From Bacteroidales bacterium (GTDB taxonomy: Bacteria; Bacteroidota; Bacteroidia; Bacteroidales; JAGOPY01): 64,000 nucleotides of DNA. Under the pieces are notes generated by a model. The model was not told the origin of the DNA, did no database searches, and saw only the letters and a program-made list of their open reading frames with translations. A program made the translations under genes and the position numbers. Below, piece after piece: positions 1 through 64,000 of this stretch (position 1 is its first letter; the number at the start of each line of letters is the position of its first letter). The stretch covers positions 601 through 64,600 of the forward strand of contig JAWOHY010000022.1 of the NCBI GenBank assembly GCA_046484945.1. The letters run 5' to 3'.

Positions 1-308
1 TGACAAACTGATTATTGACTTTTAAAGTGAAAAAGTACTTTACGAATTGGAAGACGAAGATTTTGGGCTTGAAGCACTAAAAGTAGCTGAGAAACAATTG
101 AAATATAAAAAACAGAAAGATGTCTAAATACGATAATATAAAACGGGCAAAGTTGCTTCGGCGAAGGAAAAAAAGAAAGGAAAAAACATAATCTGGAACC
201 ACCATTTGGCTTTTCCGTTTCATACATTGGATGAAGAATATTTAACCGACGATCAAATTGAATACGTTGGTATTCCCTACAATTTGTTTCAAAGGAGGTA
301 ATTAAACA

Positions 309-328
309 TTTTGTTGACGTCAACAAAA
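309..328. promoter_or_regulatory. Perfect 20-bp palindrome TTTTGTTGAC|GTCAACAAAA, 7 nt upstream of the rhuM-like ATG; candidate operator or start-proximal hairpin
   Basis: Read directly: 309-318 is the exact reverse complement of 319-328. Confidence 0.5.
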
Positions 329-335
329 CGATAGA

Positions 336-1337
336 ATGAAGGAACAAGAAGAAATATTGTTGTATACAACCGAAGACGGACAAACAAAGGTTGAAGTCAG
401 GCTGAAAAATGATAGTGTTTGGCTCACCCAGGCGCAAATGCTTGAATTGTTTCAAACTACAAAGCAAAACATCAGCCTGCACATACGGAACATTTTTCAG
501 GAAGGCGAACTGGATGAAGGTTCAGTTGTCAAGGAATACTTGACAACTGCAACAGATGGTAAAAATTACAAAACCAATTATTACAACCTTGATGTAATAA
601 TTTCGGTTGGGTACAGGGTAAAATCACACTGTGGGACACAGTTCAGGATTTGGGCGACCCAACAACTCAAAGAGTTTTTAATTAAAGGTTTTGTGCTGAA
701 CGATGACCGGTTAAAAGAAATCGGACACACCAATCACTATTTTGAAGAACTGCTTGAGAGAATAAGGGATATCCGTAGTTCGGAGAAAATTTTCTATGCA
801 AAAATCAAAGATATTTATGCAACAAGTATAGATTATTCGCCCGACAGCGGACAAGCACAGCTGTTTTTTGCTTCGGTGCAAAACAAAATGCACTGGGCTA
901 TTCACGGGCAAACGGCTGCCGAAGTAATTTACAATAGGGCAAACGCAGATGATCCTAACATGGGCTTGACATCATGGAAAAATAGCCCAAAGGGGAAAAT
1001 CAGGAAATCTGACATAGCAGTTGCAAAAAATTATTTAAATAAAGATGAATTAACAGAATTAAACCTGATTGTTGACCAGTACCTCAGCTTTGCCGAACTG
1101 CAGGCGCGAAACCGCAAACCCATGTACATGGCTGATTGGGCAAAGAAACTGCATGATTTTCTGACTTTGAATGAAAAACAGATATTACTGGATACCGGTA
1201 AAATCTCTCATCAACTGGCAGTGGAACTTGCTGAAAAGGAATATGAGAAATTTGCAAAAAAACAAATAGCTTCAGCTGATATGGAAGCCATGAAAAAGAT
1301 CGAGCAAGAATTAAAGAAAATCGGAGAAAAGAAATAA
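336..1337 (+). CDS. RhuM-family protein (virulence/defence-island associated)
   Basis: 333-aa ORF. The segments EDGQTKVEVRLKNDSVWLTQAQMLELFQTTKQNISLHIRNIFQEGEL and YNLDVIISVGYRVKS..GTQFRIWAT match the RhuM family as I recall it. GC is visibly lower than the bulk of the window. Confidence 0.85.
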   Translation: MKEQEEILLYTTEDGQTKVEVRLKNDSVWLTQAQMLELFQTTKQNISLHIRNIFQEGELDEGSVVKEYLTTATDGKNYKTNYYNLDVIISVGYRVKSHCGTQFRIWATQQLKEFLIKGFVLNDDRLKEIGHTNHYFEELLERIRDIRSSEKIFYAKIKDIYATSIDYSPDSGQAQLFFASVQNKMHWAIHGQTAAEVIYNRANADDPNMGLTSWKNSPKGKIRKSDIAVAKNYLNKDELTELNLIVDQYLSFAELQARNRKPMYMADWAKKLHDFLTLNEKQILLDTGKISHQLAVELAEKEYEKFAKKQIASADMEAMKKIEQELKKIGEKK

Positions 1338-1496
1338 TATGTATTTAAAAAACTACCAGATAAAAGTTATAAATGCACTCAAACAGTTTTTGCAAACTGC
1401 CAGTGATACCAAAACCTCGTTTAACATTGCGAAACAGGCATTCCGAAAATATCTTAATCGTTAATTATAGTTTGTGTATCAATAAAATCTCTGCAA

Positions 1497-4400
1497 ATGA
1501 AAAACACCGTTCCTGTTTATCTCACAATGCTTATTGCTTTGCTTTTTATAGTTGCAAGCGTTTCCGGCCAGAAAGAAGCCAAAAGTGAAAAGGATGATTT
1601 GTTATCGTCCGAAACTTTTTCAGGGTTATCATTCCGAAGCATCGGGCCTGCGTTCATGTCGGGCAGGATCGCGGATATCGTCGTTCACCCGGAAAAGCCT
1701 TCGACCTGGTATGTCGCCGTGGGTTCGGGCGGGGTGTGGAAAACCACCAATGCCGGAACTACATGGACCCCTGTCTTTGATTCGCAGCCATCGTACTCCA
1801 TGGGCTGCCTGGCCATCGACCCGAAAAACCACCATGTGATCTGGGCCGGTACCGGAGAAAATGTCGGGGGAAGGCATGTGGCTTACGGCGATGGCATTTA
1901 CCGCAGCGAAGACGGTGGTAATACCTGGAAGAACATGGGCCTGAAGGAAACCCGGCACATTTCCCGCATCCTGATCCATCCGGATAACCCCGATGTGCTG
2001 TGGGTGGCCGCCCAGGGGCCTTTGTGGAACAAGGGCGGCGAGCGGGGTTTATACAAAACAACGGACGGAGGAAAAAACTGGGTTAAGGTCCTCGGGGATG
2101 ACGAATGGGTCGGGGCTACCGACATCGTGATGGATCCCCGCGACCCGGACGTGCTGTATGCCGCGACATGGCAAAGGCACAGGAATGTGGCGGCCTACAT
2201 GGCTGGCGGACCGGGATCGGGAATTCACCGCTCTTATGATGGCGGCGAGACCTGGACAAAGCTGGAGAACGGATTGCCCTCATCCCATATGGGCAAGATC
2301 GGCCTGGCCATTTCATTCCAGAAGCCGGATGTGGTGTATGCGGCCATTGAACTGGACCGGAGAACGGGCGGCGTGTACCGCTCGGAGGACCGGGGCGCAT
2401 CGTGGAAGGAAATGTCGAATACCGTTTCAGGCGCCACCGGGCCCCATTATTACCAGGAGCTTTACGCCTGCCCGCACGAGTTCGACCGGATCTACCTGAT
2501 GGACTGGCGCATCCAGGTATCGGACGACGGCGGGAAAAATTTCAGGAGAATGAAGGAAGACAATAAGCATCCGGACAACCATTCCATCGCCTTCCGGGCG
2601 GATGACCCGGATTATTTGCTAATCGGCACTGACGGGGGGATCTATGAAAGTTTTGACCTGGCGGAAACCTGGCGGTTCATCGATAATCTTCCATTAACCC
2701 AGTTCTATAAAGTTGCCGTAGACGACGCCGAACCTTTTTATAATGTGTACGGCGGCACGCAGGATAACGGCACCCAGGGCGGCCCCTCGCGGACGGACAA
2801 TGTCCACGGTATCCGGAATTCCGACTGGTCTATCGTGCTCTATGCCGATGGGCACCAGCCTGCGACAGAACCCGGGAATCCTGACATCATCTATGCCGAA
2901 TGGCAGCAGGGCAACCTGGTCCGCATCGACCGCACAACCGGTGAGATCGTACACATCAAACCCCAGCCGGAAGAAGGCGCCGGCGCTGAGCGGTTTAACT
3001 GGGACGCCCCCATCCTGGTCAGCCCCCACTCCCCTACCACGATATTCTTCGCTTCGCAGCGCGTCTGGCGTTCCGACAACCGGGGCGACAGCTGGACGGC
3101 CATTTCACCCGATCTCACCAGGAACCAGGAACGCATCGAAATGCCCATCATGGGAAAGACCTGGAGCTGGGATTCCCCGTGGGATATGGTGGCCATGTCG
3201 GACTACAATTCCATCACCTCACTGGCCGAATCACCCCTGCAACCCGGACTGATCTACGCCGGGACCGATGACGGGCTGATCCAGGTAACCAAGGATGGCG
3301 GGCAGACGTGGACAAAAATCGAAGTCAGCAGGCTGCCCGGCGTTCCGGCAACGGCGTTTGTCAACGACATCAAGGCCGACCTTTTTGACGCCGGAACGGT
3401 ATACGTTGTGCTGGACAACCATAAATTCGGAGACCTGGAGCCCTATATCTTGAAAAGCGCCAACATGGGTGAAACCTGGGTGTCGATGAGAGGGGACCTC
3501 CCGGGGAGGACCTTGCTGTGGAGGATCGTACAGGACCATGTACGGAAGGACCTTTTCTTCCTGGCCACTGAAATTGGCATTTATTTCACCCTGGATGCCG
3601 GGAAAAAATGGGTTCAGCTGAAAAGCGGCGTGCCGACCATCTCCTTCCGCGACCTGGCGATACAAAGGAGAGAAAACGACCTGGTGGGGGCGTCATTCGG
3701 CAGAAGTTTCTACATCCTGGATGATTACAGCCCGTTGAGACACTTGTCAGAAGACAAACTGAAAGAAGAGGCGATATTATTCCCTCCCAGGGATGCCTGG
3801 TGGTATCAGCAACGCACCCTGCTTGGCGGGGGCGAGAAAGGATCGCAGGGAGATGGCATGTTCACGGCCCCAAACCCTCCCCATGGAGCCGTTTTGACCT
3901 ACTACCTCAAGGAAACCTATCAATCCAGGAAACAAGACCGTAAAGAGAAGGAAAAAAAACTGGACAAAGAGAATAAGGACATCCCGTTCCCCGGTTGGGA
4001 CGAGGTGGAAGCCGAGCGACGGCAGGAACCGGCAGGTATCTGGCTGACGGTGAAGGACATGGAAGGAAATGTGGTCAGGAAGTTGAAAGGCCCCGCAACG
4101 AAGGGATTCCACCGCATAGCATGGGATTTCAGGGCCAGTCCGAATGACGCCATCGACCTGAACACGACCTATCCAACCACTGGTGAACGTTCCGGCATTC
4201 TGATGCCTCCGGGGACCTATCTGGCTGATCTTTCGAAAGAAATAGACGGGAAAGTCACCCATCTCTCCGGCCCGGTAAGTTTCGAAGTGAAACAGCTCCG
4301 GGAAAGCGCGTTGAAAGGGTCCTCCCGGGAAGAAATAACGGAATACAACAAAGAAGTTGAACAAATGGAGCAGGCTGTCAGGGCGTTGACCATCACGATG

Positions 4401-4793
4401 GGTCATGCCACAAAAAGGGTCAGCGCCATGCGGGTGGCGTTATCCATGACAGCCATCGTCCCGGGAGAGCTTGAATCACAACTTCATGACCTGAACCAGG
4501 AGTTGCTGGCACTTGATGAGCATCTCAACGGGAACCGTTCCAGGCAGGAGGTCGGGGAATCATCCCCGCCAACGGTGAGGAGCCGCCTGCGTGTTGCCGC
4601 CCAGGGGTTTGCCAGTCCGTTATACGGGCCCACGGTCACCCAAAAGCAAAACCTTGAGCTGGCCAGGAATGCCTACCGGGATGTTCGCGAAAAGATGATG
4701 TTGATAAGCGATCAGCGCATCCCTTCCCTGGAAAAGGCGCTGGTTGAAGCCGGCGCTCCCTGGATTGAAGGACAGCCTTTGCCGGTGAAATAG
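1497..4793 (+). CDS. Secreted BNR/Asp-box repeat protein (sortilin/VPS10-like beta-propeller protein)
   Basis: 1098-aa ORF with a signal peptide (MKNTVPVYLTMLIALLFIVASVSG). Repeated Asp-box motifs: SEDGGNTW, TTDGGKNW, SYDGGETW, SEDRGASW, VSDDGGKNF, TKDGGQTW, LDAGKKW. Confidence 0.8.
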   Translation: MKNTVPVYLTMLIALLFIVASVSGQKEAKSEKDDLLSSETFSGLSFRSIGPAFMSGRIADIVVHPEKPSTWYVAVGSGGVWKTTNAGTTWTPVFDSQPSYSMGCLAIDPKNHHVIWAGTGENVGGRHVAYGDGIYRSEDGGNTWKNMGLKETRHISRILIHPDNPDVLWVAAQGPLWNKGGERGLYKTTDGGKNWVKVLGDDEWVGATDIVMDPRDPDVLYAATWQRHRNVAAYMAGGPGSGIHRSYDGGETWTKLENGLPSSHMGKIGLAISFQKPDVVYAAIELDRRTGGVYRSEDRGASWKEMSNTVSGATGPHYYQELYACPHEFDRIYLMDWRIQVSDDGGKNFRRMKEDNKHPDNHSIAFRADDPDYLLIGTDGGIYESFDLAETWRFIDNLPLTQFYKVAVDDAEPFYNVYGGTQDNGTQGGPSRTDNVHGIRNSDWSIVLYADGHQPATEPGNPDIIYAEWQQGNLVRIDRTTGEIVHIKPQPEEGAGAERFNWDAPILVSPHSPTTIFFASQRVWRSDNRGDSWTAISPDLTRNQERIEMPIMGKTWSWDSPWDMVAMSDYNSITSLAESPLQPGLIYAGTDDGLIQVTKDGGQTWTKIEVSRLPGVPATAFVNDIKADLFDAGTVYVVLDNHKFGDLEPYILKSANMGETWVSMRGDLPGRTLLWRIVQDHVRKDLFFLATEIGIYFTLDAGKKWVQLKSGVPTISFRDLAIQRRENDLVGASFGRSFYILDDYSPLRHLSEDKLKEEAILFPPRDAWWYQQRTLLGGGEKGSQGDGMFTAPNPPHGAVLTYYLKETYQSRKQDRKEKEKKLDKENKDIPFPGWDEVEAERRQEPAGIWLTVKDMEGNVVRKLKGPATKGFHRIAWDFRASPNDAIDLNTTYPTTGERSGILMPPGTYLADLSKEIDGKVTHLSGPVSFEVKQLRESALKGSSREEITEYNKEVEQMEQAVRALTITMGHATKRVSAMRVALSMTAIVPGELESQLHDLNQELLALDEHLNGNRSRQEVGESSPPTVRSRLRVAAQGFASPLYGPTVTQKQNLELARNAYRDVREKMMLISDQRIPSLEKALVEAGAPWIEGQPLPVK

Positions 4794-4994
4794 ATCAGCG
4801 GGTAGAAGTGTTTTTACTTCTTCAGGGTCCCTTATAGTGGGAATATCGAAACTTTTTAGCCCCTGTCCCCTGCCACCCGAGTTCTCGGGACAGGCTTTAA
4901 CCCACTTAAGGAAAGGGTGACTAAAAAGCTAATTATTAGAATGCAAAAGATATAATTCAATTTAATTCTGCCTTTAATGCCAAATCATAAAAAC

Positions 4995-7900
4995 CTACTC
5001 GCCAGATTTAATAAGTTTTGTTGAAGAAATTACAGCTCCATTTCTTTGAAGCATTAGGCAATATATTCCATTGGGTAAAATGGAAACATCCTGATGAATA
5101 TTATAAGCACCTGGGGTGTAATGTATTTCCTGAGTTTTGATTAGCCTTTGCCCTGTCATGGAATACATCGCTATATTGTATAATCCTGCTTCATTTATTT
5201 CTAACTCAATCTTTGTTAAGTGTTTTGCCGGATTTGGATAGATATGAAAATCGTTTGTATCATAATAATCTTGAGAGAATTTATCCGTTACATTTACAGG
5301 TGCTCCAAACTCATAGGGCCCCATATCAATAATATACTCACCGTTGCCAACACCATCCCACACACGGGTATTTCCCAGGATATCATTATCTGGCAAGACC
5401 AGCCCTGCGGTATCCGGTGTGCCGGTATCGATACAGGGCGAGCCATCCTCAAGTGAAAAAGGATGGTCTCCGGAGAAGTTAAAAAGAGGATCCTGGCTGA
5501 GGTTATTTGGATTCCAAATCAGGTGAACAGGACCATTTAGCAAAAGACCCTCCTCTCCATCCTGGATGTCGGAGTACTCCACCCATAATGTATCATTGTC
5601 ATTGGCGCTCAAGTTCAGTTGGATCTGTGCAGGTCCGGAATTATTCCAGAATATACTATTAACCAATCTGATACCAGTCCTAAAGCCAAATAAGCCAATA
5701 TTTGAATTATTTGCAAATGTGACATTATAAAGATCTGCATTGGGAGATTCGCTGACATTGTAATCATTATAAAACACGCCACCGCCCCATTGTGAGTAGG
5801 CAATATTATTTGTAACAAGGGAGCTTTTTATTGCAGTCGTTGAATTTTCAATATAAAAACCGGCAGCTTGCGCGGCTGTATTTGAATCTATTGCACAATT
5901 AATGACAGAGAGGTCAGAGCAGTGAATGGAATACAATCCTCCACCACGCTGTTCAGCGCTGTTTGCGATGAATCTGGAATTTTCAAGATGAACGGCCTGT
6001 GTAGAATCGATTCCAGACAGGGCAAGGGCCCCGCCATTAATTGCGTTGTTATATTTAAAATCAACATGATCGAATTGAAGACCTGCATATGTAAAGATAC
6101 CACCCCCCAGATCGGCCGAGTTAGATTCTATGACTGAATTTTTAATAATTGAATTCGAAAAAGTGTTAAAGGATATGCCCCCCCCTTTTTCGGCAAGATT
6201 ATTTCTAATAACAGAATTGATAACGCTTAATTTACTATTGGATCCAACATATATCCCTCCTCCTGCATAATATGCTTCACATTCTTCAATAGTAACATTG
6301 TTAAATGCTACCTCTGACTCACTACAATAGATCCCACCTCCCACTCCGGAACTTGAATTTCCATTTCTAATCGTCAGGTTTCTGATATACGGAATCGAAT
6401 CATTATTCAAGTAAATCACCCTGTTTTCTGATTCGGCATCCAGAATTGTAGCCAACTGTCCATCACCCGATAAACTGCTGAAATTTACCATATGGATGGG
6501 AAATGTCTCCCCTGTAGCTGATGCACTATACGTACCATTGGCAAGATGGATCGTATGGGGGTGATCCTGATCAACATCAAGTTTTAAATAAGCCCGGTGT
6601 ATTGTTTTCAATGGATCGCCTGGGGTTGCGCCTGAATTGTTGTCATCACCGGTGGGCGCAATATAGAGGTCCGCATTTACTTGTTCTATTTTTCCTGCCA
6701 ATATATCAAATATAAAATTAGCCCTATTACAAGCATGAAACTCTGTGGGATAATAAACCGTAAAGGTATCCACTATAATCCTGGCAGAAGGGTTATTACC
6801 GAAGAGATCATTGCCAAATGTGGCATTATTAAGAAAAATATTACATCGATCCAGGCTATCGAAAATAGTGTTGGGAGAGGGGTTAAAAATTCCGCCACCA
6901 TTCAGTTCAGCATGATTAAAAGAGATAAGCGTTGATTTCATTTCTTGTAGGGAAGAATCCTGGCAATACATCCCTCCGCCTTGCACCCCCGAGTAATTGT
7001 CCGAAATGCAGGTATTCTGAATAATGGTCAAGGAATATTCACCACAGTATATTCCCCCACCTTTCTTAGACCCATGATTGTATTTTATAGAAACAGAATC
7101 AAGATCCGCATAACTATATGCTTCAAAATAAAAACCGGCACCATCTTCGGCCTCATTCCCTGTTATGACCGTATTAACTATAAAGGCTGAATCTCCGCAG
7201 TAAATACCTCCCCCTGATTCACTGCTTATGTTATTAATAACTGAGGAATTTAGCATTTCAAGGTTGCCATTATTATAAATGCCCCCTCCATTTATTGCAG
7301 AATTACTGTCGATAATCACTTGATTAATAGACGGGTTTGATCCAGCCTGCAGGACCGAAATTCCTCCTCCATTACCTGTAGAGACGTTGCCTGAAATAGT
7401 AAGAAATTCAAGCGAAGGTGAGGAATTTGATATTAAGATGCCAGCTCCACTATCATGAAATCCTCCGGTAATTGTAATCCCTGAAACGGAGTTATTTCCA
7501 TTACCATAAAGATGCATAACCCGTGAAGCACTGTCGGCATTGAGAACCACAAGGCTATCTGCAACGCCAGAAATATCAATTCGGTCGATCAGGTTAACGG
7601 GGAAGAATTCACCATTGGTGGTCGGACAATAGGTTCCAGCAAGAAGATTGATTTGTCTTTGTAACGAAGTATCCGGCTGAATAATAGTAAGGGCATGATT
7701 TATTGTTTTTAGCGGATCATCCGCATTAAGGCCGGAGTTTTCATCAGAGCCATTGGGGGATACATATAAGTCAGCTTCAGCCTGGTTGAATTTACCGTTC
7801 AAAATATCAAATGAAAACAACCCCAAATTATGAGCATGAAACTCTGTAGGGATTAATACTGTAAACGTATCCAGAACAATATGGGCCGTATTTCCCCAAC

Positions 7901-8675
7901 TATCATCTGCCCATAGTTCAGATCCGACACCTGCTGAATTCAGATAGATACTACAACGGTCGACAGAATCAAATAGAGCGTTCCCATAATTACACATTCC
8001 TCCACCAAAATGTGCACTATTGTTTCGAATTTTAACCCTTTTGAGGATAGGTGCTGAGAAATTCATCACTCCTCCACCATAATCAGCGCTATTGTCGGCA
8101 ATCAGCAAATCAATCAGCTTGCATGAATCATTATTGGAGGAGGGGAAAATACACATTCCACCACCACTGTTACTGGCTGTATTTCCCTTGATCAAACAAT
8201 GACGGAATACAGATGCGCAGTCGTTAAGTATAAATACTCCCCCACCGTCAGACGCATTGTTTCCCACTATCCTGAGGTGATCAAAAACCGGGCTTGAATA
8301 AAAGATATAGATCCCTCCTCCCTGATATTGTCCCGTTCCATTAGTTATGGTAAATCCCTTAATCAGAGTAGTTGAATCGATACCGTTACCCACCGTTAAA
8401 ACAGTCCCATTAAATCCACCGTCGATTATTGTTGAGGAAATATAGGAAGTATCACCTGTAATAAGAAAGAGAGATGCAAGGGTTACATTCTTCCCATCAA
8501 GCTCAACATTCTCAATATAAGTTCCTGGAGACACCATCACTGTATCGCCTTCAGCAGCGGCATTGATCCCTTCCTGGATGGTTGCGTAGTCAGCCGGAAT
8601 AGAAATTACCTGAGCAGTAAGGTTAATGCAGAGGAACGCCAGGTACGATATAACTATTGGAATAGTTTTTAACAT
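4995..8675 (-). CDS. Giant T9SS-secreted parallel beta-helix surface protein (adhesin-like), internally duplicated
   Basis: 1226-aa ORF with a signal peptide. It has dozens of GGGI[YF]/GGGM beta-helix turn motifs spaced about 22-25 aa apart. The C-terminal ~80 aa (FHIYPNPAKHLTKIELEI...GLYNIAMYSMTGQRL...GIYCLMLQ) fit the type-A Por/T9SS sorting domain. GC is low by eye. Confidence 0.8.
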   Translation of the reverse strand: MLKTIPIVISYLAFLCINLTAQVISIPADYATIQEGINAAAEGDTVMVSPGTYIENVELDGKNVTLASLFLITGDTSYISSTIIDGGFNGTVLTVGNGIDSTTLIKGFTITNGTGQYQGGGIYIFYSSPVFDHLRIVGNNASDGGGVFILNDCASVFRHCLIKGNTASNSGGGMCIFPSSNNDSCKLIDLLIADNSADYGGGVMNFSAPILKRVKIRNNSAHFGGGMCNYGNALFDSVDRCSIYLNSAGVGSELWADDSWGNTAHIVLDTFTVLIPTEFHAHNLGLFSFDILNGKFNQAEADLYVSPNGSDENSGLNADDPLKTINHALTIIQPDTSLQRQINLLAGTYCPTTNGEFFPVNLIDRIDISGVADSLVVLNADSASRVMHLYGNGNNSVSGITITGGFHDSGAGILISNSSPSLEFLTISGNVSTGNGGGISVLQAGSNPSINQVIIDSNSAINGGGIYNNGNLEMLNSSVINNISSESGGGIYCGDSAFIVNTVITGNEAEDGAGFYFEAYSYADLDSVSIKYNHGSKKGGGIYCGEYSLTIIQNTCISDNYSGVQGGGMYCQDSSLQEMKSTLISFNHAELNGGGIFNPSPNTIFDSLDRCNIFLNNATFGNDLFGNNPSARIIVDTFTVYYPTEFHACNRANFIFDILAGKIEQVNADLYIAPTGDDNNSGATPGDPLKTIHRAYLKLDVDQDHPHTIHLANGTYSASATGETFPIHMVNFSSLSGDGQLATILDAESENRVIYLNNDSIPYIRNLTIRNGNSSSGVGGGIYCSESEVAFNNVTIEECEAYYAGGGIYVGSNSKLSVINSVIRNNLAEKGGGISFNTFSNSIIKNSVIESNSADLGGGIFTYAGLQFDHVDFKYNNAINGGALALSGIDSTQAVHLENSRFIANSAEQRGGGLYSIHCSDLSVINCAIDSNTAAQAAGFYIENSTTAIKSSLVTNNIAYSQWGGGVFYNDYNVSESPNADLYNVTFANNSNIGLFGFRTGIRLVNSIFWNNSGPAQIQLNLSANDNDTLWVEYSDIQDGEEGLLLNGPVHLIWNPNNLSQDPLFNFSGDHPFSLEDGSPCIDTGTPDTAGLVLPDNDILGNTRVWDGVGNGEYIIDMGPYEFGAPVNVTDKFSQDYYDTNDFHIYPNPAKHLTKIELEINEAGLYNIAMYSMTGQRLIKTQEIHYTPGAYNIHQDVSILPNGIYCLMLQRNGAVISSTKLIKSGE

Positions 8676-9069
8676 AAAATTATTATCTGGATATCAGCGC
8701 AACGGTAAAGTTAGCAAAAAAACATATAAATGGTCCAAAGGTGGAGGGACACTTTTTTGTATGGTTTCCTTTGTTCTATTCAATTGATCACTTAATGACA
8801 GAATTCGCAGGAGAAAGGTAAAGATTTTTCGAGACCGGACAGGGGTTAAAAATCAAACTGTTTATTTATCCTCCTACAAATTTCATCGAACCAGTTATAA
8901 GATTACAATAACTAATACATTATTACTATAATACACCAAATCTAATCCCATCAATAGACTAATCTAATTTTGCATTAGGGACCAAGGGAAAATCATGCTT
9001 ATAGAACCCTCCCAAAAATGTTTTCATCTCTCTAATGGTCAGTAATATAAGGGATTACAAAGATGGAAA

Positions 9070-9099
9070 CATAAAAAAAGCTGCCATTGCTGACAGCTT
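9070..9099 (-). terminator. Rho-independent terminator downstream of tRNA-His
   Basis: On the minus strand: AAGCTG (9099-9094), a 10-nt loop, CAGCTT (9083-9078), then TTTTTAT. Confidence 0.6.
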
Positions 9100-9107
9100 G
9101 CCTTGTT

Positions 9108-9185
<78 letters not shown>

Positions 9186-9204
9186 AGGTTGAAAAATGCG
9201 ACGG

Positions 9205-9212
9205 CAAAAATA
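9205..9212 (-). promoter_or_regulatory. Candidate Bacteroidota -7 box TATTTTTG upstream of tRNA-His
   Basis: Matches TAnnTTTG on the minus strand, 19 nt upstream of the tRNA 5' end. Confidence 0.4.
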
Positions 9213-9268
9213 CAAAAAATTATTTTAGATGCCGGGATGCATGATTTATTATTTGGCTGAAAATCGTC

Positions 9269-10780
9269 CTATTTCCAGTATTTTTGCAAGTCAAGCCGCC
9301 AGTTGTTGAAGCAGGCGCCTTTGGAGGTATAGGGGTGCTTGCCGTCGTTGCGCAAATTGACCTTGTAGGAAATATAAAAATCAACCCCGGTGATGTCCTT
9401 TCCCCTCAAAAAACCGGCCAGGTTGTCGGAACCGACTGTCAAACCGGCCAGGCGAACGGCGACCCCTATGCGCGGATACCGGTAGTCATACAGCACCAGC
9501 GGGATGTTGATCTCAAAAAATTCGGATTCGAAGCGGGGGGTGACCGCCAGCACAACCGGGCGCTCGATAATGGGATCGATAAACCAGGCGGGGACCATCA
9601 GTATGGCATTGACAAAAACATTTTCATAGGCACGATAATCCATCTGAACGCTGAAAGCTGTCGGGAGATATATGCTGAATTGGCGGGCGCGAAGGGAGGC
9701 ATCGGGCGATCCGTAAAACAACTCGCTGGTATAATCCAGTTCATCCCGGATGTTATCGTATTCCATTTCATTGGTGTTGATCCGGTTATTGCTGACATTG
9801 TCATAAGCATGTTGCTCTGCATTTCTTGTAAACCGGATCCAGCCAATATCAACAATAGAAACACCTATTTTAAATTTGTAATCGTCGAATCGTTTGATGT
9901 AAAAATTCCCGGGATATTTTTTCTGGTAGGACCTGTCGCGGTATTGCCACGTAATCCCGATATCCATCCCCCACCCCAGGCCGCGCACCATCGGGCTCAG
10001 CCAGTCAGCCACATCTTTCTCATAGTCAAACGGCAGGGACAATCCCAGCTCGGCGTCGAGCAATTCAACATTCAGAATGCTGTCGTTATAAACAATATAT
10101 CTTGTATCATAGCTTGTGATATAGGCCCCGCTGTATCCAAGGGCCGGCCCGATGGTGATACCGGCCGACCAGTGGTTGGTGTGAGAGCGTTTCAGTACGG
10201 TGGCATAGCTCAGGTTCAGTTCATACCAGGCCATCGATGCCATGTTGTAATTCTGCCTCACGTAGTAAATATTATGCTGTGGCTTGAAGTCCATGCCATA
10301 ATAAGAGAAATTGGCTACATCATATGGCACCCGCCTTGTAGAAGATACCGCACGGGACCCTATCCTGACGGCAAAAACATGATCGCGCCAGGAAAACATG
10401 GCCGAGGGCCCGGTTACCCTGGATTGAACGAAGATGTTTTTCTGAGACTGGTCATTATAATACGCACGGACGCTTCGCTGGCCTTTTCCATAGGGTTTTG
10501 AAATGAATGGAAAGGTGTATTCACCGGTGATGATATTCCTGATGGTGCCTTCAGGTGCAGGTAGATAGAAATAATTATTCTCGACAAACCCACTGGCCGA
10601 AAAGAGGCTGATGTCGGCCTTCAGCCAGCTGTTGGCGATAGAGGAAGGATTGATGACTGTTCCGGCAGAACCGGCATAATTGCCCGATACTAAACCCACG
10701 GTATGCTGCCCTTGCAACAATGAACCGGTAAAAAACAATAGGGCCAGAGTTACAGATATCAACAAGCGGATGTTTATCAT
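9269..10780 (-). CDS. Predicted outer-membrane beta-barrel protein, paralogue B (DUF5723 / PorP-SprF-like; family tentative)
   Basis: 503-aa ORF with a signal peptide. It has alternating aromatic/hydrophobic beta-strand patterns and an N-terminal G..SGNYAGSAGTVINPSSIA motif. It is collinear and clearly similar to the upstream gene. Its start overlaps that gene's stop by ATGA. Confidence 0.6.
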   Translation of the reverse strand: MINIRLLISVTLALLFFTGSLLQGQHTVGLVSGNYAGSAGTVINPSSIANSWLKADISLFSASGFVENNYFYLPAPEGTIRNIITGEYTFPFISKPYGKGQRSVRAYYNDQSQKNIFVQSRVTGPSAMFSWRDHVFAVRIGSRAVSSTRRVPYDVANFSYYGMDFKPQHNIYYVRQNYNMASMAWYELNLSYATVLKRSHTNHWSAGITIGPALGYSGAYITSYDTRYIVYNDSILNVELLDAELGLSLPFDYEKDVADWLSPMVRGLGWGMDIGITWQYRDRSYQKKYPGNFYIKRFDDYKFKIGVSIVDIGWIRFTRNAEQHAYDNVSNNRINTNEMEYDNIRDELDYTSELFYGSPDASLRARQFSIYLPTAFSVQMDYRAYENVFVNAILMVPAWFIDPIIERPVVLAVTPRFESEFFEINIPLVLYDYRYPRIGVAVRLAGLTVGSDNLAGFLRGKDITGVDFYISYKVNLRNDGKHPYTSKGACFNNWRLDLQKYWK

Positions 10781-12267
10781 CTTTTTCTGATCCCGTATTC
10801 AAAATTTTCACAGGGTACAAAGCGGCGCGCCCTCCCACACTGGCCTTTCCTGAAATTAACCTTTACCGATACATAGAAATCGAGCCCGGTGAAATCGCTG
10901 AGCCCGAATAGTCCGGCCAGGTCATCCGTTCCGACGGTCAGGAACTGATAGCGGACCGAAAATCCCGCTCTGGGATAACGCCATTCATAAAGAGAAACGG
11001 GCAGCGCAAATTCCAGGAGGGGCGTTTCATAACGCGGCACTACGGTGATCTGTGCCGGGCGGTGAATGTAAGCTTTTCCAAGCCTGACGGGATAAATGAA
11101 TACACCTCCCGCATACCAGTTACGGTATATCTTATAGTCACCCTGTATGCTGATTGCAGTGGGCAGATAAACCCTGATCCTGTCGTCCTTCAGTGACTCA
11201 TCCGGATCGTTATAAAATACCTGGCTGAAATTGCCCATTATCTGGTTCAGGTTGTCATAGCTTAATGTATCGACATTGATCCAGTACCGGCTGACATTAT
11301 CATAAACATGAAGCCGGGCATTGTTGCTAAAATTCACATATCCCAGGTCAATGAGGGAAATACCGACTCTATAGATGTAGTCGACGTATCGCTGGGAACA
11401 GAAGCGGGTGATCCTCTTTTTCTGATAACTAAGCAATTTGTACTGGAAAGTGACGCCAATATCAGCAGAAAATCCCCCCCCATTGATCCATGGTTCATAC
11501 GGAAAATCATTATTGTCGTAATTCATCGGGAAAGAGTAGCCGAATTCGGCGTCCAGGTTTTTGATGTTAATGGTGGAGTCGTTCACCATGACGTAATTCA
11601 TGTTACCGGCGCTCATATAACCGCCGGCCATCGAGAAATGTCTTTTAACGGTAATCCCTGCCGACCAGTCCTCCATGCCAAATTTGCGAAAAGCATAAGC
11701 ATAAGTGATACCTATCTCACCGGTCACCAAAGAAGCGGCAGTGGCGTTGTTGTCGTTGTACTCAATGTTATGTTGCGGTGTATAATCCAGTCCGTAATAG
11801 CCAAAGTTGAGGACGTGATAAGGAAGCCTGAATCCGGAAGATAGGGCCCGCATCCCGGTATGCAGGGCAATGGCATGTCTTCCTCGTGCCAGCATAAAAG
11901 AAGGGCCTTTCAGTAACTGGCTGGAATATAGCATTTTATAATTCTTTTCCTGGTAATGATCAAATGGCATATCATCTTCACCGTAACTGGGAAACTGCGG
12001 GTTGCGGCTCAGGTATTTAAACAATGAACGATCTTCCTTGTGTATATACGCGTAATTGTTATTGAAAAAGAAATCAACCGTACCCAGGTTAATATCAAGA
12101 TAAAGCTTGGACGTGATAATGGCCGTGGGATTGATCAGGGTACCATTCGAACCGGCAAAATTGCTGGTCGTGATGCCCCACATTTCCTGTGCCCTTATCA
12201 GAATTGTAAGAGATAGAAATAAAATGAGCCCGATGCATCGCAGTATTATCTTCCTTGAAAAATACAT
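10777..12267 (-). CDS. Predicted outer-membrane beta-barrel protein, paralogue A (DUF5723 / PorP-SprF-like; family tentative)
   Basis: 496-aa ORF with a signal peptide (…LSLTILIRAQ). It has the motif SNFAGSNGTLINPTAII. Blocks shared with paralogue B include LPTA.S.Q.DY, VVPR.E, YPR.G..VR...LTVG.D.LAG and DFY.S.KVN. Confidence 0.6.
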   Translation of the reverse strand: MYFSRKIILRCIGLILFLSLTILIRAQEMWGITTSNFAGSNGTLINPTAIITSKLYLDINLGTVDFFFNNNYAYIHKEDRSLFKYLSRNPQFPSYGEDDMPFDHYQEKNYKMLYSSQLLKGPSFMLARGRHAIALHTGMRALSSGFRLPYHVLNFGYYGLDYTPQHNIEYNDNNATAASLVTGEIGITYAYAFRKFGMEDWSAGITVKRHFSMAGGYMSAGNMNYVMVNDSTINIKNLDAEFGYSFPMNYDNNDFPYEPWINGGGFSADIGVTFQYKLLSYQKKRITRFCSQRYVDYIYRVGISLIDLGYVNFSNNARLHVYDNVSRYWINVDTLSYDNLNQIMGNFSQVFYNDPDESLKDDRIRVYLPTAISIQGDYKIYRNWYAGGVFIYPVRLGKAYIHRPAQITVVPRYETPLLEFALPVSLYEWRYPRAGFSVRYQFLTVGTDDLAGLFGLSDFTGLDFYVSVKVNFRKGQCGRARRFVPCENFEYGIRKR

Positions 12268-12512
12268 TGATTTACCCTATTCCTGATAATACCTTTTTAG
12301 AATTGAATTAGTAAACGTCAAATTTAGGCTTTTCAGTTTATCAAAGATTTAATATTTAAAAAATATTGTAATATTTGTTATTTATTGTATTTATTTTTAA
12401 AAGGTTATGTATATACTGACAAATAATTTTAAATAATTATAAATAAGAAGATATTACCCTGTAGATTGGGGAAGGGCCAATCATAAAACAACGTTGCAGA
12501 GCTTAAAATTCG

Positions 12513-12520
12513 TATATTTG
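12513..12520 (+). promoter_or_regulatory. Candidate -7 box TATATTTG for tRNA-Leu / tig-clpP-clpX
   Basis: Exact TAnnTTTG, 25 nt upstream of the tRNA-Leu 5' end. A GTTG lies about 16 nt upstream, and a very AT-rich tract precedes both. Confidence 0.45.
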
Positions 12521-12545
12521 CAGGCCGAAAAGAACGGTGCACGTA

Positions 12546-12627
12546 GCGGATGTGGCGTAACTGGTAGCCGCGCCAGACTTAGGATCTGGTGCCGAAAGGC
12601 GTGGGGGTTCGAGTCCCTTCATCCGCA
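12546..12627 (+). tRNA. tRNA-Leu (anticodon TAG), long variable arm, no encoded CCA
   Basis: Manual fold. Acceptor GCGGATG/CATCCGC with discriminator A. Anticodon stem CCAGA/TCTGG with loop CTTAGGA. Variable arm TGCCGAAAGGCGT. T-loop GGGGGTTCGAGTCCC. Confidence 0.9.
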
Positions 12628-12665
12628 CGGTACTTAATAGAATTAACTGCTAAGCAAGCACAAGC

Positions 12666-13823
12666 ATGCACATCGAAAAAGAAGAAACAGGGAACCTGAC
12701 AGCTACGATCAAAATTACCGTTGGCCGGGAGGATTATGATGAAAAAGTGAATAAAACGCTGAAGGATTACCAGCGGAAAGCCACCATGCCCGGATTCCGG
12801 CCCGGGAAAGTGCCGTTCGGCATGATCTCCAAAATGTACCGGAAAGGGGTGCTGCTCGATGAGATCAACCACCTGATCAGCCATAAACTGCAGGACTATG
12901 TCGAGGAAAACCAGCTCCGGCTGATCGGTAACCCGTTGCCGGATACCGAACGTTCGGCCAATATCGACCTGGATAACCAGTCGGAATTTGATTTTTTCTT
13001 TAACATCGGCATCGCCCCGGAATGTGCCCCGGAAGTTTCCGATAAAACATCCGTCGATTATTTCAAAATCAAGGCCACCGATAAGATGGTCGATGAATAC
13101 GTGACCGACCTGCGCAAGCGTTATCACAAGCACATGACAGAGCAGGCAAATGCCGAAAAAGCGGTTGATGAAGAGGCTGAAGGAAGCGATGCAAAGGATC
13201 ATGAGCTGGCTGAAAAAGAATTAGACATCGACGATCTGCCTGAAATGAATGAAGAATTTTTCAAACAGGTATTCCCGGGGGAAGAGATCAGTGATGAGGC
13301 TGCTTTCAGAGAGAAAGTGCGGGAGTCGATCGAAACATCACTGGTGAAAGAAAGCGAGCGGTATTTCCTCAACGATGCCATTGAAAAACTGGTAGAAAAC
13401 ACCCCTGTCGAGTTGCCCGGCGATTTCATCCGGAAACTGCTCATCCAGAACAATGAGGAGGAAAAGAGCGAGGAAGAGCTTGAAAAACAATTAGAAAACT
13501 TCTCCCGGTCGATCAAATGGCAACTTATCGAGTCACGGATCGTAAAAGAATACGACCTTACTGTTAAGGAAGAAGAGATGCGGAACGTAGTAAAAGCCTA
13601 TTTCACCGGTCACATGGCCGGCCAGGAAGAATCGCCGGAACACACTGAAAGGCTGGATCAGATCGTTAACTCGGTGCTCAGCAACAAAGAAGAGTCCAGC
13701 CGGTTGCACGACCAGCTTTTCGAAAAGAAACTGCTTGATCTTTTCAGGGATAAACTGAAACTTGAGCACAAGGATATTCCGTATGATGAATTTGTTAACC
13801 TCGTTACACAAAAGAGAGCGTAG
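12666..13823 (+). CDS. tig: Trigger factor (short form, apparently lacking the FKBP/PPIase domain)
   Basis: 385 aa. The ribosome-binding signature GFRPGKVP is at aa 43-50. The gene sits in the conserved tig-clpP-clpX order. N- and C-domain similarity to TF is evident. Confidence 0.9.
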   Translation: MHIEKEETGNLTATIKITVGREDYDEKVNKTLKDYQRKATMPGFRPGKVPFGMISKMYRKGVLLDEINHLISHKLQDYVEENQLRLIGNPLPDTERSANIDLDNQSEFDFFFNIGIAPECAPEVSDKTSVDYFKIKATDKMVDEYVTDLRKRYHKHMTEQANAEKAVDEEAEGSDAKDHELAEKELDIDDLPEMNEEFFKQVFPGEEISDEAAFREKVRESIETSLVKESERYFLNDAIEKLVENTPVELPGDFIRKLLIQNNEEEKSEEELEKQLENFSRSIKWQLIESRIVKEYDLTVKEEEMRNVVKAYFTGHMAGQEESPEHTERLDQIVNSVLSNKEESSRLHDQLFEKKLLDLFRDKLKLEHKDIPYDEFVNLVTQKRA

Positions 13824-13824
13824 T

Positions 13825-14505
13825 ATGAAAGAAAATGAATTTCGCAAGTATGCAGTTAAGCATATGGGCCTGAATGGATTAACTGTTGACAGGTACACTT
13901 CCATAGCAGGGAATTACATATCCCCCACCATCATCGAGGAGCGCCAGCTGAACATTGCCACCATGGACGTATTCAGCCGTTTGATGATGGACCGCATCAT
14001 CTTCCTGGGCGTTCCGATCGACGATTACGTGGCCAACATCATCCAGGCCCAGTTATTGTTTCTGGAGTCGGTAGATTCTTCGAAAGACATCCAGATATAC
14101 CTGAACACGCCCGGGGGGATGGTTTATTCCGGACTGGGCATTTACGACACGATGCAGTACATTGCCCCTGATGTGGCGACGATATGCACTGGTGTGGCCG
14201 CTTCGATGGGGGCCGTGCTGCTGTGCGCCGGCAGTAACGGGAAAAGAACTGCCCTGAAACATTCCCGCATCCTGATCCACCAGCCGATGGGCGGGGCGCA
14301 GGGGCAGGCTTCCGATATCGAGATCACGGCCAAGGAGATCCAGAAGATCAAAAAGGAGCTGTATGAGATCATCGCGCTGCATTCGGGTCAGGATTACAAG
14401 AAGATATGGAAGGATGCCGACCGTGATTTCTGGATGACGGCCGAAGAGGCCCGCGATTACGGGATGATCGACGAGGTGCTGGCAAAAACCAAGCTAAAAC
14501 CTTAA
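13825..14505 (+). CDS. clpP: ATP-dependent Clp protease proteolytic subunit
   Basis: Motifs GVAASMGA (catalytic Ser) and [10 protein letters not shown] (His). I chose the ATG at 13825, directly after the tig stop, rather than the ORF-track start at 13762. Confidence 0.95.
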
Positions 14506-14509
14506 TAAC

Positions 14510-15736
14510 ATGGCCAGGGACAGTCAGAAGTGCTCATTTTGCGGCCGGGACCGGTCGGAGGTCAACATTCTCATCGCCGGCATCGACGCCCACATCTGCG
14601 ATGCCTGCATCGCCCAGGCACAGACGATCCTTACCGAGGAGTTTGTTCATCAAAAGAGCGACCTGCTTCCCGAAATAGAGCTGAAATTACCATCCGAGAT
14701 CAAGGAATATCTCGATCAGTACGTCATTGGACAGGAAGACGCCAAGCGGGTGCTTTCCGTGGCAGTTTACAATCACTATAAGCGGATCACCCAACCCATG
14801 GATGACGATGGCATTGAGATTGAAAAATCGAACATCATGATCGCCGGGGAGACAGGTACGGGTAAGACACTGCTGGCCAGAACGATAGCCCGCATGCTCA
14901 AGGTGCCGTTTGCCATTGCCGACGCCACTGTTTTGACCGAAGCCGGATATGTGGGAGAAGATGTGGAGAGCATCCTGGCCCGTCTGCTGCAAGCCGCCGA
15001 TTTCGATGTGGCTGCTGCCGAACGCGGGATCGTCTTTATCGACGAGATCGATAAGATCACCCGGAAAGGGGATAACCCTTCGATTACGCGGGATGTTTCG
15101 GGAGAAGGCGTACAACAGGCTTTGCTAAAATTACTGGAGGGAGCGATCATCAACGTCCCGCCGCAAGGCGGACGAAAGCACCCGGAGCAAAAATTCATCC
15201 AGTTGAACACACAGAACATCCTGTTTATATCCGGAGGGGCTTTCAACTCCATCGACAAGATCATCGCGTCCCGGATCCGCGCCAATGTGATCGGTTACCA
15301 ATCGAATAAACGGGGTGCGGTCGACAAGGAGAACCTGTTACAGTACATCTCCCCTGCCGATATACGCAAATTTGGCATGATCCCCGAGATCGTCGGCCGG
15401 TTCCCGGTACTCACATACCTGAACCCGTTGGACCCGGATGCCCTGAAACGGATACTCACCGAGCCAAAGAACGCCCTGGTCAAACAGTTTACCAAATTAT
15501 TCAAAATGGATGGCATCCGGCTGACATTTGATGACGATGCACTTGATTTCATCGTGGAGAAAGCTACTGACCACAAGCTGGGTGCCCGTGGCCTGAGATC
15601 CGTCATCGAAGCGATCCTGACCGACGCTATGTTCGAACTACCTTCCGGTGATAAAACTAAAACATTGAAAGTCACCAGGAAATACGCCGGGGAGAAATTC
15701 AGCAAATCCAATTTATCTCATCTGAAAGTAGCCTGA
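14510..15736 (+). CDS. clpX: ATP-dependent Clp protease ATP-binding subunit ClpX
   Basis: N-terminal C4 zinc finger (CSFCGR...CDAC), Walker A GETGTGKT, Walker B VFIDEIDK. Confidence 0.97.
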
Positions 15737-15778
15737 GTACCCGGCTGGCACAATTATTGAACTCCTGGTATATATCTT

Positions 15779-16360
15779 ATGCTGATCAGAACCTGGATCA
15801 TATTACTGTTCGGGGTGCTCTCATCCATCGTGTTTGCGCAGGAAGAACCGCCTGTTATAGCGCATGGAAAGATTGTTGAGGGTGATACGCTATTGGTTGT
15901 AAACCTGAAAGAGATCATAATCCTGTCATGGCAGAACCTGGATAAAAGGGGCGAACGAAGGATGACACGGCTGATGCGGAACGTGAAGATCGCTTATCCA
16001 TACGCACGCCTGGCAGGCATCAAGCTGATCGAGTATGGGGATGTTCTCGCGGAAGCCCCTGATCAAAAAGCACGCAGGCAGATCATGAAGCAGGTGGAAG
16101 ATGAGCTGGAAGCCGAGTACGGGCAGGATCTTCGCAAGCTTACCATTACCCAGGGGAAAATATTGCTTAAACTGGTCGACCGGGAAACAGATAACTCATC
16201 ATACCAGCTTGTTACCGACCTCAGGGGAGAATTCCGGGCCGTTTTTTACCAGGCCATTGCCCGGCTGTTTACCTATAATCTAAAAGTAAAATATGACCCG
16301 GAGGGGGAAGACCGGGATATAGAAACTATTGTAAAAATGATTGAAAACGGGCAGTTATGA
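15779..16360 (+). CDS. Secreted conserved hypothetical protein (DUF4294-like)
   Basis: 193-aa ORF with a signal peptide (…LSSIVFAQ). The pattern RRMTRLMRNVKIAYPYARLAG resembles DUF4294 as I recall it. Confidence 0.6.
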   Translation: MLIRTWIILLFGVLSSIVFAQEEPPVIAHGKIVEGDTLLVVNLKEIIILSWQNLDKRGERRMTRLMRNVKIAYPYARLAGIKLIEYGDVLAEAPDQKARRQIMKQVEDELEAEYGQDLRKLTITQGKILLKLVDRETDNSSYQLVTDLRGEFRAVFYQAIARLFTYNLKVKYDPEGEDRDIETIVKMIENGQL

Positions 16361-16376
16361 TGCCTGGACTTCCGGG

Positions 16377-17798
16377 TTACTTCCCTCTTCCCTGTATAAC
16401 GATCAGCACGGTATAGATCATGATCTTGAAGTCCATGGCCAGCGACATGTTCTCGATGTAAAGCAAATCGTACTTCAGCCTTTCAACCATTTGATCCACA
16501 TTTTCGGCATAACCGTATTTCACCTGGCCCCAGGAGGTAATGCCCGGCTTGATCTTAAACAACAGCCTGTACTCAGGGGCAACTTTTACGATCTGATCGA
16601 TATAAAATTGCCGTTCGGGCCGGTAACCGACCAATGACATATCCCCCACCAGCACTGAGAAGAACTGCGGGATTTCATCGAGACGCACTTTCCGTAAAAA
16701 TTTCCCGAATTTGGTGATGCGGCGGTCGTCCTTGGTGGCCAGCTGTGGTCCGTATTTTTCCGCATCAGAGTACATCGACCTGAATTTGTGCATCTTAAAT
16801 GTTTTCCCATGGACCCCAACCCTTTCCTGAGAATAGATGATCGGACCACGTGAGCCCAGTTTAACTCCAATGGCTACAAAAAGGAATACCGGGAATAACA
16901 GGGTAAGCGCCACCAGGGCCGCCAAAATATCTATTATCCGCTTTACCGATTGCTGCCAGGGCGGCATCAACTCCTGCGAGATCTGTATCAGCGGGTAATG
17001 CCAGATGGATGACAATTTTACCATTCCCATCAGGTAATCCTGCATGTCGGGAATAACTTTGATCACCACATCGGTCTCCTCGAGCAAGGTTAATATCTTT
17101 TTAATGGTTTCCCTTTCCGATCGCTCAATGGCCAGGATCACCTCCTCCACTTGTTGCTCGTCAATAATTTTTATCAGATCCTGGTAGCCTCCCAAATGCG
17201 GCAGGTATTTCGCTACTTTGAAGCTTTCATAATCTTCTACATTCACGAAACCGATAAATATATTCCCGGAATGAACCTCCTGCCTTTCCATCTCTTCATA
17301 AATTTTCACGGCATTCCCATTGCTACCTACAATGATCGTTTTAAACCCCAGCTTTTTCCGGTGTATTTTCCTGACAGTACCGGTAGTAATGATGAGCCTG
17401 AACAGGTAAGTAATTCCGAAATGAAACAGGTAGAGAATGGCAAATAATTGATAATAGGATTTATAGGTTACGATCATATCATCAAGGATCAGGGCAAAAA
17501 AGATGATGATTACCCCCAGAAGCGAAAGGAAAGAGGTCTGGCTCAGCTCCCGCAGCCTTGATTTGCGGTAGATCCTCTTTACGCTGTAAGTACCTGTAAT
17601 AGCATACAATATCAGCCAGAAAACAGGCACCACCATGATGCCCAGGTAGAAATTCCTGTCATCAAAAATGTCAGAAATGTGCTCAAGAACCACCGGATCG
17701 ACAGAGTATTTCCGGTAGATGAAAAACAGCGACCATGCCAGGAAAGCGGCAATATAATCGGCCACTAAATATTTGAGCGTCTGCAGTTTTTTATTCAT
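16377..17798 (-). CDS. Polyprenyl-phosphate glycosyl-1-phosphate transferase (WbaP/EpsL-type bacterial sugar transferase)
   Basis: 473 aa. N-terminal TM helices, a central Rossmann-like segment (TIIVGSNGNA), and a C-terminal sugar-transferase domain (KFRSM, PGITSWGQV). Confidence 0.9.
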   Translation of the reverse strand: MNKKLQTLKYLVADYIAAFLAWSLFFIYRKYSVDPVVLEHISDIFDDRNFYLGIMVVPVFWLILYAITGTYSVKRIYRKSRLRELSQTSFLSLLGVIIIFFALILDDMIVTYKSYYQLFAILYLFHFGITYLFRLIITTGTVRKIHRKKLGFKTIIVGSNGNAVKIYEEMERQEVHSGNIFIGFVNVEDYESFKVAKYLPHLGGYQDLIKIIDEQQVEEVILAIERSERETIKKILTLLEETDVVIKVIPDMQDYLMGMVKLSSIWHYPLIQISQELMPPWQQSVKRIIDILAALVALTLLFPVFLFVAIGVKLGSRGPIIYSQERVGVHGKTFKMHKFRSMYSDAEKYGPQLATKDDRRITKFGKFLRKVRLDEIPQFFSVLVGDMSLVGYRPERQFYIDQIVKVAPEYRLLFKIKPGITSWGQVKYGYAENVDQMVERLKYDLLYIENMSLAMDFKIMIYTVLIVIQGRGK

Positions 17799-18731
17799 TT
17801 ACAGGTTCGGTCTGGTTACAAGTTTCATATTATCCAGCATGACGATACCGTCTTCACTGATCATATTTTTATCTGCCTCAAAATATATTTTATAATTATC
17901 GGCATCCGCGGTTTCATTGACCATCGGTGTAAAGTTAACATAGATTTTCTTCCAGGAGTCGGTGGGATTCAGGATAAGAAAGGAACGTTTATGGATGGTA
18001 TTGTCCATTTTCCGGATAAAGGCGCCGATCACCAGGGGCAGGTTGATCTTATAATGCATTTCCAGGAAAACAAAGTCGCCCCGTTTAAAAACATATCCCT
18101 GTCCGGTGCCATCTTCCGTAACAAGTAACAGATAAGGCCTGTCATGATCAAGATGGCTGATGCCAGAGTATTCGGAAAATGGATCCAGGTAAGCGCCCGG
18201 GTCATTGGCCGGGCTGGTCCTGACCACTCCGGTATCGCTGGCATTGGCCCGGATAAGCAGAAGGTTGGGATTTTCAAAGTCTTCCATCCATACAAATTCC
18301 ACGTTATTCAGATAGGAGGTGGCATTATTGATCACCTGCACACTGTCGATGATCAGGTTATAATCCGATAAGATAATCGGTTGAATGAGCGGATAAGGGG
18401 CCCGGGTGTCGGAAATTCCGTTCAGGATGATCCCGGGCCTGATCTCCACCTTGTGTTTACCCGATGCCAGTACGGGGATTTGCACGGGCATTTCAAAGCC
18501 ACCGATTATGTCATCATCAACATACAGCCATACGTCCATGAAATTCTGACTGGCCGTGCCCTGTGCAGCGTAATCAGTTGAAAATCCGAGTGAATCAAAT
18601 TGAAGATATGCAGGAACCGTTTGATCTCCTTCAAACTTATTACATCCGGCCAGTAACAGAAATACCAATAAAAACGGAAGCCCTGTGGTCTGCATAAGCT
18701 TCTGGCTGATTTCTGTCAAGGGATTTTTCAT
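17799..18731 (-). CDS. Hypothetical lipoprotein
   Basis: 310-aa ORF with a lipobox (LLLAGC). It abuts the sugar transferase gene with no spacer. I recognise no family. Confidence 0.6.
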   Translation of the reverse strand: MKNPLTEISQKLMQTTGLPFLLVFLLLAGCNKFEGDQTVPAYLQFDSLGFSTDYAAQGTASQNFMDVWLYVDDDIIGGFEMPVQIPVLASGKHKVEIRPGIILNGISDTRAPYPLIQPIILSDYNLIIDSVQVINNATSYLNNVEFVWMEDFENPNLLLIRANASDTGVVRTSPANDPGAYLDPFSEYSGISHLDHDRPYLLLVTEDGTGQGYVFKRGDFVFLEMHYKINLPLVIGAFIRKMDNTIHKRSFLILNPTDSWKKIYVNFTPMVNETADADNYKIYFEADKNMISEDGIVMLDNMKLVTRPNL

Positions 18732-18791
18732 ATAATTTAACAGGACAAATTGCTAACGCCTGTACAGTGGTTAATATTGTTATTTCTGCAC

Positions 18792-19784
18792 TTATAACTG
18801 GTTTCTTGCCGGTAATTCGCGGATTTTCTCCAGGATCTGGTAAGCGACATCCAGCGCTTCATAGCCATCGTTGATCGTGACTGGCGGTATGGTATTGTTC
18901 ACAATGGCATGGTAAAAACTTTCCAGTTCGGTTATGATGGCATTGGTATCCCTGATCTCAGGGTTTTCAAGTATGATTTGCTTTTTGCCTTTATCTTTCC
19001 CCAGGTCAATCACAAAGGCGAGTGGATCGGAAAGATCTTCCGGCACATCCTGCATCCTGATAATATCGACTTTTTTCTGAAGAAAATCGACCGAGATATA
19101 GGCATCCCGCTGAAAGAACCTGGTCTTCCGCATATTCTTCATCGAAATGCGGCTGGCGGTAAGGTTGGCGGTACAACCGTTGTCGAATTCGATACGTGCA
19201 TTGGCGATATCGGGTGTATCACTAACGATGGGGACGCCGCTGGCATGGATACGACGGATATTCGATTTGACAACGCTCAATATGATATCGATATCATGGA
19301 TCATCAGGTCGAGGACTACGGGGACGTCGGTTCCCCTGGGGTTAAACTGTGCCAGACGGTGGGCTTCGATGAACATCGGCTTGGTGATGAATGGCTGTGC
19401 GGCCATGAAAGCGGGATTAAACCGTTCGACATGCCCCACCTGTACCTTTACCCCGGCCTCATCGGCAAAGACCATGAGCTGACGGGCCTCTTCCGGTGTT
19501 GTGACAACCGGTTTTTCAATGAAGACATGCCTGGCTTTTTTCAATGACCGCGAAGCACAATCGAAATGGGAAATCGTAGGAGTCACGATATCAACCACAT
19601 CCACGGCATCAATCAATTCGTCAATCCCTGGAAATCTTGTAATACCAAATTCTTTCTCCACCCTGCCGGCTGTTTTTTCATCCGCATCATAAAAGCCTTT
19701 CAACTCATATTTCGACAGTTCGCTGATACATTTTAAATGAATCTTTCCAAGATGGCCGGCGCCCAGAACCCCAATTTTTAGCAT
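18792..19784 (-). CDS. Gfo/Idh/MocA-family NAD(P)-dependent oxidoreductase
   Basis: Rossmann motif IGVLGAGHLGKIH directly after the ATG at 19784. The ORF-track start at 19847 adds 21 unlikely residues. A TAATTTTG box lies just upstream. Confidence 0.85.
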   Translation of the reverse strand: MLKIGVLGAGHLGKIHLKCISELSKYELKGFYDADEKTAGRVEKEFGITRFPGIDELIDAVDVVDIVTPTISHFDCASRSLKKARHVFIEKPVVTTPEEARQLMVFADEAGVKVQVGHVERFNPAFMAAQPFITKPMFIEAHRLAQFNPRGTDVPVVLDLMIHDIDIILSVVKSNIRRIHASGVPIVSDTPDIANARIEFDNGCTANLTASRISMKNMRKTRFFQRDAYISVDFLQKKVDIIRMQDVPEDLSDPLAFVIDLGKDKGKKQIILENPEIRDTNAIITELESFYHAIVNNTIPPVTINDGYEALDVAYQILEKIRELPARNQL

Positions 19785-19796
19785 TATTTCTGAATT

Positions 19797-20561
19797 TTGT
19801 GCAAAATTAGTCTTTTTGGTGTAAAAAACATCACCCGACAGCTGCATCGGATATACGACTGTTTTATTACTTTCGCTGCTTCAAACACAACGCTCTTGGA
19901 GAATAATTCTTTGCAACACGACAATTACCGTCATAAAGGCTTGCGGAAGCGGCTGATCGACTCACTCAGGGAAAAAGGAATAAAGGATGAAAATGTCTTA
20001 CGGGCGATGAACCAGGTCCCCCGGCATCTTTTCCTGGATTCCTCCTTCCTGGAATTTGCTTACCAGGACAAGGCATTTCCCATTGGGTCGGGGCAGACTA
20101 TTTCGCAGCCTTACACGGTGGCCTACCAGTCGGAACTTCTCCGGGTAAAACCCGAGGAGAAGATACTGGAGATCGGCACCGGTTCCGGTTATCAATCCTG
20201 CGTTTTGCTGGAAATGGGCGCCAAGGTATATACCATCGAAAGACAGAAAAACCTGTTCGAAAAAACAAAGGCCCGGCTTGCTGTGATAGGTTACAAACCG
20301 AAGATGTTTTACGGGGACGGTTATAAAGGGCTGCCGGCATTTGCCCCTTTCGACAAAATTCTCATCACGGCTGCCGCCCCTGAGATCCCGCAGCCATTGC
20401 TCGATCAAGTGAAACCCGGTGGGATCCTTGTCGTACCGGTCGGCCCGCCAGAACTGCAGGTAATGGTCACTTTGCATAAATCCTTGGATGGAGAAACCGT
20501 CCGGAAAGAGCACGACACCTTCCGCTTCGTGCCCATGCTCGGCAACAAAGCGAGAGACTGA
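19797..20561 (+). CDS. pcm: Protein-L-isoaspartate O-methyltransferase (start uncertain; TTG at 19896 or 19911 is more plausible than the ATG at 19797)
   Basis: Motifs GQTISQPYTVA and the SAM-binding LEIGTGSGYQ. Homologues begin close to the ..YRHKGLRKRL.. segment. Confidence 0.85.
   Translation: MCKISLFGVKNITRQLHRIYDCFITFAASNTTLLENNSLQHDNYRHKGLRKRLIDSLREKGIKDENVLRAMNQVPRHLFLDSSFLEFAYQDKAFPIGSGQTISQPYTVAYQSELLRVKPEEKILEIGTGSGYQSCVLLEMGAKVYTIERQKNLFEKTKARLAVIGYKPKMFYGDGYKGLPAFAPFDKILITAAAPEIPQPLLDQVKPGGILVVPVGPPELQVMVTLHKSLDGETVRKEHDTFRFVPMLGNKARD
19802..19809 (-). promoter_or_regulatory. Candidate -7 box TAATTTTG for the Gfo/Idh/MocA gene
   Basis: Exact TAnnTTTG on the minus strand, 18 nt upstream of the ATG at 19784. 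Confidence 0.4.
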
Positions 20562-20572
20562 GAAAGGATTGT

Positions 20573-20684
20573 TATTGGGTATTGGGCGGAGTCTCCTGTC
20601 TCCTGTCTTCTAACTTCTATCTTCTAACTTCTATCTTCTAACTTCTATCTTCTAACTTCTATCTTCTAACTTCTAACTTCTTTT
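20573..20684. repeat. Composite heptamer tandem array (16 in-register units)
   Basis: Read directly: TATTGGG x2, CGGAGTC, TCCTGTC x2, then TTCTAAC/TTCTATC x10, then TTCTTTT. That is 112 nt = 16 x 7. It begins 12 nt after the pcm stop. Confidence 0.95.
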
Positions 20685-20687
20685 TAC

Positions 20688-20695
20688 TACCTTTG
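20688..20695 (+). promoter_or_regulatory. Candidate -7 box TACCTTTG for the downstream lipoprotein gene
   Basis: Exact TAnnTTTG, 39 nt upstream of the ATG at 20735 and immediately after the heptamer array. Confidence 0.4.
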
Positions 20696-20734
20696 TATCT
20701 TCAAACAAGAACATTAATTTAAAATTTGTCAACA

Positions 20735-21625
20735 ATGAAAAAGACACTGATTTTCGCATTATCGTTACTGGTTTCATCGGCGCTTTTCTTTTCGTCCTGC
20801 ACGGATGATGACGACCCGCTGAATCAACCACCCACCATCAGCTTTATTTCCGGCGCTAATTTTATTTCGGGAGATGCCACTCTGAAAGTGAACGAAAGCT
20901 TCACCGTAAAGGTACTGGCAGAAGCCAACGCTGAATCCGGTTCTAAAATCCAGACGCTGAAGATCAGCCGGGTATATAACCTGCAGGCCTGGGATACTAC
21001 ATTTACGTATAATGACGCAACGTTTACATTTGAAGCGACCTTCACGGCCAATTCTCAAATAGGTATTGAAAGAATTACATTTGAAATTACCGATAAGGCC
21101 GGGCAAAAGGCTTCGATATACCTGGACATTACCACTGAGCCGGATGTCATCCCCATTGAGTATTTCTCCATGAGAATTATGGGATCTTACCTGAGTGTCA
21201 CCGGCAGTTCATTCGCTTCCATCAACGGGAATGTATATACAATGGCAGAGGCCTTTGCCAACCAGGCAATTATCGACCTCCTGTATTGGTGGGGAGCATC
21301 AGCTTTTGCCACAATCGGAGCGCCTGATGATGAAAATGCAAATCTGGTTTATACCGGCCCCAACGGTTTACAGAACTGGACTACCAAGAATGGAACCCGG
21401 TTCAAGACCACTACAGTGACTGCCACTGAATTCGATGCACTTAATGATGGCGCCCTGATTATCGATGCCGCCACCGGATCGGATCAGACACGCATAGGTT
21501 CCCTGACTGTCGGAAATGTGATCGCCTTTATCACGGTAACCGGTAAACACGGCCTGATCAAGGTGGTGAATATCAATGATGGCGCTGCCGGCGATATCAC
21601 CATCGATATAAAGGTGGAACTTTAG
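20735..21625 (+). CDS. Hypothetical lipoprotein
   Basis: The ATG at 20735 gives MKKTLIFALSLLVSSALFFSSC (signal peptide plus lipobox Cys). The ORF-track start at 20726 is a TTG. I recognise no family. Confidence 0.65.
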   Translation: MKKTLIFALSLLVSSALFFSSCTDDDDPLNQPPTISFISGANFISGDATLKVNESFTVKVLAEANAESGSKIQTLKISRVYNLQAWDTTFTYNDATFTFEATFTANSQIGIERITFEITDKAGQKASIYLDITTEPDVIPIEYFSMRIMGSYLSVTGSSFASINGNVYTMAEAFANQAIIDLLYWWGASAFATIGAPDDENANLVYTGPNGLQNWTTKNGTRFKTTTVTATEFDALNDGALIIDAATGSDQTRIGSLTVGNVIAFITVTGKHGLIKVVNINDGAAGDITIDIKVEL

Positions 21626-21664
21626 TATTTTCGTTAATTTTTCGTTAATTACGGTTCTCTACAT

Positions 21665-21712
21665 ATTCATCTCCATCATTTTTGATAATTTTGAAAAATG
21701 ATGGAGATGAAT
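21665..21712. promoter_or_regulatory. Perfect 19-bp inverted repeat enclosing the phhA start codon, with a TAATTTTG box in its loop
   Basis: ATTCATCTCCATCATTTTT (21665-21683) is the exact reverse complement of AAAAATGATGGAGATGAAT (21694-21712). The loop GATAATTTTG contains TAATTTTG (21686-21693). ATG codons at 21698, 21701 and 21707 lie in the 3' arm. Confidence 0.6.
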
Positions 21713-23443
21713 CATATACTGGAAAAGCTTCCCCGGCACCTGATGCAGCTGGTGATCGACCAGCCTTATAACAGCTATACGGCCCAGGATCATGCCGTCT
21801 GGCGGTATGTGATGCGGCAGAATGTCCGCTATCTGAGCAAGGTAGCCCATGGTTCATACGTAGACGGGCTGACAAGGACCGGCATTTCCATTGACAGCAT
21901 TCCCCACATGTACGGAATGAACCGGATCCTGAAGGAGATCGGATGGGCGTCAATAGCGGTAGACGGGTTCATTCCCCCGGCAGCATTCATGGAATTCCAG
22001 GCTTATAATGTCCTGGTCATCGCCGCCGATATCCGCCCGATCGATCAGATTGAATACACCCCGGCGCCTGATATTATTCACGAAGCCGCCGGCCATGCCC
22101 CCATCATCGCCGATCCGGAATATGCGGCATACCTGAAGTTATTCGGGGAAATCGGCTCCAAAGCTTTCTCATCAGCCCGCGATTATGAGATCTATGAAGC
22201 CGTCCGCCACCTTTCCATTTTGAAGGCCGACCCCTACACCTCATCTGAAGCCATTGCAAAAGCAGAAAAGGATCTCGCTGAAGCTGAGGCTATACAGGAA
22301 ACACCTTCCGAAATGTCGCGCATCCGGAACCTGCACTGGTGGACAGTCGAATACGGTCTGATCGGCGACCTGCATAAGCCTAAAATCTATGGTGCAGGCC
22401 TTCTGTCATCCATCGGGGAAAGTTATTCTTCTTTACAGCCCCAGGTAAAAAAATTACCTTACTCCATCGAAGCCGCCAACTATAACTTCGACATTACCAC
22501 CCGGCAGCCCCAGCTGTTCGTGACGCCTGATTTTAAACACCTGACCGATGTATTGCACGAATTCGAGAAAACGATGGCACTGCGGACCGGCGGTATGGAC
22601 GGAGTGATGAAGGCTATTGAATCGGGCTATACCGGAACCTGTGTTTATAGTTCGGGATTGCAGGTTTCCGGAACATTCCAGGAAATGATCGTCCACCGGG
22701 AAGCGCCCGTCTATGTCAAAACGGAAGGGCCATCCCAGCTATGCTTTGAGGGCAGGCAACTGGAAGGCCACGGCAAGGATTACCATAACCATGGTTTCAG
22801 TTCCCCAGTCGGAAAATTAAAAGATATCGCCACTCCCCTGGAAATGCTGACCGACGGTGACCTGGAAAACCTTGGTATGGTCACGGGCAAATACGCGTCG
22901 CTTACATTCGAATCAGGAGTGATTGTCAAAGGAATACTTGATAAGATATGCCGTAAAAAGGGACTTGTCATCCTGATGACCTTCACCGGTTGCACCGTGA
23001 CATTCAGGGACAAAGTCCTGTTCCAGCCCGAATGGGGTACCTATGACATGGCCGTCGGAGAAAAGATCATCTCGGCTTTTTCCGGGCCGGCCGATCCGTT
23101 TGCTTTCGAACTGGAATATCCCGTTCCGAAGGAAAAAACCCACAAGATCGTCCATTCACCCGAGGCAATCCGGCTGCACAACCTTTATCAGGCAGTAAGG
23201 GATATCCGTGAAAATGGAAATGACCGGATGAAATTACATGAAATCTGGCAACAAGTAAGCCGTCAATATCCTGAGGAGTGGCTGTTACCCATGGAAATGC
23301 TGGAAATTGTTGCCGGGAAACTCCAGGATGAATTGCTGCAAAAAGAAATCAGAAAATACCTGGATGAAAAAAAAGTGGCTGATCCGGGTTTAGCGTCCCT
23401 GATTGAAAACGGTTATGCTCTTATCTCCGGGTCAAATGAGTAG
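21698..23443 (+). CDS. phhA: Aromatic amino acid (phenylalanine-4-) hydroxylase, long form with a ~280-aa C-terminal extension
   Basis: Iron-binding motif PDIIHEAAGHAP and ...GAGLLSSIGE... in the N-terminal half. It lies next to the homogentisate-pathway genes. Confidence 0.85.
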   Translation: MMEMNHILEKLPRHLMQLVIDQPYNSYTAQDHAVWRYVMRQNVRYLSKVAHGSYVDGLTRTGISIDSIPHMYGMNRILKEIGWASIAVDGFIPPAAFMEFQAYNVLVIAADIRPIDQIEYTPAPDIIHEAAGHAPIIADPEYAAYLKLFGEIGSKAFSSARDYEIYEAVRHLSILKADPYTSSEAIAKAEKDLAEAEAIQETPSEMSRIRNLHWWTVEYGLIGDLHKPKIYGAGLLSSIGESYSSLQPQVKKLPYSIEAANYNFDITTRQPQLFVTPDFKHLTDVLHEFEKTMALRTGGMDGVMKAIESGYTGTCVYSSGLQVSGTFQEMIVHREAPVYVKTEGPSQLCFEGRQLEGHGKDYHNHGFSSPVGKLKDIATPLEMLTDGDLENLGMVTGKYASLTFESGVIVKGILDKICRKKGLVILMTFTGCTVTFRDKVLFQPEWGTYDMAVGEKIISAFSGPADPFAFELEYPVPKEKTHKIVHSPEAIRLHNLYQAVRDIRENGNDRMKLHEIWQQVSRQYPEEWLLPMEMLEIVAGKLQDELLQKEIRKYLDEKKVADPGLASLIENGYALISGSNE

Positions 23444-24307
23444 GACTTTCAGCGCTTCATAAACTTCTCCCCTGTCAATCAGCTCTTTTGCCAGCGAATG
23501 CAATGCGTGGTGTTGATCGTTGGATTTTTCCAGCAAAGCGATCAGATGCGACTGCTTTGCAGCCCCTTCGATCTCTTGCCGGGAGGGCATCGATGGGAGG
23601 TTTCCCAGTCGCCCCAGGTCATTTCCGGTAAGTATTCTACTCATTCTGACATGTTCCGGCAATGAGTCAACACCGATACCGATTGATGATATCGGTTTTT
23701 CAACCCGGAAGATACCTTCACCGAAGGCTTTGCAATACCAGTCGCGGCCCATTCTTCCGACCAGCCTGATCTGTTCCTGGTCAATCAACCCGTCTTCGGC
23801 CAGTACATCCTCACTGATGTGCATCAACAGCACTTCACAGATCACCAGGTTGGCCGCACCGCCCCCCTGGCCTGTCTCAATGACATCGCGGACTTTGCAT
23901 TCCAGTTGCACCGGTGACTCTTTCACGCGGAAGGGTTTTACTTTTTCAGAATCCAGTTTGGTAAAGCCGGCTTTTTCAAATTCATCCACACCACCGGGAA
24001 ATTCCGTACTGGCCAGACTGGCCTGGTTGACCATTTCGTAAGTCACGACATTGATCACCACCTCAGGCACCGCCTTCACATTTTCATAAGTATGCTTGGT
24101 GGTATTGTCACGTCCCCGTCGGGAGGGCGAGAAAATCAATGTAGTAGGATTTACTCCGAAGACATTAAAGAAACTGAATGGCGAAAGATTGGGTCTCCCT
24201 TCGGCATCCACCGTGCTGGCAAACGCGATGGGGCGCGGGCCTATGCTCCCCAGGAGAAGCTGGTGCATGCGCTGTGAAGAGATATCTGCAGGGAAATAGG
24301 AAAGCAT
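23432..24307 (-). CDS. Flavin reductase-like (FMN-binding split-barrel) protein
   Basis: 291 aa. The N-terminal segment LLLGSIGPRPIAFASTVDAEGRPNLSPFSFFN is typical of the flavin reductase-like domain. Its 3' end overlaps phhA by 12 nt (convergent). Confidence 0.8.
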   Translation of the reverse strand: MLSYFPADISSQRMHQLLLGSIGPRPIAFASTVDAEGRPNLSPFSFFNVFGVNPTTLIFSPSRRGRDNTTKHTYENVKAVPEVVINVVTYEMVNQASLASTEFPGGVDEFEKAGFTKLDSEKVKPFRVKESPVQLECKVRDVIETGQGGGAANLVICEVLLMHISEDVLAEDGLIDQEQIRLVGRMGRDWYCKAFGEGIFRVEKPISSIGIGVDSLPEHVRMSRILTGNDLGRLGNLPSMPSRQEIEGAAKQSHLIALLEKSNDQHHALHSLAKELIDRGEVYEALKVLLI

Positions 24308-24316
24308 GGTGGAGAT

Positions 24317-24357
24317 ATGTTGTATGTATTATGTTGTATGTTGTATGTATTATGTTA
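24317..24357. repeat. Heptamer-periodic array (TTGTATG / TATTATG units)
   Basis: atgTTGTATG TATTATG TTGTATG TTGTATG TATTATG tta, lying between the fahA stop and the flavin reductase start. Confidence 0.85.
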
Positions 24358-24365
24358 TCAGTGAT

Positions 24366-25670
24366 TTAAGATTTAGCGGGTAAAATTGTCGTAATTGCTT
24401 CGCCGAAGCCGATGCGAAGGCCGTTTTTTTCGGCCCAGCCCCGCATGATGACCGTATCGGCGTCGTGCAGGAATTTCCGCTCTGTGCCATCGGGCATGCG
24501 GATGGGTTTGGTTCCTTTCCAGGTAATCTCCAGCATTGACCCGAACGATCCCTCCTCCGGCCCGCTGATCGTCCCGGAGGCATAAATATCACCCGTCCTG
24601 ACATTGCATCCGTTCACCGTATGATGCGCCAGTTGCTGGCACATGTTCCAGTACATGTATTTAAAATTGGTCCGGCAAACGACAAAGCCACCATCTGCAA
24701 GGGTTTCATCAGTCTCCGGCAAACGGCCATCGGCCAACGGTCTTATCGCAACTTCCAGTTGAATATCATAGTTCCTGGCACCTTCAAACTTCAGGTAAGG
24801 GAGTACTTCCGGATCCTGAACAGGCCCCTTCACCCGGAAAGGTTCCAACGCTTCCAGGGTAACGATCCAGGGTGAAATGACCGAGCCAAAATTTTTACTC
24901 AGAAAAGGCCCCAGCGGAACATACTCCCATTTCTGAATATCCCGGGCTGACAAATCATTAAATAACACTAATCCAAAGATATAGTCTTCTGCATTTGAAG
25001 TAGTGATTGAAGTGCCTAAATCGGTATTTCCGCCTACGATGAATCCCATCTCCAGCTCAAAATCAAACTGTTTTGTCGGACCAAAGACAGGCATTGGTTT
25101 GTCATCAGCTTTCGCCTGGCCTTTTGGCCGATGAATGGGGGTTCCCGAGACAACAATTGATGAGGCCCGGCCATGATAGCCAACGGGTATGTGCTTCCAG
25201 TTCGGCAGGAGAGCATTGGCCGGATCGCGGAACATTTTTCCGACATTGGTGGCGTGCTCCTCGCTGGAATAAAAATCGGTGTAATCACCCACAGAAACGG
25301 GCAGGTGCATTTTTACCTCATTGGCAGGATACAGGGCAAGGCCTTGCAGCTCGAGATTTTCTTTGATCACAGGATTATCCGAAGCAAACAACGTCATAAG
25401 CCGTTCCCTGACTCTCCGGGTAACCGGTTTGCCAAGGGAGATGAAATCGTTCAGGACAGGTTTGTGAAAGACACCCAGATCACTGATCTCCAAATCATCA
25501 AAAAAACCATGATCAGCCAGGACCGAAAGGTCGATCACTGTATTGCCGATCCGTGTTGCCGGCCCGGGACTTTTCACCCCGGAACTGAAAATTCCAAACG
25601 GGATATTCTGCAACGGAAAATCACTTCCCGAAGGAACCCTGATCCAGCTATATCTTAAATCATCAACCAT
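24366..25670 (-). CDS. fahA: Fumarylacetoacetase
   Basis: 434 aa. N-terminal FAA domain (FPLQNIPFGIFS) plus a C-terminal FAH fold. The gene is in the tyrosine catabolic cluster. Confidence 0.92.
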   Translation of the reverse strand: MVDDLRYSWIRVPSGSDFPLQNIPFGIFSSGVKSPGPATRIGNTVIDLSVLADHGFFDDLEISDLGVFHKPVLNDFISLGKPVTRRVRERLMTLFASDNPVIKENLELQGLALYPANEVKMHLPVSVGDYTDFYSSEEHATNVGKMFRDPANALLPNWKHIPVGYHGRASSIVVSGTPIHRPKGQAKADDKPMPVFGPTKQFDFELEMGFIVGGNTDLGTSITTSNAEDYIFGLVLFNDLSARDIQKWEYVPLGPFLSKNFGSVISPWIVTLEALEPFRVKGPVQDPEVLPYLKFEGARNYDIQLEVAIRPLADGRLPETDETLADGGFVVCRTNFKYMYWNMCQQLAHHTVNGCNVRTGDIYASGTISGPEEGSFGSMLEITWKGTKPIRMPDGTERKFLHDADTVIMRGWAEKNGLRIGFGEAITTILPAKS

Positions 25671-25673
25671 TAC

Positions 25674-25740
25674 AATTCAACACTCAAAATTCAACATTCA
25701 AAATTCAAAATTCAACATTCAACATTCAACATTCAACATT
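25674..25740. repeat. Heptamer array, [A/C]ATTCAA x9 plus a partial unit
   Basis: AATTCAA CACTCAA AATTCAA CATTCAA AATTCAA AATTCAA CATTCAA x3 CATT. It fills the entire hppD-fahA spacer and abuts the hppD stop codon. Confidence 0.95.
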
Positions 25741-26834
25741 TATAGCGTTCCTCTTCTGGCCTGTTCCCTTTCGATTGATTCAAACAGCGCTTTAAAATTC
25801 CCTTTTCCAAATGATTTCGCCCCTTTGCGCTGGATAATCTCGTAAAATACCGTGGGCCTGTCTTCCACCGGCTTGGTAAAGATCTGCAGCAAATATCCTT
25901 CGTCATCCCTGTCGACCAGGATATTGAGCTCTTTCAGCGGGAGCAGGTCTTCATCGATCTCGCCTACCCTGTCGAGCACATCATCGTAATATGCGTCAGG
26001 AACATAGAGGAACTCCACCCCGCGCCTGCGCAGCTCGCTGACCGTGTGGATGATATTATCGGTGGCCATGGCGACATGCTGTACGCCCGCTCCGCGATAA
26101 TAATCAATATACTCCTCGATCTGGGACTTTTTCTTTCCTTCTGCCGGTTCATTCAACGGGAATTTGATCCGGTCATTACCGTTGGCCATTACTTTCGACA
26201 TCAATGCCGTATATTCGGTGGAGATGTCCTTGTCGTCGAAAGAGATCAGTTGTCTGAATCCCATGACATCGGCATAGAATTTGGCCCACTTGTTCATTTC
26301 ACCCCAACCCACATTACCGACCATGTGATCAACATATTTCAGGCCGATGGGTTCAGTCTTATATGCCGGTTGCCATTTTGTAAAACCAGGAAGGAAGGGG
26401 CCATGGTAGTCCTTGCGTTCAACAAAGATGTGCACTGTATCGCCGTAGGTGTGGATACCGGAACGGACGACCCGTCCATGCTCATCCTCTTCGGTAAATG
26501 GTTGAATATAGGGTTTCGCTCCTCTTTTAACGGTTTCGTTAAAAGCGCTGGTGGCATCATCCACCCATAACGCGACTGCTTTTACCCCGTCGCCGTGCAG
26601 TTTCACATGCTCCCCGATAGGAGAACCGGGGACGAGGGCGGTGGTGAAAACAAACCGGATCTTATCCTGCGCCAGGACATAGGAACTTTTTTCCTTATCG
26701 CCCGTTTCGAGCCCTTTATAGGCCAGGGGCTGAAAACCAAAAGCGGTTTGATAATAGTAAGCCGCCTGCTTGGCATTGCCTACATAAAACTCTACGTAAT
26801 CGGTGCCGTTTATGGGAAGGAAATCGTGGGACAT
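25740..26834 (-). CDS. hppD: 4-hydroxyphenylpyruvate dioxygenase
   Basis: 364 aa. Hallmark C-terminus FYEIIQRKGAKSFGKGNFKALFESIEREQARRG, with two VOC-fold halves. Confidence 0.95.
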   Translation of the reverse strand: MSHDFLPINGTDYVEFYVGNAKQAAYYYQTAFGFQPLAYKGLETGDKEKSSYVLAQDKIRFVFTTALVPGSPIGEHVKLHGDGVKAVALWVDDATSAFNETVKRGAKPYIQPFTEEDEHGRVVRSGIHTYGDTVHIFVERKDYHGPFLPGFTKWQPAYKTEPIGLKYVDHMVGNVGWGEMNKWAKFYADVMGFRQLISFDDKDISTEYTALMSKVMANGNDRIKFPLNEPAEGKKKSQIEEYIDYYRGAGVQHVAMATDNIIHTVSELRRRGVEFLYVPDAYYDDVLDRVGEIDEDLLPLKELNILVDRDDEGYLLQIFTKPVEDRPTVFYEIIQRKGAKSFGKGNFKALFESIEREQARRGTL

Positions 26835-26842
26835 ACCTTTAC

Positions 26843-26876
26843 AATTTTGAATTTTGAATTTTGAATTTTGAATTTG
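26843..26876. repeat. Heptamer array AATTTTG x4 plus a degenerate tail (inverted relative to 25674-25740)
   Basis: AATTTTG at 26843, 26850, 26857 and 26864, then AATTTGT. It starts 9 nt upstream of the hppD ATG in gene sense. Confidence 0.95.
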
Positions 26877-26905
26877 TTTGGAATTTGGTGCTTGTATTTT
26901 GGGAT

Positions 26906-28066
26906 TTATCCATTTAACCAGCTTTTAAAATAATCGGGATCTTCAATCTCGATTGCCGTGCGTGTGATTTTCAGCGGCCGGAAGGTATCCACCATCACGG
27001 CGAGCTCCCGGGTTTCTTTCTGGCCGAGGCTTTTTTCCACGGTTCCGGGATGCGGGCCATGTGGGATCCCAATCGGGTGCAGGGTAATCTGGCCGCGCTC
27101 CACATGCTTGCGGCTCATGAATTCGCCATCGACATAATACAATACTTCATCCGAGTCGACATTGCTGTGATTGTAAGGAACGGGGATGGCCAGCGGGTGA
27201 TAATCGTACATCCTGGGCACAAAGGCACAGGTGACGAAGTTATTCCCGTCAAAGGTCTGGTGTACGGGAGGCGGCTGGTGGATACGGCCGGTAATCGGTT
27301 CAAAATCGTGGATGGATAAGGCATATGGGTAATGATAGCCGTCCCACCCGATCACATCAAAGGGATGGGAAGCGTAATGATAAGGATACACCAGGTCCTG
27401 CTTCTTCACCATCACCACAAAATCTCCTTTTTCGTCATGGGTTTCCAGTTCCTGTGGTTTGCGGATATCCCTTTCATGGTAAGGGGCATGTTCGAGAAGC
27501 TGCCCGGCATCATTGACATAACGTTTCGGAAACCGGAACGGGCCGAAGGATTCGACAATAAACAGCCGGTTATCCTTTGTCGAAAAGTCGAGTTGGTAAA
27601 TGACTCCCCGGGGAATGATCAGGTGATCACCGTAGCGAAAAGGGATATTTCCGTAAATGGTCCGCAACATTCCTTCACCCTGGTGGACAAAAATCATTTC
27701 ATGGCCATCCGAATTCTTGAAAGAATGATCTCCTCCCCACTGTTCCGGCGCTGCGAGATGGATGTACACGTCGTCATTGACCAGCACCGCTTTCCGGCTC
27801 CGGATATAATCCCGTTCCGGTTTGATCTTAAACCCCATGAAACTTCGATGCTGCATATTCTTTTCCATGGCAATTTCCGGAACAACGGAATGAGGCGTTT
27901 CAATTTCCCTGATCTTTGTAGGCGGATAGGTGTGATAAACCAGGGAATATTCGGCTGAAAAACCTTCCGTTGAGACCAGTTGTTCGGCATAAAGGTTCCC
28001 GTTGGGTTTACGGAACTGGGTATGTCGTTTGGGAGGGATCTCTCCCAGTTTATAATAATGAGGCAT
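26906..28066 (-). CDS. hmgA: Homogentisate 1,2-dioxygenase
   Basis: The ATG at 28066 (MPHYYKLGEIPPKRHTQF...) avoids overlap with the upstream gene. The protein is cupin-type HGD-like throughout (…HPIGIPHGPHPG…). Confidence 0.9.
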   Translation of the reverse strand: MPHYYKLGEIPPKRHTQFRKPNGNLYAEQLVSTEGFSAEYSLVYHTYPPTKIREIETPHSVVPEIAMEKNMQHRSFMGFKIKPERDYIRSRKAVLVNDDVYIHLAAPEQWGGDHSFKNSDGHEMIFVHQGEGMLRTIYGNIPFRYGDHLIIPRGVIYQLDFSTKDNRLFIVESFGPFRFPKRYVNDAGQLLEHAPYHERDIRKPQELETHDEKGDFVVMVKKQDLVYPYHYASHPFDVIGWDGYHYPYALSIHDFEPITGRIHQPPPVHQTFDGNNFVTCAFVPRMYDYHPLAIPVPYNHSNVDSDEVLYYVDGEFMSRKHVERGQITLHPIGIPHGPHPGTVEKSLGQKETRELAVMVDTFRPLKITRTAIEIEDPDYFKSWLNG

Positions 28067-28100
28067 AATAAATATTATTAGTTCGACCCTGGGGACGATT

Positions 28101-29087
28101 TTATTCAATCCCGGCAAAATGTTTCATAAACTGCACCCTTTCATAGGCTGCCGGATTGGCGGCTTCTTTATAACTGAGCCTGCCAATGAAATCACTGGTA
28201 TTTTGGAACTGATGTTTGGCCATCCATTCATCCATTTCCTTCAGCATCACCCCTATTTGCTCAAAGCCTTTTTTATAGAGCACACTGGCTACCTGCACGG
28301 CTTTCGCGCCGGCCAGCATCAGTTTGATCGCGCCATTTCCATTGTGAACCCCGGTTGAGGCGGCTATATCGCAATGAACCTTATCAGACAGCATGGCTAC
28401 CCAGCGCAGGGGCAGGGAGATCTCTTCCGGCGAACTAAAAACATGGGAAGCAGTCACCTCGAGCTTGTCGATATCGATATCCGGGGAAAAGAAACGGTTG
28501 AACAGCACCATTCCTTTGATACCGGTCCAGGAAAGCTGCAATGTCATGTTGGTCAGCGCTGAGAAATAATAACTGATCTTGGCTGCCACCGGTATGCTTA
28601 CCTGTTTTAACACCGCCTGGATGATATCAATATAGATTTGCTCATGGTGTTCTGCTTTTCGTCTCGGATCAGAAGGCAATACGAAAATATTCAACTCCAG
28701 TGCATCGGCGCCCGCATCCTGGATCTTCCGGGCAAAGGATATCCACTCCGTCGCTGATACACAATTGATACTGGCAATGACAGGTATCTTCACTTTCTTT
28801 TTGGCATCCCGGATAAGGTTCAGGTATTTTTCCACGTCATTTTCCTTTGTATAATGACTGATATAATCGAGGGCTTCAGGATAAGTATTCACATTATCGT
28901 CATGCCCCATGGTCCGGTTTATGGCATAATTGATCTGCTCTTCAAACAAAGACTTCAGCACAACGGCCCCCGCGCCATTTTCTTCCAGTTTCACAATATT
29001 CTCGACAGAATTAGTAAGGCCTGAACTCCCTGCAATGATCGGGTTTCGTAATTCCAGGCCCATATAACGGGTGGATAGATCGGACAT
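28101..29087 (-). CDS. Dihydroorotate dehydrogenase-like FMN TIM-barrel protein (PyrD/PreA-like, function unclear)
   Basis: 328 aa. The N-terminus YMGLELRNPIIAGSSGLT is typical of class-1 DHOD-like proteins. Confidence 0.8.
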   Translation of the reverse strand: MSDLSTRYMGLELRNPIIAGSSGLTNSVENIVKLEENGAGAVVLKSLFEEQINYAINRTMGHDDNVNTYPEALDYISHYTKENDVEKYLNLIRDAKKKVKIPVIASINCVSATEWISFARKIQDAGADALELNIFVLPSDPRRKAEHHEQIYIDIIQAVLKQVSIPVAAKISYYFSALTNMTLQLSWTGIKGMVLFNRFFSPDIDIDKLEVTASHVFSSPEEISLPLRWVAMLSDKVHCDIAASTGVHNGNGAIKLMLAGAKAVQVASVLYKKGFEQIGVMLKEMDEWMAKHQFQNTSDFIGRLSYKEAANPAAYERVQFMKHFAGIE

Positions 29088-29159
29088 TTTACCTCCTCTA
29101 TTATTTATTTGTGAGATTTCTCATATGATTTGAACACCACTATGTCAACTGAACAAAGG

Positions 29160-29167
29160 CAAATTTA
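29160..29167 (-). promoter_or_regulatory. Candidate promoter for the DHOD-like/hmgA/hppD/fahA gene string (-7 box TAAATTTG, TTTG about 18 nt upstream)
   Basis: The minus strand reads cTTTGgcaatacgaataaatcttTAAATTTG. This lies 73 nt upstream of the ATG at 29087. Confidence 0.45.
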
Positions 29168-29203
29168 AAGATTTATTCGTATTGCCAAAGCATTCAAAAA
29201 AAC

Positions 29204-30826
29204 TTAACCAATATTAAATTTCCGGAAGGCAGCCTCGTCCCTGAGCAGCTCAACCGCCTTATTATATTCATTATCGATCGTCAACATGATCTGATAGTAG
29301 GCATTTATATCCCATACATGCCTGGCGATCAGGGCTTTGATTTGGGTTTTGATCAGCAATTGCGACACATCCCAATCCGCTTCATTGAATTCAATTCCCT
29401 CCTTTTCCACTCTATCAAAAAACCGCTCCAGCACCTCCCCTTCCGTTTCAAAATCAGCATTAAACTGGTCCCACGAGGGATATTCTTCCTGTATCCGGAT
29501 CCGGTTTTCTTCCACATAATCCAAAGTAAAGGAGTTTAAGAGGCCTTTTCTCCGGAGATCGACATAGTAATCGGAAAACATGGTAGAATCCCAGGGAATA
29601 AATACATCGGGCATGATCCCCCCGCCTCCGTAAACCGTCCTGCCTTTCAGTGTTGAAAATTTTAGGGAATCGGGAAACTCAATGCTATCGACATGAATGA
29701 ATTCTCCCCGCTGGAATCTGTTCCGCATGTCACGGTAATATTCTTCTGATCCGTTTTCATAAGGTCTTTGAATGGATCTTCCGGAGGGGGTGTAATACCG
29801 GGCCGTGGTAAGCCGGATCACCGATCCGTCGGGGAGGCTAAAGGGACGCTGTACCAGGCCTTTTCCGAAGGATCTCCGGCCGATCACCAGTCCCCGGTCA
29901 AGATCCTGCACGGCCCCCGATACAATTTCACTGGCTGAAGCAGAAGCTTCATCGATGATAATGACCAGGTTGCCGGTTTTGAAATCCCCGGAGGGGGTGG
30001 CATAATAATTCTGACGCGGGCTGTTGATTCCTTCGGTATAAACAATGAGCCTGCCCATTTCCAGGAACTCATCGGCCAGCTCAACGGCTATGTTGAGAAA
30101 TCCGCCGGAGTTACCCCGCAGGTCAAGGATCATACTGACCATCCCCTGATCTTTCAGGGTTTCGATGGCCCCGGTAAACTCTTCTATTGAAGTCTTTGAA
30201 AAGCGGTTTAACCGGATATAGCCCACTTCAGGAGCGGCCATAAAACTGGCATCGATAGAATTCAGTGGAATTTTGTCCCTTTCTATTGTGAAATTCAACA
30301 ATTCGCTTCTTCCTTTCCGGAAAATGGAAACATCCACCATGGTGCCCTTCTTTCCCCGCAACCGCTCCATGACCCACTCGTTGCTGATCTCGCTCCCGGT
30401 TGCACTTTCCCCGTTTATGATCACGATCTTATCGCCCGAAAGAATGCCCAGTTTGTCTGAAGGGCCTCCCGGAACAGGAGAAATGACCAGTATTGTATCG
30501 TGGTATATCTGGAATGTCACACCTATGCCTTCAAAACTGCCTTCCAGCGGTTCGTTGGCTTTACGGACATCTTCTTTGGAAATATAAGAGGAATGGGGGT
30601 CCAGGCTCTTCAGGGATTTGACGATGGCATCTGTAACCACGTCCTGCATATTGATGCTATCGACGTATGCCAAATCAATGATCTGCATCGCTGCTATCAG
30701 TTTCTGGATTTCCTGTCGCCCGGAAGCACTCTGCCCGTAAGATCCGGTGCAGGTAAACAAAATGAATAGTCCTGCCAGGATCAATCCCACCATTCGTCTA
30801 TTCCGATAAATTGCTGATTCAGACAT
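29204..30826 (-). CDS. S41-family carboxyl-terminal processing peptidase
   Basis: 540 aa with a signal peptide and a PDZ segment. Motifs DLRGNSGGF, ASASEIVSGA and GKGLVQ. Confidence 0.9.
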   Translation of the reverse strand: MSESAIYRNRRMVGLILAGLFILFTCTGSYGQSASGRQEIQKLIAAMQIIDLAYVDSINMQDVVTDAIVKSLKSLDPHSSYISKEDVRKANEPLEGSFEGIGVTFQIYHDTILVISPVPGGPSDKLGILSGDKIVIINGESATGSEISNEWVMERLRGKKGTMVDVSIFRKGRSELLNFTIERDKIPLNSIDASFMAAPEVGYIRLNRFSKTSIEEFTGAIETLKDQGMVSMILDLRGNSGGFLNIAVELADEFLEMGRLIVYTEGINSPRQNYYATPSGDFKTGNLVIIIDEASASASEIVSGAVQDLDRGLVIGRRSFGKGLVQRPFSLPDGSVIRLTTARYYTPSGRSIQRPYENGSEEYYRDMRNRFQRGEFIHVDSIEFPDSLKFSTLKGRTVYGGGGIMPDVFIPWDSTMFSDYYVDLRRKGLLNSFTLDYVEENRIRIQEEYPSWDQFNADFETEGEVLERFFDRVEKEGIEFNEADWDVSQLLIKTQIKALIARHVWDINAYYQIMLTIDNEYNKAVELLRDEAAFRKFNIG

Positions 30827-30880
30827 GATAATAAAAAATTTCAGGTTAAATAACAGGTCTGTATATCACAACCAGTCATA

Positions 30881-32950
30881 TTAGTAAGCCAGCAATTCGA
30901 TGCAGGCATTGTATATTTTTTCCGTACTCGGCAAAATTGCATTTTCAAGTATCCTGTTAAAGCCCACCGGTGTAAATTCAGCCCCAATCCGTTTCACCGG
31001 GGCATCGAGGTATTGAAATGCATCGGCAGCAATCATGGCAGCCAGTTCGGCGCCGAATCCTGCAAAAACCTTGTCTTCATGCACCACGAGCGCTTTGCTT
31101 GTCTTTTTCACCGAAGCCAGTACAGCTTCTTTATCCAGCGGGATCAGCGACCGGATATCGATCACTTCAATGCTTTTGCCTTCTTCATCAAAAATTTTTC
31201 CGGCAACTTTCAGTGCCATATGGGTCGTATTACCATAAGTGATAATACTGAGATCGGTTCCCTCCCGCCTGGTGCGCGCTTTCCCAAAGGGCACTTCAAA
31301 ATCGTCAGGGACGACGGTTTCAGCAATGGGGTCGTTATATAGTGCCTTGGGTTCCATGAAGACGGTAGGTCCCTTTGAGCGGATGCTGGTCCTGAGCAAA
31401 CCGGCGGCATCATCGGCGAAGGAGGGATAGACAATCCGGATACCCGGGAAAGTGGAGAGTGCGCCCTCAATGGATTGCGAGTGATACAACCCTCCTCCGA
31501 TATAGCCACCGGAAGCCAGCCGGATCGTAACATTCGATGCAAACTGACCGTTCGTACGCCAGTAATCATGGGTCATCTCTACGAATTGTTCCATGGCCGG
31601 CCAGAAGTAATCGGCAAATTCCGCACCTTCGATCACAATCCGGATCTTATCGTCAAAACGGCTCATGCCATTGGCAGTGCCGACGATATAATCCTCGGCG
31701 ATGGGCGCATTGAAAACCCGTTGTTTTCCAAACTCCTGCTGCATCCCCTTGGTCACGTTGAAAACGCCTCCTTTCTCCTTGTTCGCCACATCCTGTCCCC
31801 AAATGAAAGTATCCGGATTACGCCGAAACTCATGTTTCAGGGTCTCATTCAAAGCCTGGATCATTTTCCTTTTATCCCCGTCTTCCTGATGAATACCATC
31901 CGGATATACGGAAGGCTGGTAAGCCTCAGGCAATACAAAATCATGAATGGAAGCGGGATCGGGGTCGGGTGAGGTGATGACTTTCTTGTGTGCGGCAGAA
32001 ATGGTTCTCTTGGCCTGCACATCCAGCTCATCCAGTTCCGGTTCGGTAAAGACGCCGGAATAGATCAGCCTTTTCCTGAATTTCTCGAGCGGATCCTGGC
32101 TCCGGGCCTCGCTGATCTCATTATCATCCCGGTAGAGTTCGTGCCGGTCGCTGTTGGAATGAGAATGCATCCTGACACAATGGGCGTGCACGATCACCGG
32201 CTGTCCGGTCTCCAGCACGTGCTGTTTGGCAACGGTCATGGCATTCATGCTGCTAAAAACATCCAGGCCGTTACAGTAAATGATCCGCAGATTCTTAAAC
32301 CCTTCAAAATTGGTGGCCGCATAATAATTGGCTGTCTGGTCCTCTTTTGGCACCGAGATCCCATAGCCGTTATCCTGGAAGACAAAGATCACCGGAAGTT
32401 GTTCGTTGCTGGCGCCATTGATCGCCTCATAAACATACCCCTCAGAGGTGGAGGATTCTCCCTGGGAACTGATGGCCACACCGCCTGACTGGTAATATTT
32501 CATAGCCCTGGCTACCCCGACGGCATGCAGGGTGTGATTGCCGGTAGCCGATGAGACATTATGAATGTTCCATTCCGGTTTGGCAAAGTGATTCGACATA
32601 TGGCGTCCGCCACTGGCGACATCATCTTTTTTGGACAGCCCGTTAAGAATGATCTCTTCAGCCGACAACCCGGCAGAAATAGTCGTGAGCATATCCCTGT
32701 AGTATGGAAAAAGATGATCCTTTTCACGGTCAAAAACCTGGCCGATGGCAAGCTGAATGCCGTCATGACCGGCGTATGGGGCATGGTATGACCATCCCAG
32801 CGCCTGTTTCAGGTAATTCGGCGCCTTGTCGTCGATCTGCCTCCCCATTGTCATCAGGGAATACCACTTTTTCAGGGTTTCCTTATCGGTTTTTTTGATA
32901 GAATGCAGCTTATCGTCTTTGCTGATCCTGAGTCTTTTATTTTGATACAT
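30881..32950 (-). CDS. 2-oxoacid dehydrogenase E1 component, fused alpha/beta subunits (TPP-dependent)
   Basis: 689 aa. The N-terminal half is E1-alpha-like (…GHDGIQLAIG…, …SSQGESSTSEG…). The C-terminal half is E1-beta/transketolase-pyrimidine-like (…FNAPIAEDYIVGTANG…). Confidence 0.88.
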   Translation of the reverse strand: MYQNKRLRISKDDKLHSIKKTDKETLKKWYSLMTMGRQIDDKAPNYLKQALGWSYHAPYAGHDGIQLAIGQVFDREKDHLFPYYRDMLTTISAGLSAEEIILNGLSKKDDVASGGRHMSNHFAKPEWNIHNVSSATGNHTLHAVGVARAMKYYQSGGVAISSQGESSTSEGYVYEAINGASNEQLPVIFVFQDNGYGISVPKEDQTANYYAATNFEGFKNLRIIYCNGLDVFSSMNAMTVAKQHVLETGQPVIVHAHCVRMHSHSNSDRHELYRDDNEISEARSQDPLEKFRKRLIYSGVFTEPELDELDVQAKRTISAAHKKVITSPDPDPASIHDFVLPEAYQPSVYPDGIHQEDGDKRKMIQALNETLKHEFRRNPDTFIWGQDVANKEKGGVFNVTKGMQQEFGKQRVFNAPIAEDYIVGTANGMSRFDDKIRIVIEGAEFADYFWPAMEQFVEMTHDYWRTNGQFASNVTIRLASGGYIGGGLYHSQSIEGALSTFPGIRIVYPSFADDAAGLLRTSIRSKGPTVFMEPKALYNDPIAETVVPDDFEVPFGKARTRREGTDLSIITYGNTTHMALKVAGKIFDEEGKSIEVIDIRSLIPLDKEAVLASVKKTSKALVVHEDKVFAGFGAELAAMIAADAFQYLDAPVKRIGAEFTPVGFNRILENAILPSTEKIYNACIELLAY

Positions 32951-33000
32951 AATGGTGTCCTTAATTCAAACGTACTAACAACCGGTAAATTGAAATGTTT

Positions 33001-33051
33001 AACAAAAATAACCATATTTACGCATTATTTTTAAATAATCTAAATATGGTT
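33001..33051 (-). terminator. Rho-independent terminator downstream of tsaC
   Basis: 11-bp perfect stem AACCATATTTA (33010-33020) / TAAATATGGTT (33041-33051), with an inner 7-bp palindrome ATTATTT..AAATAAT. It is followed on the minus strand by ATTTTTGTT. Confidence 0.6.
33003..33010 (-). promoter_or_regulatory. Candidate -7 box TATTTTTG for the E1 gene
   Basis: Exact TAnnTTTG on the minus strand, 53 nt upstream of the ATG at 32950. It overlaps the T-tract of the preceding terminator. Confidence 0.4.
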
Positions 33052-33085
33052 TGCTAACATTTGCATGTAATATGGCCGGGAAACC

Positions 33086-33652
33086 CTACTTCCTGATCAT
33101 TTCAAATTCCCCGTTATCCAGCAGCCTGATTATGGTCGAGGGTTTGGTTTTAATAATCACATCCCGGTTAAAGTTAACAATGTGGTCAACTTTTTCCTTG
33201 ATTTCGTCAGATATCTTACTAAAGGCAATCGGTGGCGGGTTCCCGGAAATATTGGCCGAGGTGGAAACGATCGGTTTCCCGAAAATCCTGATGAGCTCCC
33301 GGCAAAACTCATCCCTGACGATCCGGATAGCGATCGTCCCATCCTTTGCGACAACGTTTTTAGCCAGGTTCATCGCATGAGGATATATGATGGTCAGTGG
33401 TTCCTGGTAATTTTCAATCAGGTCGTAAGCGGCCGGTGGAACCTTTCTTATGTAACCGGCGATTTTATCTATATGATCCAGCAGGACGATCAGGCTCTTA
33501 CTTTCATAACGATGCTTGATCCGGTAGATCTTTTCCACAGGACGCGCAAGTGTGGCATCACATCCAATTCCCCAGATGGTATCTGTCGGATACAGGATGA
33601 TCTTCCCTTTTTTCAGGAATTTTAACGCTTGTTTCAGTTCCTCATCCATCAA
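33086..33652 (-). CDS. tsaC: L-threonylcarbamoyladenylate synthase (YrdC/Sua5/TsaC family)
   Basis: 188 aa. Motifs ILYPTDTIWGIGCDA and VSTSANISG. Confidence 0.88.
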   Translation of the reverse strand: MMDEELKQALKFLKKGKIILYPTDTIWGIGCDATLARPVEKIYRIKHRYESKSLIVLLDHIDKIAGYIRKVPPAAYDLIENYQEPLTIIYPHAMNLAKNVVAKDGTIAIRIVRDEFCRELIRIFGKPIVSTSANISGNPPPIAFSKISDEIKEKVDHIVNFNRDVIIKTKPSTIIRLLDNGEFEMIRK

Positions 33653-33708
33653 TCATTATCTGCTTATATACCTATAAACATCTGACAGCAGAACTTTGTT
33701 CTGATAAA

Positions 33709-35676
33709 TTACCTGCGTTTGGAAGGTGGGTTATATCCTTTCTTTTTGGCCATATCCTCAAGCCTTTTCTGGAAACCCGACTTTTTAACGGGTTTCAGCT
33801 TGTTTTGCTGTATCTGCCGTTGAAGTTTATCTTCATCAATAAACCATCTGAAGGCATACATCTGGGCAAATGTGATCAGGTTCACCAGCAAATAGTAATA
33901 ACTCAAACCGGAAGCATAATTGTTAAAGATTCCCAGGAACATGATCGGCATGATATACATCATCGTTTTCATACCGGGCATCTGCTGGCTTCCGGTAGCC
34001 ATCATCTGATTGTTCATATAGGTGTATATGATAGTCGAAATGGTCATCAGCAATGTAAACAAGCTCACATGATCGCCATAAAAAGGAATTTCGAATGGAA
34101 GGCTGAGAACAGAATCGTAAGTAGACAGGTCGTTGGCCCAAAGGAAAGCTTCCTGGCGCAATTCGATGGAGGCAGGGAAGAACCGGAAGAGGGCTATCAG
34201 TATTGGCATTTGCAGCAATACCGGGATACAGCCCGACATGGGGTTCACTCCCGCTTTTTTATAAAGCGCCATCACTGCCTGTTGCTTTTTCATGGCATCC
34301 TCTTTTTTCGGATATTTCTGGCTCAGCTCATCCACTTCAGGTTTCAGCAGGCGCATTTTAGCAGAAGAAAGAAAGGTTTTATAGGCAATGGGGAACAGCA
34401 CGATCTTCAACAGGATTGTAAGGATCAGAATGACGATCCCATAATTCCACCCGAAACTGCCCAGGAAATTGAATACAGGCAGCACCAGGAACCGGTTGAT
34501 CCAATGCATCAGGAAGAAACTCCAGCCCAGGGGGATCTGGCGTTCCAGATCAAGGTCATATTTGCGCAGGATGTTATACTTGTTCGGGCCGAAATACAGT
34601 GACATGCCGATCGTTTCTTCCCTGTCTCCGGAGAAAGGAACGCCCACTTTGTAGTAAAATGAACGGAGATAGCGATCGCTGGGCGGCGTGGGCGATGTTG
34701 CGACCCGCATTACGGGATCGACGAAATAATTATTGGCGATTAAGGTAGAGGAGAAGAACTGTTGTTTCAGGGACACCCATTTTAACTGGACCCGGAGCGA
34801 CTCTTCATCGTCTTTGCTTTCGGATAAATACTCGACTTTATCTTTATTGACCTTGTAATAGATCGTGGTCCCGTTAAAAGGATCGACCCGTTTCTCCTGT
34901 TTTAGCAGGTCGGCGCTCCACTCAAAATCGACATATCCCCTGACCGCATCAATGGTCTTATCCAGGTTAACAAAACTGACATCGAAGCCCAGCATATGGT
35001 TATCTCCGTGGATCGTAAACAGGTATTCGATATACTGGTCACCTGCCGGCACTGTATCATAAGATGCATGCAGCCGCAGGGCGAACCGGGCCGTCTGGTC
35101 CCCGGTAACCCTGATGGTATCGCTGTTTTCCATGTAACCGTCATACCACACCGGTTGAAAATAGAGATCGGTCGTGTTAATCGTCCGGTTATTGGCAAAA
35201 AAGGTGAATCCGAACACATTGGTATCCGTATCGATGAGCACCAGCGGCTGACCGTCCCAGGTGAGAAAATCCTTCAACTCCGCATAAGTGATTTTGCCAC
35301 CATGGCTTGACAACCCGATCCTTAACAGGTCATTTTCAAGGAAAAAATTCTTTTTCTCTCCGGCAGCAGACACGCCGAATGTTCCATAACGGTCTTGCAA
35401 GAGGGCCAGGTCGGGCGCTGTTGTTTCGCTGGCCGGCATCCTGGTTTCTTCAGCCTGCAACCGCTCTTCCGCCAGTTTCTCCTGTTCCAGCTGGGAGGCA
35501 ATGTACAGGGAATCCCTGACCCTCTGCAGGGCCAGAACGGAATCCTGCTTGCGTCTCCTTTCCTCGATCTCTTCCTGGGAAGGAGCGGTGATAAAATAGT
35601 AACCGATCAGAATACTAAAGATCAGCAGGAATCCGATTATCGTGTTTTTGTTGTCCATCAGGGGGTTATCAGTCAA
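33709..35676 (-). CDS. yidC: Membrane protein insertase YidC
   Basis: 655 aa. One N-terminal TM helix, a large periplasmic domain, and a C-terminal 5-TM core (…MRLLKPEVDELSQKY…, …NPMSGCIPVLLQMPILIALF…). Confidence 0.95.
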   Translation of the reverse strand: MTDNPLMDNKNTIIGFLLIFSILIGYYFITAPSQEEIEERRRKQDSVLALQRVRDSLYIASQLEQEKLAEERLQAEETRMPASETTAPDLALLQDRYGTFGVSAAGEKKNFFLENDLLRIGLSSHGGKITYAELKDFLTWDGQPLVLIDTDTNVFGFTFFANNRTINTTDLYFQPVWYDGYMENSDTIRVTGDQTARFALRLHASYDTVPAGDQYIEYLFTIHGDNHMLGFDVSFVNLDKTIDAVRGYVDFEWSADLLKQEKRVDPFNGTTIYYKVNKDKVEYLSESKDDEESLRVQLKWVSLKQQFFSSTLIANNYFVDPVMRVATSPTPPSDRYLRSFYYKVGVPFSGDREETIGMSLYFGPNKYNILRKYDLDLERQIPLGWSFFLMHWINRFLVLPVFNFLGSFGWNYGIVILILTILLKIVLFPIAYKTFLSSAKMRLLKPEVDELSQKYPKKEDAMKKQQAVMALYKKAGVNPMSGCIPVLLQMPILIALFRFFPASIELRQEAFLWANDLSTYDSVLSLPFEIPFYGDHVSLFTLLMTISTIIYTYMNNQMMATGSQQMPGMKTMMYIMPIMFLGIFNNYASGLSYYYLLVNLITFAQMYAFRWFIDEDKLQRQIQQNKLKPVKKSGFQKRLEDMAKKKGYNPPSKRR

Positions 35677-35737
35677 ATATTCTTATTCTGGAGGCAAAGA
35701 TAAATCAAATGCAAAGATTAATACACAGTGGTTATGA

Positions 35738-37378
<1,641 letters not shown>

Positions 37379-37399
37379 TTATACAGATCTGGTCATCTG

Positions 37400-38884
37400 T
37401 TAATAGTAAGTGTACCATTGTACGCCGGCAATAAGTTTCGCCAGCCTGATCACCTGGATTGTGTAGCCGAATTCGTTGTCGTACCAGACATACAGGATAA
37501 TGGTTTTTCCGTCGGCCGAGACCAGGGTAGCGGGGGCGTCGAAAATGCCGGCGATACTGTCGCCGATAAAATCGGTGGAGACGGCCTCAGTCGAAGGAGA
37601 AAACCTGATCTGTTCCACCAGTCTGCCTTTCAATGCCGCATCCCGCAGGATTTCGATTACATCTTCGACTGTAGTGGCCTGTTGAACTGTCAGCGTGATA
37701 ATGGCCAGGGAAACGTTTGGGATGGGAACCCTGACGGCATTGGCCGTCAGCTTTCCTTTCAGGCTGGGAATGGCTTTGGCTGCCGCTGAAGCGGCGCCAG
37801 TGGAGGTGAGCACCATATTGATGGGCGCCGAACGTCCCCGACGGGGTTTGCGGTGGTAGTTATCGGTCAGGTTCTGGTCGTTTGTGTAAGCATGAATCGT
37901 TTCAATATGCCCCTTCTCTATTCCCAGTTTCGTTTCAATGACGTAAAGCACCGGAACGATGGCATTGGTGGTACAGGAAGCCGCCGAATAGATCTTCTCC
38001 GTATTGTAATCGATGGCCCGGTCATCATGATTGACACCATAAACGATATTCGGGACATCTCCTTTGGCCGGTGCGGTCAGGAGAACTTTGCTGATGCCCT
38101 TTGCCCTGAGGTGGCGGCTGAGATCCTCCCGCTTTGTCCAGACACCGGTACTGTCGATCAGCAATGCGTCCTGAATCCCTTCGGCTTCATAATCAATATC
38201 TTCCGGAGCATTAGCGGCAATCATCTTCACCTTATGACCGTTGATGATGAGCATTTTGTTCTCCAAATCCTCCGTGACCACACCGCGGAACGGCCCGTGA
38301 ATGGAATCGTTCTTAAAAAGTGAAGCGCGCTTGACGATCTCTTCGGATGAATTTCCCCTGGTAACGATGGCTTTGACATTGAGTTGTGTACCGTTCCCCT
38401 GGATGATCAGCTCCCGGGCCATCAGCCTGCCGATCCGGCCGAATCCGTAGATCACCACATCGACCGGTTTATCGTAGGTGACTTTCCGGCCGGTCAGGTC
38501 TTTCAGCTTATCTTCAAGGAATGACCGTACATCGGGATAACGATCATGCTCCCTTGTCCATTCCATATTGAGCCGGCCAATGTCGATCCTCGACGGCGGA
38601 AGCTCCATATTCATCAGTTCCCTGGCCAGCATCACCGAATCCTGTATCTTCAAAGCCTGATTTATCACGCTCAATGAATGGGAATGTTTTTTCAGGATGA
38701 CACTGGAAGAGCGGTCGATCAACTGGCTTCTGAAGATGGTCAGCTCAAGCGATTTGTCGTAGTAAAGTTGTCCGACGAGATTTACGAACTCAAATCCCGA
38801 TTTTTCATCATTTTTCCAGCTTTCCAGCGAATGGTCGTATTCCTGCTGGTTGTGGTTCTTTGAAAATGGTTTATGGTCCGGCAT
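37400..38884 (-). CDS. Glyceraldehyde-3-phosphate dehydrogenase-like protein with a ~150-aa N-terminal extension
   Basis: NAD-binding YGFGRIGR and the catalytic SCTTN motif. I chose the ATG at 38884 (MPDHKPF...); the ORF-track start at 38956 adds 24 hydrophobic residues. Confidence 0.85.
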   Translation of the reverse strand: MPDHKPFSKNHNQQEYDHSLESWKNDEKSGFEFVNLVGQLYYDKSLELTIFRSQLIDRSSSVILKKHSHSLSVINQALKIQDSVMLARELMNMELPPSRIDIGRLNMEWTREHDRYPDVRSFLEDKLKDLTGRKVTYDKPVDVVIYGFGRIGRLMARELIIQGNGTQLNVKAIVTRGNSSEEIVKRASLFKNDSIHGPFRGVVTEDLENKMLIINGHKVKMIAANAPEDIDYEAEGIQDALLIDSTGVWTKREDLSRHLRAKGISKVLLTAPAKGDVPNIVYGVNHDDRAIDYNTEKIYSAASCTTNAIVPVLYVIETKLGIEKGHIETIHAYTNDQNLTDNYHRKPRRGRSAPINMVLTSTGAASAAAKAIPSLKGKLTANAVRVPIPNVSLAIITLTVQQATTVEDVIEILRDAALKGRLVEQIRFSPSTEAVSTDFIGDSIAGIFDAPATLVSADGKTIILYVWYDNEFGYTIQVIRLAKLIAGVQWYTYY

Positions 38885-38940
38885 GGCTAGTGGTTTTTGA
38901 ATAAATTGTTTGATATAATTATTTACACCTGCAATATTAC

Positions 38941-38989
38941 AAAAAATGAAAAACAAAAAGAGAGTGTATCAAAAGTCGACACACTCTCT
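38941..38989 (-). terminator. Rho-independent terminator downstream of rpoD (T-runs on both sides, so possibly bidirectional)
   Basis: 9-bp stem AGAGAGTGT (38959-38967) / ACACTCTCT (38981-38989). On the minus strand it is followed by TTTTGTTTTTCATTTTTT. Confidence 0.7.
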
Positions 38990-39035
38990 ATTCTTTTTTT
39001 TCGCTCCGGCGGGGAGATCCGTCGGTTCAATAATA

Positions 39036-39902
39036 TTATTCTCCCAGGTAAGCTTTCAGCAGTTTGCTTCGGGAGGTATGTTTCAGCCTGCGAATGGCCT
39101 TTTCTTTGATCTGCCTGACCCTTTCACGGGTAAGATTGAACTTGGCGCCGATCTCATCGAGGGTTAAGCCATGATTCATGCCGATACCATAATACAGGTT
39201 GATGACGTCGCGTTCCTTCTCGGTAAGGGTTGACAGCGACCGCTGGATCTCTTTGTTCAATGATTCGCGCATCAGGTTGCCATCGGTGCGGGGGGTATCC
39301 TCGGATACAAAGACGTCAAGAAATTTGGTTTCTTCATCCTCTGCAATAGGCGCATCCATGGAGACGTACCGGGTGGTGATCTTCATGGCTTTATCGAGTT
39401 TATGCTCGGGTATGTCAAGCTTTTTGGCCAGTTCATCGACGGACGGCAAACGCTCGAATTCCTGTTCCAGGCGGGAAGTGGCTTTCTTGATCTTATTAAG
39501 AGAACCCACCTGGTTAAGGGGCAGCCTGACCAGCCTCGACTGTTCGGCCAGGGCCTGCAGGATCGACTGCCGGATCCACCACACGGCATAGGATATAAAT
39601 TTAAACCCACGGGTTTCATCAAAACGCTGGGCCGCTTTGATCAGTCCCATATTCCCTTCATTGATCAGATCAGGTAAACTAAGCCCCTGGTTTTGATATT
39701 GCTTGGCAACCGAAACCACAAACCTGAGATTGGCCTTGACCAGCTTTTCCAACGCCAGATCATCACCCGATTTGATGCGCCTGGCCAGTTCAACCTCCTC
39801 TTCAGCTGTAATAAGTTCTTCCCGTCCAATATCCTGCAGATACTTATCCAGCGAAGCTGTTTCACGATTTGTGATCGATTTCGATATCTTTAATTGCCTC
39901 AT
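39036..39902 (-). CDS. rpoD: Primary RNA polymerase sigma factor (Bacteroidota sigma-A type)
   Basis: 288 aa. Regions 1.2-4 are recognisable (…[11 protein letters not shown]…, …[12 protein letters not shown]…, …[23 protein letters not shown]…). Confidence 0.95.
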
Positions 39903-39984
39903 GGTTAAATATTAAATATAATTGATGGTACTAAAAAGCCCATAAATATACGGAAAAAATCTGCCTTTTGCAAGAGTAAACGGG

Positions 39985-39992
39985 CAAAGATA
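39985..39992 (-). promoter_or_regulatory. Candidate -7 box TATCTTTG upstream of rpoD
   Basis: Exact TAnnTTTG on the minus strand, 83 nt upstream of the rpoD ATG. Confidence 0.35.
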
Positions 39993-40032
39993 CGAAAAAT
40001 TATGACTTATTTAGAATTTTTTTAAATAAAAA

Positions 40033-41511
40033 CTACAAAATAAACCCATAATTCATCCGCATCCCGTTCGGGTAAATTCCTTCAATCCGGATTATCCCGC
40101 TTCGCACATTTGTGAGCGCATAATTGACATCTTCCACTGACCTTATCTTTATGCCGTTAATTTCCTGGATGATAAATCCCTTCTGGACCCCACCTTTCTT
40201 GAGCATCCCATCCTTGATACCGGTCACTTTCAGTCCGTATGACAGATTGAGTTTGTTCATTTCCGACTGAGGCACGGCTTCCAGTGTAGCGCCCAGATCA
40301 GACATATAATAATCATCAGCTTTTTTTGTCAGTTCGATGGTGCCATCCAGGTTTCGCAAACCGACATCCATTTGCTGGAGTTTCCCATCCCGGTTCACGG
40401 TAACTGAAACGATATCACCGGGATTGTGCTGTCCGATGATTTCCAGTAATTCAGCGTTGGTTGTTACCGGGTTATTATTGATCCGGGTGATCACGTCGCC
40501 GGCTTTTATCCCGGCCTCCATGGCGCCTCCATTGCTGGTAACTGATTCCACATAGACCCCATTAAAAACGTCGAGGTTTTTTTCCCGGGCCAATGCAGAA
40601 TTCACCTGCCGGATGGTAACACCCATATAGGCACGCTGGACTATACCGTAATTGAGCAGATCATCAGCCACTTTTTTGACGATGTTCACCGGGATGGCAA
40701 AGGAATATCCCGTGTAAGAACCGGTATTGCTGGCGATTGCCGCATTGACCCCTATCAGTTCACCTTTCATGTTGACCAGGGCGCCGCCGCTGTTACCCCG
40801 GTTCACGGCGGCATCGGTCTGAATAAATGACTCAATGGACCCCTGCGACCCCAGGATATTGATATTTCTTGCTTTTGCACTGACAATTCCGGCTGTAACC
40901 GTTGATGTAAGATTAAAGGGGTTCCCGACTGCCAGCACCCACTCCCCTATTTTTACATCGTCCGAATTACCGAATGTAACAAAAGGGAGGTTTTCCGCTT
41001 CGATCCTGATCAGGGCCAGGTCAGTGGAAGGGTCGGTACCGATCAACTGCGCACTGAACTCCCTGCGGTCATTCAAGGTTACGTCAATTTTCCCAGCACC
41101 TTCCACTACGTGATTGTTGGTGATAAGATACCCGTCGGAAGAAATGATCACCCCCGATCCAAAACCGGTATAAATCTGGCTGCCGACTCCTCCATGAGGA
41201 TGGCCGAAGAATTCGCGGAACGGACCGAAAAAATCGTCATACATGGTCGTTTTCCTTGTAAACTCCGACCTGATGTGCACCACGCCATGCACCGTCTTTT
41301 CGGCCGCCGTTGTGAAATCAGGCCCGTTAAAGGGCATTACGGGCAAATAATTTGCGGGCATGACACCCGGCTGAAACGTATCCCGGTTATTGTTACCGGC
41401 TTCGGTTAGGTCATCCTGTTCCGTAAAAAACACCATTTTTGCGCCCCAGGCAATAACCATCATCAATGCCAGTATCGTTAAAAATTGAATGGCTCTTTTC
41501 ATACCGTTCAT
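40033..41511 (-). CDS. htrA: HtrA/DegP/DegQ-family periplasmic serine protease with two PDZ domains
   Basis: 492 aa. The catalytic triad context is TNNHVV, DLALI and GNSGGAL. There are two C-terminal PDZ-like segments. Confidence 0.92.
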   Translation of the reverse strand: MNGMKRAIQFLTILALMMVIAWGAKMVFFTEQDDLTEAGNNNRDTFQPGVMPANYLPVMPFNGPDFTTAAEKTVHGVVHIRSEFTRKTTMYDDFFGPFREFFGHPHGGVGSQIYTGFGSGVIISSDGYLITNNHVVEGAGKIDVTLNDRREFSAQLIGTDPSTDLALIRIEAENLPFVTFGNSDDVKIGEWVLAVGNPFNLTSTVTAGIVSAKARNINILGSQGSIESFIQTDAAVNRGNSGGALVNMKGELIGVNAAIASNTGSYTGYSFAIPVNIVKKVADDLLNYGIVQRAYMGVTIRQVNSALAREKNLDVFNGVYVESVTSNGGAMEAGIKAGDVITRINNNPVTTNAELLEIIGQHNPGDIVSVTVNRDGKLQQMDVGLRNLDGTIELTKKADDYYMSDLGATLEAVPQSEMNKLNLSYGLKVTGIKDGMLKKGGVQKGFIIQEINGIKIRSVEDVNYALTNVRSGIIRIEGIYPNGMRMNYGFIL

Positions 41512-41635
41512 AACATATTATTTTTAAAATTGTTTATCTGTTTGATTCGTTAAAACGGGATATAAACCTCAAATAGTGTGCCTTTCCGGTGTTAAATATT
41601 GTTAAAAGAAAGGGCCTCCATCCCTGTTTTTATAC

Positions 41636-41643
41636 TATTTTTG
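41636..41643 (+). promoter_or_regulatory. Candidate -7 box TATTTTTG upstream of dapF
   Basis: Exact TAnnTTTG, 20 nt upstream of the ATG at 41664. Confidence 0.4.
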
Positions 41644-41663
41644 AAAACTTTACAACATAATAA

Positions 41664-42449
41664 ATGAACCTCAGGTTTTACAAATATCACGGCACAGGCA
41701 ACGATTTTATCCTGGTTGACACCAGGCTGAAAGGGAATGCATTACCGGATGGCATGACCATTGAAAAACTCTGTCACCGCCGTTTTGGTATCGGAGCCGA
41801 CGGGCTGATTGCCATTACTGATGCTTCAGGATATGATTTTGGCATGACCTATTTCAACAGTGACGGGAAAGAAAGCACCATGTGTGGCAATGGCGGCAGG
41901 TGCGCGGTAGCCCTGGCTGACTTTTTGTCACCCGGAAATACGCCTTATCATTTTCTGGCTGCCGACGGTGATCATTCCGGTATAATTACAGCCAGAAATA
42001 ACAATATATACCATGTAAGATTGCGGATGCAGGATATAAACGATTACACTTTTCATGACAATGATCTCATTATCAATACAGGATCGCCGCATCTGGTGAG
42101 GTTTACGGAGAAAGAAGCTGATATATTCACCGAGGGCAGTGCGATCCGTTACCAGGATCGGTTTCAGCCAGGAGGGATCAATGTTAATTTTGTAAGCAAG
42201 GAAAAGGATTATGTTTTTGTCAGAACCTATGAACGGGGGGTGGAGAATGAAACGCTTTCCTGCGGCACGGGTGTCACGGCGGCGGCACTTGCACATGCTT
42301 TGCAAAATGATATGACAGAAGGTAATGTTCCGGTGGGCACCCGGGGCGGGCAGCTCAGGGTTTATTTCAGGCGTGAAGGAAACGGTTTCAGCGACATCTG
42401 GCTTGAAGGGCCTGCCGAAAAGGTTTTTGAAGGGATTATCAATATCTGA
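41664..42449 (+). CDS. dapF: Diaminopimelate epimerase
   Basis: 261 aa. The two catalytic Cys contexts are NSDGKESTMCGNGGRC and ETLSCGTG. Confidence 0.93.
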   Translation: MNLRFYKYHGTGNDFILVDTRLKGNALPDGMTIEKLCHRRFGIGADGLIAITDASGYDFGMTYFNSDGKESTMCGNGGRCAVALADFLSPGNTPYHFLAADGDHSGIITARNNNIYHVRLRMQDINDYTFHDNDLIINTGSPHLVRFTEKEADIFTEGSAIRYQDRFQPGGINVNFVSKEKDYVFVRTYERGVENETLSCGTGVTAAALAHALQNDMTEGNVPVGTRGGQLRVYFRREGNGFSDIWLEGPAEKVFEGIINI

Positions 42450-42485
42450 AATAACATAACTAATGGATGAAGAATAACTGAGGAT

Positions 42486-43022
42486 ATGAACGGAGCAAAA
42501 GTAAAATTGCGGGCGCTGGAGCCCGAAGACGTGGAAATCCTTTATCGTTGGGAGAACGACCGCTCGATCTGGCACCTGTCAACCACCATCGTCCCGCTGT
42601 CGCGTTTTGCATTGGAGCAGTATGTCATAGGCTCGGGTCAGGACTTATACACCGCCCGTCAGCTCAGGCTCATGATCGACTTGCTGCAACCCGTTGACGG
42701 GCTGCACACCATTGGCTCTGTCGATTTGTTCGAGTTCGAGCCCACTCATCAGCGCGCCGGTGTTGGCATCCTGATCCTCCAGGCGTTCAGGGGAAAGGGA
42801 TATGCTTCGGAAGCCCTGGGACTACTGATCAGTTACGCCTTTGAAACCCTTCAGCTCCACCAGCTGTTCTGTAATATATCTCCGGACAATCCGGAAAGCA
42901 TCCGGCTGTTCGAAAGCAATGGCTTTCTGTTTATCGGGACGAAAAAGGAATGGAACCGCGTCAGGAACAATTGGCAGGACGAAAGCATGTTCCAGCTGAT
43001 CAATCATTCACACAAATCCTGA
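42486..43022 (+). CDS. GNAT-family N-acetyltransferase (RimJ/RimL-like)
   Basis: 178 aa. Motifs LRALEPEDVEILYRWEND and the acetyl-CoA motif region QAFRGKGYASEAL. Confidence 0.8.
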   Translation: MNGAKVKLRALEPEDVEILYRWENDRSIWHLSTTIVPLSRFALEQYVIGSGQDLYTARQLRLMIDLLQPVDGLHTIGSVDLFEFEPTHQRAGVGILILQAFRGKGYASEALGLLISYAFETLQLHQLFCNISPDNPESIRLFESNGFLFIGTKKEWNRVRNNWQDESMFQLINHSHKS

Positions 43023-44102
43023 ATGATGGCGATTTCCACAAAGTATCCCGGAAGGAAACCGGGGAAGCCATGGTATCACAAGCTGATAATTGGCGTTTTA
43101 TCCCTGGCCCTTTTCTGCGCCATGATCATGGCCATCCTGCTTTTTCAGGCGGTGATGAAACCCAATGTGTGGACGCCGGACGGGGAAAGCACATCCGTTT
43201 ATATTCCTGAAGGATCGGCCTATGATGATGTGAAGCAAATATTTTATTCACAGGGACTGATCATCAACCGCCGGACCTTTGAATGGATGGCTGATCGAAA
43301 AGGATACCCGGACCTGGTAAAACCCGGGCATTACGTCATCGACCCCCGTATGAACAACAACGACCTGGTCAATCTGTTGCGCTCGGGTGCTCAAACCCCT
43401 GTGCGGGTCGTTTTCAATAATATCCGTACGCTGGAAGAGCTGGCCGGCAGGATCTCCATGCAAATCGACGAAGATTCTGTCTCCCTGTTAGAATGCTGGC
43501 GCAACCGTGAATTTCTCCAGACACTGGAATTGCAACCAGCACTGGTTCCGGTGATCTTCATCCCAAACACATACGAATTATGGTGGACAACGGATGCCTG
43601 CGGTTTTACACTGCGTATGCACAGCGAGTTTAATAAATTCTGGAATGCCGATAGAAAACAAAAGGCCGCTGATGCAGGCCTGACTGTTCCGGAAGTTGTT
43701 ATCCTGGCATCCATTATCGAAAAGGAATCCCAAAAAATTGACGAAAGGCCCGATATTGCAGGGGTTTACCTGAACAGGCTTCGAAAAGGCTGGCCCCTGC
43801 AGGCTGACCCGACACTGGTTTTCGCCTGGGGTGATTTTGAGATCACCCGGGTGCTGAACCGGCATAAAACTATCGATTCACCATACAACACTTACAAATA
43901 CAAAGGCTTACCGCCCGGTCCGATCTGCATCCCATCCATCTCATCCATTGATGCGGTACTGAATGCACACAGGCACGATTACATGTTTTTCTGTGCCCGC
44001 GACGACATGTCGGGTTACCATGTCTTTTCCCGTACCCTCTCTGAACATAACCGGCATGCCAGGGCTTACCAGCGTGCACTCAACACCAGAAATATCAGGT
44101 AG
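43023..44102 (+). CDS. mltG: Endolytic murein transglycosylase MltG (YceG-like)
   Basis: 359 aa. N-terminal TM helix, and a YceG-like core (…LASIIEKES…, …SPYNTYKYKGLPPGPI…). Confidence 0.9.
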   Translation: MMAISTKYPGRKPGKPWYHKLIIGVLSLALFCAMIMAILLFQAVMKPNVWTPDGESTSVYIPEGSAYDDVKQIFYSQGLIINRRTFEWMADRKGYPDLVKPGHYVIDPRMNNNDLVNLLRSGAQTPVRVVFNNIRTLEELAGRISMQIDEDSVSLLECWRNREFLQTLELQPALVPVIFIPNTYELWWTTDACGFTLRMHSEFNKFWNADRKQKAADAGLTVPEVVILASIIEKESQKIDERPDIAGVYLNRLRKGWPLQADPTLVFAWGDFEITRVLNRHKTIDSPYNTYKYKGLPPGPICIPSISSIDAVLNAHRHDYMFFCARDDMSGYHVFSRTLSEHNRHARAYQRALNTRNIR

Positions 44103-44108
44103 AGCCGG

Positions 44109-45056
44109 ATGGTCAACGGAATAAAACATAGTGTATTGGTTTGGGTAATGGTCCTGTGGCCCTGCCTCTCCTTTTCAATACCGCCTGACACAATCCACCA
44201 TATTGAGAATAAAGAATTGGATCGGCAACCTAATTATAATGCAAGGCTGACCGGCGTATCGGTCACCGCCGGAGCGCTCTATGTTGGGAGCATGGCTGGC
44301 CTTTATCACTTATGGTATGCCGATTATCCCCGGTCTTCCTTTCATTTCTTCAACGATTGCAGTGAATGGATGCTGATGGACAAGGCCGGTCACGTCACCT
44401 CCTCCTACTGGATAGGCAGGATCGGATACGAAAGCCTGCGCTGGAGCGGAGTGGAAAAGAAAAAGGCGGTTTGGTATGGCGGAATGTGGGGACTGGTTTA
44501 TCTTTCCACCGTTGAGATTTTCGACGGGTTCTCGGCCGAATGGGGCTTTTCCGGGTGCGATATGGCCGCCAACGTGATTGGCACCGGCCTGTTCATCGGT
44601 CAGCAACTGCTCTGGGACCAACAGCCGCTCACCATTAAATACTCAGCACACCCTACCAAATATGCCGATTACAGGCCGGATTTGCTCGGAGAAAACTTTG
44701 CCCAGCAATTATTGAAAGACTACAACGGGCAAACCTACTGGCTATCCCTGAACCTGGCCTCGCTTATGTCAAAAAACAACCGTTTCCCGAAATGGCTGAA
44801 TATTTCTTTCGGATACGGCGCCGACGGGATGCTGGGAGCCACCTCCAATCCTCTTGAATACCAGGGAGAACCGTTGCCCTATTTTGAAAGATATTCACAG
44901 TATTACCTCTCCCTCGATATCGACCCGACAAAAATAAAAACCAGTAACGATACCGTAAGGTGGCTGCTGAACATGATCGGGTTCATCAAATTGCCATTTC
45001 CGGCACTGGAGTTTAACAGGGTGGATAAGGTGAGATGGCATTGGGGGTATTTTTGA
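44109..45056 (+). CDS. DUF2279-like membrane/periplasmic protein
   Basis: 315 aa. The segment MDKAGHVTSSYWIGRIGY fits the DK.GH motif of DUF2279 as I recall it. Confidence 0.6.
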   Translation: MVNGIKHSVLVWVMVLWPCLSFSIPPDTIHHIENKELDRQPNYNARLTGVSVTAGALYVGSMAGLYHLWYADYPRSSFHFFNDCSEWMLMDKAGHVTSSYWIGRIGYESLRWSGVEKKKAVWYGGMWGLVYLSTVEIFDGFSAEWGFSGCDMAANVIGTGLFIGQQLLWDQQPLTIKYSAHPTKYADYRPDLLGENFAQQLLKDYNGQTYWLSLNLASLMSKNNRFPKWLNISFGYGADGMLGATSNPLEYQGEPLPYFERYSQYYLSLDIDPTKIKTSNDTVRWLLNMIGFIKLPFPALEFNRVDKVRWHWGYF

Positions 45057-45090
45057 GGAGACAGAAGGCAGGAGACAGAAGTTAGAAGTT
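45056..45090. repeat. Heptamer array AGGAGAC AGAAGGC AGGAGAC AGAAGTT AGAAGTT (reverse complement of words in the 20591-20681 array)
   Basis: Read directly. It starts on the last base of the upstream stop codon and ends 6 nt before the next ATG. Confidence 0.9.
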
Positions 45091-45096
45091 AAAATA

Positions 45097-45750
45097 ATGG
45101 TTGACAGAAAAAGAGTACGGACAATTATCTGGGATTTTAACGGGACGTTGCTGAATGACATGCAGGTGTGTGTCGATTGCATGAACATCATGCTCGGTGA
45201 AAGGGGTTTGGCGAAGTTGGACCTGGAACGTTACCGGCAAATTTTCACCTTTCCCGTCAGGGAATATTATGAAAAGCTGGGGTTTGATTTCAACAGGGAG
45301 CCTTTTGAAATCCCTGCCCATCAATTCATTGATCATTACCGTGTCCATCTTACTGAAGCGCCATTACACGCCGGTGTAATTGATCTGCTCGACCAATTGA
45401 AAAAAAGAAGGATCCGGCATGTGATCCTGTCGGCCATGGAACAGGCGCTATTGGAAGACACCCTGGAAAAGAAAGGGATCCTGGACCATTTTGACAAAGT
45501 GGTTGGGATACGCGACCACCTGGCCGACGGCAAACTGGAGATGGCCAGGGAACTGGTGGCATCGCTGGGGGAAGACCTCTCGGGCTTATACCTTGTGGGC
45601 GACACCACCCACGACTACGAAGTGGCAGCGGGCGCCAATATACCCTGCCTGCTGATAGCACACGGACACCAGTCGCCCGAAAGGCTCCGGCCGCTGTCAT
45701 GCCAGGTCGTCAACGACCTGGAAGAATTAATGGAAAAGTTGTTACAGTGA
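45097..45750 (+). CDS. HAD-superfamily hydrolase (phosphoglycolate phosphatase-like)
   Basis: 217 aa. HAD motif I is IIWDFNGTL, and motif IV is the region YLVGDTTHDYEVA. Confidence 0.8.
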   Translation: MVDRKRVRTIIWDFNGTLLNDMQVCVDCMNIMLGERGLAKLDLERYRQIFTFPVREYYEKLGFDFNREPFEIPAHQFIDHYRVHLTEAPLHAGVIDLLDQLKKRRIRHVILSAMEQALLEDTLEKKGILDHFDKVVGIRDHLADGKLEMARELVASLGEDLSGLYLVGDTTHDYEVAAGANIPCLLIAHGHQSPERLRPLSCQVVNDLEELMEKLLQ

Positions 45751-45780
45751 ACAGGACCAGCGGGTGAAACTACGCAGGAT

Positions 45781-46506
45781 TTATTTTTGCTCCGTATTAT
45801 CCACCCGGGAGACCAGTTTTCCTTCAACGTATTCTTCCCTGACTTCCAGTTCGCCCCGCTCATTCAGGTAAACCCATGAGCCGTGCTTGTTTCCATGAAG
45901 ATACGTCCCCGATACCTCAACACCTCCTTTCAGATGATACACTACGTATAATCCTTCCAGTTGGTCATCCTTATAATTGGCCTTCATTTTTATTTTCCCA
46001 TCAGTAAAATACTGTATCCACGGACCGTTCTTCAGATCATTGGCATAAGTGATCTCTTCCGCCACGCCACCATCAGGGTAGAAAGTCTTCCAGACCCCTT
46101 CCCTGGAATGGCTAATATAATGCTCCTCGGCCGACAGTGACCCGTCCTCCGTGTTATAATACAGCCAGGTACTGTCCTTTTGCTGGTTGACATACTTTCC
46201 CTGAGCCATCAATCGGCCATTGGAATGGAAATTCTTCATATAAGTAACCCTGCCGCTGTCAACCTGGTTCACAATGGCCCTGGTCCTGCCATCGGGAAAA
46301 TAATAAATAAATTCCCCCATGGGTTTGCCATTGGCATATTCCCCGGTAAATTTCAGGTTACCGTCACCGTCATATACCCGCCAGAATCCCTGTCTCCTTC
46401 CCTGCAAATCAACCTTGTTGATATGGGTTTCTATGAATTCCTGGGAAAAGGCCGTCTCTGCCAGCAGGAATATAAATCCACACAAAATCCAGTTTCTCAT
46501 GAACAA
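45781..46506 (-). CDS. MORN-repeat-variant / YwqK-family secreted protein
   Basis: 241 aa with a signal peptide. It has repeated G.W..Y..(N/D)G......Y..G...G units. Confidence 0.75.
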   Translation of the reverse strand: MFMRNWILCGFIFLLAETAFSQEFIETHINKVDLQGRRQGFWRVYDGDGNLKFTGEYANGKPMGEFIYYFPDGRTRAIVNQVDSGRVTYMKNFHSNGRLMAQGKYVNQQKDSTWLYYNTEDGSLSAEEHYISHSREGVWKTFYPDGGVAEEITYANDLKNGPWIQYFTDGKIKMKANYKDDQLEGLYVVYHLKGGVEVSGTYLHGNKHGSWVYLNERGELEVREEYVEGKLVSRVDNTEQK

Positions 46507-46516
46507 AACAATTGGT

Positions 46517-46524
46517 TACTTTTG
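46517..46524 (+). promoter_or_regulatory. Candidate -7 box TACTTTTG upstream of recR
   Basis: Exact TAnnTTTG, 41 nt upstream of the ATG at 46566. Confidence 0.4.
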
Positions 46525-46565
46525 CTGAAACGTAAAAATACTTTTTTTTAGCATACCCTAAACGG

Positions 46566-47186
46566 ATGGTTTATTCGTCAAAATTACTCGAAGATGCGGT
46601 CAATGAGCTTTCCCGCCTGCCGGGGATCGGAAGAAAGACCGCCTTGCGCCTGGCTTTGCACCTGATCAGGCAGGAGGATGCCGTTGTTGAAAGTTTCAGC
46701 CAGGCAATATCGAAAATGAAAAAAGAGATCAAACGTTGCCGGGTCTGCCATAATATTTCCGATACGGATCTCTGCGGGATATGTGCCAATCCCAAACGCG
46801 ACCATGCCACCGTTTGTGTGGTTCAGGACATCCGGGATGTAATGGCCATCGAGAATACCGGCCAGTTTCAAGGCGCCTATCATGTGCTGGGAGGGATCAT
46901 TTCACCCGTCGACGGGATCGGGCCCGAAGACCTCACCATTTCATCCCTCATATCCCGGGCGGCATCAGGCGGCCTGAAAGAGATCATCCTCGCTTTGCCC
47001 ACGACCATCGAAGGCGACACGACCAATTTCTACCTCTCCCAAAAGCTGAAAGATACTAGGATACTGCTTACTGCCATTAGCCGGGGGGTACCGATCGGAG
47101 ACGATATCGAATACGCGGATGAGATCACCCTGGGGCGCTCGATCCTCAACCGGATCCCGTTTGACACCGGGAACCTGCGTAGCTGA
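46566..47186 (+). CDS. recR: Recombination protein RecR
   Basis: 206 aa. N-terminal HhH ([13 protein letters not shown]), a C4 zinc finger (CRVCHN...CGIC) and a Toprim domain. Confidence 0.96.
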
Positions 47187-47205
47187 TAAACCCAGCCGCT
47201 GCAAC

Positions 47206-47442
47206 TCAGGAATGGCCCGACTCAAATAGTTCAAGCTGGTTTTCCGTCACATAAAAATCTTCCGGCACGCCATTCACATATTGAAGCCTCGGTTTGAGCA
47301 ATTTTTTGATCAGTTTGTTGGGCGTGGTTTTCCGGGCATTACAGTATCCCAGCAGCGAGTTGTACTGGCCGGCGGTCAGCTTGAGCTTGATGATACGGTA
47401 GCGAACTTTTTTCCTCTTTTTCTTCCTGGTTTTGACAGGCAT
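47206..47442 (-). CDS. Small basic protein with a ribbon-helix-helix-like pattern (hypothetical)
   Basis: From the ATG at 47442: MPVKTRKKKRKKVRYRIIKLKLTAGQYNSLLGYCNARKTTPNKLIKKLL. This reads as a basic tail, a beta-strand and two helices, as in RHH/MobC-like proteins. The ORF-track start is 47496. Confidence 0.45.
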   Translation of the reverse strand: MPVKTRKKKRKKVRYRIIKLKLTAGQYNSLLGYCNARKTTPNKLIKKLLKPRLQYVNGVPEDFYVTENQLELFESGHS

Positions 47443-47516
47443 GTTATGCAATTTGGTTCTAAAAGCCGAAAATATGGATAAATCAAGGGATTGCAATTCT
47501 TAGGCCGCGAAATTTA

Positions 47517-48893
47517 TTAACAGGTCCATGCTGAAATGTCATTTATAATGGCTTGCGCAAATTTTTCCGCCTCTTCCCTGGCAGGCGCTTCGGCATAGAT
47601 CCGAATGATCGGTTCGGTATTCGACTGGCGTAAATGGACCCATCCGTTCTCAAAGTCGATCCTCAATCCGTCGGTTTCATTCAATGGAAAAGAATGGTAT
47701 TTTGATTTGATGCAGTCAAAGAGTTCTGCGAGGTCAACACCGGTTTTGAGGGTAACTTTGTTTTTTGAAATATAGTAATCGGGGTATGTCCTGCGCAAAT
47801 CAGAGCAGGACATTCCGCTCAGGGCCAGGTGCGACAGGAACAGGGCGATGCCGACCAGCGCATCCCTTCCATAGTGCAGCTCAGGGATGATCACCCCTCC
47901 GTTTCCCTCTCCTCCTATCACAGCTTGTTTTGTCTTCATCATCGCCACCACATTCACCTCGCCCACAGCGGAAGCATAATGGGTTCCACCATGTTTTTCA
48001 GTGATATCCTGCAGCGCCCTGGAAGAGGAAAGATTCGAAACACTGTTTCCCGGTTTTTCCTTCAGCATGTAATCGGCCACTGAGACCAGGGTATATTCTT
48101 CGCCGAAAAAACCTCCGTTTTCCATGACGATAGCGAGCCGGTCCACGTCCGGATCAACAGCAAAGCCAACATCAGCCTTATTCTTCACCACGGTCTGTGA
48201 CAGCTCCGAAAGGTTTTCTGGCAGCGGCTCAGGGTTATGGGTGAATTTCCCGTCGGGTTTGGCGTTGAGCTTAATAACCTGGCTTACCTCCAGTGCTTCC
48301 AGCAACATCGGCAGGGCGATCCCACCCACGGAATTAACGGCATCGAAAACCACTTTTAACCGGGCGTTGCGTATCGCACTGGTGTTCACCAGGGGGAATT
48401 CTATGATCTTCCGGATATGCTGCTCCAGCCAGGTATAATCACGGCTGTAGCGGCCAAGGTCATCTGTTTCAACATATTCAAAATGATTCATTTCAGCCAA
48501 ATCGAGGATCACCTGCCCCTCTTCCGCTGAAAGGAATTCTCCTTTCTCATTCAGTAGCTTCAAGGCGTTCCACTGACCGGGGTTATGGCTTGCGGTGATA
48601 ATGATCCCTCCGTCGGCATTTGTTCCGGGTACGGCGATCTCCACCGTAGGCGTGGCCGCCAGGCCCAGGTCGATCACATCAGCACCGCTCCCAAGCAAGG
48701 CGCCGCTGACAAGGTTGAACATCATCTTTCCCGAAACGCGTGCATCACGGCCTATGACAACTTTCACCCGTCGCCTGCCTGTCCGGGATTTTAAAAAAGC
48801 ACCATACGCCAGGCTATACCTGATAACCTCCTGAGGGGTCAGACCGGTTCCGATAATACCACGTATCCCTGAAATGGATCTGATAATGGTCAT
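47517..48893 (-). CDS. glmM: Phosphoglucosamine mutase
   Basis: The active-site phosphoserine motif is TASHNPGQWNALK. I chose the ATG at 48893 (MTIIRSISGIRG); the ORF-track start at 48911 is a TTG. Confidence 0.92.
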   Translation of the reverse strand: MTIIRSISGIRGIIGTGLTPQEVIRYSLAYGAFLKSRTGRRRVKVVIGRDARVSGKMMFNLVSGALLGSGADVIDLGLAATPTVEIAVPGTNADGGIIITASHNPGQWNALKLLNEKGEFLSAEEGQVILDLAEMNHFEYVETDDLGRYSRDYTWLEQHIRKIIEFPLVNTSAIRNARLKVVFDAVNSVGGIALPMLLEALEVSQVIKLNAKPDGKFTHNPEPLPENLSELSQTVVKNKADVGFAVDPDVDRLAIVMENGGFFGEEYTLVSVADYMLKEKPGNSVSNLSSSRALQDITEKHGGTHYASAVGEVNVVAMMKTKQAVIGGEGNGGVIIPELHYGRDALVGIALFLSHLALSGMSCSDLRRTYPDYYISKNKVTLKTGVDLAELFDCIKSKYHSFPLNETDGLRIDFENGWVHLRQSNTEPIIRIYAEAPAREEAEKFAQAIINDISAWTC

Positions 48894-48908
48894 GTCAAAT
48901 ATTTTTGG

Positions 48909-48916
48909 CAAAAATA
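48909..48916 (-). promoter_or_regulatory. Candidate -7 box TATTTTTG upstream of glmM
   Basis: Exact TAnnTTTG on the minus strand, 15 nt upstream of the ATG at 48893. Confidence 0.35.
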
Positions 48917-49001
48917 TGCAAACAAAAAGACTCGCGTGATCATATTCGATATTTTCGGCCCCGATGCAAAAAGAACCGCCCCAACCGCTTCTCTTTTTTA
49001 C

Positions 49002-49009
49002 TAATTTTG
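49002..49009 (+). promoter_or_regulatory. Candidate -7 box TAATTTTG upstream of the TPR gene
   Basis: Exact TAnnTTTG, 29 nt upstream of the ATG at 49039. Confidence 0.4.
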
Positions 49010-49038
49010 CCGGTCTGATTTAAGATGAAAACCCATTC

Positions 49039-50445
49039 ATGGATTCACCATTCGATTATAACGACACCGATATCAAAGCGCTGGTCGACCGTTTCGAAGA
49101 CATGCTGAAGTCGAACAACAGCTATTTTTTCGATGTGGAAGATTTTGAGGACATCATTGATTATTACCTCGACGTGCAAAATATCAGCAAGTCAAAGAAG
49201 GCTATCGATATGGCCGAAGCGCAGCATCCCGGCACGTCGGTATTTCTCATCCGCAAAGCCAAATATCTCGTCATTGCCAACAAACCCGCCAGGGCTTTGT
49301 CATTGCTGGAGGAAATTGAGGAAATCGACCCCGCCAACGGAGAGCTTTATCTGATCAAGGGTAGCATATTTAGCAGGCTCAAGAAATATAAAGAGGCGAT
49401 CCGGGAATACAACAAAGCCATCGAGCATGCCGGCGATCTCGAGGAGGTTTACACCAATATTGCCTATGAATACGAAAATGCCGGCGATTACAAACAGGCG
49501 GTATATTATCTGAAGAAGCTGCTGGAAAATTATCCTGATAATGATTCCGCCCTGTTCGAGCTTGCTTTTTGCTATGAGATCATGAACGATCTGGAAGGGT
49601 CTGTCGAATTTCTCAATGCTTTTGTCGACAAGCACCCCTATAACAAGATCGCCTGGTTCAACATCGGGATGGCATACAACAACCTCGAACTGTTCGAGAA
49701 CGCCATCCAGGCTTACGAGTTCGCCATTGCAATCGACGACACCTTTTCCTCGGCCTATTTCAACCTCGGGAACGCTTACGCCAACCTGGGCGAATTCCGT
49801 CTGGCCATCAAAAATTACCAGGAAACATTTCAATATGAAGACCCGCAGCCGATCACTTATTACTATATCGGTGAATGTTATGAAAAGCTTAATCTTTATG
49901 AGAAAGCAACAGAATATTACAACCAGGCAGTCAAGGCCGACCCGGAGATGGCCGACGGCTGGATGGGGCTTGGCGTTTGCTACGATGAGCTGGGCCAGCA
50001 ACAGATGGCTGTAAAGTGCATGGACAGGGCGCTGGGAATTGAAACCGACAACGCTGAATTCTGGTATATATACGGCGACATGAAATACAAAATGGGCGAC
50101 CTGGCATCCGCCACCCAGGCTTTTGAACGGGTCAGCGCCATCGATCCCATGCACCCTGATATCTGGCTCGACCTGTCCGATCTCTATATTGAGACCGGCG
50201 ACCTGGCCAAGGCACTCGCGGTGATCGAAGAGGGGGTTTACCAGCAGGCTTCCAATGCTTCGCTGTTATACCGGATGGCCGGCATGCTCATGAAACAGGG
50301 CCGGCAGGAAGAAGCCCTGGGGGTGCTGGCCAAAGGACTTGAAACAGGGTATGATAAACTACATGAATTGTACGAGTTCGTCCCGCAATCGGAGCAAAAT
50401 GAAAATATCCGGAAGCTGATCGAGGCCTTCGCCAGCAAAAAGTGA
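49039..50445 (+). CDS. Tetratricopeptide (TPR) repeat protein
   Basis: 468 aa. It has many 34-aa TPR units (…A..Y..A…P.N..A.FN.G.AY…). Confidence 0.85.
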   Translation: MDSPFDYNDTDIKALVDRFEDMLKSNNSYFFDVEDFEDIIDYYLDVQNISKSKKAIDMAEAQHPGTSVFLIRKAKYLVIANKPARALSLLEEIEEIDPANGELYLIKGSIFSRLKKYKEAIREYNKAIEHAGDLEEVYTNIAYEYENAGDYKQAVYYLKKLLENYPDNDSALFELAFCYEIMNDLEGSVEFLNAFVDKHPYNKIAWFNIGMAYNNLELFENAIQAYEFAIAIDDTFSSAYFNLGNAYANLGEFRLAIKNYQETFQYEDPQPITYYYIGECYEKLNLYEKATEYYNQAVKADPEMADGWMGLGVCYDELGQQQMAVKCMDRALGIETDNAEFWYIYGDMKYKMGDLASATQAFERVSAIDPMHPDIWLDLSDLYIETGDLAKALAVIEEGVYQQASNASLLYRMAGMLMKQGRQEEALGVLAKGLETGYDKLHELYEFVPQSEQNENIRKLIEAFASKK

Positions 50446-50476
50446 TTCCATTATCCTAATTCCAAAAGAGAATCTG

Positions 50477-51400
50477 ATGAAAGAACAAATCGGGCTGGTG
50501 CTGAAAGGAATAGCCATGGGCACTGCCAATGTCATTCCAGGAGTTTCCGGGGGTACGATCGCACTCATCACCGGCGTTTTCGAGCGGCTGATCAATTCGC
50601 TCAAATCATTCAACCTGAGAGCATTAAGACTTCTCCTCCAGGGAAGGATCAGGGAATTCCTGCAATACACCGATTTCTGGTTCCTCACCCTGGTCATGGC
50701 AGGGGTGCTGATCGCCGTGGTCACCCTCGCCCGGCTGTTCGACTTCCTGTTTACCCATTACCCGGTTTACATCTGGGCCTATTTTTTCGGACTGGTGCTG
50801 GCTTCGGTTTACTTTGTCGGAAAAACAGTTGAACGATGGAGCATCCCGGTGATGATCTCTTTTGTTATCGGGGCAGCCATTGCCATGGCCGTGTCCTTCC
50901 TGAACCCCGCCGCGGGAAACGATGGTATACTTTACGTGATGCTTTGCGGGGCCGTCGCGGTATGCAGCATGATCCTGCCCGGACTGTCCGGTTCATTTGT
51001 CCTGTTCATCATGGGCAACTACAAGCTGGTGGCCATTGATGCCATCAACGACCGGGACCTCCGGATCCTGATCCCCTTCTTCATCGGCGCCGGGATCGGT
51101 TTACTGGCATTTTCCCACCTGCTGTCATGGATACTCAGAAAATTCCGGGATGAGACCATTGCCACACTCACCGGGTTTATCCTGGGCTCGGTCAGCATCC
51201 TGTGGCCCTGGCAACACAGGATATATCTGCTCGACGCAGCAGGAAACGAAATCCTGAAGAACGGGGAACCGGTGGTGATCGATTACCAGCGCTACATTCC
51301 CGGGGCCTTCACCCTTGAAACTGTTATAGCCATAGGATTAATCCTCATCGGTATCCTGAGCATCTGGGCAGTGGAGAAAACAGCCGAAATAAAGAGCTGA
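50477..51400 (+). CDS. DUF368-family membrane protein (polyprenyl-phosphate transporter family)
   Basis: 307 aa, polytopic. It has the signature GTANVIPGVSGGTIALITGVFERL and a second PGLSGSF repeat. Confidence 0.85.
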   Translation: MKEQIGLVLKGIAMGTANVIPGVSGGTIALITGVFERLINSLKSFNLRALRLLLQGRIREFLQYTDFWFLTLVMAGVLIAVVTLARLFDFLFTHYPVYIWAYFFGLVLASVYFVGKTVERWSIPVMISFVIGAAIAMAVSFLNPAAGNDGILYVMLCGAVAVCSMILPGLSGSFVLFIMGNYKLVAIDAINDRDLRILIPFFIGAGIGLLAFSHLLSWILRKFRDETIATLTGFILGSVSILWPWQHRIYLLDAAGNEILKNGEPVVIDYQRYIPGAFTLETVIAIGLILIGILSIWAVEKTAEIKS

Positions 51401-51401
51401 G

Positions 51402-52142
51402 ATGCGCACTTACGGCATTATTGGCACCCCCCTCTCCCACTCCCTGTCGAAATCCTATTTTGAAAAGAAATTCAGGGAGGAAAACCTGGAAGATTGCCGG
51501 TATGAAAACTACCCGTTACATGATATTTCTGAACTGCCGGGCCTGATTAAGCGTGAATCAACCCTTTGCGGCCTCAATGTTACAGTTCCTTACAAGGAGC
51601 CGGTCCTGCGTTATGTCGACCGCCTGAACCCGCTGGCAGCTGAGATCGGGGCGGTGAACGTGCTGAAGATCAATAGGATGAAAGGCGAAGTAATGGTGGA
51701 AGGCCATAACACTGACATGCCCGCATTCCGGGACACCTTGCAGCCCTTGCTGAAAAGGCATCACCAGCGGGCCCTGGTGCTGGGGGCAGGCGGTGCTTCC
51801 CGTGCCGTTGGCTTTGCCCTCAAAACACTGGGGATCAACTATTCCATTGTATCCAGGTCCCCGAAAGCAAATCAACTCTCCTATTCCATGCTCGACAAAT
51901 CAGTGATCCGGAACCACCCGCTGATCATCAACACCTCGCCCGTTGGCATGTTCCCCGATACAGTAAGTTTCCCGGAAATACCATACGATGCCGTTACCGG
52001 CGATCATTTTTTATACGACCTGGTTTATAATCCGCAGGAAACGGTATTCCTCAGCAAAGGGGCCGCCCGGGGCGCCATGGTAAAGAACGGCCTGGAGATG
52101 CTTTACCGGCAGGCGGAGTTGGGTTGGGAGATGTGGGGTTAG
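51402..52142 (+). CDS. aroE: Shikimate 5-dehydrogenase
   Basis: 246 aa. Motifs GIIGTPLSHSLS, LNVTVPYK and VLGAGGASRAV. Confidence 0.92.
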   Translation: MRTYGIIGTPLSHSLSKSYFEKKFREENLEDCRYENYPLHDISELPGLIKRESTLCGLNVTVPYKEPVLRYVDRLNPLAAEIGAVNVLKINRMKGEVMVEGHNTDMPAFRDTLQPLLKRHHQRALVLGAGGASRAVGFALKTLGINYSIVSRSPKANQLSYSMLDKSVIRNHPLIINTSPVGMFPDTVSFPEIPYDAVTGDHFLYDLVYNPQETVFLSKGAARGAMVKNGLEMLYRQAELGWEMWG

Positions 52143-52170
52143 TTAGGTATTGGGTATTGGGTATTAGGTG
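52143..52170. repeat. Heptamer array TTAGGTA TTGGGTA TTGGGTA TTAGGTG
   Basis: Starts on the base after the aroE stop. It uses the same GGTATTG/TATTGGG word as at 20573-20586. Confidence 0.9.
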
Positions 52171-52173
52171 TTT

Positions 52174-52422
52174 TCAATCTTCTTTTCTTTCGACGACGAC
52201 CGTAAAGTTTGCGGCCAGGGCGGCCAGGGCGCCGATGGCAGCAAACACAGGCGCAATGATGGCGCCGATAAGCCCTACCGTCACCGGTATCTCAAGAAAG
52301 GTTACCCCTTTTTCGTTTTTGATGATGATCCGCCTGATATTCCCTTCACGGATGAGCTCTTTTATTTTCGCCAGCAACTCTTCGCCGGCGACTTTGAATT
52401 CCGATTTGCTTTGCGATTCCAT
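52174..52422 (-). CDS. DUF4342-family small protein
   Basis: 82 aa. The pattern EELLAKIKELIREGNIRRIIIKNEKGVTFLEIPVTVG followed by a hydrophobic Ala/Gly-rich segment matches DUF4342 as I recall it. Confidence 0.7.
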   Translation of the reverse strand: MESQSKSEFKVAGEELLAKIKELIREGNIRRIIIKNEKGVTFLEIPVTVGLIGAIIAPVFAAIGALAALAANFTVVVERKED

Positions 52423-52473
52423 GATAATTATTTTTTAATTCCTTTTCTCTGCAAAATTATGGGTTATTTTTTT

Positions 52474-52481
52474 TATATTTG
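52474..52481 (+). promoter_or_regulatory. Candidate -7 box TATATTTG upstream of the usp gene
   Basis: Exact TAnnTTTG, 25 nt upstream of the ATG at 52507. Confidence 0.4.
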
Positions 52482-52506
52482 ATCTGCAACAATAATCATT
52501 CATCAC

Positions 52507-53379
52507 ATGAGAAAGATATTGGTTCCTGTCGATTTTTCAAACCATACGGCTCCTTCGATCCGGTATGCCCGAAATATTTCGCGGGTTACGGGGGCGGAAA
52601 TCATCCTGTTCCACTCCTTCTTCGATCAGCTCTATTTCTCCGACGGTGGTTTCGTGACCGGGTTTGAATCGGGCATGATGCTGACCGATGAGATCATTCG
52701 CGATTTTTACCGGCAAAAGGAAGAAGGTCTTCAAAAACTCGCGGACGAACTGATCACCGGCTCCGGTGAAAAAGGTGACGCGGGCATAAAGGTTTCAACT
52801 AAAATAGAGAACGGCGATCCCGAGGTACAGATCATGCAGACGATCGGGCAGGTAAATCCCGACCTGATCGTCATGGGATCGGGAGGAATGGGGAAGAAAA
52901 GCCTGTTGTCCGGATCCATCGCAAGGCAGATCATCAACAACGCCAAAATACCCGTCATCGCCGTTCCTGAATTGGAAGAAATACGACCGATCGGCCATGT
53001 AGCCTACATGACAAATTTTGATTCCGGCGACAGGCAGGCCATTCTGAAACTCGAATCGGTGCTGGCTGGCTTCAGACTGGAAATACACTGCATCCACCTC
53101 GGCCAGCAGACAGGCAATGAAATAACAGTGACCCGGTTGCAGGAACTGGCCGGGTGCGAGGATCTGAAAAACATGAAATCCCCTGTCAGTTTTCACCTGC
53201 TGGACGCTCCGGATATGCAGGAGGCATTGAAGAATTATATCACTACCAATAAAATTAGCCTCATCGCCTTTATCCCACACAAACGCCATATAATAAAAAA
53301 TCTTCTTTACCAGGGGCTTACCAAAGAGGACCTGTTCCTGACGCAGACCCCTGTCTTGGCCATTCAACCAGGTGAATAA
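52507..53379 (+). CDS. Universal stress protein (tandem Usp domains)
   Basis: 290 aa. Motifs MRKILVPVDFS and ...DLIVMGSGGMGK...SIARQII...PVIAVP. The second half repeats the fold. Confidence 0.85.
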   Translation: MRKILVPVDFSNHTAPSIRYARNISRVTGAEIILFHSFFDQLYFSDGGFVTGFESGMMLTDEIIRDFYRQKEEGLQKLADELITGSGEKGDAGIKVSTKIENGDPEVQIMQTIGQVNPDLIVMGSGGMGKKSLLSGSIARQIINNAKIPVIAVPELEEIRPIGHVAYMTNFDSGDRQAILKLESVLAGFRLEIHCIHLGQQTGNEITVTRLQELAGCEDLKNMKSPVSFHLLDAPDMQEALKNYITTNKISLIAFIPHKRHIIKNLLYQGLTKEDLFLTQTPVLAIQPGE

Positions 53380-53396
53380 TCCGGAAATACCTGCCG

Positions 53397-54638
53397 ATGC
53401 CCTCACAGGATAATCATTCTGAAATCGCCATCATCGGCGCCGGGCCTGCCGGTATCACAGCCGCACTGGCACTCGGCCAAAACGGTATTCCATGCACGCT
53501 GATCGATAAAGATCATTTTCCCAGGGAGAAGATTTGCGGTGACGGGCTGAGCGGAAAAGCGGTCAGCACATTGAACAAGATCGATCCCGGATATGCAAGA
53601 CAACTTCAAATGACCGGAATGGCCACAGGTTCCGGGGCAGTGCGTTTTTATGCCCCCTCAGGAAAAATGGCCGAAATCGATTTCCGTACTGCCGATAAGT
53701 CATTTTCGCCGGGGTTTATTTGTAAAAGAACTGATTTCGACAATTTCCTTCTCAATAAAGCAACCTCCCGATCTGAAATCACCTTTCACCCTGGGATCCG
53801 GGTTAGTAAAATCTCCCGGAGCCATGACAAGATACTGCTTGAAGATAGCACCGGGGCCTGGAAAATGACAACAAACCTTCTGCTGATGGCTTGCGGGGCT
53901 AACCGGAGCCTTCTCGGCGCACTCGATCCGGCCTATCCGGGGATTGAAAACGAAGGGATCGGCATCAGGGCATATTTCAGGAATGTAAGTGGCTGCAGTA
54001 ACCGAAACGCCATTGAGATCCATTTCCTCCGGGAATTGCTTCCCTGGTACCTGTGGATCTTCCCTTTCTCTGACAATACGGCCAACGTCGGACTTGCATT
54101 GCCCCTCCGGCTGGCGAAGCAACAAAGCATAAGCCTGAAAAAGCTGCTCTTTCAGCTCATCGAAAAACACCCCTATCTGAAAGCCAGGTTCTCCGGAGCG
54201 GAATTACTGGAAAAACCGGCAGCGCACCGGCTGCCATTTTATACCGGAACATTTCCCATCACCGGCGACCGGTATATGCTGCTGGGCGATGCATCCCGGC
54301 TGATCGATCCTTTCACGGGAGAGGGCATCGGTAACGCAATGGTCAGTGGCCTGGTGGCCGCTGAGGTGGCCGCCGGTTGTTACCATGCTGATGATTATGC
54401 GGGAAAAAACACGTATGGCTACCAGGAGAAAATCTATAAAAAACTGAAACGTGACCTCGATCTCGGCTTGCGCCTGCATCAACTGGCAGAAACACCCCTG
54501 TTGCTCAACCTGATCATCGGCCGCGCATCCAAAAGTCATAAAATCAGGCATTTGCTTACAGAAATGCTATATGATACCAATACCAAAAGCAGGCTGAACA
54601 ACAGGCTTTTTCATCTCAAAGTATTTCTGAGGCTGTGA
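53397..54638 (+). CDS. Geranylgeranyl reductase-family FAD-dependent oxidoreductase
   Basis: 413 aa. The dinucleotide motif is IIGAGPAGITAA, followed by …EKICGDGLS… and …LLGDASRLIDPFTGEGIGNAM…. Confidence 0.85.
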   Translation: MPSQDNHSEIAIIGAGPAGITAALALGQNGIPCTLIDKDHFPREKICGDGLSGKAVSTLNKIDPGYARQLQMTGMATGSGAVRFYAPSGKMAEIDFRTADKSFSPGFICKRTDFDNFLLNKATSRSEITFHPGIRVSKISRSHDKILLEDSTGAWKMTTNLLLMACGANRSLLGALDPAYPGIENEGIGIRAYFRNVSGCSNRNAIEIHFLRELLPWYLWIFPFSDNTANVGLALPLRLAKQQSISLKKLLFQLIEKHPYLKARFSGAELLEKPAAHRLPFYTGTFPITGDRYMLLGDASRLIDPFTGEGIGNAMVSGLVAAEVAAGCYHADDYAGKNTYGYQEKIYKKLKRDLDLGLRLHQLAETPLLLNLIIGRASKSHKIRHLLTEMLYDTNTKSRLNNRLFHLKVFLRL

Positions 54639-54667
54639 TATCAATGATTTATTAATTTCGTGATTTG

Positions 54668-54675
54668 TATTTTTG
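54668..54675 (+). promoter_or_regulatory. Candidate -7 box TATTTTTG upstream of the GT2 fusion gene
   Basis: Exact TAnnTTTG, 23 nt upstream of the ATG at 54699. Confidence 0.4.
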
Positions 54676-54698
54676 CGGATTCATTTAACCCTTTCGGG

Positions 54699-56669
54699 AT
54701 GAAACTATCGGTCGTCATTGTCAATTATAATGTGAAACACTTCCTGGAACAGTGCCTGCATTCGGTCAGGCGGGCAAGTGATGGACTGCAGGCAGAAGTA
54801 TTCGTGGTTGACAACAATTCGGTGGATGGCTCATGCGCCATGGTCAGGGAAAAATTCCCGGAGGTGATCCTGATCGAAAACAAGGAAAATCTGGGTTTTT
54901 CCAAAGCGAACAACCAGGCCATCCGGCAGTCGACGGGAGAATATGTTTTGCTGCTGAACCCTGACACTGTGGTTGAGGATGACACTTTTTCCAGGGTGCT
55001 GGCGTTCATGGACAATCACCCTGATGCCGGCGGACTGGGGGTGAAGATGATCGACGGGAAGGGGAATTTCCTGCCCGAATCCAAGCGGGGCCTTCCCACA
55101 CCAGATGTCGCCTTCTATAAAATATTCGGCCTGTCGAAGTTCTTTCCCCGCTCCAAAATCTTCGGTAAATACCACCTGGGATACCTGCCGCAAGACGATA
55201 TCAATCCAGTTGATGTGCTTTCAGGGGCATTTATGTTGTTGCGAAGAGAAACGCTGGATAAAACCGGCCTGCTCGACGAGACATTCTTTATGTACGGAGA
55301 AGATATTGACCTGTCGTACAGGATTTTAAAAGCAGGCTATAAAAATTACTATTTCCCTGGCACCCGGATCATTCACTACAAAGGGGAGAGCACCAAAAAG
55401 GGAAGCATCAACTATGTTTTTCTCTTCTACAATGCTATGATCATTTTCGCCCGGAAGCATTTCACCCACCGGCGCGCCAGGATACTCGCCCTGCTGATCC
55501 GTATCGCCATTTATTTCAGGGCTTCGCTGGCCATCGTCAGCCGTTTCCTGTCAAAGGCCATCATGCCGCTGCTGGACGCCATCCTGATTTACGGGGGATT
55601 GTTCTTTATCATCAACTACTGGGAGGAAAGGGTCATCTTTCCTGAAGGTGGAGGATACCCGCCCGGGTTTTTCACCCTCGCCGTCCCGGGGTACATCCTG
55701 GTTTGGCTGCTCTCCTGCTATTTCAGCAGCACTTACGACAAACCTGTAAAACTGGGGAAGATATTCAGGGGGATCTCCGTTGGCACGGTCATCATTTTGG
55801 TAGCTTATGCCCTGCTGCCGGAGCATCTCAGGTTCTCCCGCGCCATCATATTGCTGGGCGCTGTCTGGGCGGTGCTGTCCATGGCAGGACTGCGGATATT
55901 TTCAAACCTTTTCAAATCGGGCCATTTCGGGTTCGATGCGGTGAAAGACAGGCGTTTTGTGATCATTGGCGACCTGAGGGAGGCAAAACGGGTCAGGGAC
56001 TTATTGCAGAATTCCTACCGGAACCCGGGATTTATAGGAATGGTTGCGGTCAATGGCAGTGAGCAGAAAAGCGATGAATTGATCGGATCACTGCCGCAAA
56101 TAAAAGAGATCATCAAAGTTTACCGGATCGACGAGATCATATTCTGTTCGAAAAGCATGACCCACCAGGCGATCATCGACCAGATGTCCGATCTGCAGGA
56201 CTTGCAGGTCGATTACAAGATAGCGCCCGAAGACAGCCTCTCTATTATCGGCAGCAATTCGATCAATACGGCCGGAGACCTCTATACCGTGAATATAAAT
56301 GCGATCACCAATGTCGAAAACCTGCGGAACAAACGGTTGCTGGATCTGGCCGTGTCCCTGGGGGGGGTGATACTGTTGCCGGTTCTCCTCTTCCTGGTCC
56401 ACTCTCCGCCGGGGTTGTTGCGGAATATCCTGCTTGTTCTTTTTGGAGGCCGAAGCTGGGTGGGATATGTCTACGACGGAGCCGACCATACCGACCGCCT
56501 GCCCCTCATCCGGAAAGGGATATTGAACCCGATGGATGCTTTTGGCGATGACATGATCTCTGATGACATCCGGCAACGGCTTAATGTAATCTACGCCCGG
56601 GATTACAGCATCCGGAATGATCTCAACATCATCCTGAAAGGCATACGGCACCTGGGCAGGAAAACCTGA
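54699..56669 (+). CDS. Family-2 glycosyltransferase fused to a polytopic membrane region and a WbaP-N-terminal-like (catalytic-domain-less) module
   Basis: The ATG at 54699 gives MKLSVVIVNYN (GT2 start), with …VDNNSVDGS… and …LLNPDT…. The C-terminal part has TM helices, RFVIIGDLREAKRV (Rossmann-like) and NKRLLDLAVSLGGVILLPVLL, but no KFRSM/PGITG-type phosphotransferase core. Confidence 0.75.
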   Translation: MKLSVVIVNYNVKHFLEQCLHSVRRASDGLQAEVFVVDNNSVDGSCAMVREKFPEVILIENKENLGFSKANNQAIRQSTGEYVLLLNPDTVVEDDTFSRVLAFMDNHPDAGGLGVKMIDGKGNFLPESKRGLPTPDVAFYKIFGLSKFFPRSKIFGKYHLGYLPQDDINPVDVLSGAFMLLRRETLDKTGLLDETFFMYGEDIDLSYRILKAGYKNYYFPGTRIIHYKGESTKKGSINYVFLFYNAMIIFARKHFTHRRARILALLIRIAIYFRASLAIVSRFLSKAIMPLLDAILIYGGLFFIINYWEERVIFPEGGGYPPGFFTLAVPGYILVWLLSCYFSSTYDKPVKLGKIFRGISVGTVIILVAYALLPEHLRFSRAIILLGAVWAVLSMAGLRIFSNLFKSGHFGFDAVKDRRFVIIGDLREAKRVRDLLQNSYRNPGFIGMVAVNGSEQKSDELIGSLPQIKEIIKVYRIDEIIFCSKSMTHQAIIDQMSDLQDLQVDYKIAPEDSLSIIGSNSINTAGDLYTVNINAITNVENLRNKRLLDLAVSLGGVILLPVLLFLVHSPPGLLRNILLVLFGGRSWVGYVYDGADHTDRLPLIRKGILNPMDAFGDDMISDDIRQRLNVIYARDYSIRNDLNIILKGIRHLGRKT

Positions 56670-56714
56670 TCCCTGGCGAACAAAACCACTTCCGGAAGTG
56701 TTAATTAAAAAGCG

Positions 56715-56722
56715 TATTTTTG
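56715..56722 (+). promoter_or_regulatory. Candidate -7 box TATTTTTG upstream of the E2 gene
   Basis: Exact TAnnTTTG, 49 nt upstream of the ATG at 56772. Confidence 0.4.
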
Positions 56723-56771
56723 CAAGCCGTTCCCATACAATGGGATCAGGCGTCAAGATAAATATACTGTT

Positions 56772-58076
56772 ATGGCCACATTTGATATCGTGATGCCCAA
56801 GCTGGGCGAAAGCATTATTGAGGCAACCATCACCAAATGGCTGAAGGCTGCCGGCGACCAGGTCAATGAAGATGATCCGCTGGCTGAGATCGCCACCGAC
56901 AAAGTCGATTCCGAAATACCTTCCCCGGTGGAAGGCGTTGTAAAAGAGCTTCTATATAAAGAAGGTGATACTATTCCAGTCGGAAAGGTCATTGCGGTTA
57001 TTGACCTGGGCGGAGAAGCCGCCACACCGGAAAAGAAAGAAGCGGAAGAAGCTGCGGAGCCGGCAGAAGAAGAGAAACCTGCAGAAAAAGAAGCAAAACC
57101 CGCCCCTGCTGCCCCGGCGATAGAAAGTGATGAAACTTATACCGGCGACAGGTTTTATTCCCCACTGGTAAAAAACATCGCCAAAAAGGAGAATATACCA
57201 TTGCAGGAACTGGACAAGGTTCCGGGCAGCGGAAAAGACGGCCGGCTCACGAAACAGGATCTGCTTGAATATCTGCAAAACAGGCCCTCTGAAGGAACAG
57301 CTAAGGAAAAAACAACCACGGTCAAAGCGGCCCCATCCTTTGAAGCGCCGAAAGTGACCATGGAAAGCGGCGACGAGATCTTCGAGATGGACCGCATGCG
57401 GAAACTTATCGCCGATCACATGGTGATGTCGAAGCAGGTTTCACCGCACGTTACATCATTTACAGACGTTGATGTTACGGCCATCGTCAACTGGCGGGAA
57501 AACAACAAAGATGCCTTCTTCGACCGCGAAAAGGAAAAACTCACCTATACGCCCATTTTCATAGAGGCCGCCGCGATGGTATTGAAGGAATTCCCGCGCG
57601 TGAACGCTTCCGTGGATGGAACCAATATCATCCACCGGAAAAAGATAAACATCGGCATGGCAACGGCCCTGCCCAACGGCAACCTCATCGTGCCGGTCAT
57701 CCGCAATGCTGATCAGAAGAACCTGCTGGGCATCGTGAAAGACGTGAATGACCTGGCCAACAGGGCCCGGAAGAACGGCCTGCTGCCGGACGAGATCCAG
57801 GGAGGCACCTTTACAGTGACCAACTTCGGCACGTTCGACAGCATCACTGGCACTCCCATCATCAACCAGCCGCAAGTCGCCATACTGGGCATCGGGGCCA
57901 TCCGTAAAAAACCGGTGGTCATCGAAACACCCCAGGGAGATGTAATTGGCATCCGCCACATCATGATCCTCTCGCTGGCTTACGATCATCGCGTGGTCGA
58001 CGGCGCCCTCGGCGGTATGTACCTGAAGCGAATGAAAGAACTGCTGGAAGCATGGGATCCGGGGAGGAAGGTTTAG
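56772..58076 (+). CDS. 2-oxoacid dehydrogenase E2 component (dihydrolipoamide acyltransferase)
   Basis: 434 aa. It has a lipoyl domain (EIATDKVDSEIPSP), an Ala/Pro/Glu-rich linker, a subunit-binding domain and a catalytic DHRVVDG motif. Confidence 0.93.
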   Translation: MATFDIVMPKLGESIIEATITKWLKAAGDQVNEDDPLAEIATDKVDSEIPSPVEGVVKELLYKEGDTIPVGKVIAVIDLGGEAATPEKKEAEEAAEPAEEEKPAEKEAKPAPAAPAIESDETYTGDRFYSPLVKNIAKKENIPLQELDKVPGSGKDGRLTKQDLLEYLQNRPSEGTAKEKTTTVKAAPSFEAPKVTMESGDEIFEMDRMRKLIADHMVMSKQVSPHVTSFTDVDVTAIVNWRENNKDAFFDREKEKLTYTPIFIEAAAMVLKEFPRVNASVDGTNIIHRKKINIGMATALPNGNLIVPVIRNADQKNLLGIVKDVNDLANRARKNGLLPDEIQGGTFTVTNFGTFDSITGTPIINQPQVAILGIGAIRKKPVVIETPQGDVIGIRHIMILSLAYDHRVVDGALGGMYLKRMKELLEAWDPGRKV

Positions 58077-58153
58077 GCGTTTCGTGTTTCTTGTTTCGTG
58101 TTTCTTGTTTCTTGTTCCAGGTTAATTCAAAATTCAAAATTCAACATTCAAAA
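58077..58153. repeat. Composite heptamer array, 11 in-register units
   Basis: GCGTTTC GTGTTTC TTGTTTC GTGTTTC TTGTTTC TTGTTCC AGGTTAA TTCAAAA TTCAAAA TTCAACA TTCAAAA. It starts on the base after the E2 stop and ends 8 nt before the next ATG. Confidence 0.95.
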
Positions 58154-58161
58154 TATAATCT

Positions 58162-58965
58162 ATGCAACTCGCTCTCACCCGCCCGCTCGCCGTTTTTGAC
58201 CTGGAGACTACCGGGACCAACGTGGCCACTGACCGTATCGTTGAAATATCGGTGATCAAAGTGATGCCGGACGGGTCGAAAGAAGTGCTGAACCAGCGAA
58301 TTAATCCCGGTATTCCAATACCGAAAGAAGTCACCCTGATACACGGCATTACCGATCTGGACGTGAAAGACAGCCCATCCTTCAATGATTTTGCCCCGAC
58401 GCTGAACGGTTTTCTCGAAAATGCCGATCTATCGGGGTACAACGCGATCAAATTCGATATACCACTGCTGGTGGAGGAGTTCCTTCGGGCAGGGATCGAT
58501 TTTTCCCTGATGGACCGGCACGTGGTGGATGTGCAGAACATTTTCCATAAAATGGAACCCCGGACCCTGAAAGCCGCCTATAAATTTTACTGCCACAAGA
58601 ATCTTGAAATGGCCCACTCGGCTGAAGCGGACGCCATGGCAACCTATGAGGTCCTCCTGGCCCAGCTTGATTTCTACCATGACCAGGATTATACCGATCC
58701 CGATGGTATGGTCAGTAAACCGGTGAAAAATGAGGTGAAGGCACTGAGCGATTTTTCCTATTATACACGCAATGTCGACCTTGTCGGGCATATCGTTTTC
58801 AATGAAAAACAGCAGGAAGTGCTGAACTTCGGCAAATACAAAGGCCGGCCGGTGGAGCAGGTCTTTGCCAAAGAGCCTTCTTATTATGACTGGATGATGA
58901 AAAGCCAGTTTCCCCTTTCGACAAAACGGGTGATACAGGCGATATGGAAGAGAAGCAGGAAATGA
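58162..58965 (+). CDS. DEDDh-type 3'-5' exonuclease (DnaQ/epsilon-like domain protein)
   Basis: 267 aa. The ExoI motif is AVFDLETTG. Also present are ...GYNAIKFDIPLL... and ...HSAEADAMAT (ExoIII H-x4-D). Confidence 0.85.
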   Translation: MQLALTRPLAVFDLETTGTNVATDRIVEISVIKVMPDGSKEVLNQRINPGIPIPKEVTLIHGITDLDVKDSPSFNDFAPTLNGFLENADLSGYNAIKFDIPLLVEEFLRAGIDFSLMDRHVVDVQNIFHKMEPRTLKAAYKFYCHKNLEMAHSAEADAMATYEVLLAQLDFYHDQDYTDPDGMVSKPVKNEVKALSDFSYYTRNVDLVGHIVFNEKQQEVLNFGKYKGRPVEQVFAKEPSYYDWMMKSQFPLSTKRVIQAIWKRSRK

Positions 58966-59007
58966 AATGTTGAATTTTGAATTTTGAATTTTGAATTTTG
59001 AATTTTG
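58966..59007. repeat. Heptamer array AATGTTG + AATTTTG x5 (inverted relative to 58124-58153)
   Basis: Starts on the base after the exonuclease stop and ends 6 nt before the ATG at 59014. Confidence 0.95.
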
Positions 59008-59013
59008 AATGGC

Positions 59014-60630
59014 ATGGTTGATAAATCGTTTTTTCCGGCAATGGATCAGGTTCCGGAAGATTTCCGGTTGAAGCACCGTGTGGTGCAGAAAGAATATCTT
59101 GTCAATGGCCGCCTGGTGGAATGGGGCGGGCCGATGCAGGAGGTTTATTCCCCGGTATGTATCCGGGATGAAAAGGGCCACATCTCGCCGTACCTCATCG
59201 GGGAATACCCGATGCTGACGGCGAAAGAATCGCTGGAGGCACTGGACGCGGCTGTCAGCGCTTACGATCATGGCAGGGGAACATGGCCGACGATGTCTGT
59301 TGAACAAAGGATCGCCCACCTGGAGGATTTCACCTTCCGGATGAATGAGCATCGTGATGAGGCGATCAGCCTGCTGATGTGGGAGATTGGCAAAACGTTT
59401 GCAGATGCTGCCAGGGAATTTGACAGGACTGTCGAATATATCCGCGACACGATCGAAGCCCTCAAGGAACTGGACCGGGTATCTTCCCGGTTTCAGATCC
59501 ACCAGGGCATCATAGGCCAGATCCGCCGGGCGCCGCTGGGTGTGGTGCTTTGCATGGGCCCCTTCAATTATCCGCTCAATGAAACCTTCACCACCCTGAT
59601 CCCCGCCCTGATCATGGGCAATACGGTTATCTTCAAACCTCCAAAGTACGGTGTGTTATTGCACCAGCCCCTGCTCACGGCATTTCGTGACTCCTTCCCG
59701 CCGGGTGTGATCAATACGGTTTACGGTGACGGACCGGAAGTGATCGCCCCACTGATGGAATCGGGGAAAATTGACGTGCTGGCATTTATCGGCACCAGCC
59801 GGGTGGCCGGTATCCTGAAAAAGCAGCATCCAAGCCCGCACCGCCTGCGCAGTGTTCTCGGACTGGAGGCTAAAAATCCTGCCATCGTTCTGCCCGGCGC
59901 CGATCTCGACCTGGCCGTCAACGAATGTATCCTGGGAAGCCTTTCATATAACGGACAACGATGTACTGCGCTTAAAATCATATTCGTCCATGAATCTATA
60001 GCGGAAGAATTCACCCGCAGAATGGCTGAAGGAATATCCTCTCTTAAAAAGGGCATGCCCTGGGATGAGAAAGTACAGATCACCCCTTTGCCAGAAGAAG
60101 GCAAGACAGATTACCTGACCGGACTGGTCAACGATGCTATTTCAAAGGGAGCTCATGTGATGAATGCCGGCGGCGCGGAAAGCCATCATACCTTCTTCTC
60201 CCCTGCCCTGTTGTATCCTGTCAATGAATCGATGAAGGTCTGGACAGAAGAACAATTCGGCCCTGTGGTGCCGGTAGCCCCGTTCAAAGATATCGCAGAA
60301 CCGCTGGAATATGTGACAAACTCCAACTATGGCCAGCAGATCAGTATTTTTGGCAAAGATCCGGACACGATTGCAAAACTCATCGATCCGCTCGTAAACC
60401 AGGTATGCCGCCTGAATATCAACAGCCAGTGCCAGCGCGGTCCGGACACCTTCCCATTCACCGGCAGAAAGGACTCTGCCGAAGGGACCCTTTCAGTCTC
60501 CGACGCCCTGCGAGTCTTCTCCATCCGAAGCCTCGTCGCCGCTAAAAGCACCGACCAGAACAAACAGATCATCACTGACATAGTCAGGGAAAATAAATCG
60601 AATTTCCTTTCGACGGATTTTATATTCTGA
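59014..60630 (+). CDS. NAD(P)-dependent aldehyde dehydrogenase (GapN-like non-phosphorylating type)
   Basis: About 538 aa. ALDH motifs are LGLEAKNP (catalytic Glu region), NGQRCTA (catalytic Cys) and EEQFGPV. I prefer the ATG at 59014 over the TTG at 59005. Confidence 0.88.
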   Translation: MVDKSFFPAMDQVPEDFRLKHRVVQKEYLVNGRLVEWGGPMQEVYSPVCIRDEKGHISPYLIGEYPMLTAKESLEALDAAVSAYDHGRGTWPTMSVEQRIAHLEDFTFRMNEHRDEAISLLMWEIGKTFADAAREFDRTVEYIRDTIEALKELDRVSSRFQIHQGIIGQIRRAPLGVVLCMGPFNYPLNETFTTLIPALIMGNTVIFKPPKYGVLLHQPLLTAFRDSFPPGVINTVYGDGPEVIAPLMESGKIDVLAFIGTSRVAGILKKQHPSPHRLRSVLGLEAKNPAIVLPGADLDLAVNECILGSLSYNGQRCTALKIIFVHESIAEEFTRRMAEGISSLKKGMPWDEKVQITPLPEEGKTDYLTGLVNDAISKGAHVMNAGGAESHHTFFSPALLYPVNESMKVWTEEQFGPVVPVAPFKDIAEPLEYVTNSNYGQQISIFGKDPDTIAKLIDPLVNQVCRLNINSQCQRGPDTFPFTGRKDSAEGTLSVSDALRVFSIRSLVAAKSTDQNKQIITDIVRENKSNFLSTDFIF

Positions 60631-60640
60631 TTTATTTGTT

Positions 60641-60710
60641 GTAATTAATTGTAATTCATTGTAATTCATTGTAATTTGTAGTAATTCATTGTAATTTGTA
60701 GTAATTTCAT
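60641..60710. repeat. Decamer tandem array, GTAATT[CATT/AATT/TGTA/TCAT] x7
   Basis: Seven consecutive 10-bp units, read directly. It begins 10 nt after the ALDH stop. Confidence 0.9.
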
Positions 60711-60723
60711 AGTTTTTATCGTT

Positions 60724-60786
60724 GAACCAAGAACCAAGAACCAAGAACCAAGAACCAAGAACCAAGAACCAAGAACCAAGAACCAA
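60724..60786. repeat. Perfect heptamer array GAACCAA x9
   Basis: Nine identical units (63 nt), ending 5 nt before the ATG at 60792. Confidence 0.97.
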
Positions 60787-60791
60787 TTTCA

Positions 60792-61406
60792 ATGAAAATC
60801 ATCTGCATCGGACGAAATTACGTTGACCATGCCAAAGAGCTGAATAACCCGCTTCCGGAAAATCCGGTCTTTTTCCTGAAACCAGAAACGGCATTACTTT
60901 TTGATAATCAACCCTTTCCTTATCCTGATTTTTCGGATGATGTTCATTATGAAACCGAACTGGTGCTAAAAATTAGCAAAAAGGGAAAGTCGATCCCCGA
61001 AAATCAGGCGGGTCATTATTTCGATAGTATCGGACTCGGGATCGATTTCACAGCCCGCGACATGCAGCAAAAGTGCAAGGAAAAAGGCCTCCCGTGGGAA
61101 ATCGCCAAGGGATTTGACCACTCAGCGCCTATCAGTAAAATTTTTCTGCCGAAATCATCCTTCCCTGAACTGAAAAATATTCGCTTCCACCTGCTGTTGA
61201 ATGGCAAAAAGGTACAGGAAGGAAACACACGGGACATGATCTTCTCTTTTGAAGAAATCATCGCTTACGTTTCAAAGTTTATAACCCTCCACCCCGGCGA
61301 CCTGGTCTTCACCGGAACACCCGCCGGCGTCGGGCCGGTAAAAACAGGCGACATCCTGGAGGGGTTCATCGGGGACAAACCCATGATCAGCTGCCGGGTA
61401 ACATGA
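60792..61406 (+). CDS. Fumarylacetoacetate hydrolase (FAH)-family protein (YcgM-like small form)
   Basis: 204 aa. Motifs MKIICIGRNYVDHAKE, ...FFLKP..., ...ETELV... and ...GDLVFTGTPAGVG. Confidence 0.88.
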   Translation: MKIICIGRNYVDHAKELNNPLPENPVFFLKPETALLFDNQPFPYPDFSDDVHYETELVLKISKKGKSIPENQAGHYFDSIGLGIDFTARDMQQKCKEKGLPWEIAKGFDHSAPISKIFLPKSSFPELKNIRFHLLLNGKKVQEGNTRDMIFSFEEIIAYVSKFITLHPGDLVFTGTPAGVGPVKTGDILEGFIGDKPMISCRVT

Positions 61407-63223
61407 AACCATCCCGACAGAAACGAGCTTACCTGTGGATTTTCCTGGGCCTTTCATCACTGGTTTGGATATACATTATTTTACGGGCCTGGAAAATGCA
61501 ATTCAGTATTGATGAAGCGGCTACTTTTTTCATGTATGTCCAGAATGGCCGGTTTTTGCCACCAGAAGCAACCATTGACGCCAATAACCACCTCTTCAAT
61601 TCCTTTCTCACCCGGATCAGTTATCACGTCCTTGGTTCCCACCCCTTTGCCTTGCGATTGCCAAACGTATTGGCAGCATTGGTTTATTTCTTCTTTGTTT
61701 ACCGGCTATCCCTCCTGCTTAAGACCCGAACATCGCGCTATTTATTCATTATTCTGTCTTTTGGGACACATTTCATCATCGAATTTTTTGGATACAGCCG
61801 CGGATATGGATTATCCCTTGCATTTCTGACAGGGGCTGTGTATTATTTACTGAAAGCCAGCCATGACCCGAAGCTTAATTTTATTATTAAAGCATTGATC
61901 TTTAACATCATGGCCGTTGCTTCAAACCTTAACCTGGTCTTTACCGGCCTTTCTATCCCCCTGCTCCTCTGTGTTTTCCTTCTTTACCACAAATACTCCT
62001 TTCAGCGAAAAAGTATCATCCCTGGCACACTGTTCATTGTCTTACTGAGTGTCCCTGCATTCTTTTTCCTGATCCGGCAATCGCTGCTGATCAAATCGGC
62101 ATCGGGTTTTTATTATGGATCGGATGAAGGTTTCTTTCCTGTAACGGTGGAATCGCTCAGCCTGATGATAACCGGTTTGAAAAACAGTGCATTTGCTTAT
62201 TATTCGGTCCTGCTGATATCCATTTTGGCAATTTTCATCCTCATACAATGGATCAGGAGCAAGGAACAGGTGTCAAAATACCTGATGCCATTAACATTCC
62301 TGGCTCTTCTTATAGTGAACTGGATTGGTTCGTCAGCGATCAATGCTATGCTGAATGTCAATTTCCAGGAAGACCGGGCGGCCATGCATTTGCTTCCCCT
62401 TTACGCTGGTTTTATTGTATTTTCTTATGATCATATTCAATCCGCACGGCCTTATAATTACCTGAAGATTTTGTTAATCCCCCTGTTATTGATTCCCATC
62501 CATTCATTCAGCCATATCAGCCTGCGTCATTCAGTATATGGACCGCAACAGCAAATCCCAGGCAAATTCTTCACGCATATTCATAAAAAAGCCCGGGAGA
62601 ACGCTTATCCTCCCATTGTTTCAGCTTATCAAATCAAAAGACAACCATGGGCATTTATGAATTACCGGCATGGCGGTATTTTAAATCCGCTGTATGCGAC
62701 CGATCATCAATGGAATTACGCTGATTATATCATATCAGACGGTTTGATGGATGCCGGGCTGGAAGATCAGTACCGGGCAATAATGGAGGATAATCGTACA
62801 AAAAGCATATTGTATGGCAGGAAAATCGAACCGGTAACCCGGGTTGTATATGAGATCGAAATCCCGGAAATTTACGAAGGCCAGGTCTTATATCATAAGA
62901 TCTTTGAAACAGATGCCGATACCTTTACCGGCGAGGAACTGATGATATTCATCAATATGGAAATAGAAAGCCCGGCCATGCCTTTTGAGGCGGTCATTGC
63001 AGCGGAAGTGCTTGACCGGAACCGGAACATCCTGACCTATGAAGCCATTAACCTGGATCAGTTACGCCCTTTTTGGGATGGAACCGGTGAAATAAGGCAT
63101 GTGATCGTGATAGGCGAGGTTCCCCGGGAAGCGCAAAGTCTGCTGATGTATGTATGGAATAAGCGGGAAGTGCCTTTCCGGTATAAAAATACCAAAGTGA
63201 GTGTTGTATCAGTCCGGAATTGA
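61403..63223 (+). CDS. Polytopic membrane protein, GT-C/ArnT-PMT-like N-terminal region with a ~220-aa C-terminal soluble domain
   Basis: 606 aa with about 11-12 predicted TM helices by eye. The ATGA overlap with the FAH-family gene suggests translational coupling. GC is lower than in neighbouring genes. The family call is tentative. Confidence 0.6.
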   Translation: MKPSRQKRAYLWIFLGLSSLVWIYIILRAWKMQFSIDEAATFFMYVQNGRFLPPEATIDANNHLFNSFLTRISYHVLGSHPFALRLPNVLAALVYFFFVYRLSLLLKTRTSRYLFIILSFGTHFIIEFFGYSRGYGLSLAFLTGAVYYLLKASHDPKLNFIIKALIFNIMAVASNLNLVFTGLSIPLLLCVFLLYHKYSFQRKSIIPGTLFIVLLSVPAFFFLIRQSLLIKSASGFYYGSDEGFFPVTVESLSLMITGLKNSAFAYYSVLLISILAIFILIQWIRSKEQVSKYLMPLTFLALLIVNWIGSSAINAMLNVNFQEDRAAMHLLPLYAGFIVFSYDHIQSARPYNYLKILLIPLLLIPIHSFSHISLRHSVYGPQQQIPGKFFTHIHKKARENAYPPIVSAYQIKRQPWAFMNYRHGGILNPLYATDHQWNYADYIISDGLMDAGLEDQYRAIMEDNRTKSILYGRKIEPVTRVVYEIEIPEIYEGQVLYHKIFETDADTFTGEELMIFINMEIESPAMPFEAVIAAEVLDRNRNILTYEAINLDQLRPFWDGTGEIRHVIVIGEVPREAQSLLMYVWNKREVPFRYKNTKVSVVSVRN

Positions 63224-63237
63224 TATCCGGTTATTTT

Positions 63238-63528
63238 TCACAGCAGGATCACTTCGTTGATCACCTGGCCCCCGGCCTCTTCATTCAGCTTATCAGCGAT
63301 CAGTGTGCGGGAATAGGAAAGTTCGTTCTTCAGCGCGGGGGAGTCGATCCTGACAAATAAGCGGCTATTTTTGATATAAAGATCCTTCGTATGCCGGGCG
63401 ATCATCTGGCCTACAACCTTTTCCCAGGAATGAAGGACTTTCACCTCGTTCAGTTTTCCTTCCAGGCGATAAGTCTCGATCATCTCCCGGATTACGTCGC
63501 CGATGGGCCGGTCACTTGGAATTTTCAT
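63238..63528 (-). CDS. DUF721-domain protein (DciA-like), downstream of recF
   Basis: The ATG at 63528 (MKIPSDRPIGDVIREMI...) gives 96 aa. The recF-DUF721 arrangement is conserved. It overlaps the recF stop by 17 nt. Confidence 0.75.
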   Translation of the reverse strand: MKIPSDRPIGDVIREMIETYRLEGKLNEVKVLHSWEKVVGQMIARHTKDLYIKNSRLFVRIDSPALKNELSYSRTLIADKLNEEAGGQVINEVILL

Positions 63529-64000
63529 GCAATAAAGTATTTCCGTTGGAAACCTCAAAGATACGATGATCGGTTGTTACGACTTCAAATAATTGCTCAA
63601 TCCTTCTCCGCTGCGTATCAGTGATGAATACCTGACCGAAACTGTTCTCGCTCACCAGGCTGATGATCTGGTGGACCCGTTTGTCGTCCAGTTTATCAAA
63701 AATATCATCGAAGAGCAGGATGGGCTTGAACCCCTTGATGTTGCGCGTGTATTCGAACTGAGCCAGCTTAACGGCGATGACAAACGACTTCTGCTGCCCC
63801 TGCGAGCCGAATTTCTTCAGCGGATGACCGGAGATCACCAGTTCCAGGTCATCCTTATGGATCCCCTGGGTGGTAAAGCGCAGCGCCCTGTCGCGATCCA
63901 CCGTGACTGCCAGCAACTGATCCAGCGTATTTTCGAATAACTGTGAAACATACTGCAACCTGACCTCCTCCTTACCCTGTGAAATGAATTCGTAATAATT
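63512..64000 (-). CDS. recF: DNA replication/repair protein RecF (C-terminal part; the 5' end lies beyond the window)
   Basis: SMC-like signature GSQGQQKS and Walker B ILLFDDIFDKLD. The reading frame stays open to position 64000. Confidence 0.9.
   Translation of the reverse strand, partial: NYYEFISQGKEEVRLQYVSQLFENTLDQLLAVTVDRDRALRFTTQGIHKDDLELVISGHPLKKFGSQGQQKSFVIAVKLAQFEYTRNIKGFKPILLFDDIFDKLDDKRVHQIISLVSENSFGQVFITDTQRRRIEQLFEVVTTDHRIFEVSNGNTLLHENSK

Follow-up and report, generated by a model that had tools for sequence, protein, structure and literature searches.

Several intergenic spacers of the 64,000-nt window (the whole stretch of DNA analyzed here) are occupied by tandem repeats with a 7-bp unit. 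The period-7 arrays were located by Tandem Repeats Finder and direct reading, and all ten arrays of an earlier note on this DNA (nine of heptamers and one of decamers) were recovered at their coordinates (Table 1). As that note had stated, they are neither CRISPR, hairpin/REP elements, nor coding sequence, and the genome is of the Bacteroidota type, carrying a T9SS sorting domain and DUF5723 and having uncultured Bacteroidales MAGs as its nearest relatives. The arrays start 0–12 nt past a stop codon, and seven of nine end 3–9 nt before the next start codon, in agreement with the original description. For the 52143 array, the location was correct, but the flanking genes are convergent, so there is no next start codon at that site. 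A Bacteroidota-type TAnnTTTG box (TACCTTTG) was seen at about 20688, after the first composite array.

Table 1. Tandem arrays of the window, their neighbors, and their state in a conspecific contig
Position	Array	Neighbors	Conspecific contig
20573..20684	Composite heptamer array: TATTGGG x2 (20573-20586), then from 20591 GTCTCCT x2.6 and (TCTTCTA ACTTCTA) x5.4, the latter a 14-nt higher-order unit at 98% identity (period-7 array span 20591-20681)	PCMT gene stop at 20561 (+) to 20735-21625 gene (+)	No difference (L163)
24316..24357	Heptamer array ATGTTGT/ATGTATT; 21-nt higher-order unit x2, 100% identity	Fills 58-nt spacer between fumarylacetoacetase (24366-25670, -) and flavin reductase (23432-24307, -)	
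25674..25740	Heptamer array AATTCAA/CATTCAA, 9.4 copies	Occupies entire 69-nt HPPD-fumarylacetoacetase spacer, from HPPD stop (25740-25742, -) to fumarylacetoacetase start (25670)	
26843..26876	Heptamer array AATTTTG x4.7; the 25674 word in inverted orientation	hmgA-like gene (26906-28117, -) to HPPD start (26834)	6-nt indel at 26881, beside the array
45056..45091	Short degenerate heptamer array AGGAGAC AGAAGGC AGGAGAC AGAAGTT AGAAGTT; weak, with only 2.1 perfect copies of AGAAGTT, the rest being AGGAGAC/AGAAGGC variants	Fills 40-nt spacer between DUF2279 gene stop (45056) and HAD hydrolase start (45097)	
52143..52170	Heptamer array TTAGGTA/TTGGGTA x4	Convergent spacer: shikimate dehydrogenase-like gene, stop 52142 (+); DUF4342 gene 52174-52422 (-)	
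58077..58116	Heptamer array GTGTTTC/TTGTTTC	Immediately 3' of 2-oxoacid dehydrogenase E2 stop (58076)	One unit more (+7 nt)
58124..58154	Heptamer array TTCAAAA x4.4	Ends 8 nt 5' of ExoX/RNase T-like exonuclease start (58162)	
58966..59010	Heptamer array AATTTTG x6.4; inverted copy of the 58124 word	Exonuclease stop (58965) to aldehyde dehydrogenase start	One unit fewer (-7 nt)
60634..60713	Decamer array, TAATTCATTG-type, ~7 copies, 81-88% identity	Begins 4 nt past aldehyde dehydrogenase stop (60630)	Same
60724..60786	Perfect heptamer array GAACCAA x9	Ends 5 nt 5' of FAA-hydrolase-family gene start (60792)	14 copies versus 9 (+35 nt)

The gaps between genes in this uncultured Bacteroidales really hold unstable 7-base tandem repeats. 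The window contains 9–10 period-7 arrays of at least 3 copies, whereas 50 block-wise dinucleotide shuffles gave a mean of 0.1 (maximum 1) and no preference for period 7. Independent JGI contigs of the same species, 99.1–99.9% identical, carry arrays at the same sites, so that a second assembly places them identically. As assessed from these two short-read metagenome assemblies, rather than from reads, three arrays vary in copy number by 1, 1, and 5 whole units, respectively. Three of the five indels in the 41.7 kb compared lie within 541 bp of arrays (binomial p = 2e-5).

The arrays are not confined to the window but are also present in numerous relatives, both MAGs and metagenome contigs. A wider data set covered about 160 related Bacteroidota loci (2.39 Mb); its dominant tandem-repeat period was 7, with 143 arrays, followed by periods of 8 (50 arrays), 6 (36), 9 (25), and 14 (20). 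Although about 90% of this DNA is coding, 113 of the 143 period-7 arrays were intergenic. Their density was 0.71 per kb in co-directional, 0.55 in convergent, and 0.18 in divergent spacers, and arrays were about 4–5 times rarer in the divergent (promoter-only) class; in array-rich loci, 28% of co-directional versus 9% of divergent spacers had an array (Fisher p = 0.003). The median distance from the stop codon to the array was 4 nt (at most 5 nt in 45 of 84), and that from the array to the next start codon was 32 nt, an approximate value because genes in these loci were our own greedy ORF calls, which are crude. Spacers with an array had a median length of 105 nt, compared with 69 nt for those without and 61 nt for the non-array remainder; the arrays add length to spacers. 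Their spread was patchy (6 arrays in locus L003 versus 1 in L002 in 21 kb, both equally distant from the window), which implies a lineage-specific factor. A search of array-free spacers for a lag-7 signal found none. One contig (L037) starts inside a (TCTAACT)n array at the contig end.

The earlier note had described the arrays as register-locked, with a preserved phase between different words. However, since an array of period 7 repeats in whichever 7-nt frame is chosen, two arrays that abut will always seem to be in register, and it is the division of the sequence into 7-mers that produces the apparent phase. The phase test was negative: for the 12 of 21 adjacent array pairs with different but comparable words (minimum rotation distance ≤3), the genomic phase was the best match 2.5 times versus 1.7 expected.

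All three of the proposed cases of word sharing between distant arrays were confirmed. TATTGGG at 20573 is of the same word class as GGTATTG at 52146, GTCTCCT/AACTTCT at 20591 are the reverse complements of words at 45056, and the AAAATTC class is common to 25675 (with the variant CATTCAA), 26843, 58124, and 58966. Sharing exceeded chance: a word class was common to 14 of 225 within-locus array pairs, against 0.56 expected (~25 times chance), and nine of these pairs were more than 300 nt apart. Neighboring spacers shared words in either orientation; of 681 genes examined, 7 had a local score of at least 16 between their two flanking spacers in direct orientation and 8 in inverted orientation, versus a between-genome null of 0.3% and 0.07%, respectively. 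Words also recurred between genomes, with the AAATCGT class found in 6 MAGs and AACTTCT in both the window and L037. The vocabulary is nevertheless diverse (72 word classes among 109 arrays). A TTGAA/TTCAA core occurred in 18 of 130 words, 4.7 times the expectation, but no motif was universal among the words, the best core covering just 14% of them. Simple local slippage does not explain why words recur in one genome, in several species, and in neighboring spacers; it has to be supplemented by some copying between loci, a bias in seeding, or selection acting on words.

In the spacer between HPPD and fumarylacetoacetase, an array downstream of HPPD was found in 10 of 24 syntenic relatives with 75–86% protein identity, and in ten species it begins at +1 past the stop codon. 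The words are related (AATGTTG, AATATCG/AATATTG/AATGTCG, and ATTTACG), indicating that the orthologous array persists while its word turns over between species.

No strand bias relative to transcription was detected: GC skew was positive in 48 and negative in 52 arrays, AT skew in 52 and 49, and the number of arrays with stop triplets was 70 for the sense strand and 69 for the antisense. Base composition was that of ordinary spacers. The folding energy of the arrays did not differ from that of their own shuffles (mean z -0.3), and their predicted structure was weaker than that of ordinary spacers (-0.063 versus -0.13 kcal/mol per nt). A search for Rfam matches to the arrays found none, nor were there terminator-like hairpins in the array-bearing spacers of the scanned region (44–62 kb). 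Without strand bias, compositional bias, or structure, nothing points to a selected RNA or protein-binding role. It had also been argued that an active generating or selecting mechanism, rather than random slippage, lies behind the arrays. This was not supported, since the changes between conspecific assemblies were whole-unit gains and losses only, which is what slippage predicts.

Considering these results, the arrays are probably heptanucleotide long simple-sequence repeats, hypermutable and made by slippage, which are tolerated in spacers where no Shine–Dalgarno site is needed. We infer that a short duplication arises in non-coding DNA and then expands or contracts by whole units (7 nt, or 14/21 nt of higher order), through slipped-strand mispairing in replication or unequal exchange. 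In the literature, about 7 nt is the favored step and mismatch repair is poor on loops of more than 3 nt; loops of ~7 nt would largely evade this repair, which may be the reason for the unit of 7. Selection would bar the arrays from promoter regions and also from coding sequence, because 7 is no multiple of 3, and they would therefore accumulate where constraint on the DNA is weakest, which is in co-directional and convergent spacers, beginning at the stop codon. Shine–Dalgarno sequences are not used in Bacteroidia, according to the literature, so that an array might extend nearly to the next start codon. Units within one array would homogenize and drift jointly, and orthologous spacers would therefore keep the array while the word changes. 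The 14- and 21-nt higher-order periods inside arrays, at 98–100% identity, support this explanation. It also supposes that the arrays are nearly neutral; an unstable neutral array would be expected to vanish, yet the one downstream of HPPD has persisted in those ten relatives.

Alternatively, the arrays could be selected, tunable intercistronic linkers, which in polycistronic mRNAs supply the downstream gene with an unstructured leader RNA free of Shine–Dalgarno sites. Units gained or lost would then shift the spacing and hence the expression ratio of neighboring genes, an evolutionary tuning knob. The seven window arrays that end just before a start codon would form the translation initiation region, but in the larger data set arrays hug the stop and not the start. 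The lack of terminator-like hairpins in the scanned spacers makes co-transcription likely, although convergent spacers, in which there is no downstream cistron, carry arrays as well. Linkers would also fit the low predicted structure and the way in which Bacteroidia adjust initiation, through mRNA structure and adenines upstream instead of Shine–Dalgarno sites (Baez 2019 and later work), whereas the folding energy equals that of composition-matched shuffles. Copy-number variation among conspecifics and the array position kept across species are in agreement with such linkers. However, a role at the RNA level predicts a sense-strand bias, which neither A content, purines, nor skew showed, and one and the same word lies in sense orientation at 58966 but in antisense orientation at 26843. 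We regard tunable linkers as unlikely.

Still less likely is the dedicated copying of words followed by local amplification, the "active generating mechanism" of the earlier note, for which the candidates are ectopic gene conversion, template switching between arrays, and a reverse transcriptase or primase-like enzyme performing templated synthesis. Such copying would account for the composite set GTCTCCT+AACTTCT at 20.6 kb recurring inverted at 45.06 kb, for the words shared in both orientations, far above the between-genome null, by spacers flanking the same gene, and for the patchy lineage distribution. Closely spaced inverted arrays in five loci (L020, L157, L103, L149, and L150) also resemble strand-switch products. 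But no enzyme or element was associated with the arrays, their flanks are ordinary conserved genes without terminal repeats or shared flanks, and in-place unit changes were the only events observed. The absence of a lag-7 signal in array-free spacers gives no sign of widespread seeding.

It is improbable that the arrays serve as platforms to which a protein binds that reads nucleic acid 7 nt at a time. Such a protein could be of the cold-shock or S1-type OB-fold kind if the target is RNA or single-stranded DNA, or nucleoid-associated if it is duplex DNA. The vocabulary in common would then be due to selection for binding, including the ~25-fold excess of word recurrence within genomes, partly extending across species, and the enriched TTGAA/TTCAA core; MacGregor 2015 (PMC4679880) suggested that TAACTGA repeats are bound by S1, Csp, or CsrA and noted that CspB binds one heptamer per monomer. 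This is opposed by the very diverse vocabulary, the lack of a universal motif, and an array composition identical to that of background spacers, while the random orientation relative to transcription counts against an RNA-binding role. Finally, an assembly or sequencing artefact or chance low-complexity sequence, as might be suspected from a short-read metagenome whose contigs sometimes end inside arrays (L037), is refuted by the identical sites in two independent assemblies, the orthologous arrays that dozens of MAGs and contigs of other studies contain, and the shuffles.

Slippage in weakly constrained spacers also agrees with what is known of similar repeats, and the arrays belong to a known class of bacterial repeat, already noted in Bacteroidetes. 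The suggestion that no such system had been described in Bacteroidota was wrong: MacGregor 2015 (PMC4679880) reported intergenic direct-repeat assemblages of TAACTGA and other heptamers in five Bacteroidetes, among them Gramella forsetii, Aequorivita sublithincola, Elizabethkingia anophelis, and Flexibacter litoralis, and Mrázek et al. 2007, as cited in PMC4679880 and PMC4692102, found heptanucleotides to be the most abundant class of long simple-sequence repeats in most genomes. As in the work on 5–11 nt repeats (Mrázek, Guo & Shah 2007; Huang & Mrázek 2014, PMC4060949), the runs of 7-nt units here are much longer, and much more numerous, than expected by chance. The heptanucleotide repeats of those studies are likewise concentrated in non-coding DNA, with heptamers dominant, a sporadic phylogenetic distribution, and a variation in unit number compatible with polymerase slippage, which has been proposed as their cause. 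Such surveys highlight Burkholderia, Xanthomonas, actinobacteria, cyanobacteria, and some archaea, not this uncultured Bacteroidales lineage; unlike the repeats described in them, ours have an 8-nt shoulder beside the 7-nt peak and many words per genome.

The resemblance to the repeats of MacGregor 2015 (PMC4679880) extends to the grouping of several distinct heptamer arrays within intergenic regions of Bacteroidetes, to close relatives with shorter, repeat-free spacers between the same genes, and to contig breaks inside repeats. TAACTGA itself is absent from the window and all 160 related loci. In the Beggiatoaceae genome (BOGUAY), the repeats lie just 5' of start codons in forward orientation, whereas the arrays here abut stops and have no orientation preference. 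The GGGAATC/GGGGAYT repeats of Xanthomonas and Nostoc (Rehm et al. 2015, PMC4692102) are also intergenic heptamer arrays, flanked by the same genes across related species but varying widely in length and sequence; they have one dominant G-rich, G-quadruplex-capable word, in contrast to the 33% GC, many words, and lack of G-runs here.

Like the STRRs of the cyanobacteria Calothrix, Nostoc, and Anabaena (PMC2670836, PMC4692102), the arrays consist of tandem 7-bp units, reuse a limited vocabulary at many loci in both orientations, and lie in intercistronic spacers of operons (e.g., between hupS and hupL for STRRs). They differ in phylum and in their AT-rich words, and the window arrays form no hairpins, unlike STRRs, although inverted array pairs of some relatives would. 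Three classical STRR words, CCCCAGT, TTGGTCA, and CAACAGT, reportedly go back to Mazel et al. in 1990; they were searched for and were absent. With the contingency loci of host-adapted pathogens, i.e., phase-variable simple-sequence repeats, the arrays share a copy number that is hypermutable through slippage. Contingency repeats have units of 1–5 nt (rarely 7); located within ORFs of surface or restriction genes or between their promoter elements, they switch expression on or off. The arrays here instead follow stop codons, have housekeeping catabolic genes as neighbors, and leave reading frames and promoter spacing unaffected. They are a dispersed family of intergenic heptamer arrays comparable to STRRs, as had been supposed, and are of the same kind as the cyanobacterial STRRs and the heptamer direct repeats known from some Bacteroidetes.

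Tandem Repeats Finder (TRF) returned a period-7 array at every place in the window where the earlier note had reported one, as well as the decamer array, and reading the sequence in 7-nt blocks gave the words that it had quoted. The weakest array was that at 45056-45091, with five units of which two were identical. Chance was controlled for with 50 dinucleotide shuffles of the window, made block by block, and arrays of at least three copies were counted. The window contained 9-10 period-7 arrays, compared with a mean of 0.1 per shuffle, and period 7 was not favored over 5, 6, or 8 in the shuffles. Units in the 5-11 nt range therefore stand head to tail beyond what the composition gives by chance (9-10 versus 0.1 arrays), as in long simple-sequence repeats (LSSRs).

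Three stretches of two contigs from the JGI metagenome 3300076001, found through exact-protein look-ups, were 99.1-99.9% identical to the window and carried the arrays at the same positions, so an assembly artefact was rejected. A search of the JGI metagenome collection for strain-level variants gave a best match of 80-81% identity. Confinement to the window, which would have spoken against the earlier claim, was not observed either, as arrays were present in many related loci. The array finding is thus real and statistically solid. The host belongs to the Bacteroidota, given two DUF5723 proteins and a T9SS C-terminal sorting domain; by HPPD, whose gene lies between two of the arrays, its closest genomes were MAGs of uncultured Bacteroidales and of Lentimicrobiaceae-like type, with amino-acid identities of up to 86%. 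All window arrays began 0-12 nt past a stop codon and 7 of 9 ended 3-9 nt short of the next start codon, in line with the positions first described for them. At 52100-52142, the final codons of a shikimate dehydrogenase-like gene (GGAGTTGGGTTGGGAGATGTGGGGTTAG) resembled degenerate TTGGGTA copies of the array that follows, and the C-terminal tail and stop codon of the gene may have come from the array.

Positions of arrays, length changes, complementary array pairs, and neighboring features
Feature	Locus	Position	Strand	Context or change
Array 20573	Window	from 20573		PCMT gene on one side, hypothetical gene on the other
Arrays 24316, 25674, 26843	Window	from 24316; 25674-25740; 26843-26876		Spacers of the co-directional tyrosine catabolism cluster on the minus strand (hmgA-like, HPPD, fumarylacetoacetase, flavin reductase)
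Array 45056	Window	45056-45091		Flanked by DUF2279 and HAD hydrolase
Array 52143	Window	from 52143		Convergent spacer; DUF4342 gene (52174-52422) on the minus strand
Four heptamer arrays and the decamer array	Window	58-61 kb (decamer 60634-60713)		Between co-directional plus-strand genes (2-oxoacid dehydrogenase E2, ExoX-like exonuclease, aldehyde dehydrogenase, FAA-hydrolase-family protein)
HPPD gene	Window	25740-26834	-	Bracketed by inverted same-word arrays 25674-25740 and 26843-26876
Exonuclease gene	Window	58162-58965	+	Bracketed by inverted same-word arrays 58124-58154 and 58966-59010
GTTTCTT array	Window	58084		+7 nt (+1 unit) in the conspecific contig
AATTTTG array	Window	58970		-7 nt (-1 unit) in the conspecific contig
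GAACCAA array	Window	60723		+35 nt (9 to 14 copies) in the conspecific contig
tRNA gene	Window	9111-9184	-	One side of the DUF5723 gene pair
tRNA gene	Window	12546-12627	+	Other side of the DUF5723 gene pair
Switch of gene orientation	Window	41512-41663		Minus (16-41.5 kb) to plus (41.7-63 kb); divergent spacer of 152 nt without array
Complementary pair	L020	7343-7398
Complementary pair	L157	11444-11507
Complementary pair	L103	2324-2426
Complementary pair	L149	646-764
Complementary pair	L150	2883-2958

The window and the conspecific contigs were aligned over 41.7 kb, a comparison of assemblies rather than reads. Five indels were found, three of which were whole-unit changes within heptamer arrays, although arrays made up only 541 bp of the 41.7 kb (p = 2e-5). 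The seven other arrays compared were identical. Copy number thus varies by whole units between close strains (+1, -1, and +5 units, as read from assemblies), again as in LSSRs. The fourth indel, a 6-nt insertion (TCCGCC) with two substitutions at 26881-26884, adjoined the array at 26843 and sat in a TTTGGAATTTG x2 duplication. The fifth, of 2 nt (AG) at 46433, lay near the 5' end of a MORN-repeat gene (45781-46506, minus strand) and altered its annotated start. Within the arrays, higher-order periods of 14 and 21 nt with 98-100% identity were seen, which is the expected outcome of repeated slippage or unequal exchange after unit mutation.

For the wider survey, 80 loci around HPPD homologues in species-representative genomes and 80 metagenome loci around exonuclease homologues were combined with the window (2.39 Mb), and TRF arrays of at least three copies were counted. 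Period 7 gave 143 arrays, followed by periods 8 (50), 6 (36), 9 (25), and 14 (20). According to crude ORF calls, 113 of the 143 period-7 arrays were outside ORFs, in approximately 10% of the DNA, and period-6 arrays were mainly coding (29 of 36). Units of a length not divisible by 3 were thus concentrated outside coding sequence, a further LSSR property. Period 8 was the second commonest intergenic class, with 44 arrays. The spread over lineages was patchy: five Bacteroidales-like MAGs (L003, L012, L017, L020, and L031) held 6-11 arrays per 21 kb, some equally distant MAGs had none in the surveyed locus, L002, L005, L018, and L024 were array-poor, and Aquimarina, Christiangramia, and other Flavobacteriales had essentially none in theirs. 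A period-7 pattern inside the HPPD coding sequence (AATGAGT x3.4-3.7, approximately 10625-10650) was shared in position by five array-poor genomes (L026, L029, L054, L055, and L062, being two Aquimarina, a Gramella, a Bacteroidia MAG, and a Sphingobacteriaceae MAG), and presumably reflects conservation of the encoded peptide segment, not a repeat array. In L012, the 471-nt spacer downstream of HPPD (11096-11566) consisted almost entirely of alternating short-repeat blocks (TTGCGGA, GAGACAAGGG-type, AATATCC, TTCTGAC, and TTTACTT), whose order itself repeated, giving a higher-order satellite structure. Contig CAZQIV010000043.1 of another species (L037) ended just upstream of HPPD in a (TCTAACT)x10.7 array (1-75), with the word and TRF copy number of window positions 20607-20681. 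Short-read assemblies appear to break at heptamer arrays, an effect that MacGregor 2015 noted for Elizabethkingia; this is of practical concern, and the arrays could be used as strain markers.

The arrays were unevenly distributed among spacer types. Per kb of spacer, the co-directional type had 0.71 arrays, the convergent type 0.55, and the divergent type 0.18, and in array-rich loci they occupied 28% of co-directional versus 9% of divergent spacers (Fisher p = 0.003). Among 84 co-directional array-bearing spacers, the array began a median of 4 nt past the stop codon (no more than 5 nt in 45) and ended a median of 32 nt short of the next start by crude ORF calls, and the stop codon was the nearer of the two in 56 of 81 spacers. 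The median spacer length was 105 nt with arrays and 69 nt without, and fell to 61 nt when the array was subtracted. Array-bearing spacers are therefore ordinary apart from the array, indicating that arrays are additions and not replacements.

No strand bias relative to transcription was detected. Arrays of positive and negative GC skew numbered 48 and 52, AT skew was divided 52 versus 49, stop triplets occurred in 70 arrays in sense and 69 in antisense, and no purine or ATG bias was found. The base composition was that of ordinary spacers, with an average of 33% GC. A function at the RNA level was rejected because none of skew, purines, stop triplets, or ATG showed a strand bias. As RNA, the arrays were predicted to fold weakly (-0.063 kcal/mol per nt versus -0.13 for ordinary spacers), but their folding did not differ from that of their own shuffles (mean z -0.3), and selected lack of structure was rejected as well. 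The lack of a strand, composition, or structure signal argues against a strand-specific RNA signal, and these results fit a DNA-level process acting where constraint is lowest. An Rfam scan of the window returned two tRNAs and no family matching the arrays. In the 44-62 kb part, terminator-like hairpins numbered 27 versus 20.8 in shuffles, none of them in array-bearing spacers, and sigma-70 promoter-like sites numbered 29 versus 20.9; the only promoter-like matches inside spacers were three weak ones on the minus strand, within the decamer array. Array-free spacers showed no lag-7 autocorrelation, that is, no decayed arrays were seen.

The word matches between distant window loci proved correct, and they extend beyond chance. 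Words were grouped into necklace classes, in which rotations and reverse complements are merged; two random intergenic 7-mers fall into the same class with a probability of 0.0025. Within loci, 14 of 225 array pairs shared a class, compared with 0.56 expected, and nine of the 14 were separated by over 300 nt. For pairs from different loci, the count was 66 of 8686, compared with 21.5 expected. Some words crossed species: six MAGs carried the AAATCGT class and four carried AATATTC, and AACTTCT was common to the window and L037. Spacers flanking the same gene were also alike far more often than spacers of different genomes, in direct and inverted orientation equally. Word recurrence is therefore real and goes beyond local slippage alone, and a contribution from array copying, from a bias in seeding, or from selection acting on words is required. 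A universal core motif was rejected, because the best candidate, TTGAA/TTCAA, was 4.7-fold enriched but present in just 14% of words.

The register lock claimed for abutting arrays did not hold up, since a period-7 array is periodic in any 7-nt frame, which makes any two abutting arrays seem in register. The second word was read in the phase of the first, and its match to the first was compared with those of the other six rotations; of 21 adjacent pairs, 12 were informative, and the genomic phase was best in 2.5 of these versus 1.7 expected. In-phase variants such as TTCTAAC/TTCTATC and AATTCAA/CATTCAA are mutated units that were re-amplified.

Orthologous spacers were compared across species. 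Downstream of HPPD, a heptamer array started from +1 past the stop codon in ten species, with AATGTTG in the window and L003, AATATCG, AATATTG, or AATGTCG in L017, L027, L031, and L034, and ATTTACG in L004 and L019. Thus at least one array site was kept among species despite turnover of its word. Upstream of HPPD, the window carried (TTCAAAA)n and L017 (TTTTCAAA)n with period 8, so that period-8 arrays can replace period-7 ones at orthologous sites; period 8-9 AATGCAGG(C) arrays occupied this spacer in L017, L027, L031, and L034. Overall persistence was modest, with arrays in 16% of the syntenic orthologues of array-bearing window spacers versus approximately 8% for array-free ones, and was driven by the HPPD-to-fumarylacetoacetase spacer, which held an array in 10 of 24 cases. 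Some array sites thus appear long-lived with concerted word turnover, with frequent gain and loss elsewhere.

The best-supported mechanism is probably that of slippage-type repeats which escape mismatch repair and pile up where constraint is lowest. Units would expand and contract by slippage-type events and go uncorrected by mismatch repair, and arrays would accumulate past stop codons, in spacers free of Shine-Dalgarno sequences, but not in promoter regions. Mismatch repair is good on loops of 1-3 nt and poor on longer ones (Huang & Mrázek 2014, PMC4060949). According to Mrázek et al. 2007, as described in PMC4679880 and PMC4692102, heptanucleotides are the most abundant LSSR class in most prokaryotic genomes, and a length of approximately 7 nt was proposed to match the DNA segment held by the polymerase, favoring slippage. 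Bacteroidia do without Shine-Dalgarno sequences, as stated in Baez 2019 and later abstracts, and therefore an array can run within a few nt of a start codon harmlessly.

We consider it unlikely that the arrays form an active word-copying or selected system, possibly with complementary arrays bracketing single genes. Under such a system, a limited genome-specific vocabulary may be copied between spacers in either orientation and kept at particular gene boundaries. The boundaries in question may be those of the exonuclease gene and HPPD in the window, of the exonuclease orthologues in L085 and L155, and of fumarylacetoacetase (FAH) in L012, and the arrays may be used in recombination, in long-range RNA pairing, or as protein-binding platforms with a 7-nt register. 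If true, the 35-year-old STRR/heptamer puzzle would gain its first functional handle, in a phylum without Shine-Dalgarno use. In mRNA sense, both bracketed window genes had (UUCAAAA)n upstream and (UUUUGAA)n-type repeats downstream. Inverted bracketing was also seen around the exonuclease orthologues of L085 (AAAACTC/GAGTGTT) and L155 (CACTTAA/GTTAAGA) and around FAH of L012 (TTTACTT/AAGTAAA). Complementary words flanked 6 of 25 doubly flanked genes, compared with 1.1 expected (between-genome null; p = 6e-4). A general alignment test of 681 genes, however, found direct similarity in 7 and inverted similarity in 8, equally enriched, and in L083, L084, and L086, close relatives of the window, the exonuclease flanks were in direct orientation. 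A long-range stem or inverton was therefore dropped as the main explanation. Other complementary-word pairs were separated by only 8-50 nt (such as GATGCAG... followed by ...ATCCTGC). By their sequence, these would fold into long hairpins built wholly of repeats, and they look like strand-switch products.

Slippage-type accumulation, the preferred mechanism, concerns an already known kind of repeat, as the window arrays are heptanucleotide simple-sequence repeats. A phase-variation contingency locus was rejected on position, as the arrays lie past stop codons and are scarce in the divergent spacers that contain promoters. REP/BIME elements or a MITE-borne minisatellite were rejected because the window arrays had minimum free energies of 0 to -7.7 kcal/mol, the same as shuffles, with different conserved genes as flanks and no Rfam match. 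A CRISPR array was rejected because the 7-nt units are contiguous and without spacers, unlike CRISPR repeats of 23-50 nt with unique spacers of similar length.

The STRRs of cyanobacteria, which likewise make little use of Shine-Dalgarno sequences, fall into families with the words CCCCAGT (STRR1), TTGGTCA (STRR2), and CAACAGT (STRR3). Like the window arrays, they are tandem heptanucleotides scattered in either orientation over many intergenic loci. However, the STRR word classes were absent among 134 intergenic arrays of the window and related loci, and STRR hosts are mostly heterocystous filamentous cyanobacteria, whereas the window host belongs to the Bacteroidota. The closely spaced complementary pairs resemble the hairpin-forming STRRs between hupS and hupL, which are 7-bp repeats (PMC2670836). 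In the Xanthomonas and Nostoc G-quadruplex heptamers, each unit has a G-run of at least 3, whereas GGG was found here only in TATTGGG/TTGGGTA, in two short arrays. The Xanthomonas heptamers share with the window arrays, as far as Rehm et al. (PMC4692102) describe them, a recurrence at the same genes with differing length and sequence. Within the Bacteroidetes, intergenic direct repeats of TAACTGA and other heptamers occur in five members, and in Gramella forsetii, Aequorivita sublithincola, and Elizabethkingia anophelis several words are assembled together; in close relatives the spacers are shorter and lack repeats, and contigs break at repeats (MacGregor 2015, PMC4679880). Unlike these TAACTGA repeats, which are forward and a few nt upstream of starts, the arrays described here are unbiased and nearer to stops, and the TAACTGA word class was absent from the window and related loci. 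The presence of heptamer arrays in both Bacteroidia and cyanobacteria, with no and little use of Shine-Dalgarno sites, respectively, suggests that relaxed constraint on the spacer just upstream of start codons may be the reason for the phylogenetic pattern. The preference for seven, the genome-specific vocabulary, the patchy lineages, and the persistence of some sites are genuine but long-standing puzzles, general to heptamer repeats. The window is thus a well-resolved case, from an uncultured Bacteroidales lineage, for the seven-base repeat question that dates from the cyanobacterial STRRs, and it adds as constraints the pinning to stop codons, the rarity in promoter-only spacers, the blindness to transcription direction, and the whole-unit change between near-identical genomes.

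Follow-up and report, generated by a model that had tools for sequence, protein, structure and literature searches.

A clade-restricted perfect palindrome surrounds the putative leaderless promoter of an aromatic amino acid hydroxylase gene in Bacteroidales

The stretch of DNA from an uncultured Bacteroidales bacterium considered here (64,000 nt, hereafter the window) carries a gene for a long-form aromatic amino acid hydroxylase, preceded on the same strand by a lipoprotein-like gene. The order of the genes, namely PCMT, the lipoprotein gene and the hydroxylase gene, is kept in relatives. The short region between the latter two is occupied by several elements, which are listed below with the flanking genes; signed positions are relative to the predicted transcription start (+1).

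20726-21625, + strand: lipoprotein-like gene, encoding a signal peptide with a cysteine lipobox; no match in Pfam or NCBIfam
21626-21631, + strand: the whole interval from stop codon to repeat (6 nt), in which the terminator of the sister lineages is missing
21628-21650, + strand: tandem direct repeat, two copies of TTTTCGTTAAT with an 11-bp period, found by TRF
21650-21664, + strand: 5' part of the promoter spacer, weakly constrained, with about six variable sites
21665-21683, + strand: 5' arm of the palindrome, ATTCATCTCCATCATTTTT, at -33 to -15, upstream of the predicted start and thus present only in transcripts entering from upstream
21684-21693, + strand: loop, GATAATTTTG, which holds the -7 box TAATTTTG (21686-21693, -12 to -5)
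21694-21712, + strand: 3' arm of the palindrome, AAAAATGATGGAGATGAAT, at -4 to +15, reading AAAA and then ATG ATG GAG ATG AAT (M M E M N)
21698, + strand: predicted start of transcription (+1), on the A that opens the first ATG, placed by the position of the box and the published spacing of 4-5 nt
21698-23443, + strand: long-form aromatic amino acid hydroxylase gene, encoding a Biopterin_H protein of 581 aa

The encoded hydroxylase scores 772 bits against the NCBIfam model NF010657, 'aromatic amino acid hydroxylase' (cutoff 346), and falls under the cutoffs of the phenylalanine 4-monooxygenase equivalogs. The original prediction, which was made from the letters of the window, had called it phenylalanine hydroxylase; the assignment stands at the level of aromatic amino acid hydroxylases, and the narrower name is one suggested by the neighbouring HPPD, FAH and HmgA-like genes. 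All three in-frame ATG codons at the beginning of the gene (21698, 21701 and 21707) lie within the 3' arm, in the ATG ATG GAG ATG order that had been described and that can be read directly in the sequence, and an in-frame TGA at 21692-21694 leaves no start codon upstream of 21698. The M(M)EMN N-terminus is kept in homologues down to 65% identity, with equivalent M or MM starts, and therefore the 3' arm is fixed by the coding sequence together with the promoter geometry, the 5' arm having been matched to it. Two minus-strand ORFs (21645-21953 and 21659-21850) also span the palindrome and overlap the conserved hydroxylase frame.

The two arms of the palindrome are exact reverse complements over 19 nt and flank a loop of 10 nt, just as originally proposed. 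The further, imperfect pairing that had been proposed beyond the stem is only weakly true, since it amounts to a single additional A-U pair across the loop, while the pairs flanking the stem vary between lineages. The stem is AT-rich, G-C pairs making up 6 of its 19. The palindrome is real and well beyond chance: within the 64-kb window, no perfect stem closing a loop of up to 20 nt is longer than the one at 21665-21712, and in 100 block shuffles of the window the maximal stems measured 9-15 bp (median 10), as against the 19 bp of the real sequence. As RNA, the promoter segment folds at -26.7 kcal/mol (z = -8), and the 141-nt context of the palindrome has a z of -4.5; as DNA, the palindrome folds at -17.9 kcal/mol (z = -6.9). 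With respect to the predicted start, the element forms a dyad symmetry over the core promoter, from -33 to +15 with its centre at -9.5. Within the window, neither the 19-mer half-site (at up to 3 mismatches) nor a 12-mer of the arm (at up to 1 mismatch) has a further copy. A search of Rfam 15 in evalue mode over 20500-23000 gave no match at the gathering score; the miRNA-precursor families that appeared are spurious, being generic eukaryotic hairpins at 21-24 bits against cutoffs of 70-117.

The pattern of conservation is uneven. In the close clade (80% identity or more) all 48 nt are invariant, including the loop, in five sequences, the 5' arm being identical throughout L161-L165; 4-fold sites in the five sequences are 40-77% identical. 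Directly beside the palindrome, the 15 nt of 21650-21664 show about six variable sites in the four sequences that cover all of them, compared to 0 of 48 nt in the palindrome itself. For the pair formed by the window (WIN) and L165, the probability of no change in the 21 otherwise unconstrained nucleotides is about 0.4^21. As a control, L168 and L170 share 84% protein identity, yet their spacers are unalignable, and from the contrast with the invariant 48 nt the constraint can therefore be tied to the complementarity. The alignments thus show strong purifying selection on the 5' arm. The palindrome-bearing sequences are monophyletic, and the 5' arm is confined to this one clade; in the sister lineages the spacers are unrelated, and the palindrome is already absent at 75-77% identity. 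Hence the question raised at the outset, whether the palindrome is conserved in relatives, receives a mixed answer: it is invariant within the clade at 80% identity or above, but missing just outside it. In relatives at 53-77% identity the corresponding folds are not significant (z from -1.7 to +1), and in the sister lineages the positions of the arms pair no better than chance (about 42%, with slid controls at 37-49%). These comparisons draw on GTDB and metagenome relatives that are mostly at 69% identity or less, the range of 77-95% being thinly sampled. Compensatory changes, which had been put forward as a test in related upstream regions, do not occur: there are no substitutions in either arm within the clade, pairing outside it is at chance, and covariation in the 19-bp stem is nil. 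Because neither arm has been substituted, there is no compensatory or G-U evidence that would favour RNA pairing over a DNA-level property.

The loop box TAATTTTG matches the Bacteroidota -7 consensus TAnnTTTG, as had been noted in the original prediction, as well as its refined form TAHHTTTG (PMC6847099), and it ends 4 nt before the ATG at 21698. In the mapped Flavobacterium promoters, TAnnTTTG lies at -12 to -5 and transcription starts 4-5 nt after the box (PMC6847099, PMC9723704). Because of the position of the box and this published spacing, the start of transcription is predicted at 21698, so that the gene's own transcript would begin at A21698 and be leaderless, a prediction that is well supported. 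With a spacing of 5 nt the start would fall at 21699, and the AUG at 21701 would follow a leader of 2 nt. Across the wider clade the box precedes the ATG, or NNN-ATG, by 4 nt; the predicted +1 coincides with the ATG in L167, L081 and L166, and the ATG lies at +4 in L168, L170 and L171. In all 11 loci of the wider clade the box is fixed at -24 from the Asn5 codon, and in all 10 aligned promoters of that clade its position stays constant, while the 37-nt spacer beside it is scrambled. This fixed placement argues for the -7 box as a genuine promoter element. The distance from box to start codon is 4 nt here, compared to 15-145 nt in the 18 other boxed genes of the window, and leaderless or near-leaderless mRNAs account for 3.7-13% in the phylum (PMC6847099, PMC9723704, PMC7366714). 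The predicted leaderless mRNA is without unusual structure (z = -0.35). The promoter resembles those read by the Bacteroidota sigma-A factor (sigma-ABfr) in its exact TAHHTTTG, in the A at the predicted +1 and in the fitting 4-nt spacing (PMC6847099, PMC9723704, PMC7366714). It differs from them in lacking the -33 TTTG element expected some 19 nt before the box: the stretch from -38 to -30, ACATATTCAT, contains no TTG, and the conserved tandem repeat at -66 to -50 is found instead. The lack of this element is not disqualifying, since genome-wide it is faint or escapes detection in F. johnsoniae and B. thetaiotaomicron (PMC6847099, PMC7366714). A scan for sigma-70-type promoters was set aside as irrelevant to Bacteroidota.

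The core of the tandem repeat, CGTTAATTTTTCGTTAA, lies at 21632-21648. The repeat is invariant within the close clade. Each of 13 related loci has a single match to its pattern CGTTAAwTTTTmGTTAA, which in every case precedes the hydroxylase gene and, except in L171 (36 nt), lies exactly 37 nt before the box. The distance is held even in L031, L173/L174 and L175, in which the leaders measure about 27, 75 and 34 nt, and the conserved module of repeat, 37 nt and -7 box can be followed to relatives at about 65% protein identity. There is no other copy of the direct repeat in the 64-kb window. Ten exact 18-mer matches of the repeat in IMG/VR lack the architecture of 37 nt plus box and look like chance. 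The conservation and the position of the repeat suggest that it is a candidate regulator site, and its position would imply an activator. The comparison of the 13 related lineages thus points to two layers, an old module of repeat, spacing and box, and a young palindrome, which appears to be restricted to a single Bacteroidales clade.

The upstream lipoprotein gene has a candidate -7 box of its own, TACCTTTG, 39 nt before the ATG at 20735, and is presumed to be the source of read-through transcripts. The interval between its stop codon and the repeat measures 6 nt in WIN, L162, L164 and L165, compared to 70-229 nt, with a GC stem followed by T6-T9, in L166, L167, L168, L170, L081 and L171. A terminator scan of the + strand over 20601-23916 detected no terminator-like site, the palindrome included. 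The palindrome-bearing clade is exactly the set without a terminator, and all six of the six sister lineages have one; terminator loss and palindrome gain nevertheless form a single phylogenetic event, and the coincidence is without statistical weight.

The best explanation of these observations, offered tentatively and at somewhat below an even chance, is one of insulation by fold-back, whereby the hairpin forms only in read-through transcripts, in which it buries the AUGs and silences them, while the gene's own leaderless mRNA escapes. The hydroxylase gene would be transcribed from its own sigma-A promoter, made up of the loop -7 box and the tandem repeat centred near -59, the latter probably bound by a regulator of the pathway. 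Transcription would begin 4-5 nt past the box, on or beside the A of the ATG at 21698, and since this predicted start falls inside the 3' arm, the own mRNA would lack the 5' arm. The 5' arm would be present only in RNAs that arrive from upstream, that is, from the lipoprotein gene that ends 6 nt before the repeat and has no terminator. In such RNA the 19-bp stem, at about -27 kcal/mol, would form co-transcriptionally and hide all three candidate AUGs. Initiation in Bacteroidota is not driven by Shine-Dalgarno sequences and requires an unstructured start region, for which reason the read-through RNA would be untranslatable for the hydroxylase. Where the stem is followed by a U-rich tail, as in L164, the hairpin may also stop or destabilise the read-through RNA. 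The net effect would be to restrict synthesis of the enzyme to the firing of its own regulated promoter, with the hairpin standing in for the lost terminator. The fuller proposal, that of a self-insulating leaderless promoter in which 48 nt silence and perhaps end upstream transcripts, replace the lost terminator and perhaps arose by a one-step template switch, is put forward with more reserve. Observed in this account are the anatomy of the element, its pattern of conservation, the selection on the 5' arm and the loss of the terminator; the position of the start, the occurrence of read-through and the block on translation are inferred. Further points against insulation are that a perfect stem of 19 bp exceeds what is needed merely to hide an AUG and that, on the side of termination, the AT-rich stem with its poor U-tract CAUAUACU makes real termination doubtful in the window.

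Of the alternatives, the likeliest is an operator, a site at -33 to +15 for a dimeric or tetrameric repressor that responds to Phe/Tyr or to a catabolite. The control of phhA in Proteobacteria by TyrR/PhhR-type regulators involves palindromic operators that overlap the promoter, and the present element shares with TyrR/PhhR, LacI and TetR operators the dyad symmetry across a core promoter and, with the former, an amino acid catabolic gene. The symmetry is perfect, centred at -9.5 and spans the whole footprint of RNA polymerase; the invariance in five diverged genomes extends to the loop, as is typical of protein sites; and the sister promoters have in common a shorter symmetric element, tCA...TT-nnn-AA...TGa, with its centre at -13. 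The arms, however, are far longer and more perfect than those of known palindromic operators, with 19 of 19 pairs reaching 24 bp out from the dyad, which is beyond what protein contacts select, and the 3' arm is set by coding sequence, so that the half-site would have to coincide with the MMEMN codons. The palindrome is missing from the sister lineages, in which repeat, spacing and -7 box are all retained. Nor does the site recur as in a regulon: across the 64 kb searched there is no second copy or half-site, and the region upstream of the DHOD-like/HmgA/HPPD/FAH operon, where a search for the half-site had been suggested, has its own box TAAATTTG and a leader of about 70 nt and contains no related palindrome. 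A Pfam check of 13 neighbouring genes revealed no regulator. An operator is considered unlikely, as the window lacks a second copy and the palindrome is not conserved beyond the clade. Thus, in the original reading of a loop-box promoter under a palindromic operator, the predicted leaderless start is well supported, given the fixed box and the 37-nt spacing, and the operator is not supported.

The other alternatives place the function of the hairpin in a transcript or in the DNA itself. If it served to terminate the transcript of the lipoprotein gene or to stabilise its 3' end, the hairpin would replace the lost terminator and its overlap with the start codon would be incidental, a reading that is improbable. 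It lies 40 nt past the stop codon in a clade without a canonical terminator, thus resembling intrinsic terminators in being a stable hairpin soon after a stop, at the position of the canonical one in relatives; its stem is followed by the U-rich UUUAUUUU in L164 and by CAUAUUUU in L161, and a transcript from the hydroxylase promoter would lack the hairpin and hence escape termination. Against this, the stem has only 6 G-C pairs of 19 and the tail in the window, CAUAUACU, has U at 3 of 8 positions, far from a GC-rich stem with a U-tract; flanking T runs accompany the real terminators of relatives, whose stems are also GC-rich, as well as the terminator-like palindrome at 38949-38999 of the window; the terminator scan did not call the palindrome; and the exact match of the stem to the start region would be left unexplained. 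Unlike an intrinsic terminator, the hairpin also extends over the promoter and the start codon of the following gene. A DNA-level origin, in which the palindrome arose by intrastrand template switching (quasi-palindrome correction) and is kept through a supercoiling-sensitive cruciform or as a tolerated by-product, is distinctly improbable as a full account. It is consistent with the spacer having stayed at exactly 37 nt, as copying in place predicts, with the short complementary seeds GTTCATT(T)/(A)AATGAAC that L168 and L170 carry at almost this position, and with the stability of the DNA hairpin (-17.9 kcal/mol, z = -6.9). Pure neutrality is excluded by the conservation (about 0.4^21 for WIN/L165), a central spacer of 10 nt disfavours cruciform extrusion, and template switching would account for the origin of the palindrome and not for its maintenance, which makes it compatible with the insulation model. 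Finally, a translational switch would have the gene's own mRNA begin upstream of 21665 and its hairpin opened by a protein, an sRNA or temperature. In the MS2 replicase operator and in RNA thermometers, the start codon lies in a stem of its own mRNA whose opening and closing depend on a protein or on temperature, and here, too, all candidate AUGs are enclosed in a stem. In the present case, though, the own mRNA is predicted to lack the 5' arm, and a perfect stem of -27 kcal/mol is too stable to melt as a thermometer; the 72-nt intergenic region has no promoter box upstream, the repeat offering only TAATTTTT without the near-invariant G; no role would remain for the conserved -7 box; and there is neither an Rfam family nor, in relatives, a conserved alternative structure or covariation. 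Such a switch is very unlikely. The sequestration of the start codon in an upstream transcript, which the original prediction had envisaged, therefore survives as the best explanation for read-through RNA and not as a control of the own mRNA, which should lack the 5' arm.

For the favoured explanation, insulation by fold-back, a known parallel exists in mobile elements. In the fold-back inhibition of IS10/Tn10, with a similar shielding of the IS50 and IS3 transposase genes against external transcription, the native promoter reportedly lies inside an inverted repeat, and transcripts from outside carry both arms and are translationally silent. The present locus is alike in having an inverted repeat with the translation start in its 3' arm, here with all three ATGs, and in that transcription could enter from upstream, here through a 6-nt interval without a terminator. 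Its native promoter is predicted to fire from within the structure, in which case the native mRNA would lack the 5' arm, and transcripts from outside would carry both arms and be silent. It differs in that the gene is a chromosomal catabolic gene and not a transposase; in that the mRNA is predicted to be leaderless, so that the AUG itself would be hidden, there being no Shine-Dalgarno sequence to sequester; and in having a Bacteroidota -7 promoter in its loop and a perfect 19-bp stem, with a function that is here predicted. The precedent of IS10, as it is cited in PMC13181058 from Davis, Simons and Kleckner (Cell 1985), is one of translation signals sequestered in RNA structure against external promoters.

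The expression signals of Bacteroidota are poorly charted. The phylum lacks Shine-Dalgarno sequences and has an unusual sigma factor, and in it few operators are known and few leaderless genes have been mapped. The present locus provides a clean, testable example of a leaderless promoter, predicted by phylogenetic footprinting, and its tandem repeat is a candidate site for a regulator of aromatic amino acid catabolism in Bacteroidales. If the insulation model fails, the extreme conservation of the 19-bp palindrome would still be unexplained and would merit a search for a binding protein. If it is true, fold-back inhibition of the IS10 type would have been recruited by a chromosomal metabolic gene in Bacteroidota, and the 48-nt cassette would combine promoter, insulator and leaderless start in a form useful for Bacteroides engineering. 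This compact cis element may illustrate how insulation from a neighbouring gene is kept up once a terminator has been lost.

The longest perfect local stem of the 64-kb window is formed by two 19-nt arms, perfect reverse complements of each other, which enclose the start codon of an aromatic amino acid hydroxylase gene and hold a Bacteroidota -7 promoter box in the loop between them. The palindrome rows below were read from the window sequence.

Features of the hydroxylase promoter and its neighbourhood
20607-20681: heptamer array CTTCTAA, x10.7
Ahead of the lipoprotein-like gene, + strand: PCMT gene
20726-21625, + strand: lipoprotein-like gene with no family hit, directly upstream of the hydroxylase gene
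21628-21650: tandem direct repeat, TTTTCGTTAAT x2 (period 11 bp), conserved in the form CGTTAA(A/T)TTTT(A/C)GTTAA
Between the repeat and the -7 box: spacer of exactly 37 nt, otherwise free in sequence
21665-21683, + strand: palindrome 5' arm, ATTCATCTCCATCATTTTT
21684-21693, + strand: hairpin loop, GATAATTTTG
21686-21693, + strand: -7 box inside the loop, TAATTTTG
21694-21712, + strand: palindrome 3' arm, AAAAATGATGGAGATGAAT
21698-23443, + strand: long-form aromatic amino acid hydroxylase gene, 580-581 aa, Biopterin_H domain
Downstream of the hydroxylase gene, - strand: flavin-reductase-like, fumarylacetoacetase and HPPD genes, then HmgA-like and DHOD-like genes
24316-24356: heptamer array TATGTAG, x5.7
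25675-25740: heptamer array ATTCAAC, x9.4
26843-26875: heptamer array AATTTTG, x4.7

The stem with its 10-nt loop around the start codon is as originally described, and so is the box 4 nt ahead of the first ATG (TAATTTTG at 21686-21693, ATG at 21698). Shuffles keeping local composition (n=100) gave longest stems of 9-15 nt (median 10), and the palindrome ranks top in a whole-window inverted-repeat scan; a repeat finder widens the arms to 24 nt with 92% complementarity and no spacer. The promoter segment folds as RNA at -26.7 kcal/mol (z = -8), the palindrome in its 141-nt context has an RNA fold of z = -4.5, and as DNA it folds at -17.9 kcal/mol (z = -6.9). The 3' arm encloses three in-frame ATGs (21698, 21701 and 21707), and an in-frame TGA at 21692-21694 makes a start further upstream impossible; JGI annotates the first ATG as the start and NCBI the third.

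The naming of the gene as phenylalanine hydroxylase holds for the Biopterin_H domain and for the match to NCBIfam NF010657, "aromatic amino acid hydroxylase" (772 bits, cutoff 346), but the ORF scores under the cutoffs of the phenylalanine 4-monooxygenase equivalogs, which leaves the neighbouring genes as the sole basis for assigning a substrate. Some 300 residues C-terminal to the catalytic domain lie outside the Biopterin_H match. Public sequence collections include an identical protein, encoded by an uncultured Bacteroidales MAG. The order PCMT, lipoprotein, hydroxylase and catabolic cluster is kept in relatives. The convergent flavin-reductase-like gene overlaps the hydroxylase gene by 12 nt (23432-23443), so no terminator fits between them. 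Heptamer tandem arrays, each different, fill almost every intergenic spacer around the cluster, and comparable spots in relatives hold other short arrays, such as GGTGTTC (locus L173) or CTTGAAG-like (L003).

Where start sites have been mapped across the genome, in F. johnsoniae and in F. psychrophilum, TAnnTTTG spans -12 to -5 and transcription starts 4-5 nt on (PMC6847099, PMC9723704), a spacing which here puts the predicted +1 at A21698, base 1 of the first ATG. In the related loci L167, L081 and L166 only 4 nt separate the box from ATG, and in L168 (GTT), L170 (ATC) and L171 (ATT) the same 4 nt separate it from NNN-ATG; this shared geometry predicts that a leaderless or near-leaderless (<=3 nt) mRNA is conserved across the wider clade. 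Within the phylum, mRNAs of this kind and short-leader ones form a documented minority: F. psychrophilum has 5.5%, F. johnsoniae 13% (<=10 nt) and B. thetaiotaomicron 3.7% (<10 nt) (PMC9723704, PMC6847099, PMC7366714). A TAHHTTTG box lies no more than 200 nt ahead of 18 other window genes, at 15-145 nt from the start codon, and the 4-nt distance occurs at the hydroxylase gene only. The ATG ATG tandem may, we infer, buffer start-site wobble. Both the fixed box position in relatives and the published spacing support the proposal that transcription starts from the loop box to give an essentially leaderless mRNA, and this promoter component, taken alone, is quite probable.

The promoter belongs to a wider module. 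Among 175 related loci, anchored at the conserved Asn5 codon, three elements are fixed in position in every lineage of at least 75% protein identity to the window (the window itself, L162/L163, L164, L165, L166, L167, L168/L169, L170 and L081), namely the tandem repeat, the 37-nt spacer and a -7 box of TAATTTTG or TATTTTTG; with just 46 nt of upstream sequence, L161 could not be checked for the repeat. L171 (75%) has a variant repeat AGTTAAAAATTAGTTAA, box TAACTTTG and a 36-nt spacer. The full unit also occurs in L031 (67%), L173/L174 (71%) and L175 (71%), with leaders of about 27, 75 and 34 nt, and degenerate versions are found in L007 and L091. Since the unit stays whole while its distance from the start codon varies, it is read as a promoter that carries a regulator site on its upstream side. 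The repeat (CGTTAAwTTTTmGTTAA) occurs once per related locus, upstream of the hydroxylase gene in the window, L031, L081 and L162-L175, is kept to about 67% identity at any leader length, and has no further copy within the 64-kb window; on these alignments it is a candidate site for a pathway regulator. The sister promoters also have tCA-N3-TT / AA-N3-TGa in common, a short element whose symmetry is centred at -13 and which mirrors the -7 box (alignment columns 49-69, window 21675-21695); it could serve as an extended promoter motif or else as a small operator, and C at -21 is invariant in 10/10 aligned promoters, the window included. F. johnsoniae promoters have an AT-rich motif at -18 (PMC6847099).

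Other promoter architectures were observed further away. Distant relatives with leaders (L090, L086, L022, L102, L105, L099, L109, L038, L107, L031 and L005) have a common motif between box and ATG, approximately TATTTTTG-N2-3-TTATTTAAAA-N3-4-TTCTAAATAA, in which a small inverted repeat, ATTTA/TAAAT, precedes the start codon by about 10 nt; the motif may represent a leader element or operator conserved in its own right. A subgroup of about 60% identity (L012, L015, L018, L020, L028, L029, L030, L042, L093 and L096) has a different well-conserved promoter region, ...TATATCTTTGG...CAAAAGTAATAGTTTTG; the leader there measures about 15-20 nt and the CGTTAA repeat is absent.

The palindrome is far more restricted. 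Its 5' arm is present only in the window, L161, L162/L163, L164 and L165, which are monophyletic in a neighbour-joining tree of the hydroxylase protein, so that the conservation asked of related upstream regions stands within this clade but fails in the sister lineages. Inside the clade all 48 nt, loop included, are invariant, while 4-fold degenerate sites of the hydroxylase are 77, 71, 60 and 40% identical to the window and the 15 nt separating repeat from palindrome contain about 6 variable sites. For the 21 nt without other known constraint (5' arm plus GA), the probability that the window and L165, taken by themselves, would show no difference is about 0.4^21. As an internal control, L168 and L170 share 84% protein identity, closer than the window is to L164 or L165, yet their spacers are essentially unalignable, which places the constraint specifically in the lineage whose spacer complements the start region. 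Beyond the clade, pairing across these columns is about 42%, within the 37-49% reached by slid controls, and equivalent segments have no significant fold (z -1.7 to +1).

This clade also differs upstream. Of the sister lineages in which the lipoprotein gene is upstream, 6/6 carry a canonical intrinsic terminator (GC stem and T6-T9) in the interval from the stop codon of that gene to the repeat (L166 2729-2934, L168 2831-2931, L170 2848-2931, L171 1363-1432, and the corresponding intervals of L081 and L167). In the palindrome clade 6 nt lead from stop codon to repeat (window 21626-21631), and no terminator-like site was found on the + strand at 20601-23916. The lipoprotein gene has a candidate -7 box of its own, and its transcripts, meeting no terminator, should enter the hydroxylase gene. 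Elsewhere, the palindrome AAAAACAAAAAGAGAGTGT...ACACTCTCTATTCTTTTTT at 38949-38999 resembles a bidirectional terminator, a hint that the genome does use terminator-like hairpins of the conventional type, flanked by T runs.

Counted from the predicted start, the arms would lie at -33 to -15 (5') and -4 to +15 (3'), with the loop at -14 to -5 between them. The mRNA made from the gene's own promoter would begin within the 3' arm, so that the hairpin could not form in it, and its predicted first 80 nt have no unusual structure (z = -0.35). Both arms would occur only in RNAs entering from upstream, where the stem would hide all three AUGs. The original idea that an upstream transcript folds and sequesters the start codon is thereby kept for upstream-derived RNAs, but not for the gene's own mRNA, predicted to lack the 5' arm. 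As initiation in Bacteroidota does without Shine-Dalgarno pairing, and mRNA structure tunes it (PMC6847099), upstream-derived RNAs should be untranslatable for the hydroxylase. The hairpin might also terminate in members with a U-rich tail after the stem (UUUAUUUU in L164, CAUAUUUU in L161); the window tail, CAUAUACU, is poor. Such insulation, which we advance tentatively as somewhat short of an even chance, follows the same logic as the protection of IS10/Tn10 against external promoters, reportedly described by Davis et al. in 1985 (cited in PMC13181058).

Symmetry and invariance would suit an operator, the other role proposed for the palindrome, yet sister promoters keep all else and lack it, and the length and perfection of its arms, one of them dictated by codons, are implausible for one. 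No second copy of the half-site was found at <=3 mismatches in the 64-kb window, including upstream of the DHOD-like/HmgA operon, where a search had been suggested, and no regulator is encoded among the 13 neighbouring genes checked; an operator is thus unlikely. A pure terminator is decidedly improbable, as the palindrome fails the defining features of an intrinsic one. Riboregulation of a leadered mRNA would leave the conserved box roleless and has no upstream promoter to draw on, and we give it very little credence.

Short complementarities, GTTCATT(T)/(A)AATGAAC, occur in L168 and L170, and from seeds of this type a template switch could have placed a complementary copy of -4 to +15 in the spacer, the spacer length being unchanged. 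A putative cruciform or supercoiling role together with this origin has a slim chance. The conservation of the palindrome excludes a neutral origin.

Each component, sigma-ABfr promoter, leaderless mRNA, start-codon sequestration and fold-back inhibition, is of a known kind, and the combination of loop promoter, leaderless start in the 3' arm and perfect 19-bp stem is possibly new. It sits on a chromosomal catabolic gene, where it apparently took the place of a lost terminator and is kept invariant by selection, and is limited to one clade of uncultured Bacteroidales. The second and broader result is the repeat-37 nt-box module, a candidate regulator site for the hydroxylase across Bacteroidales and Lentimicrobiaceae-like lineages.
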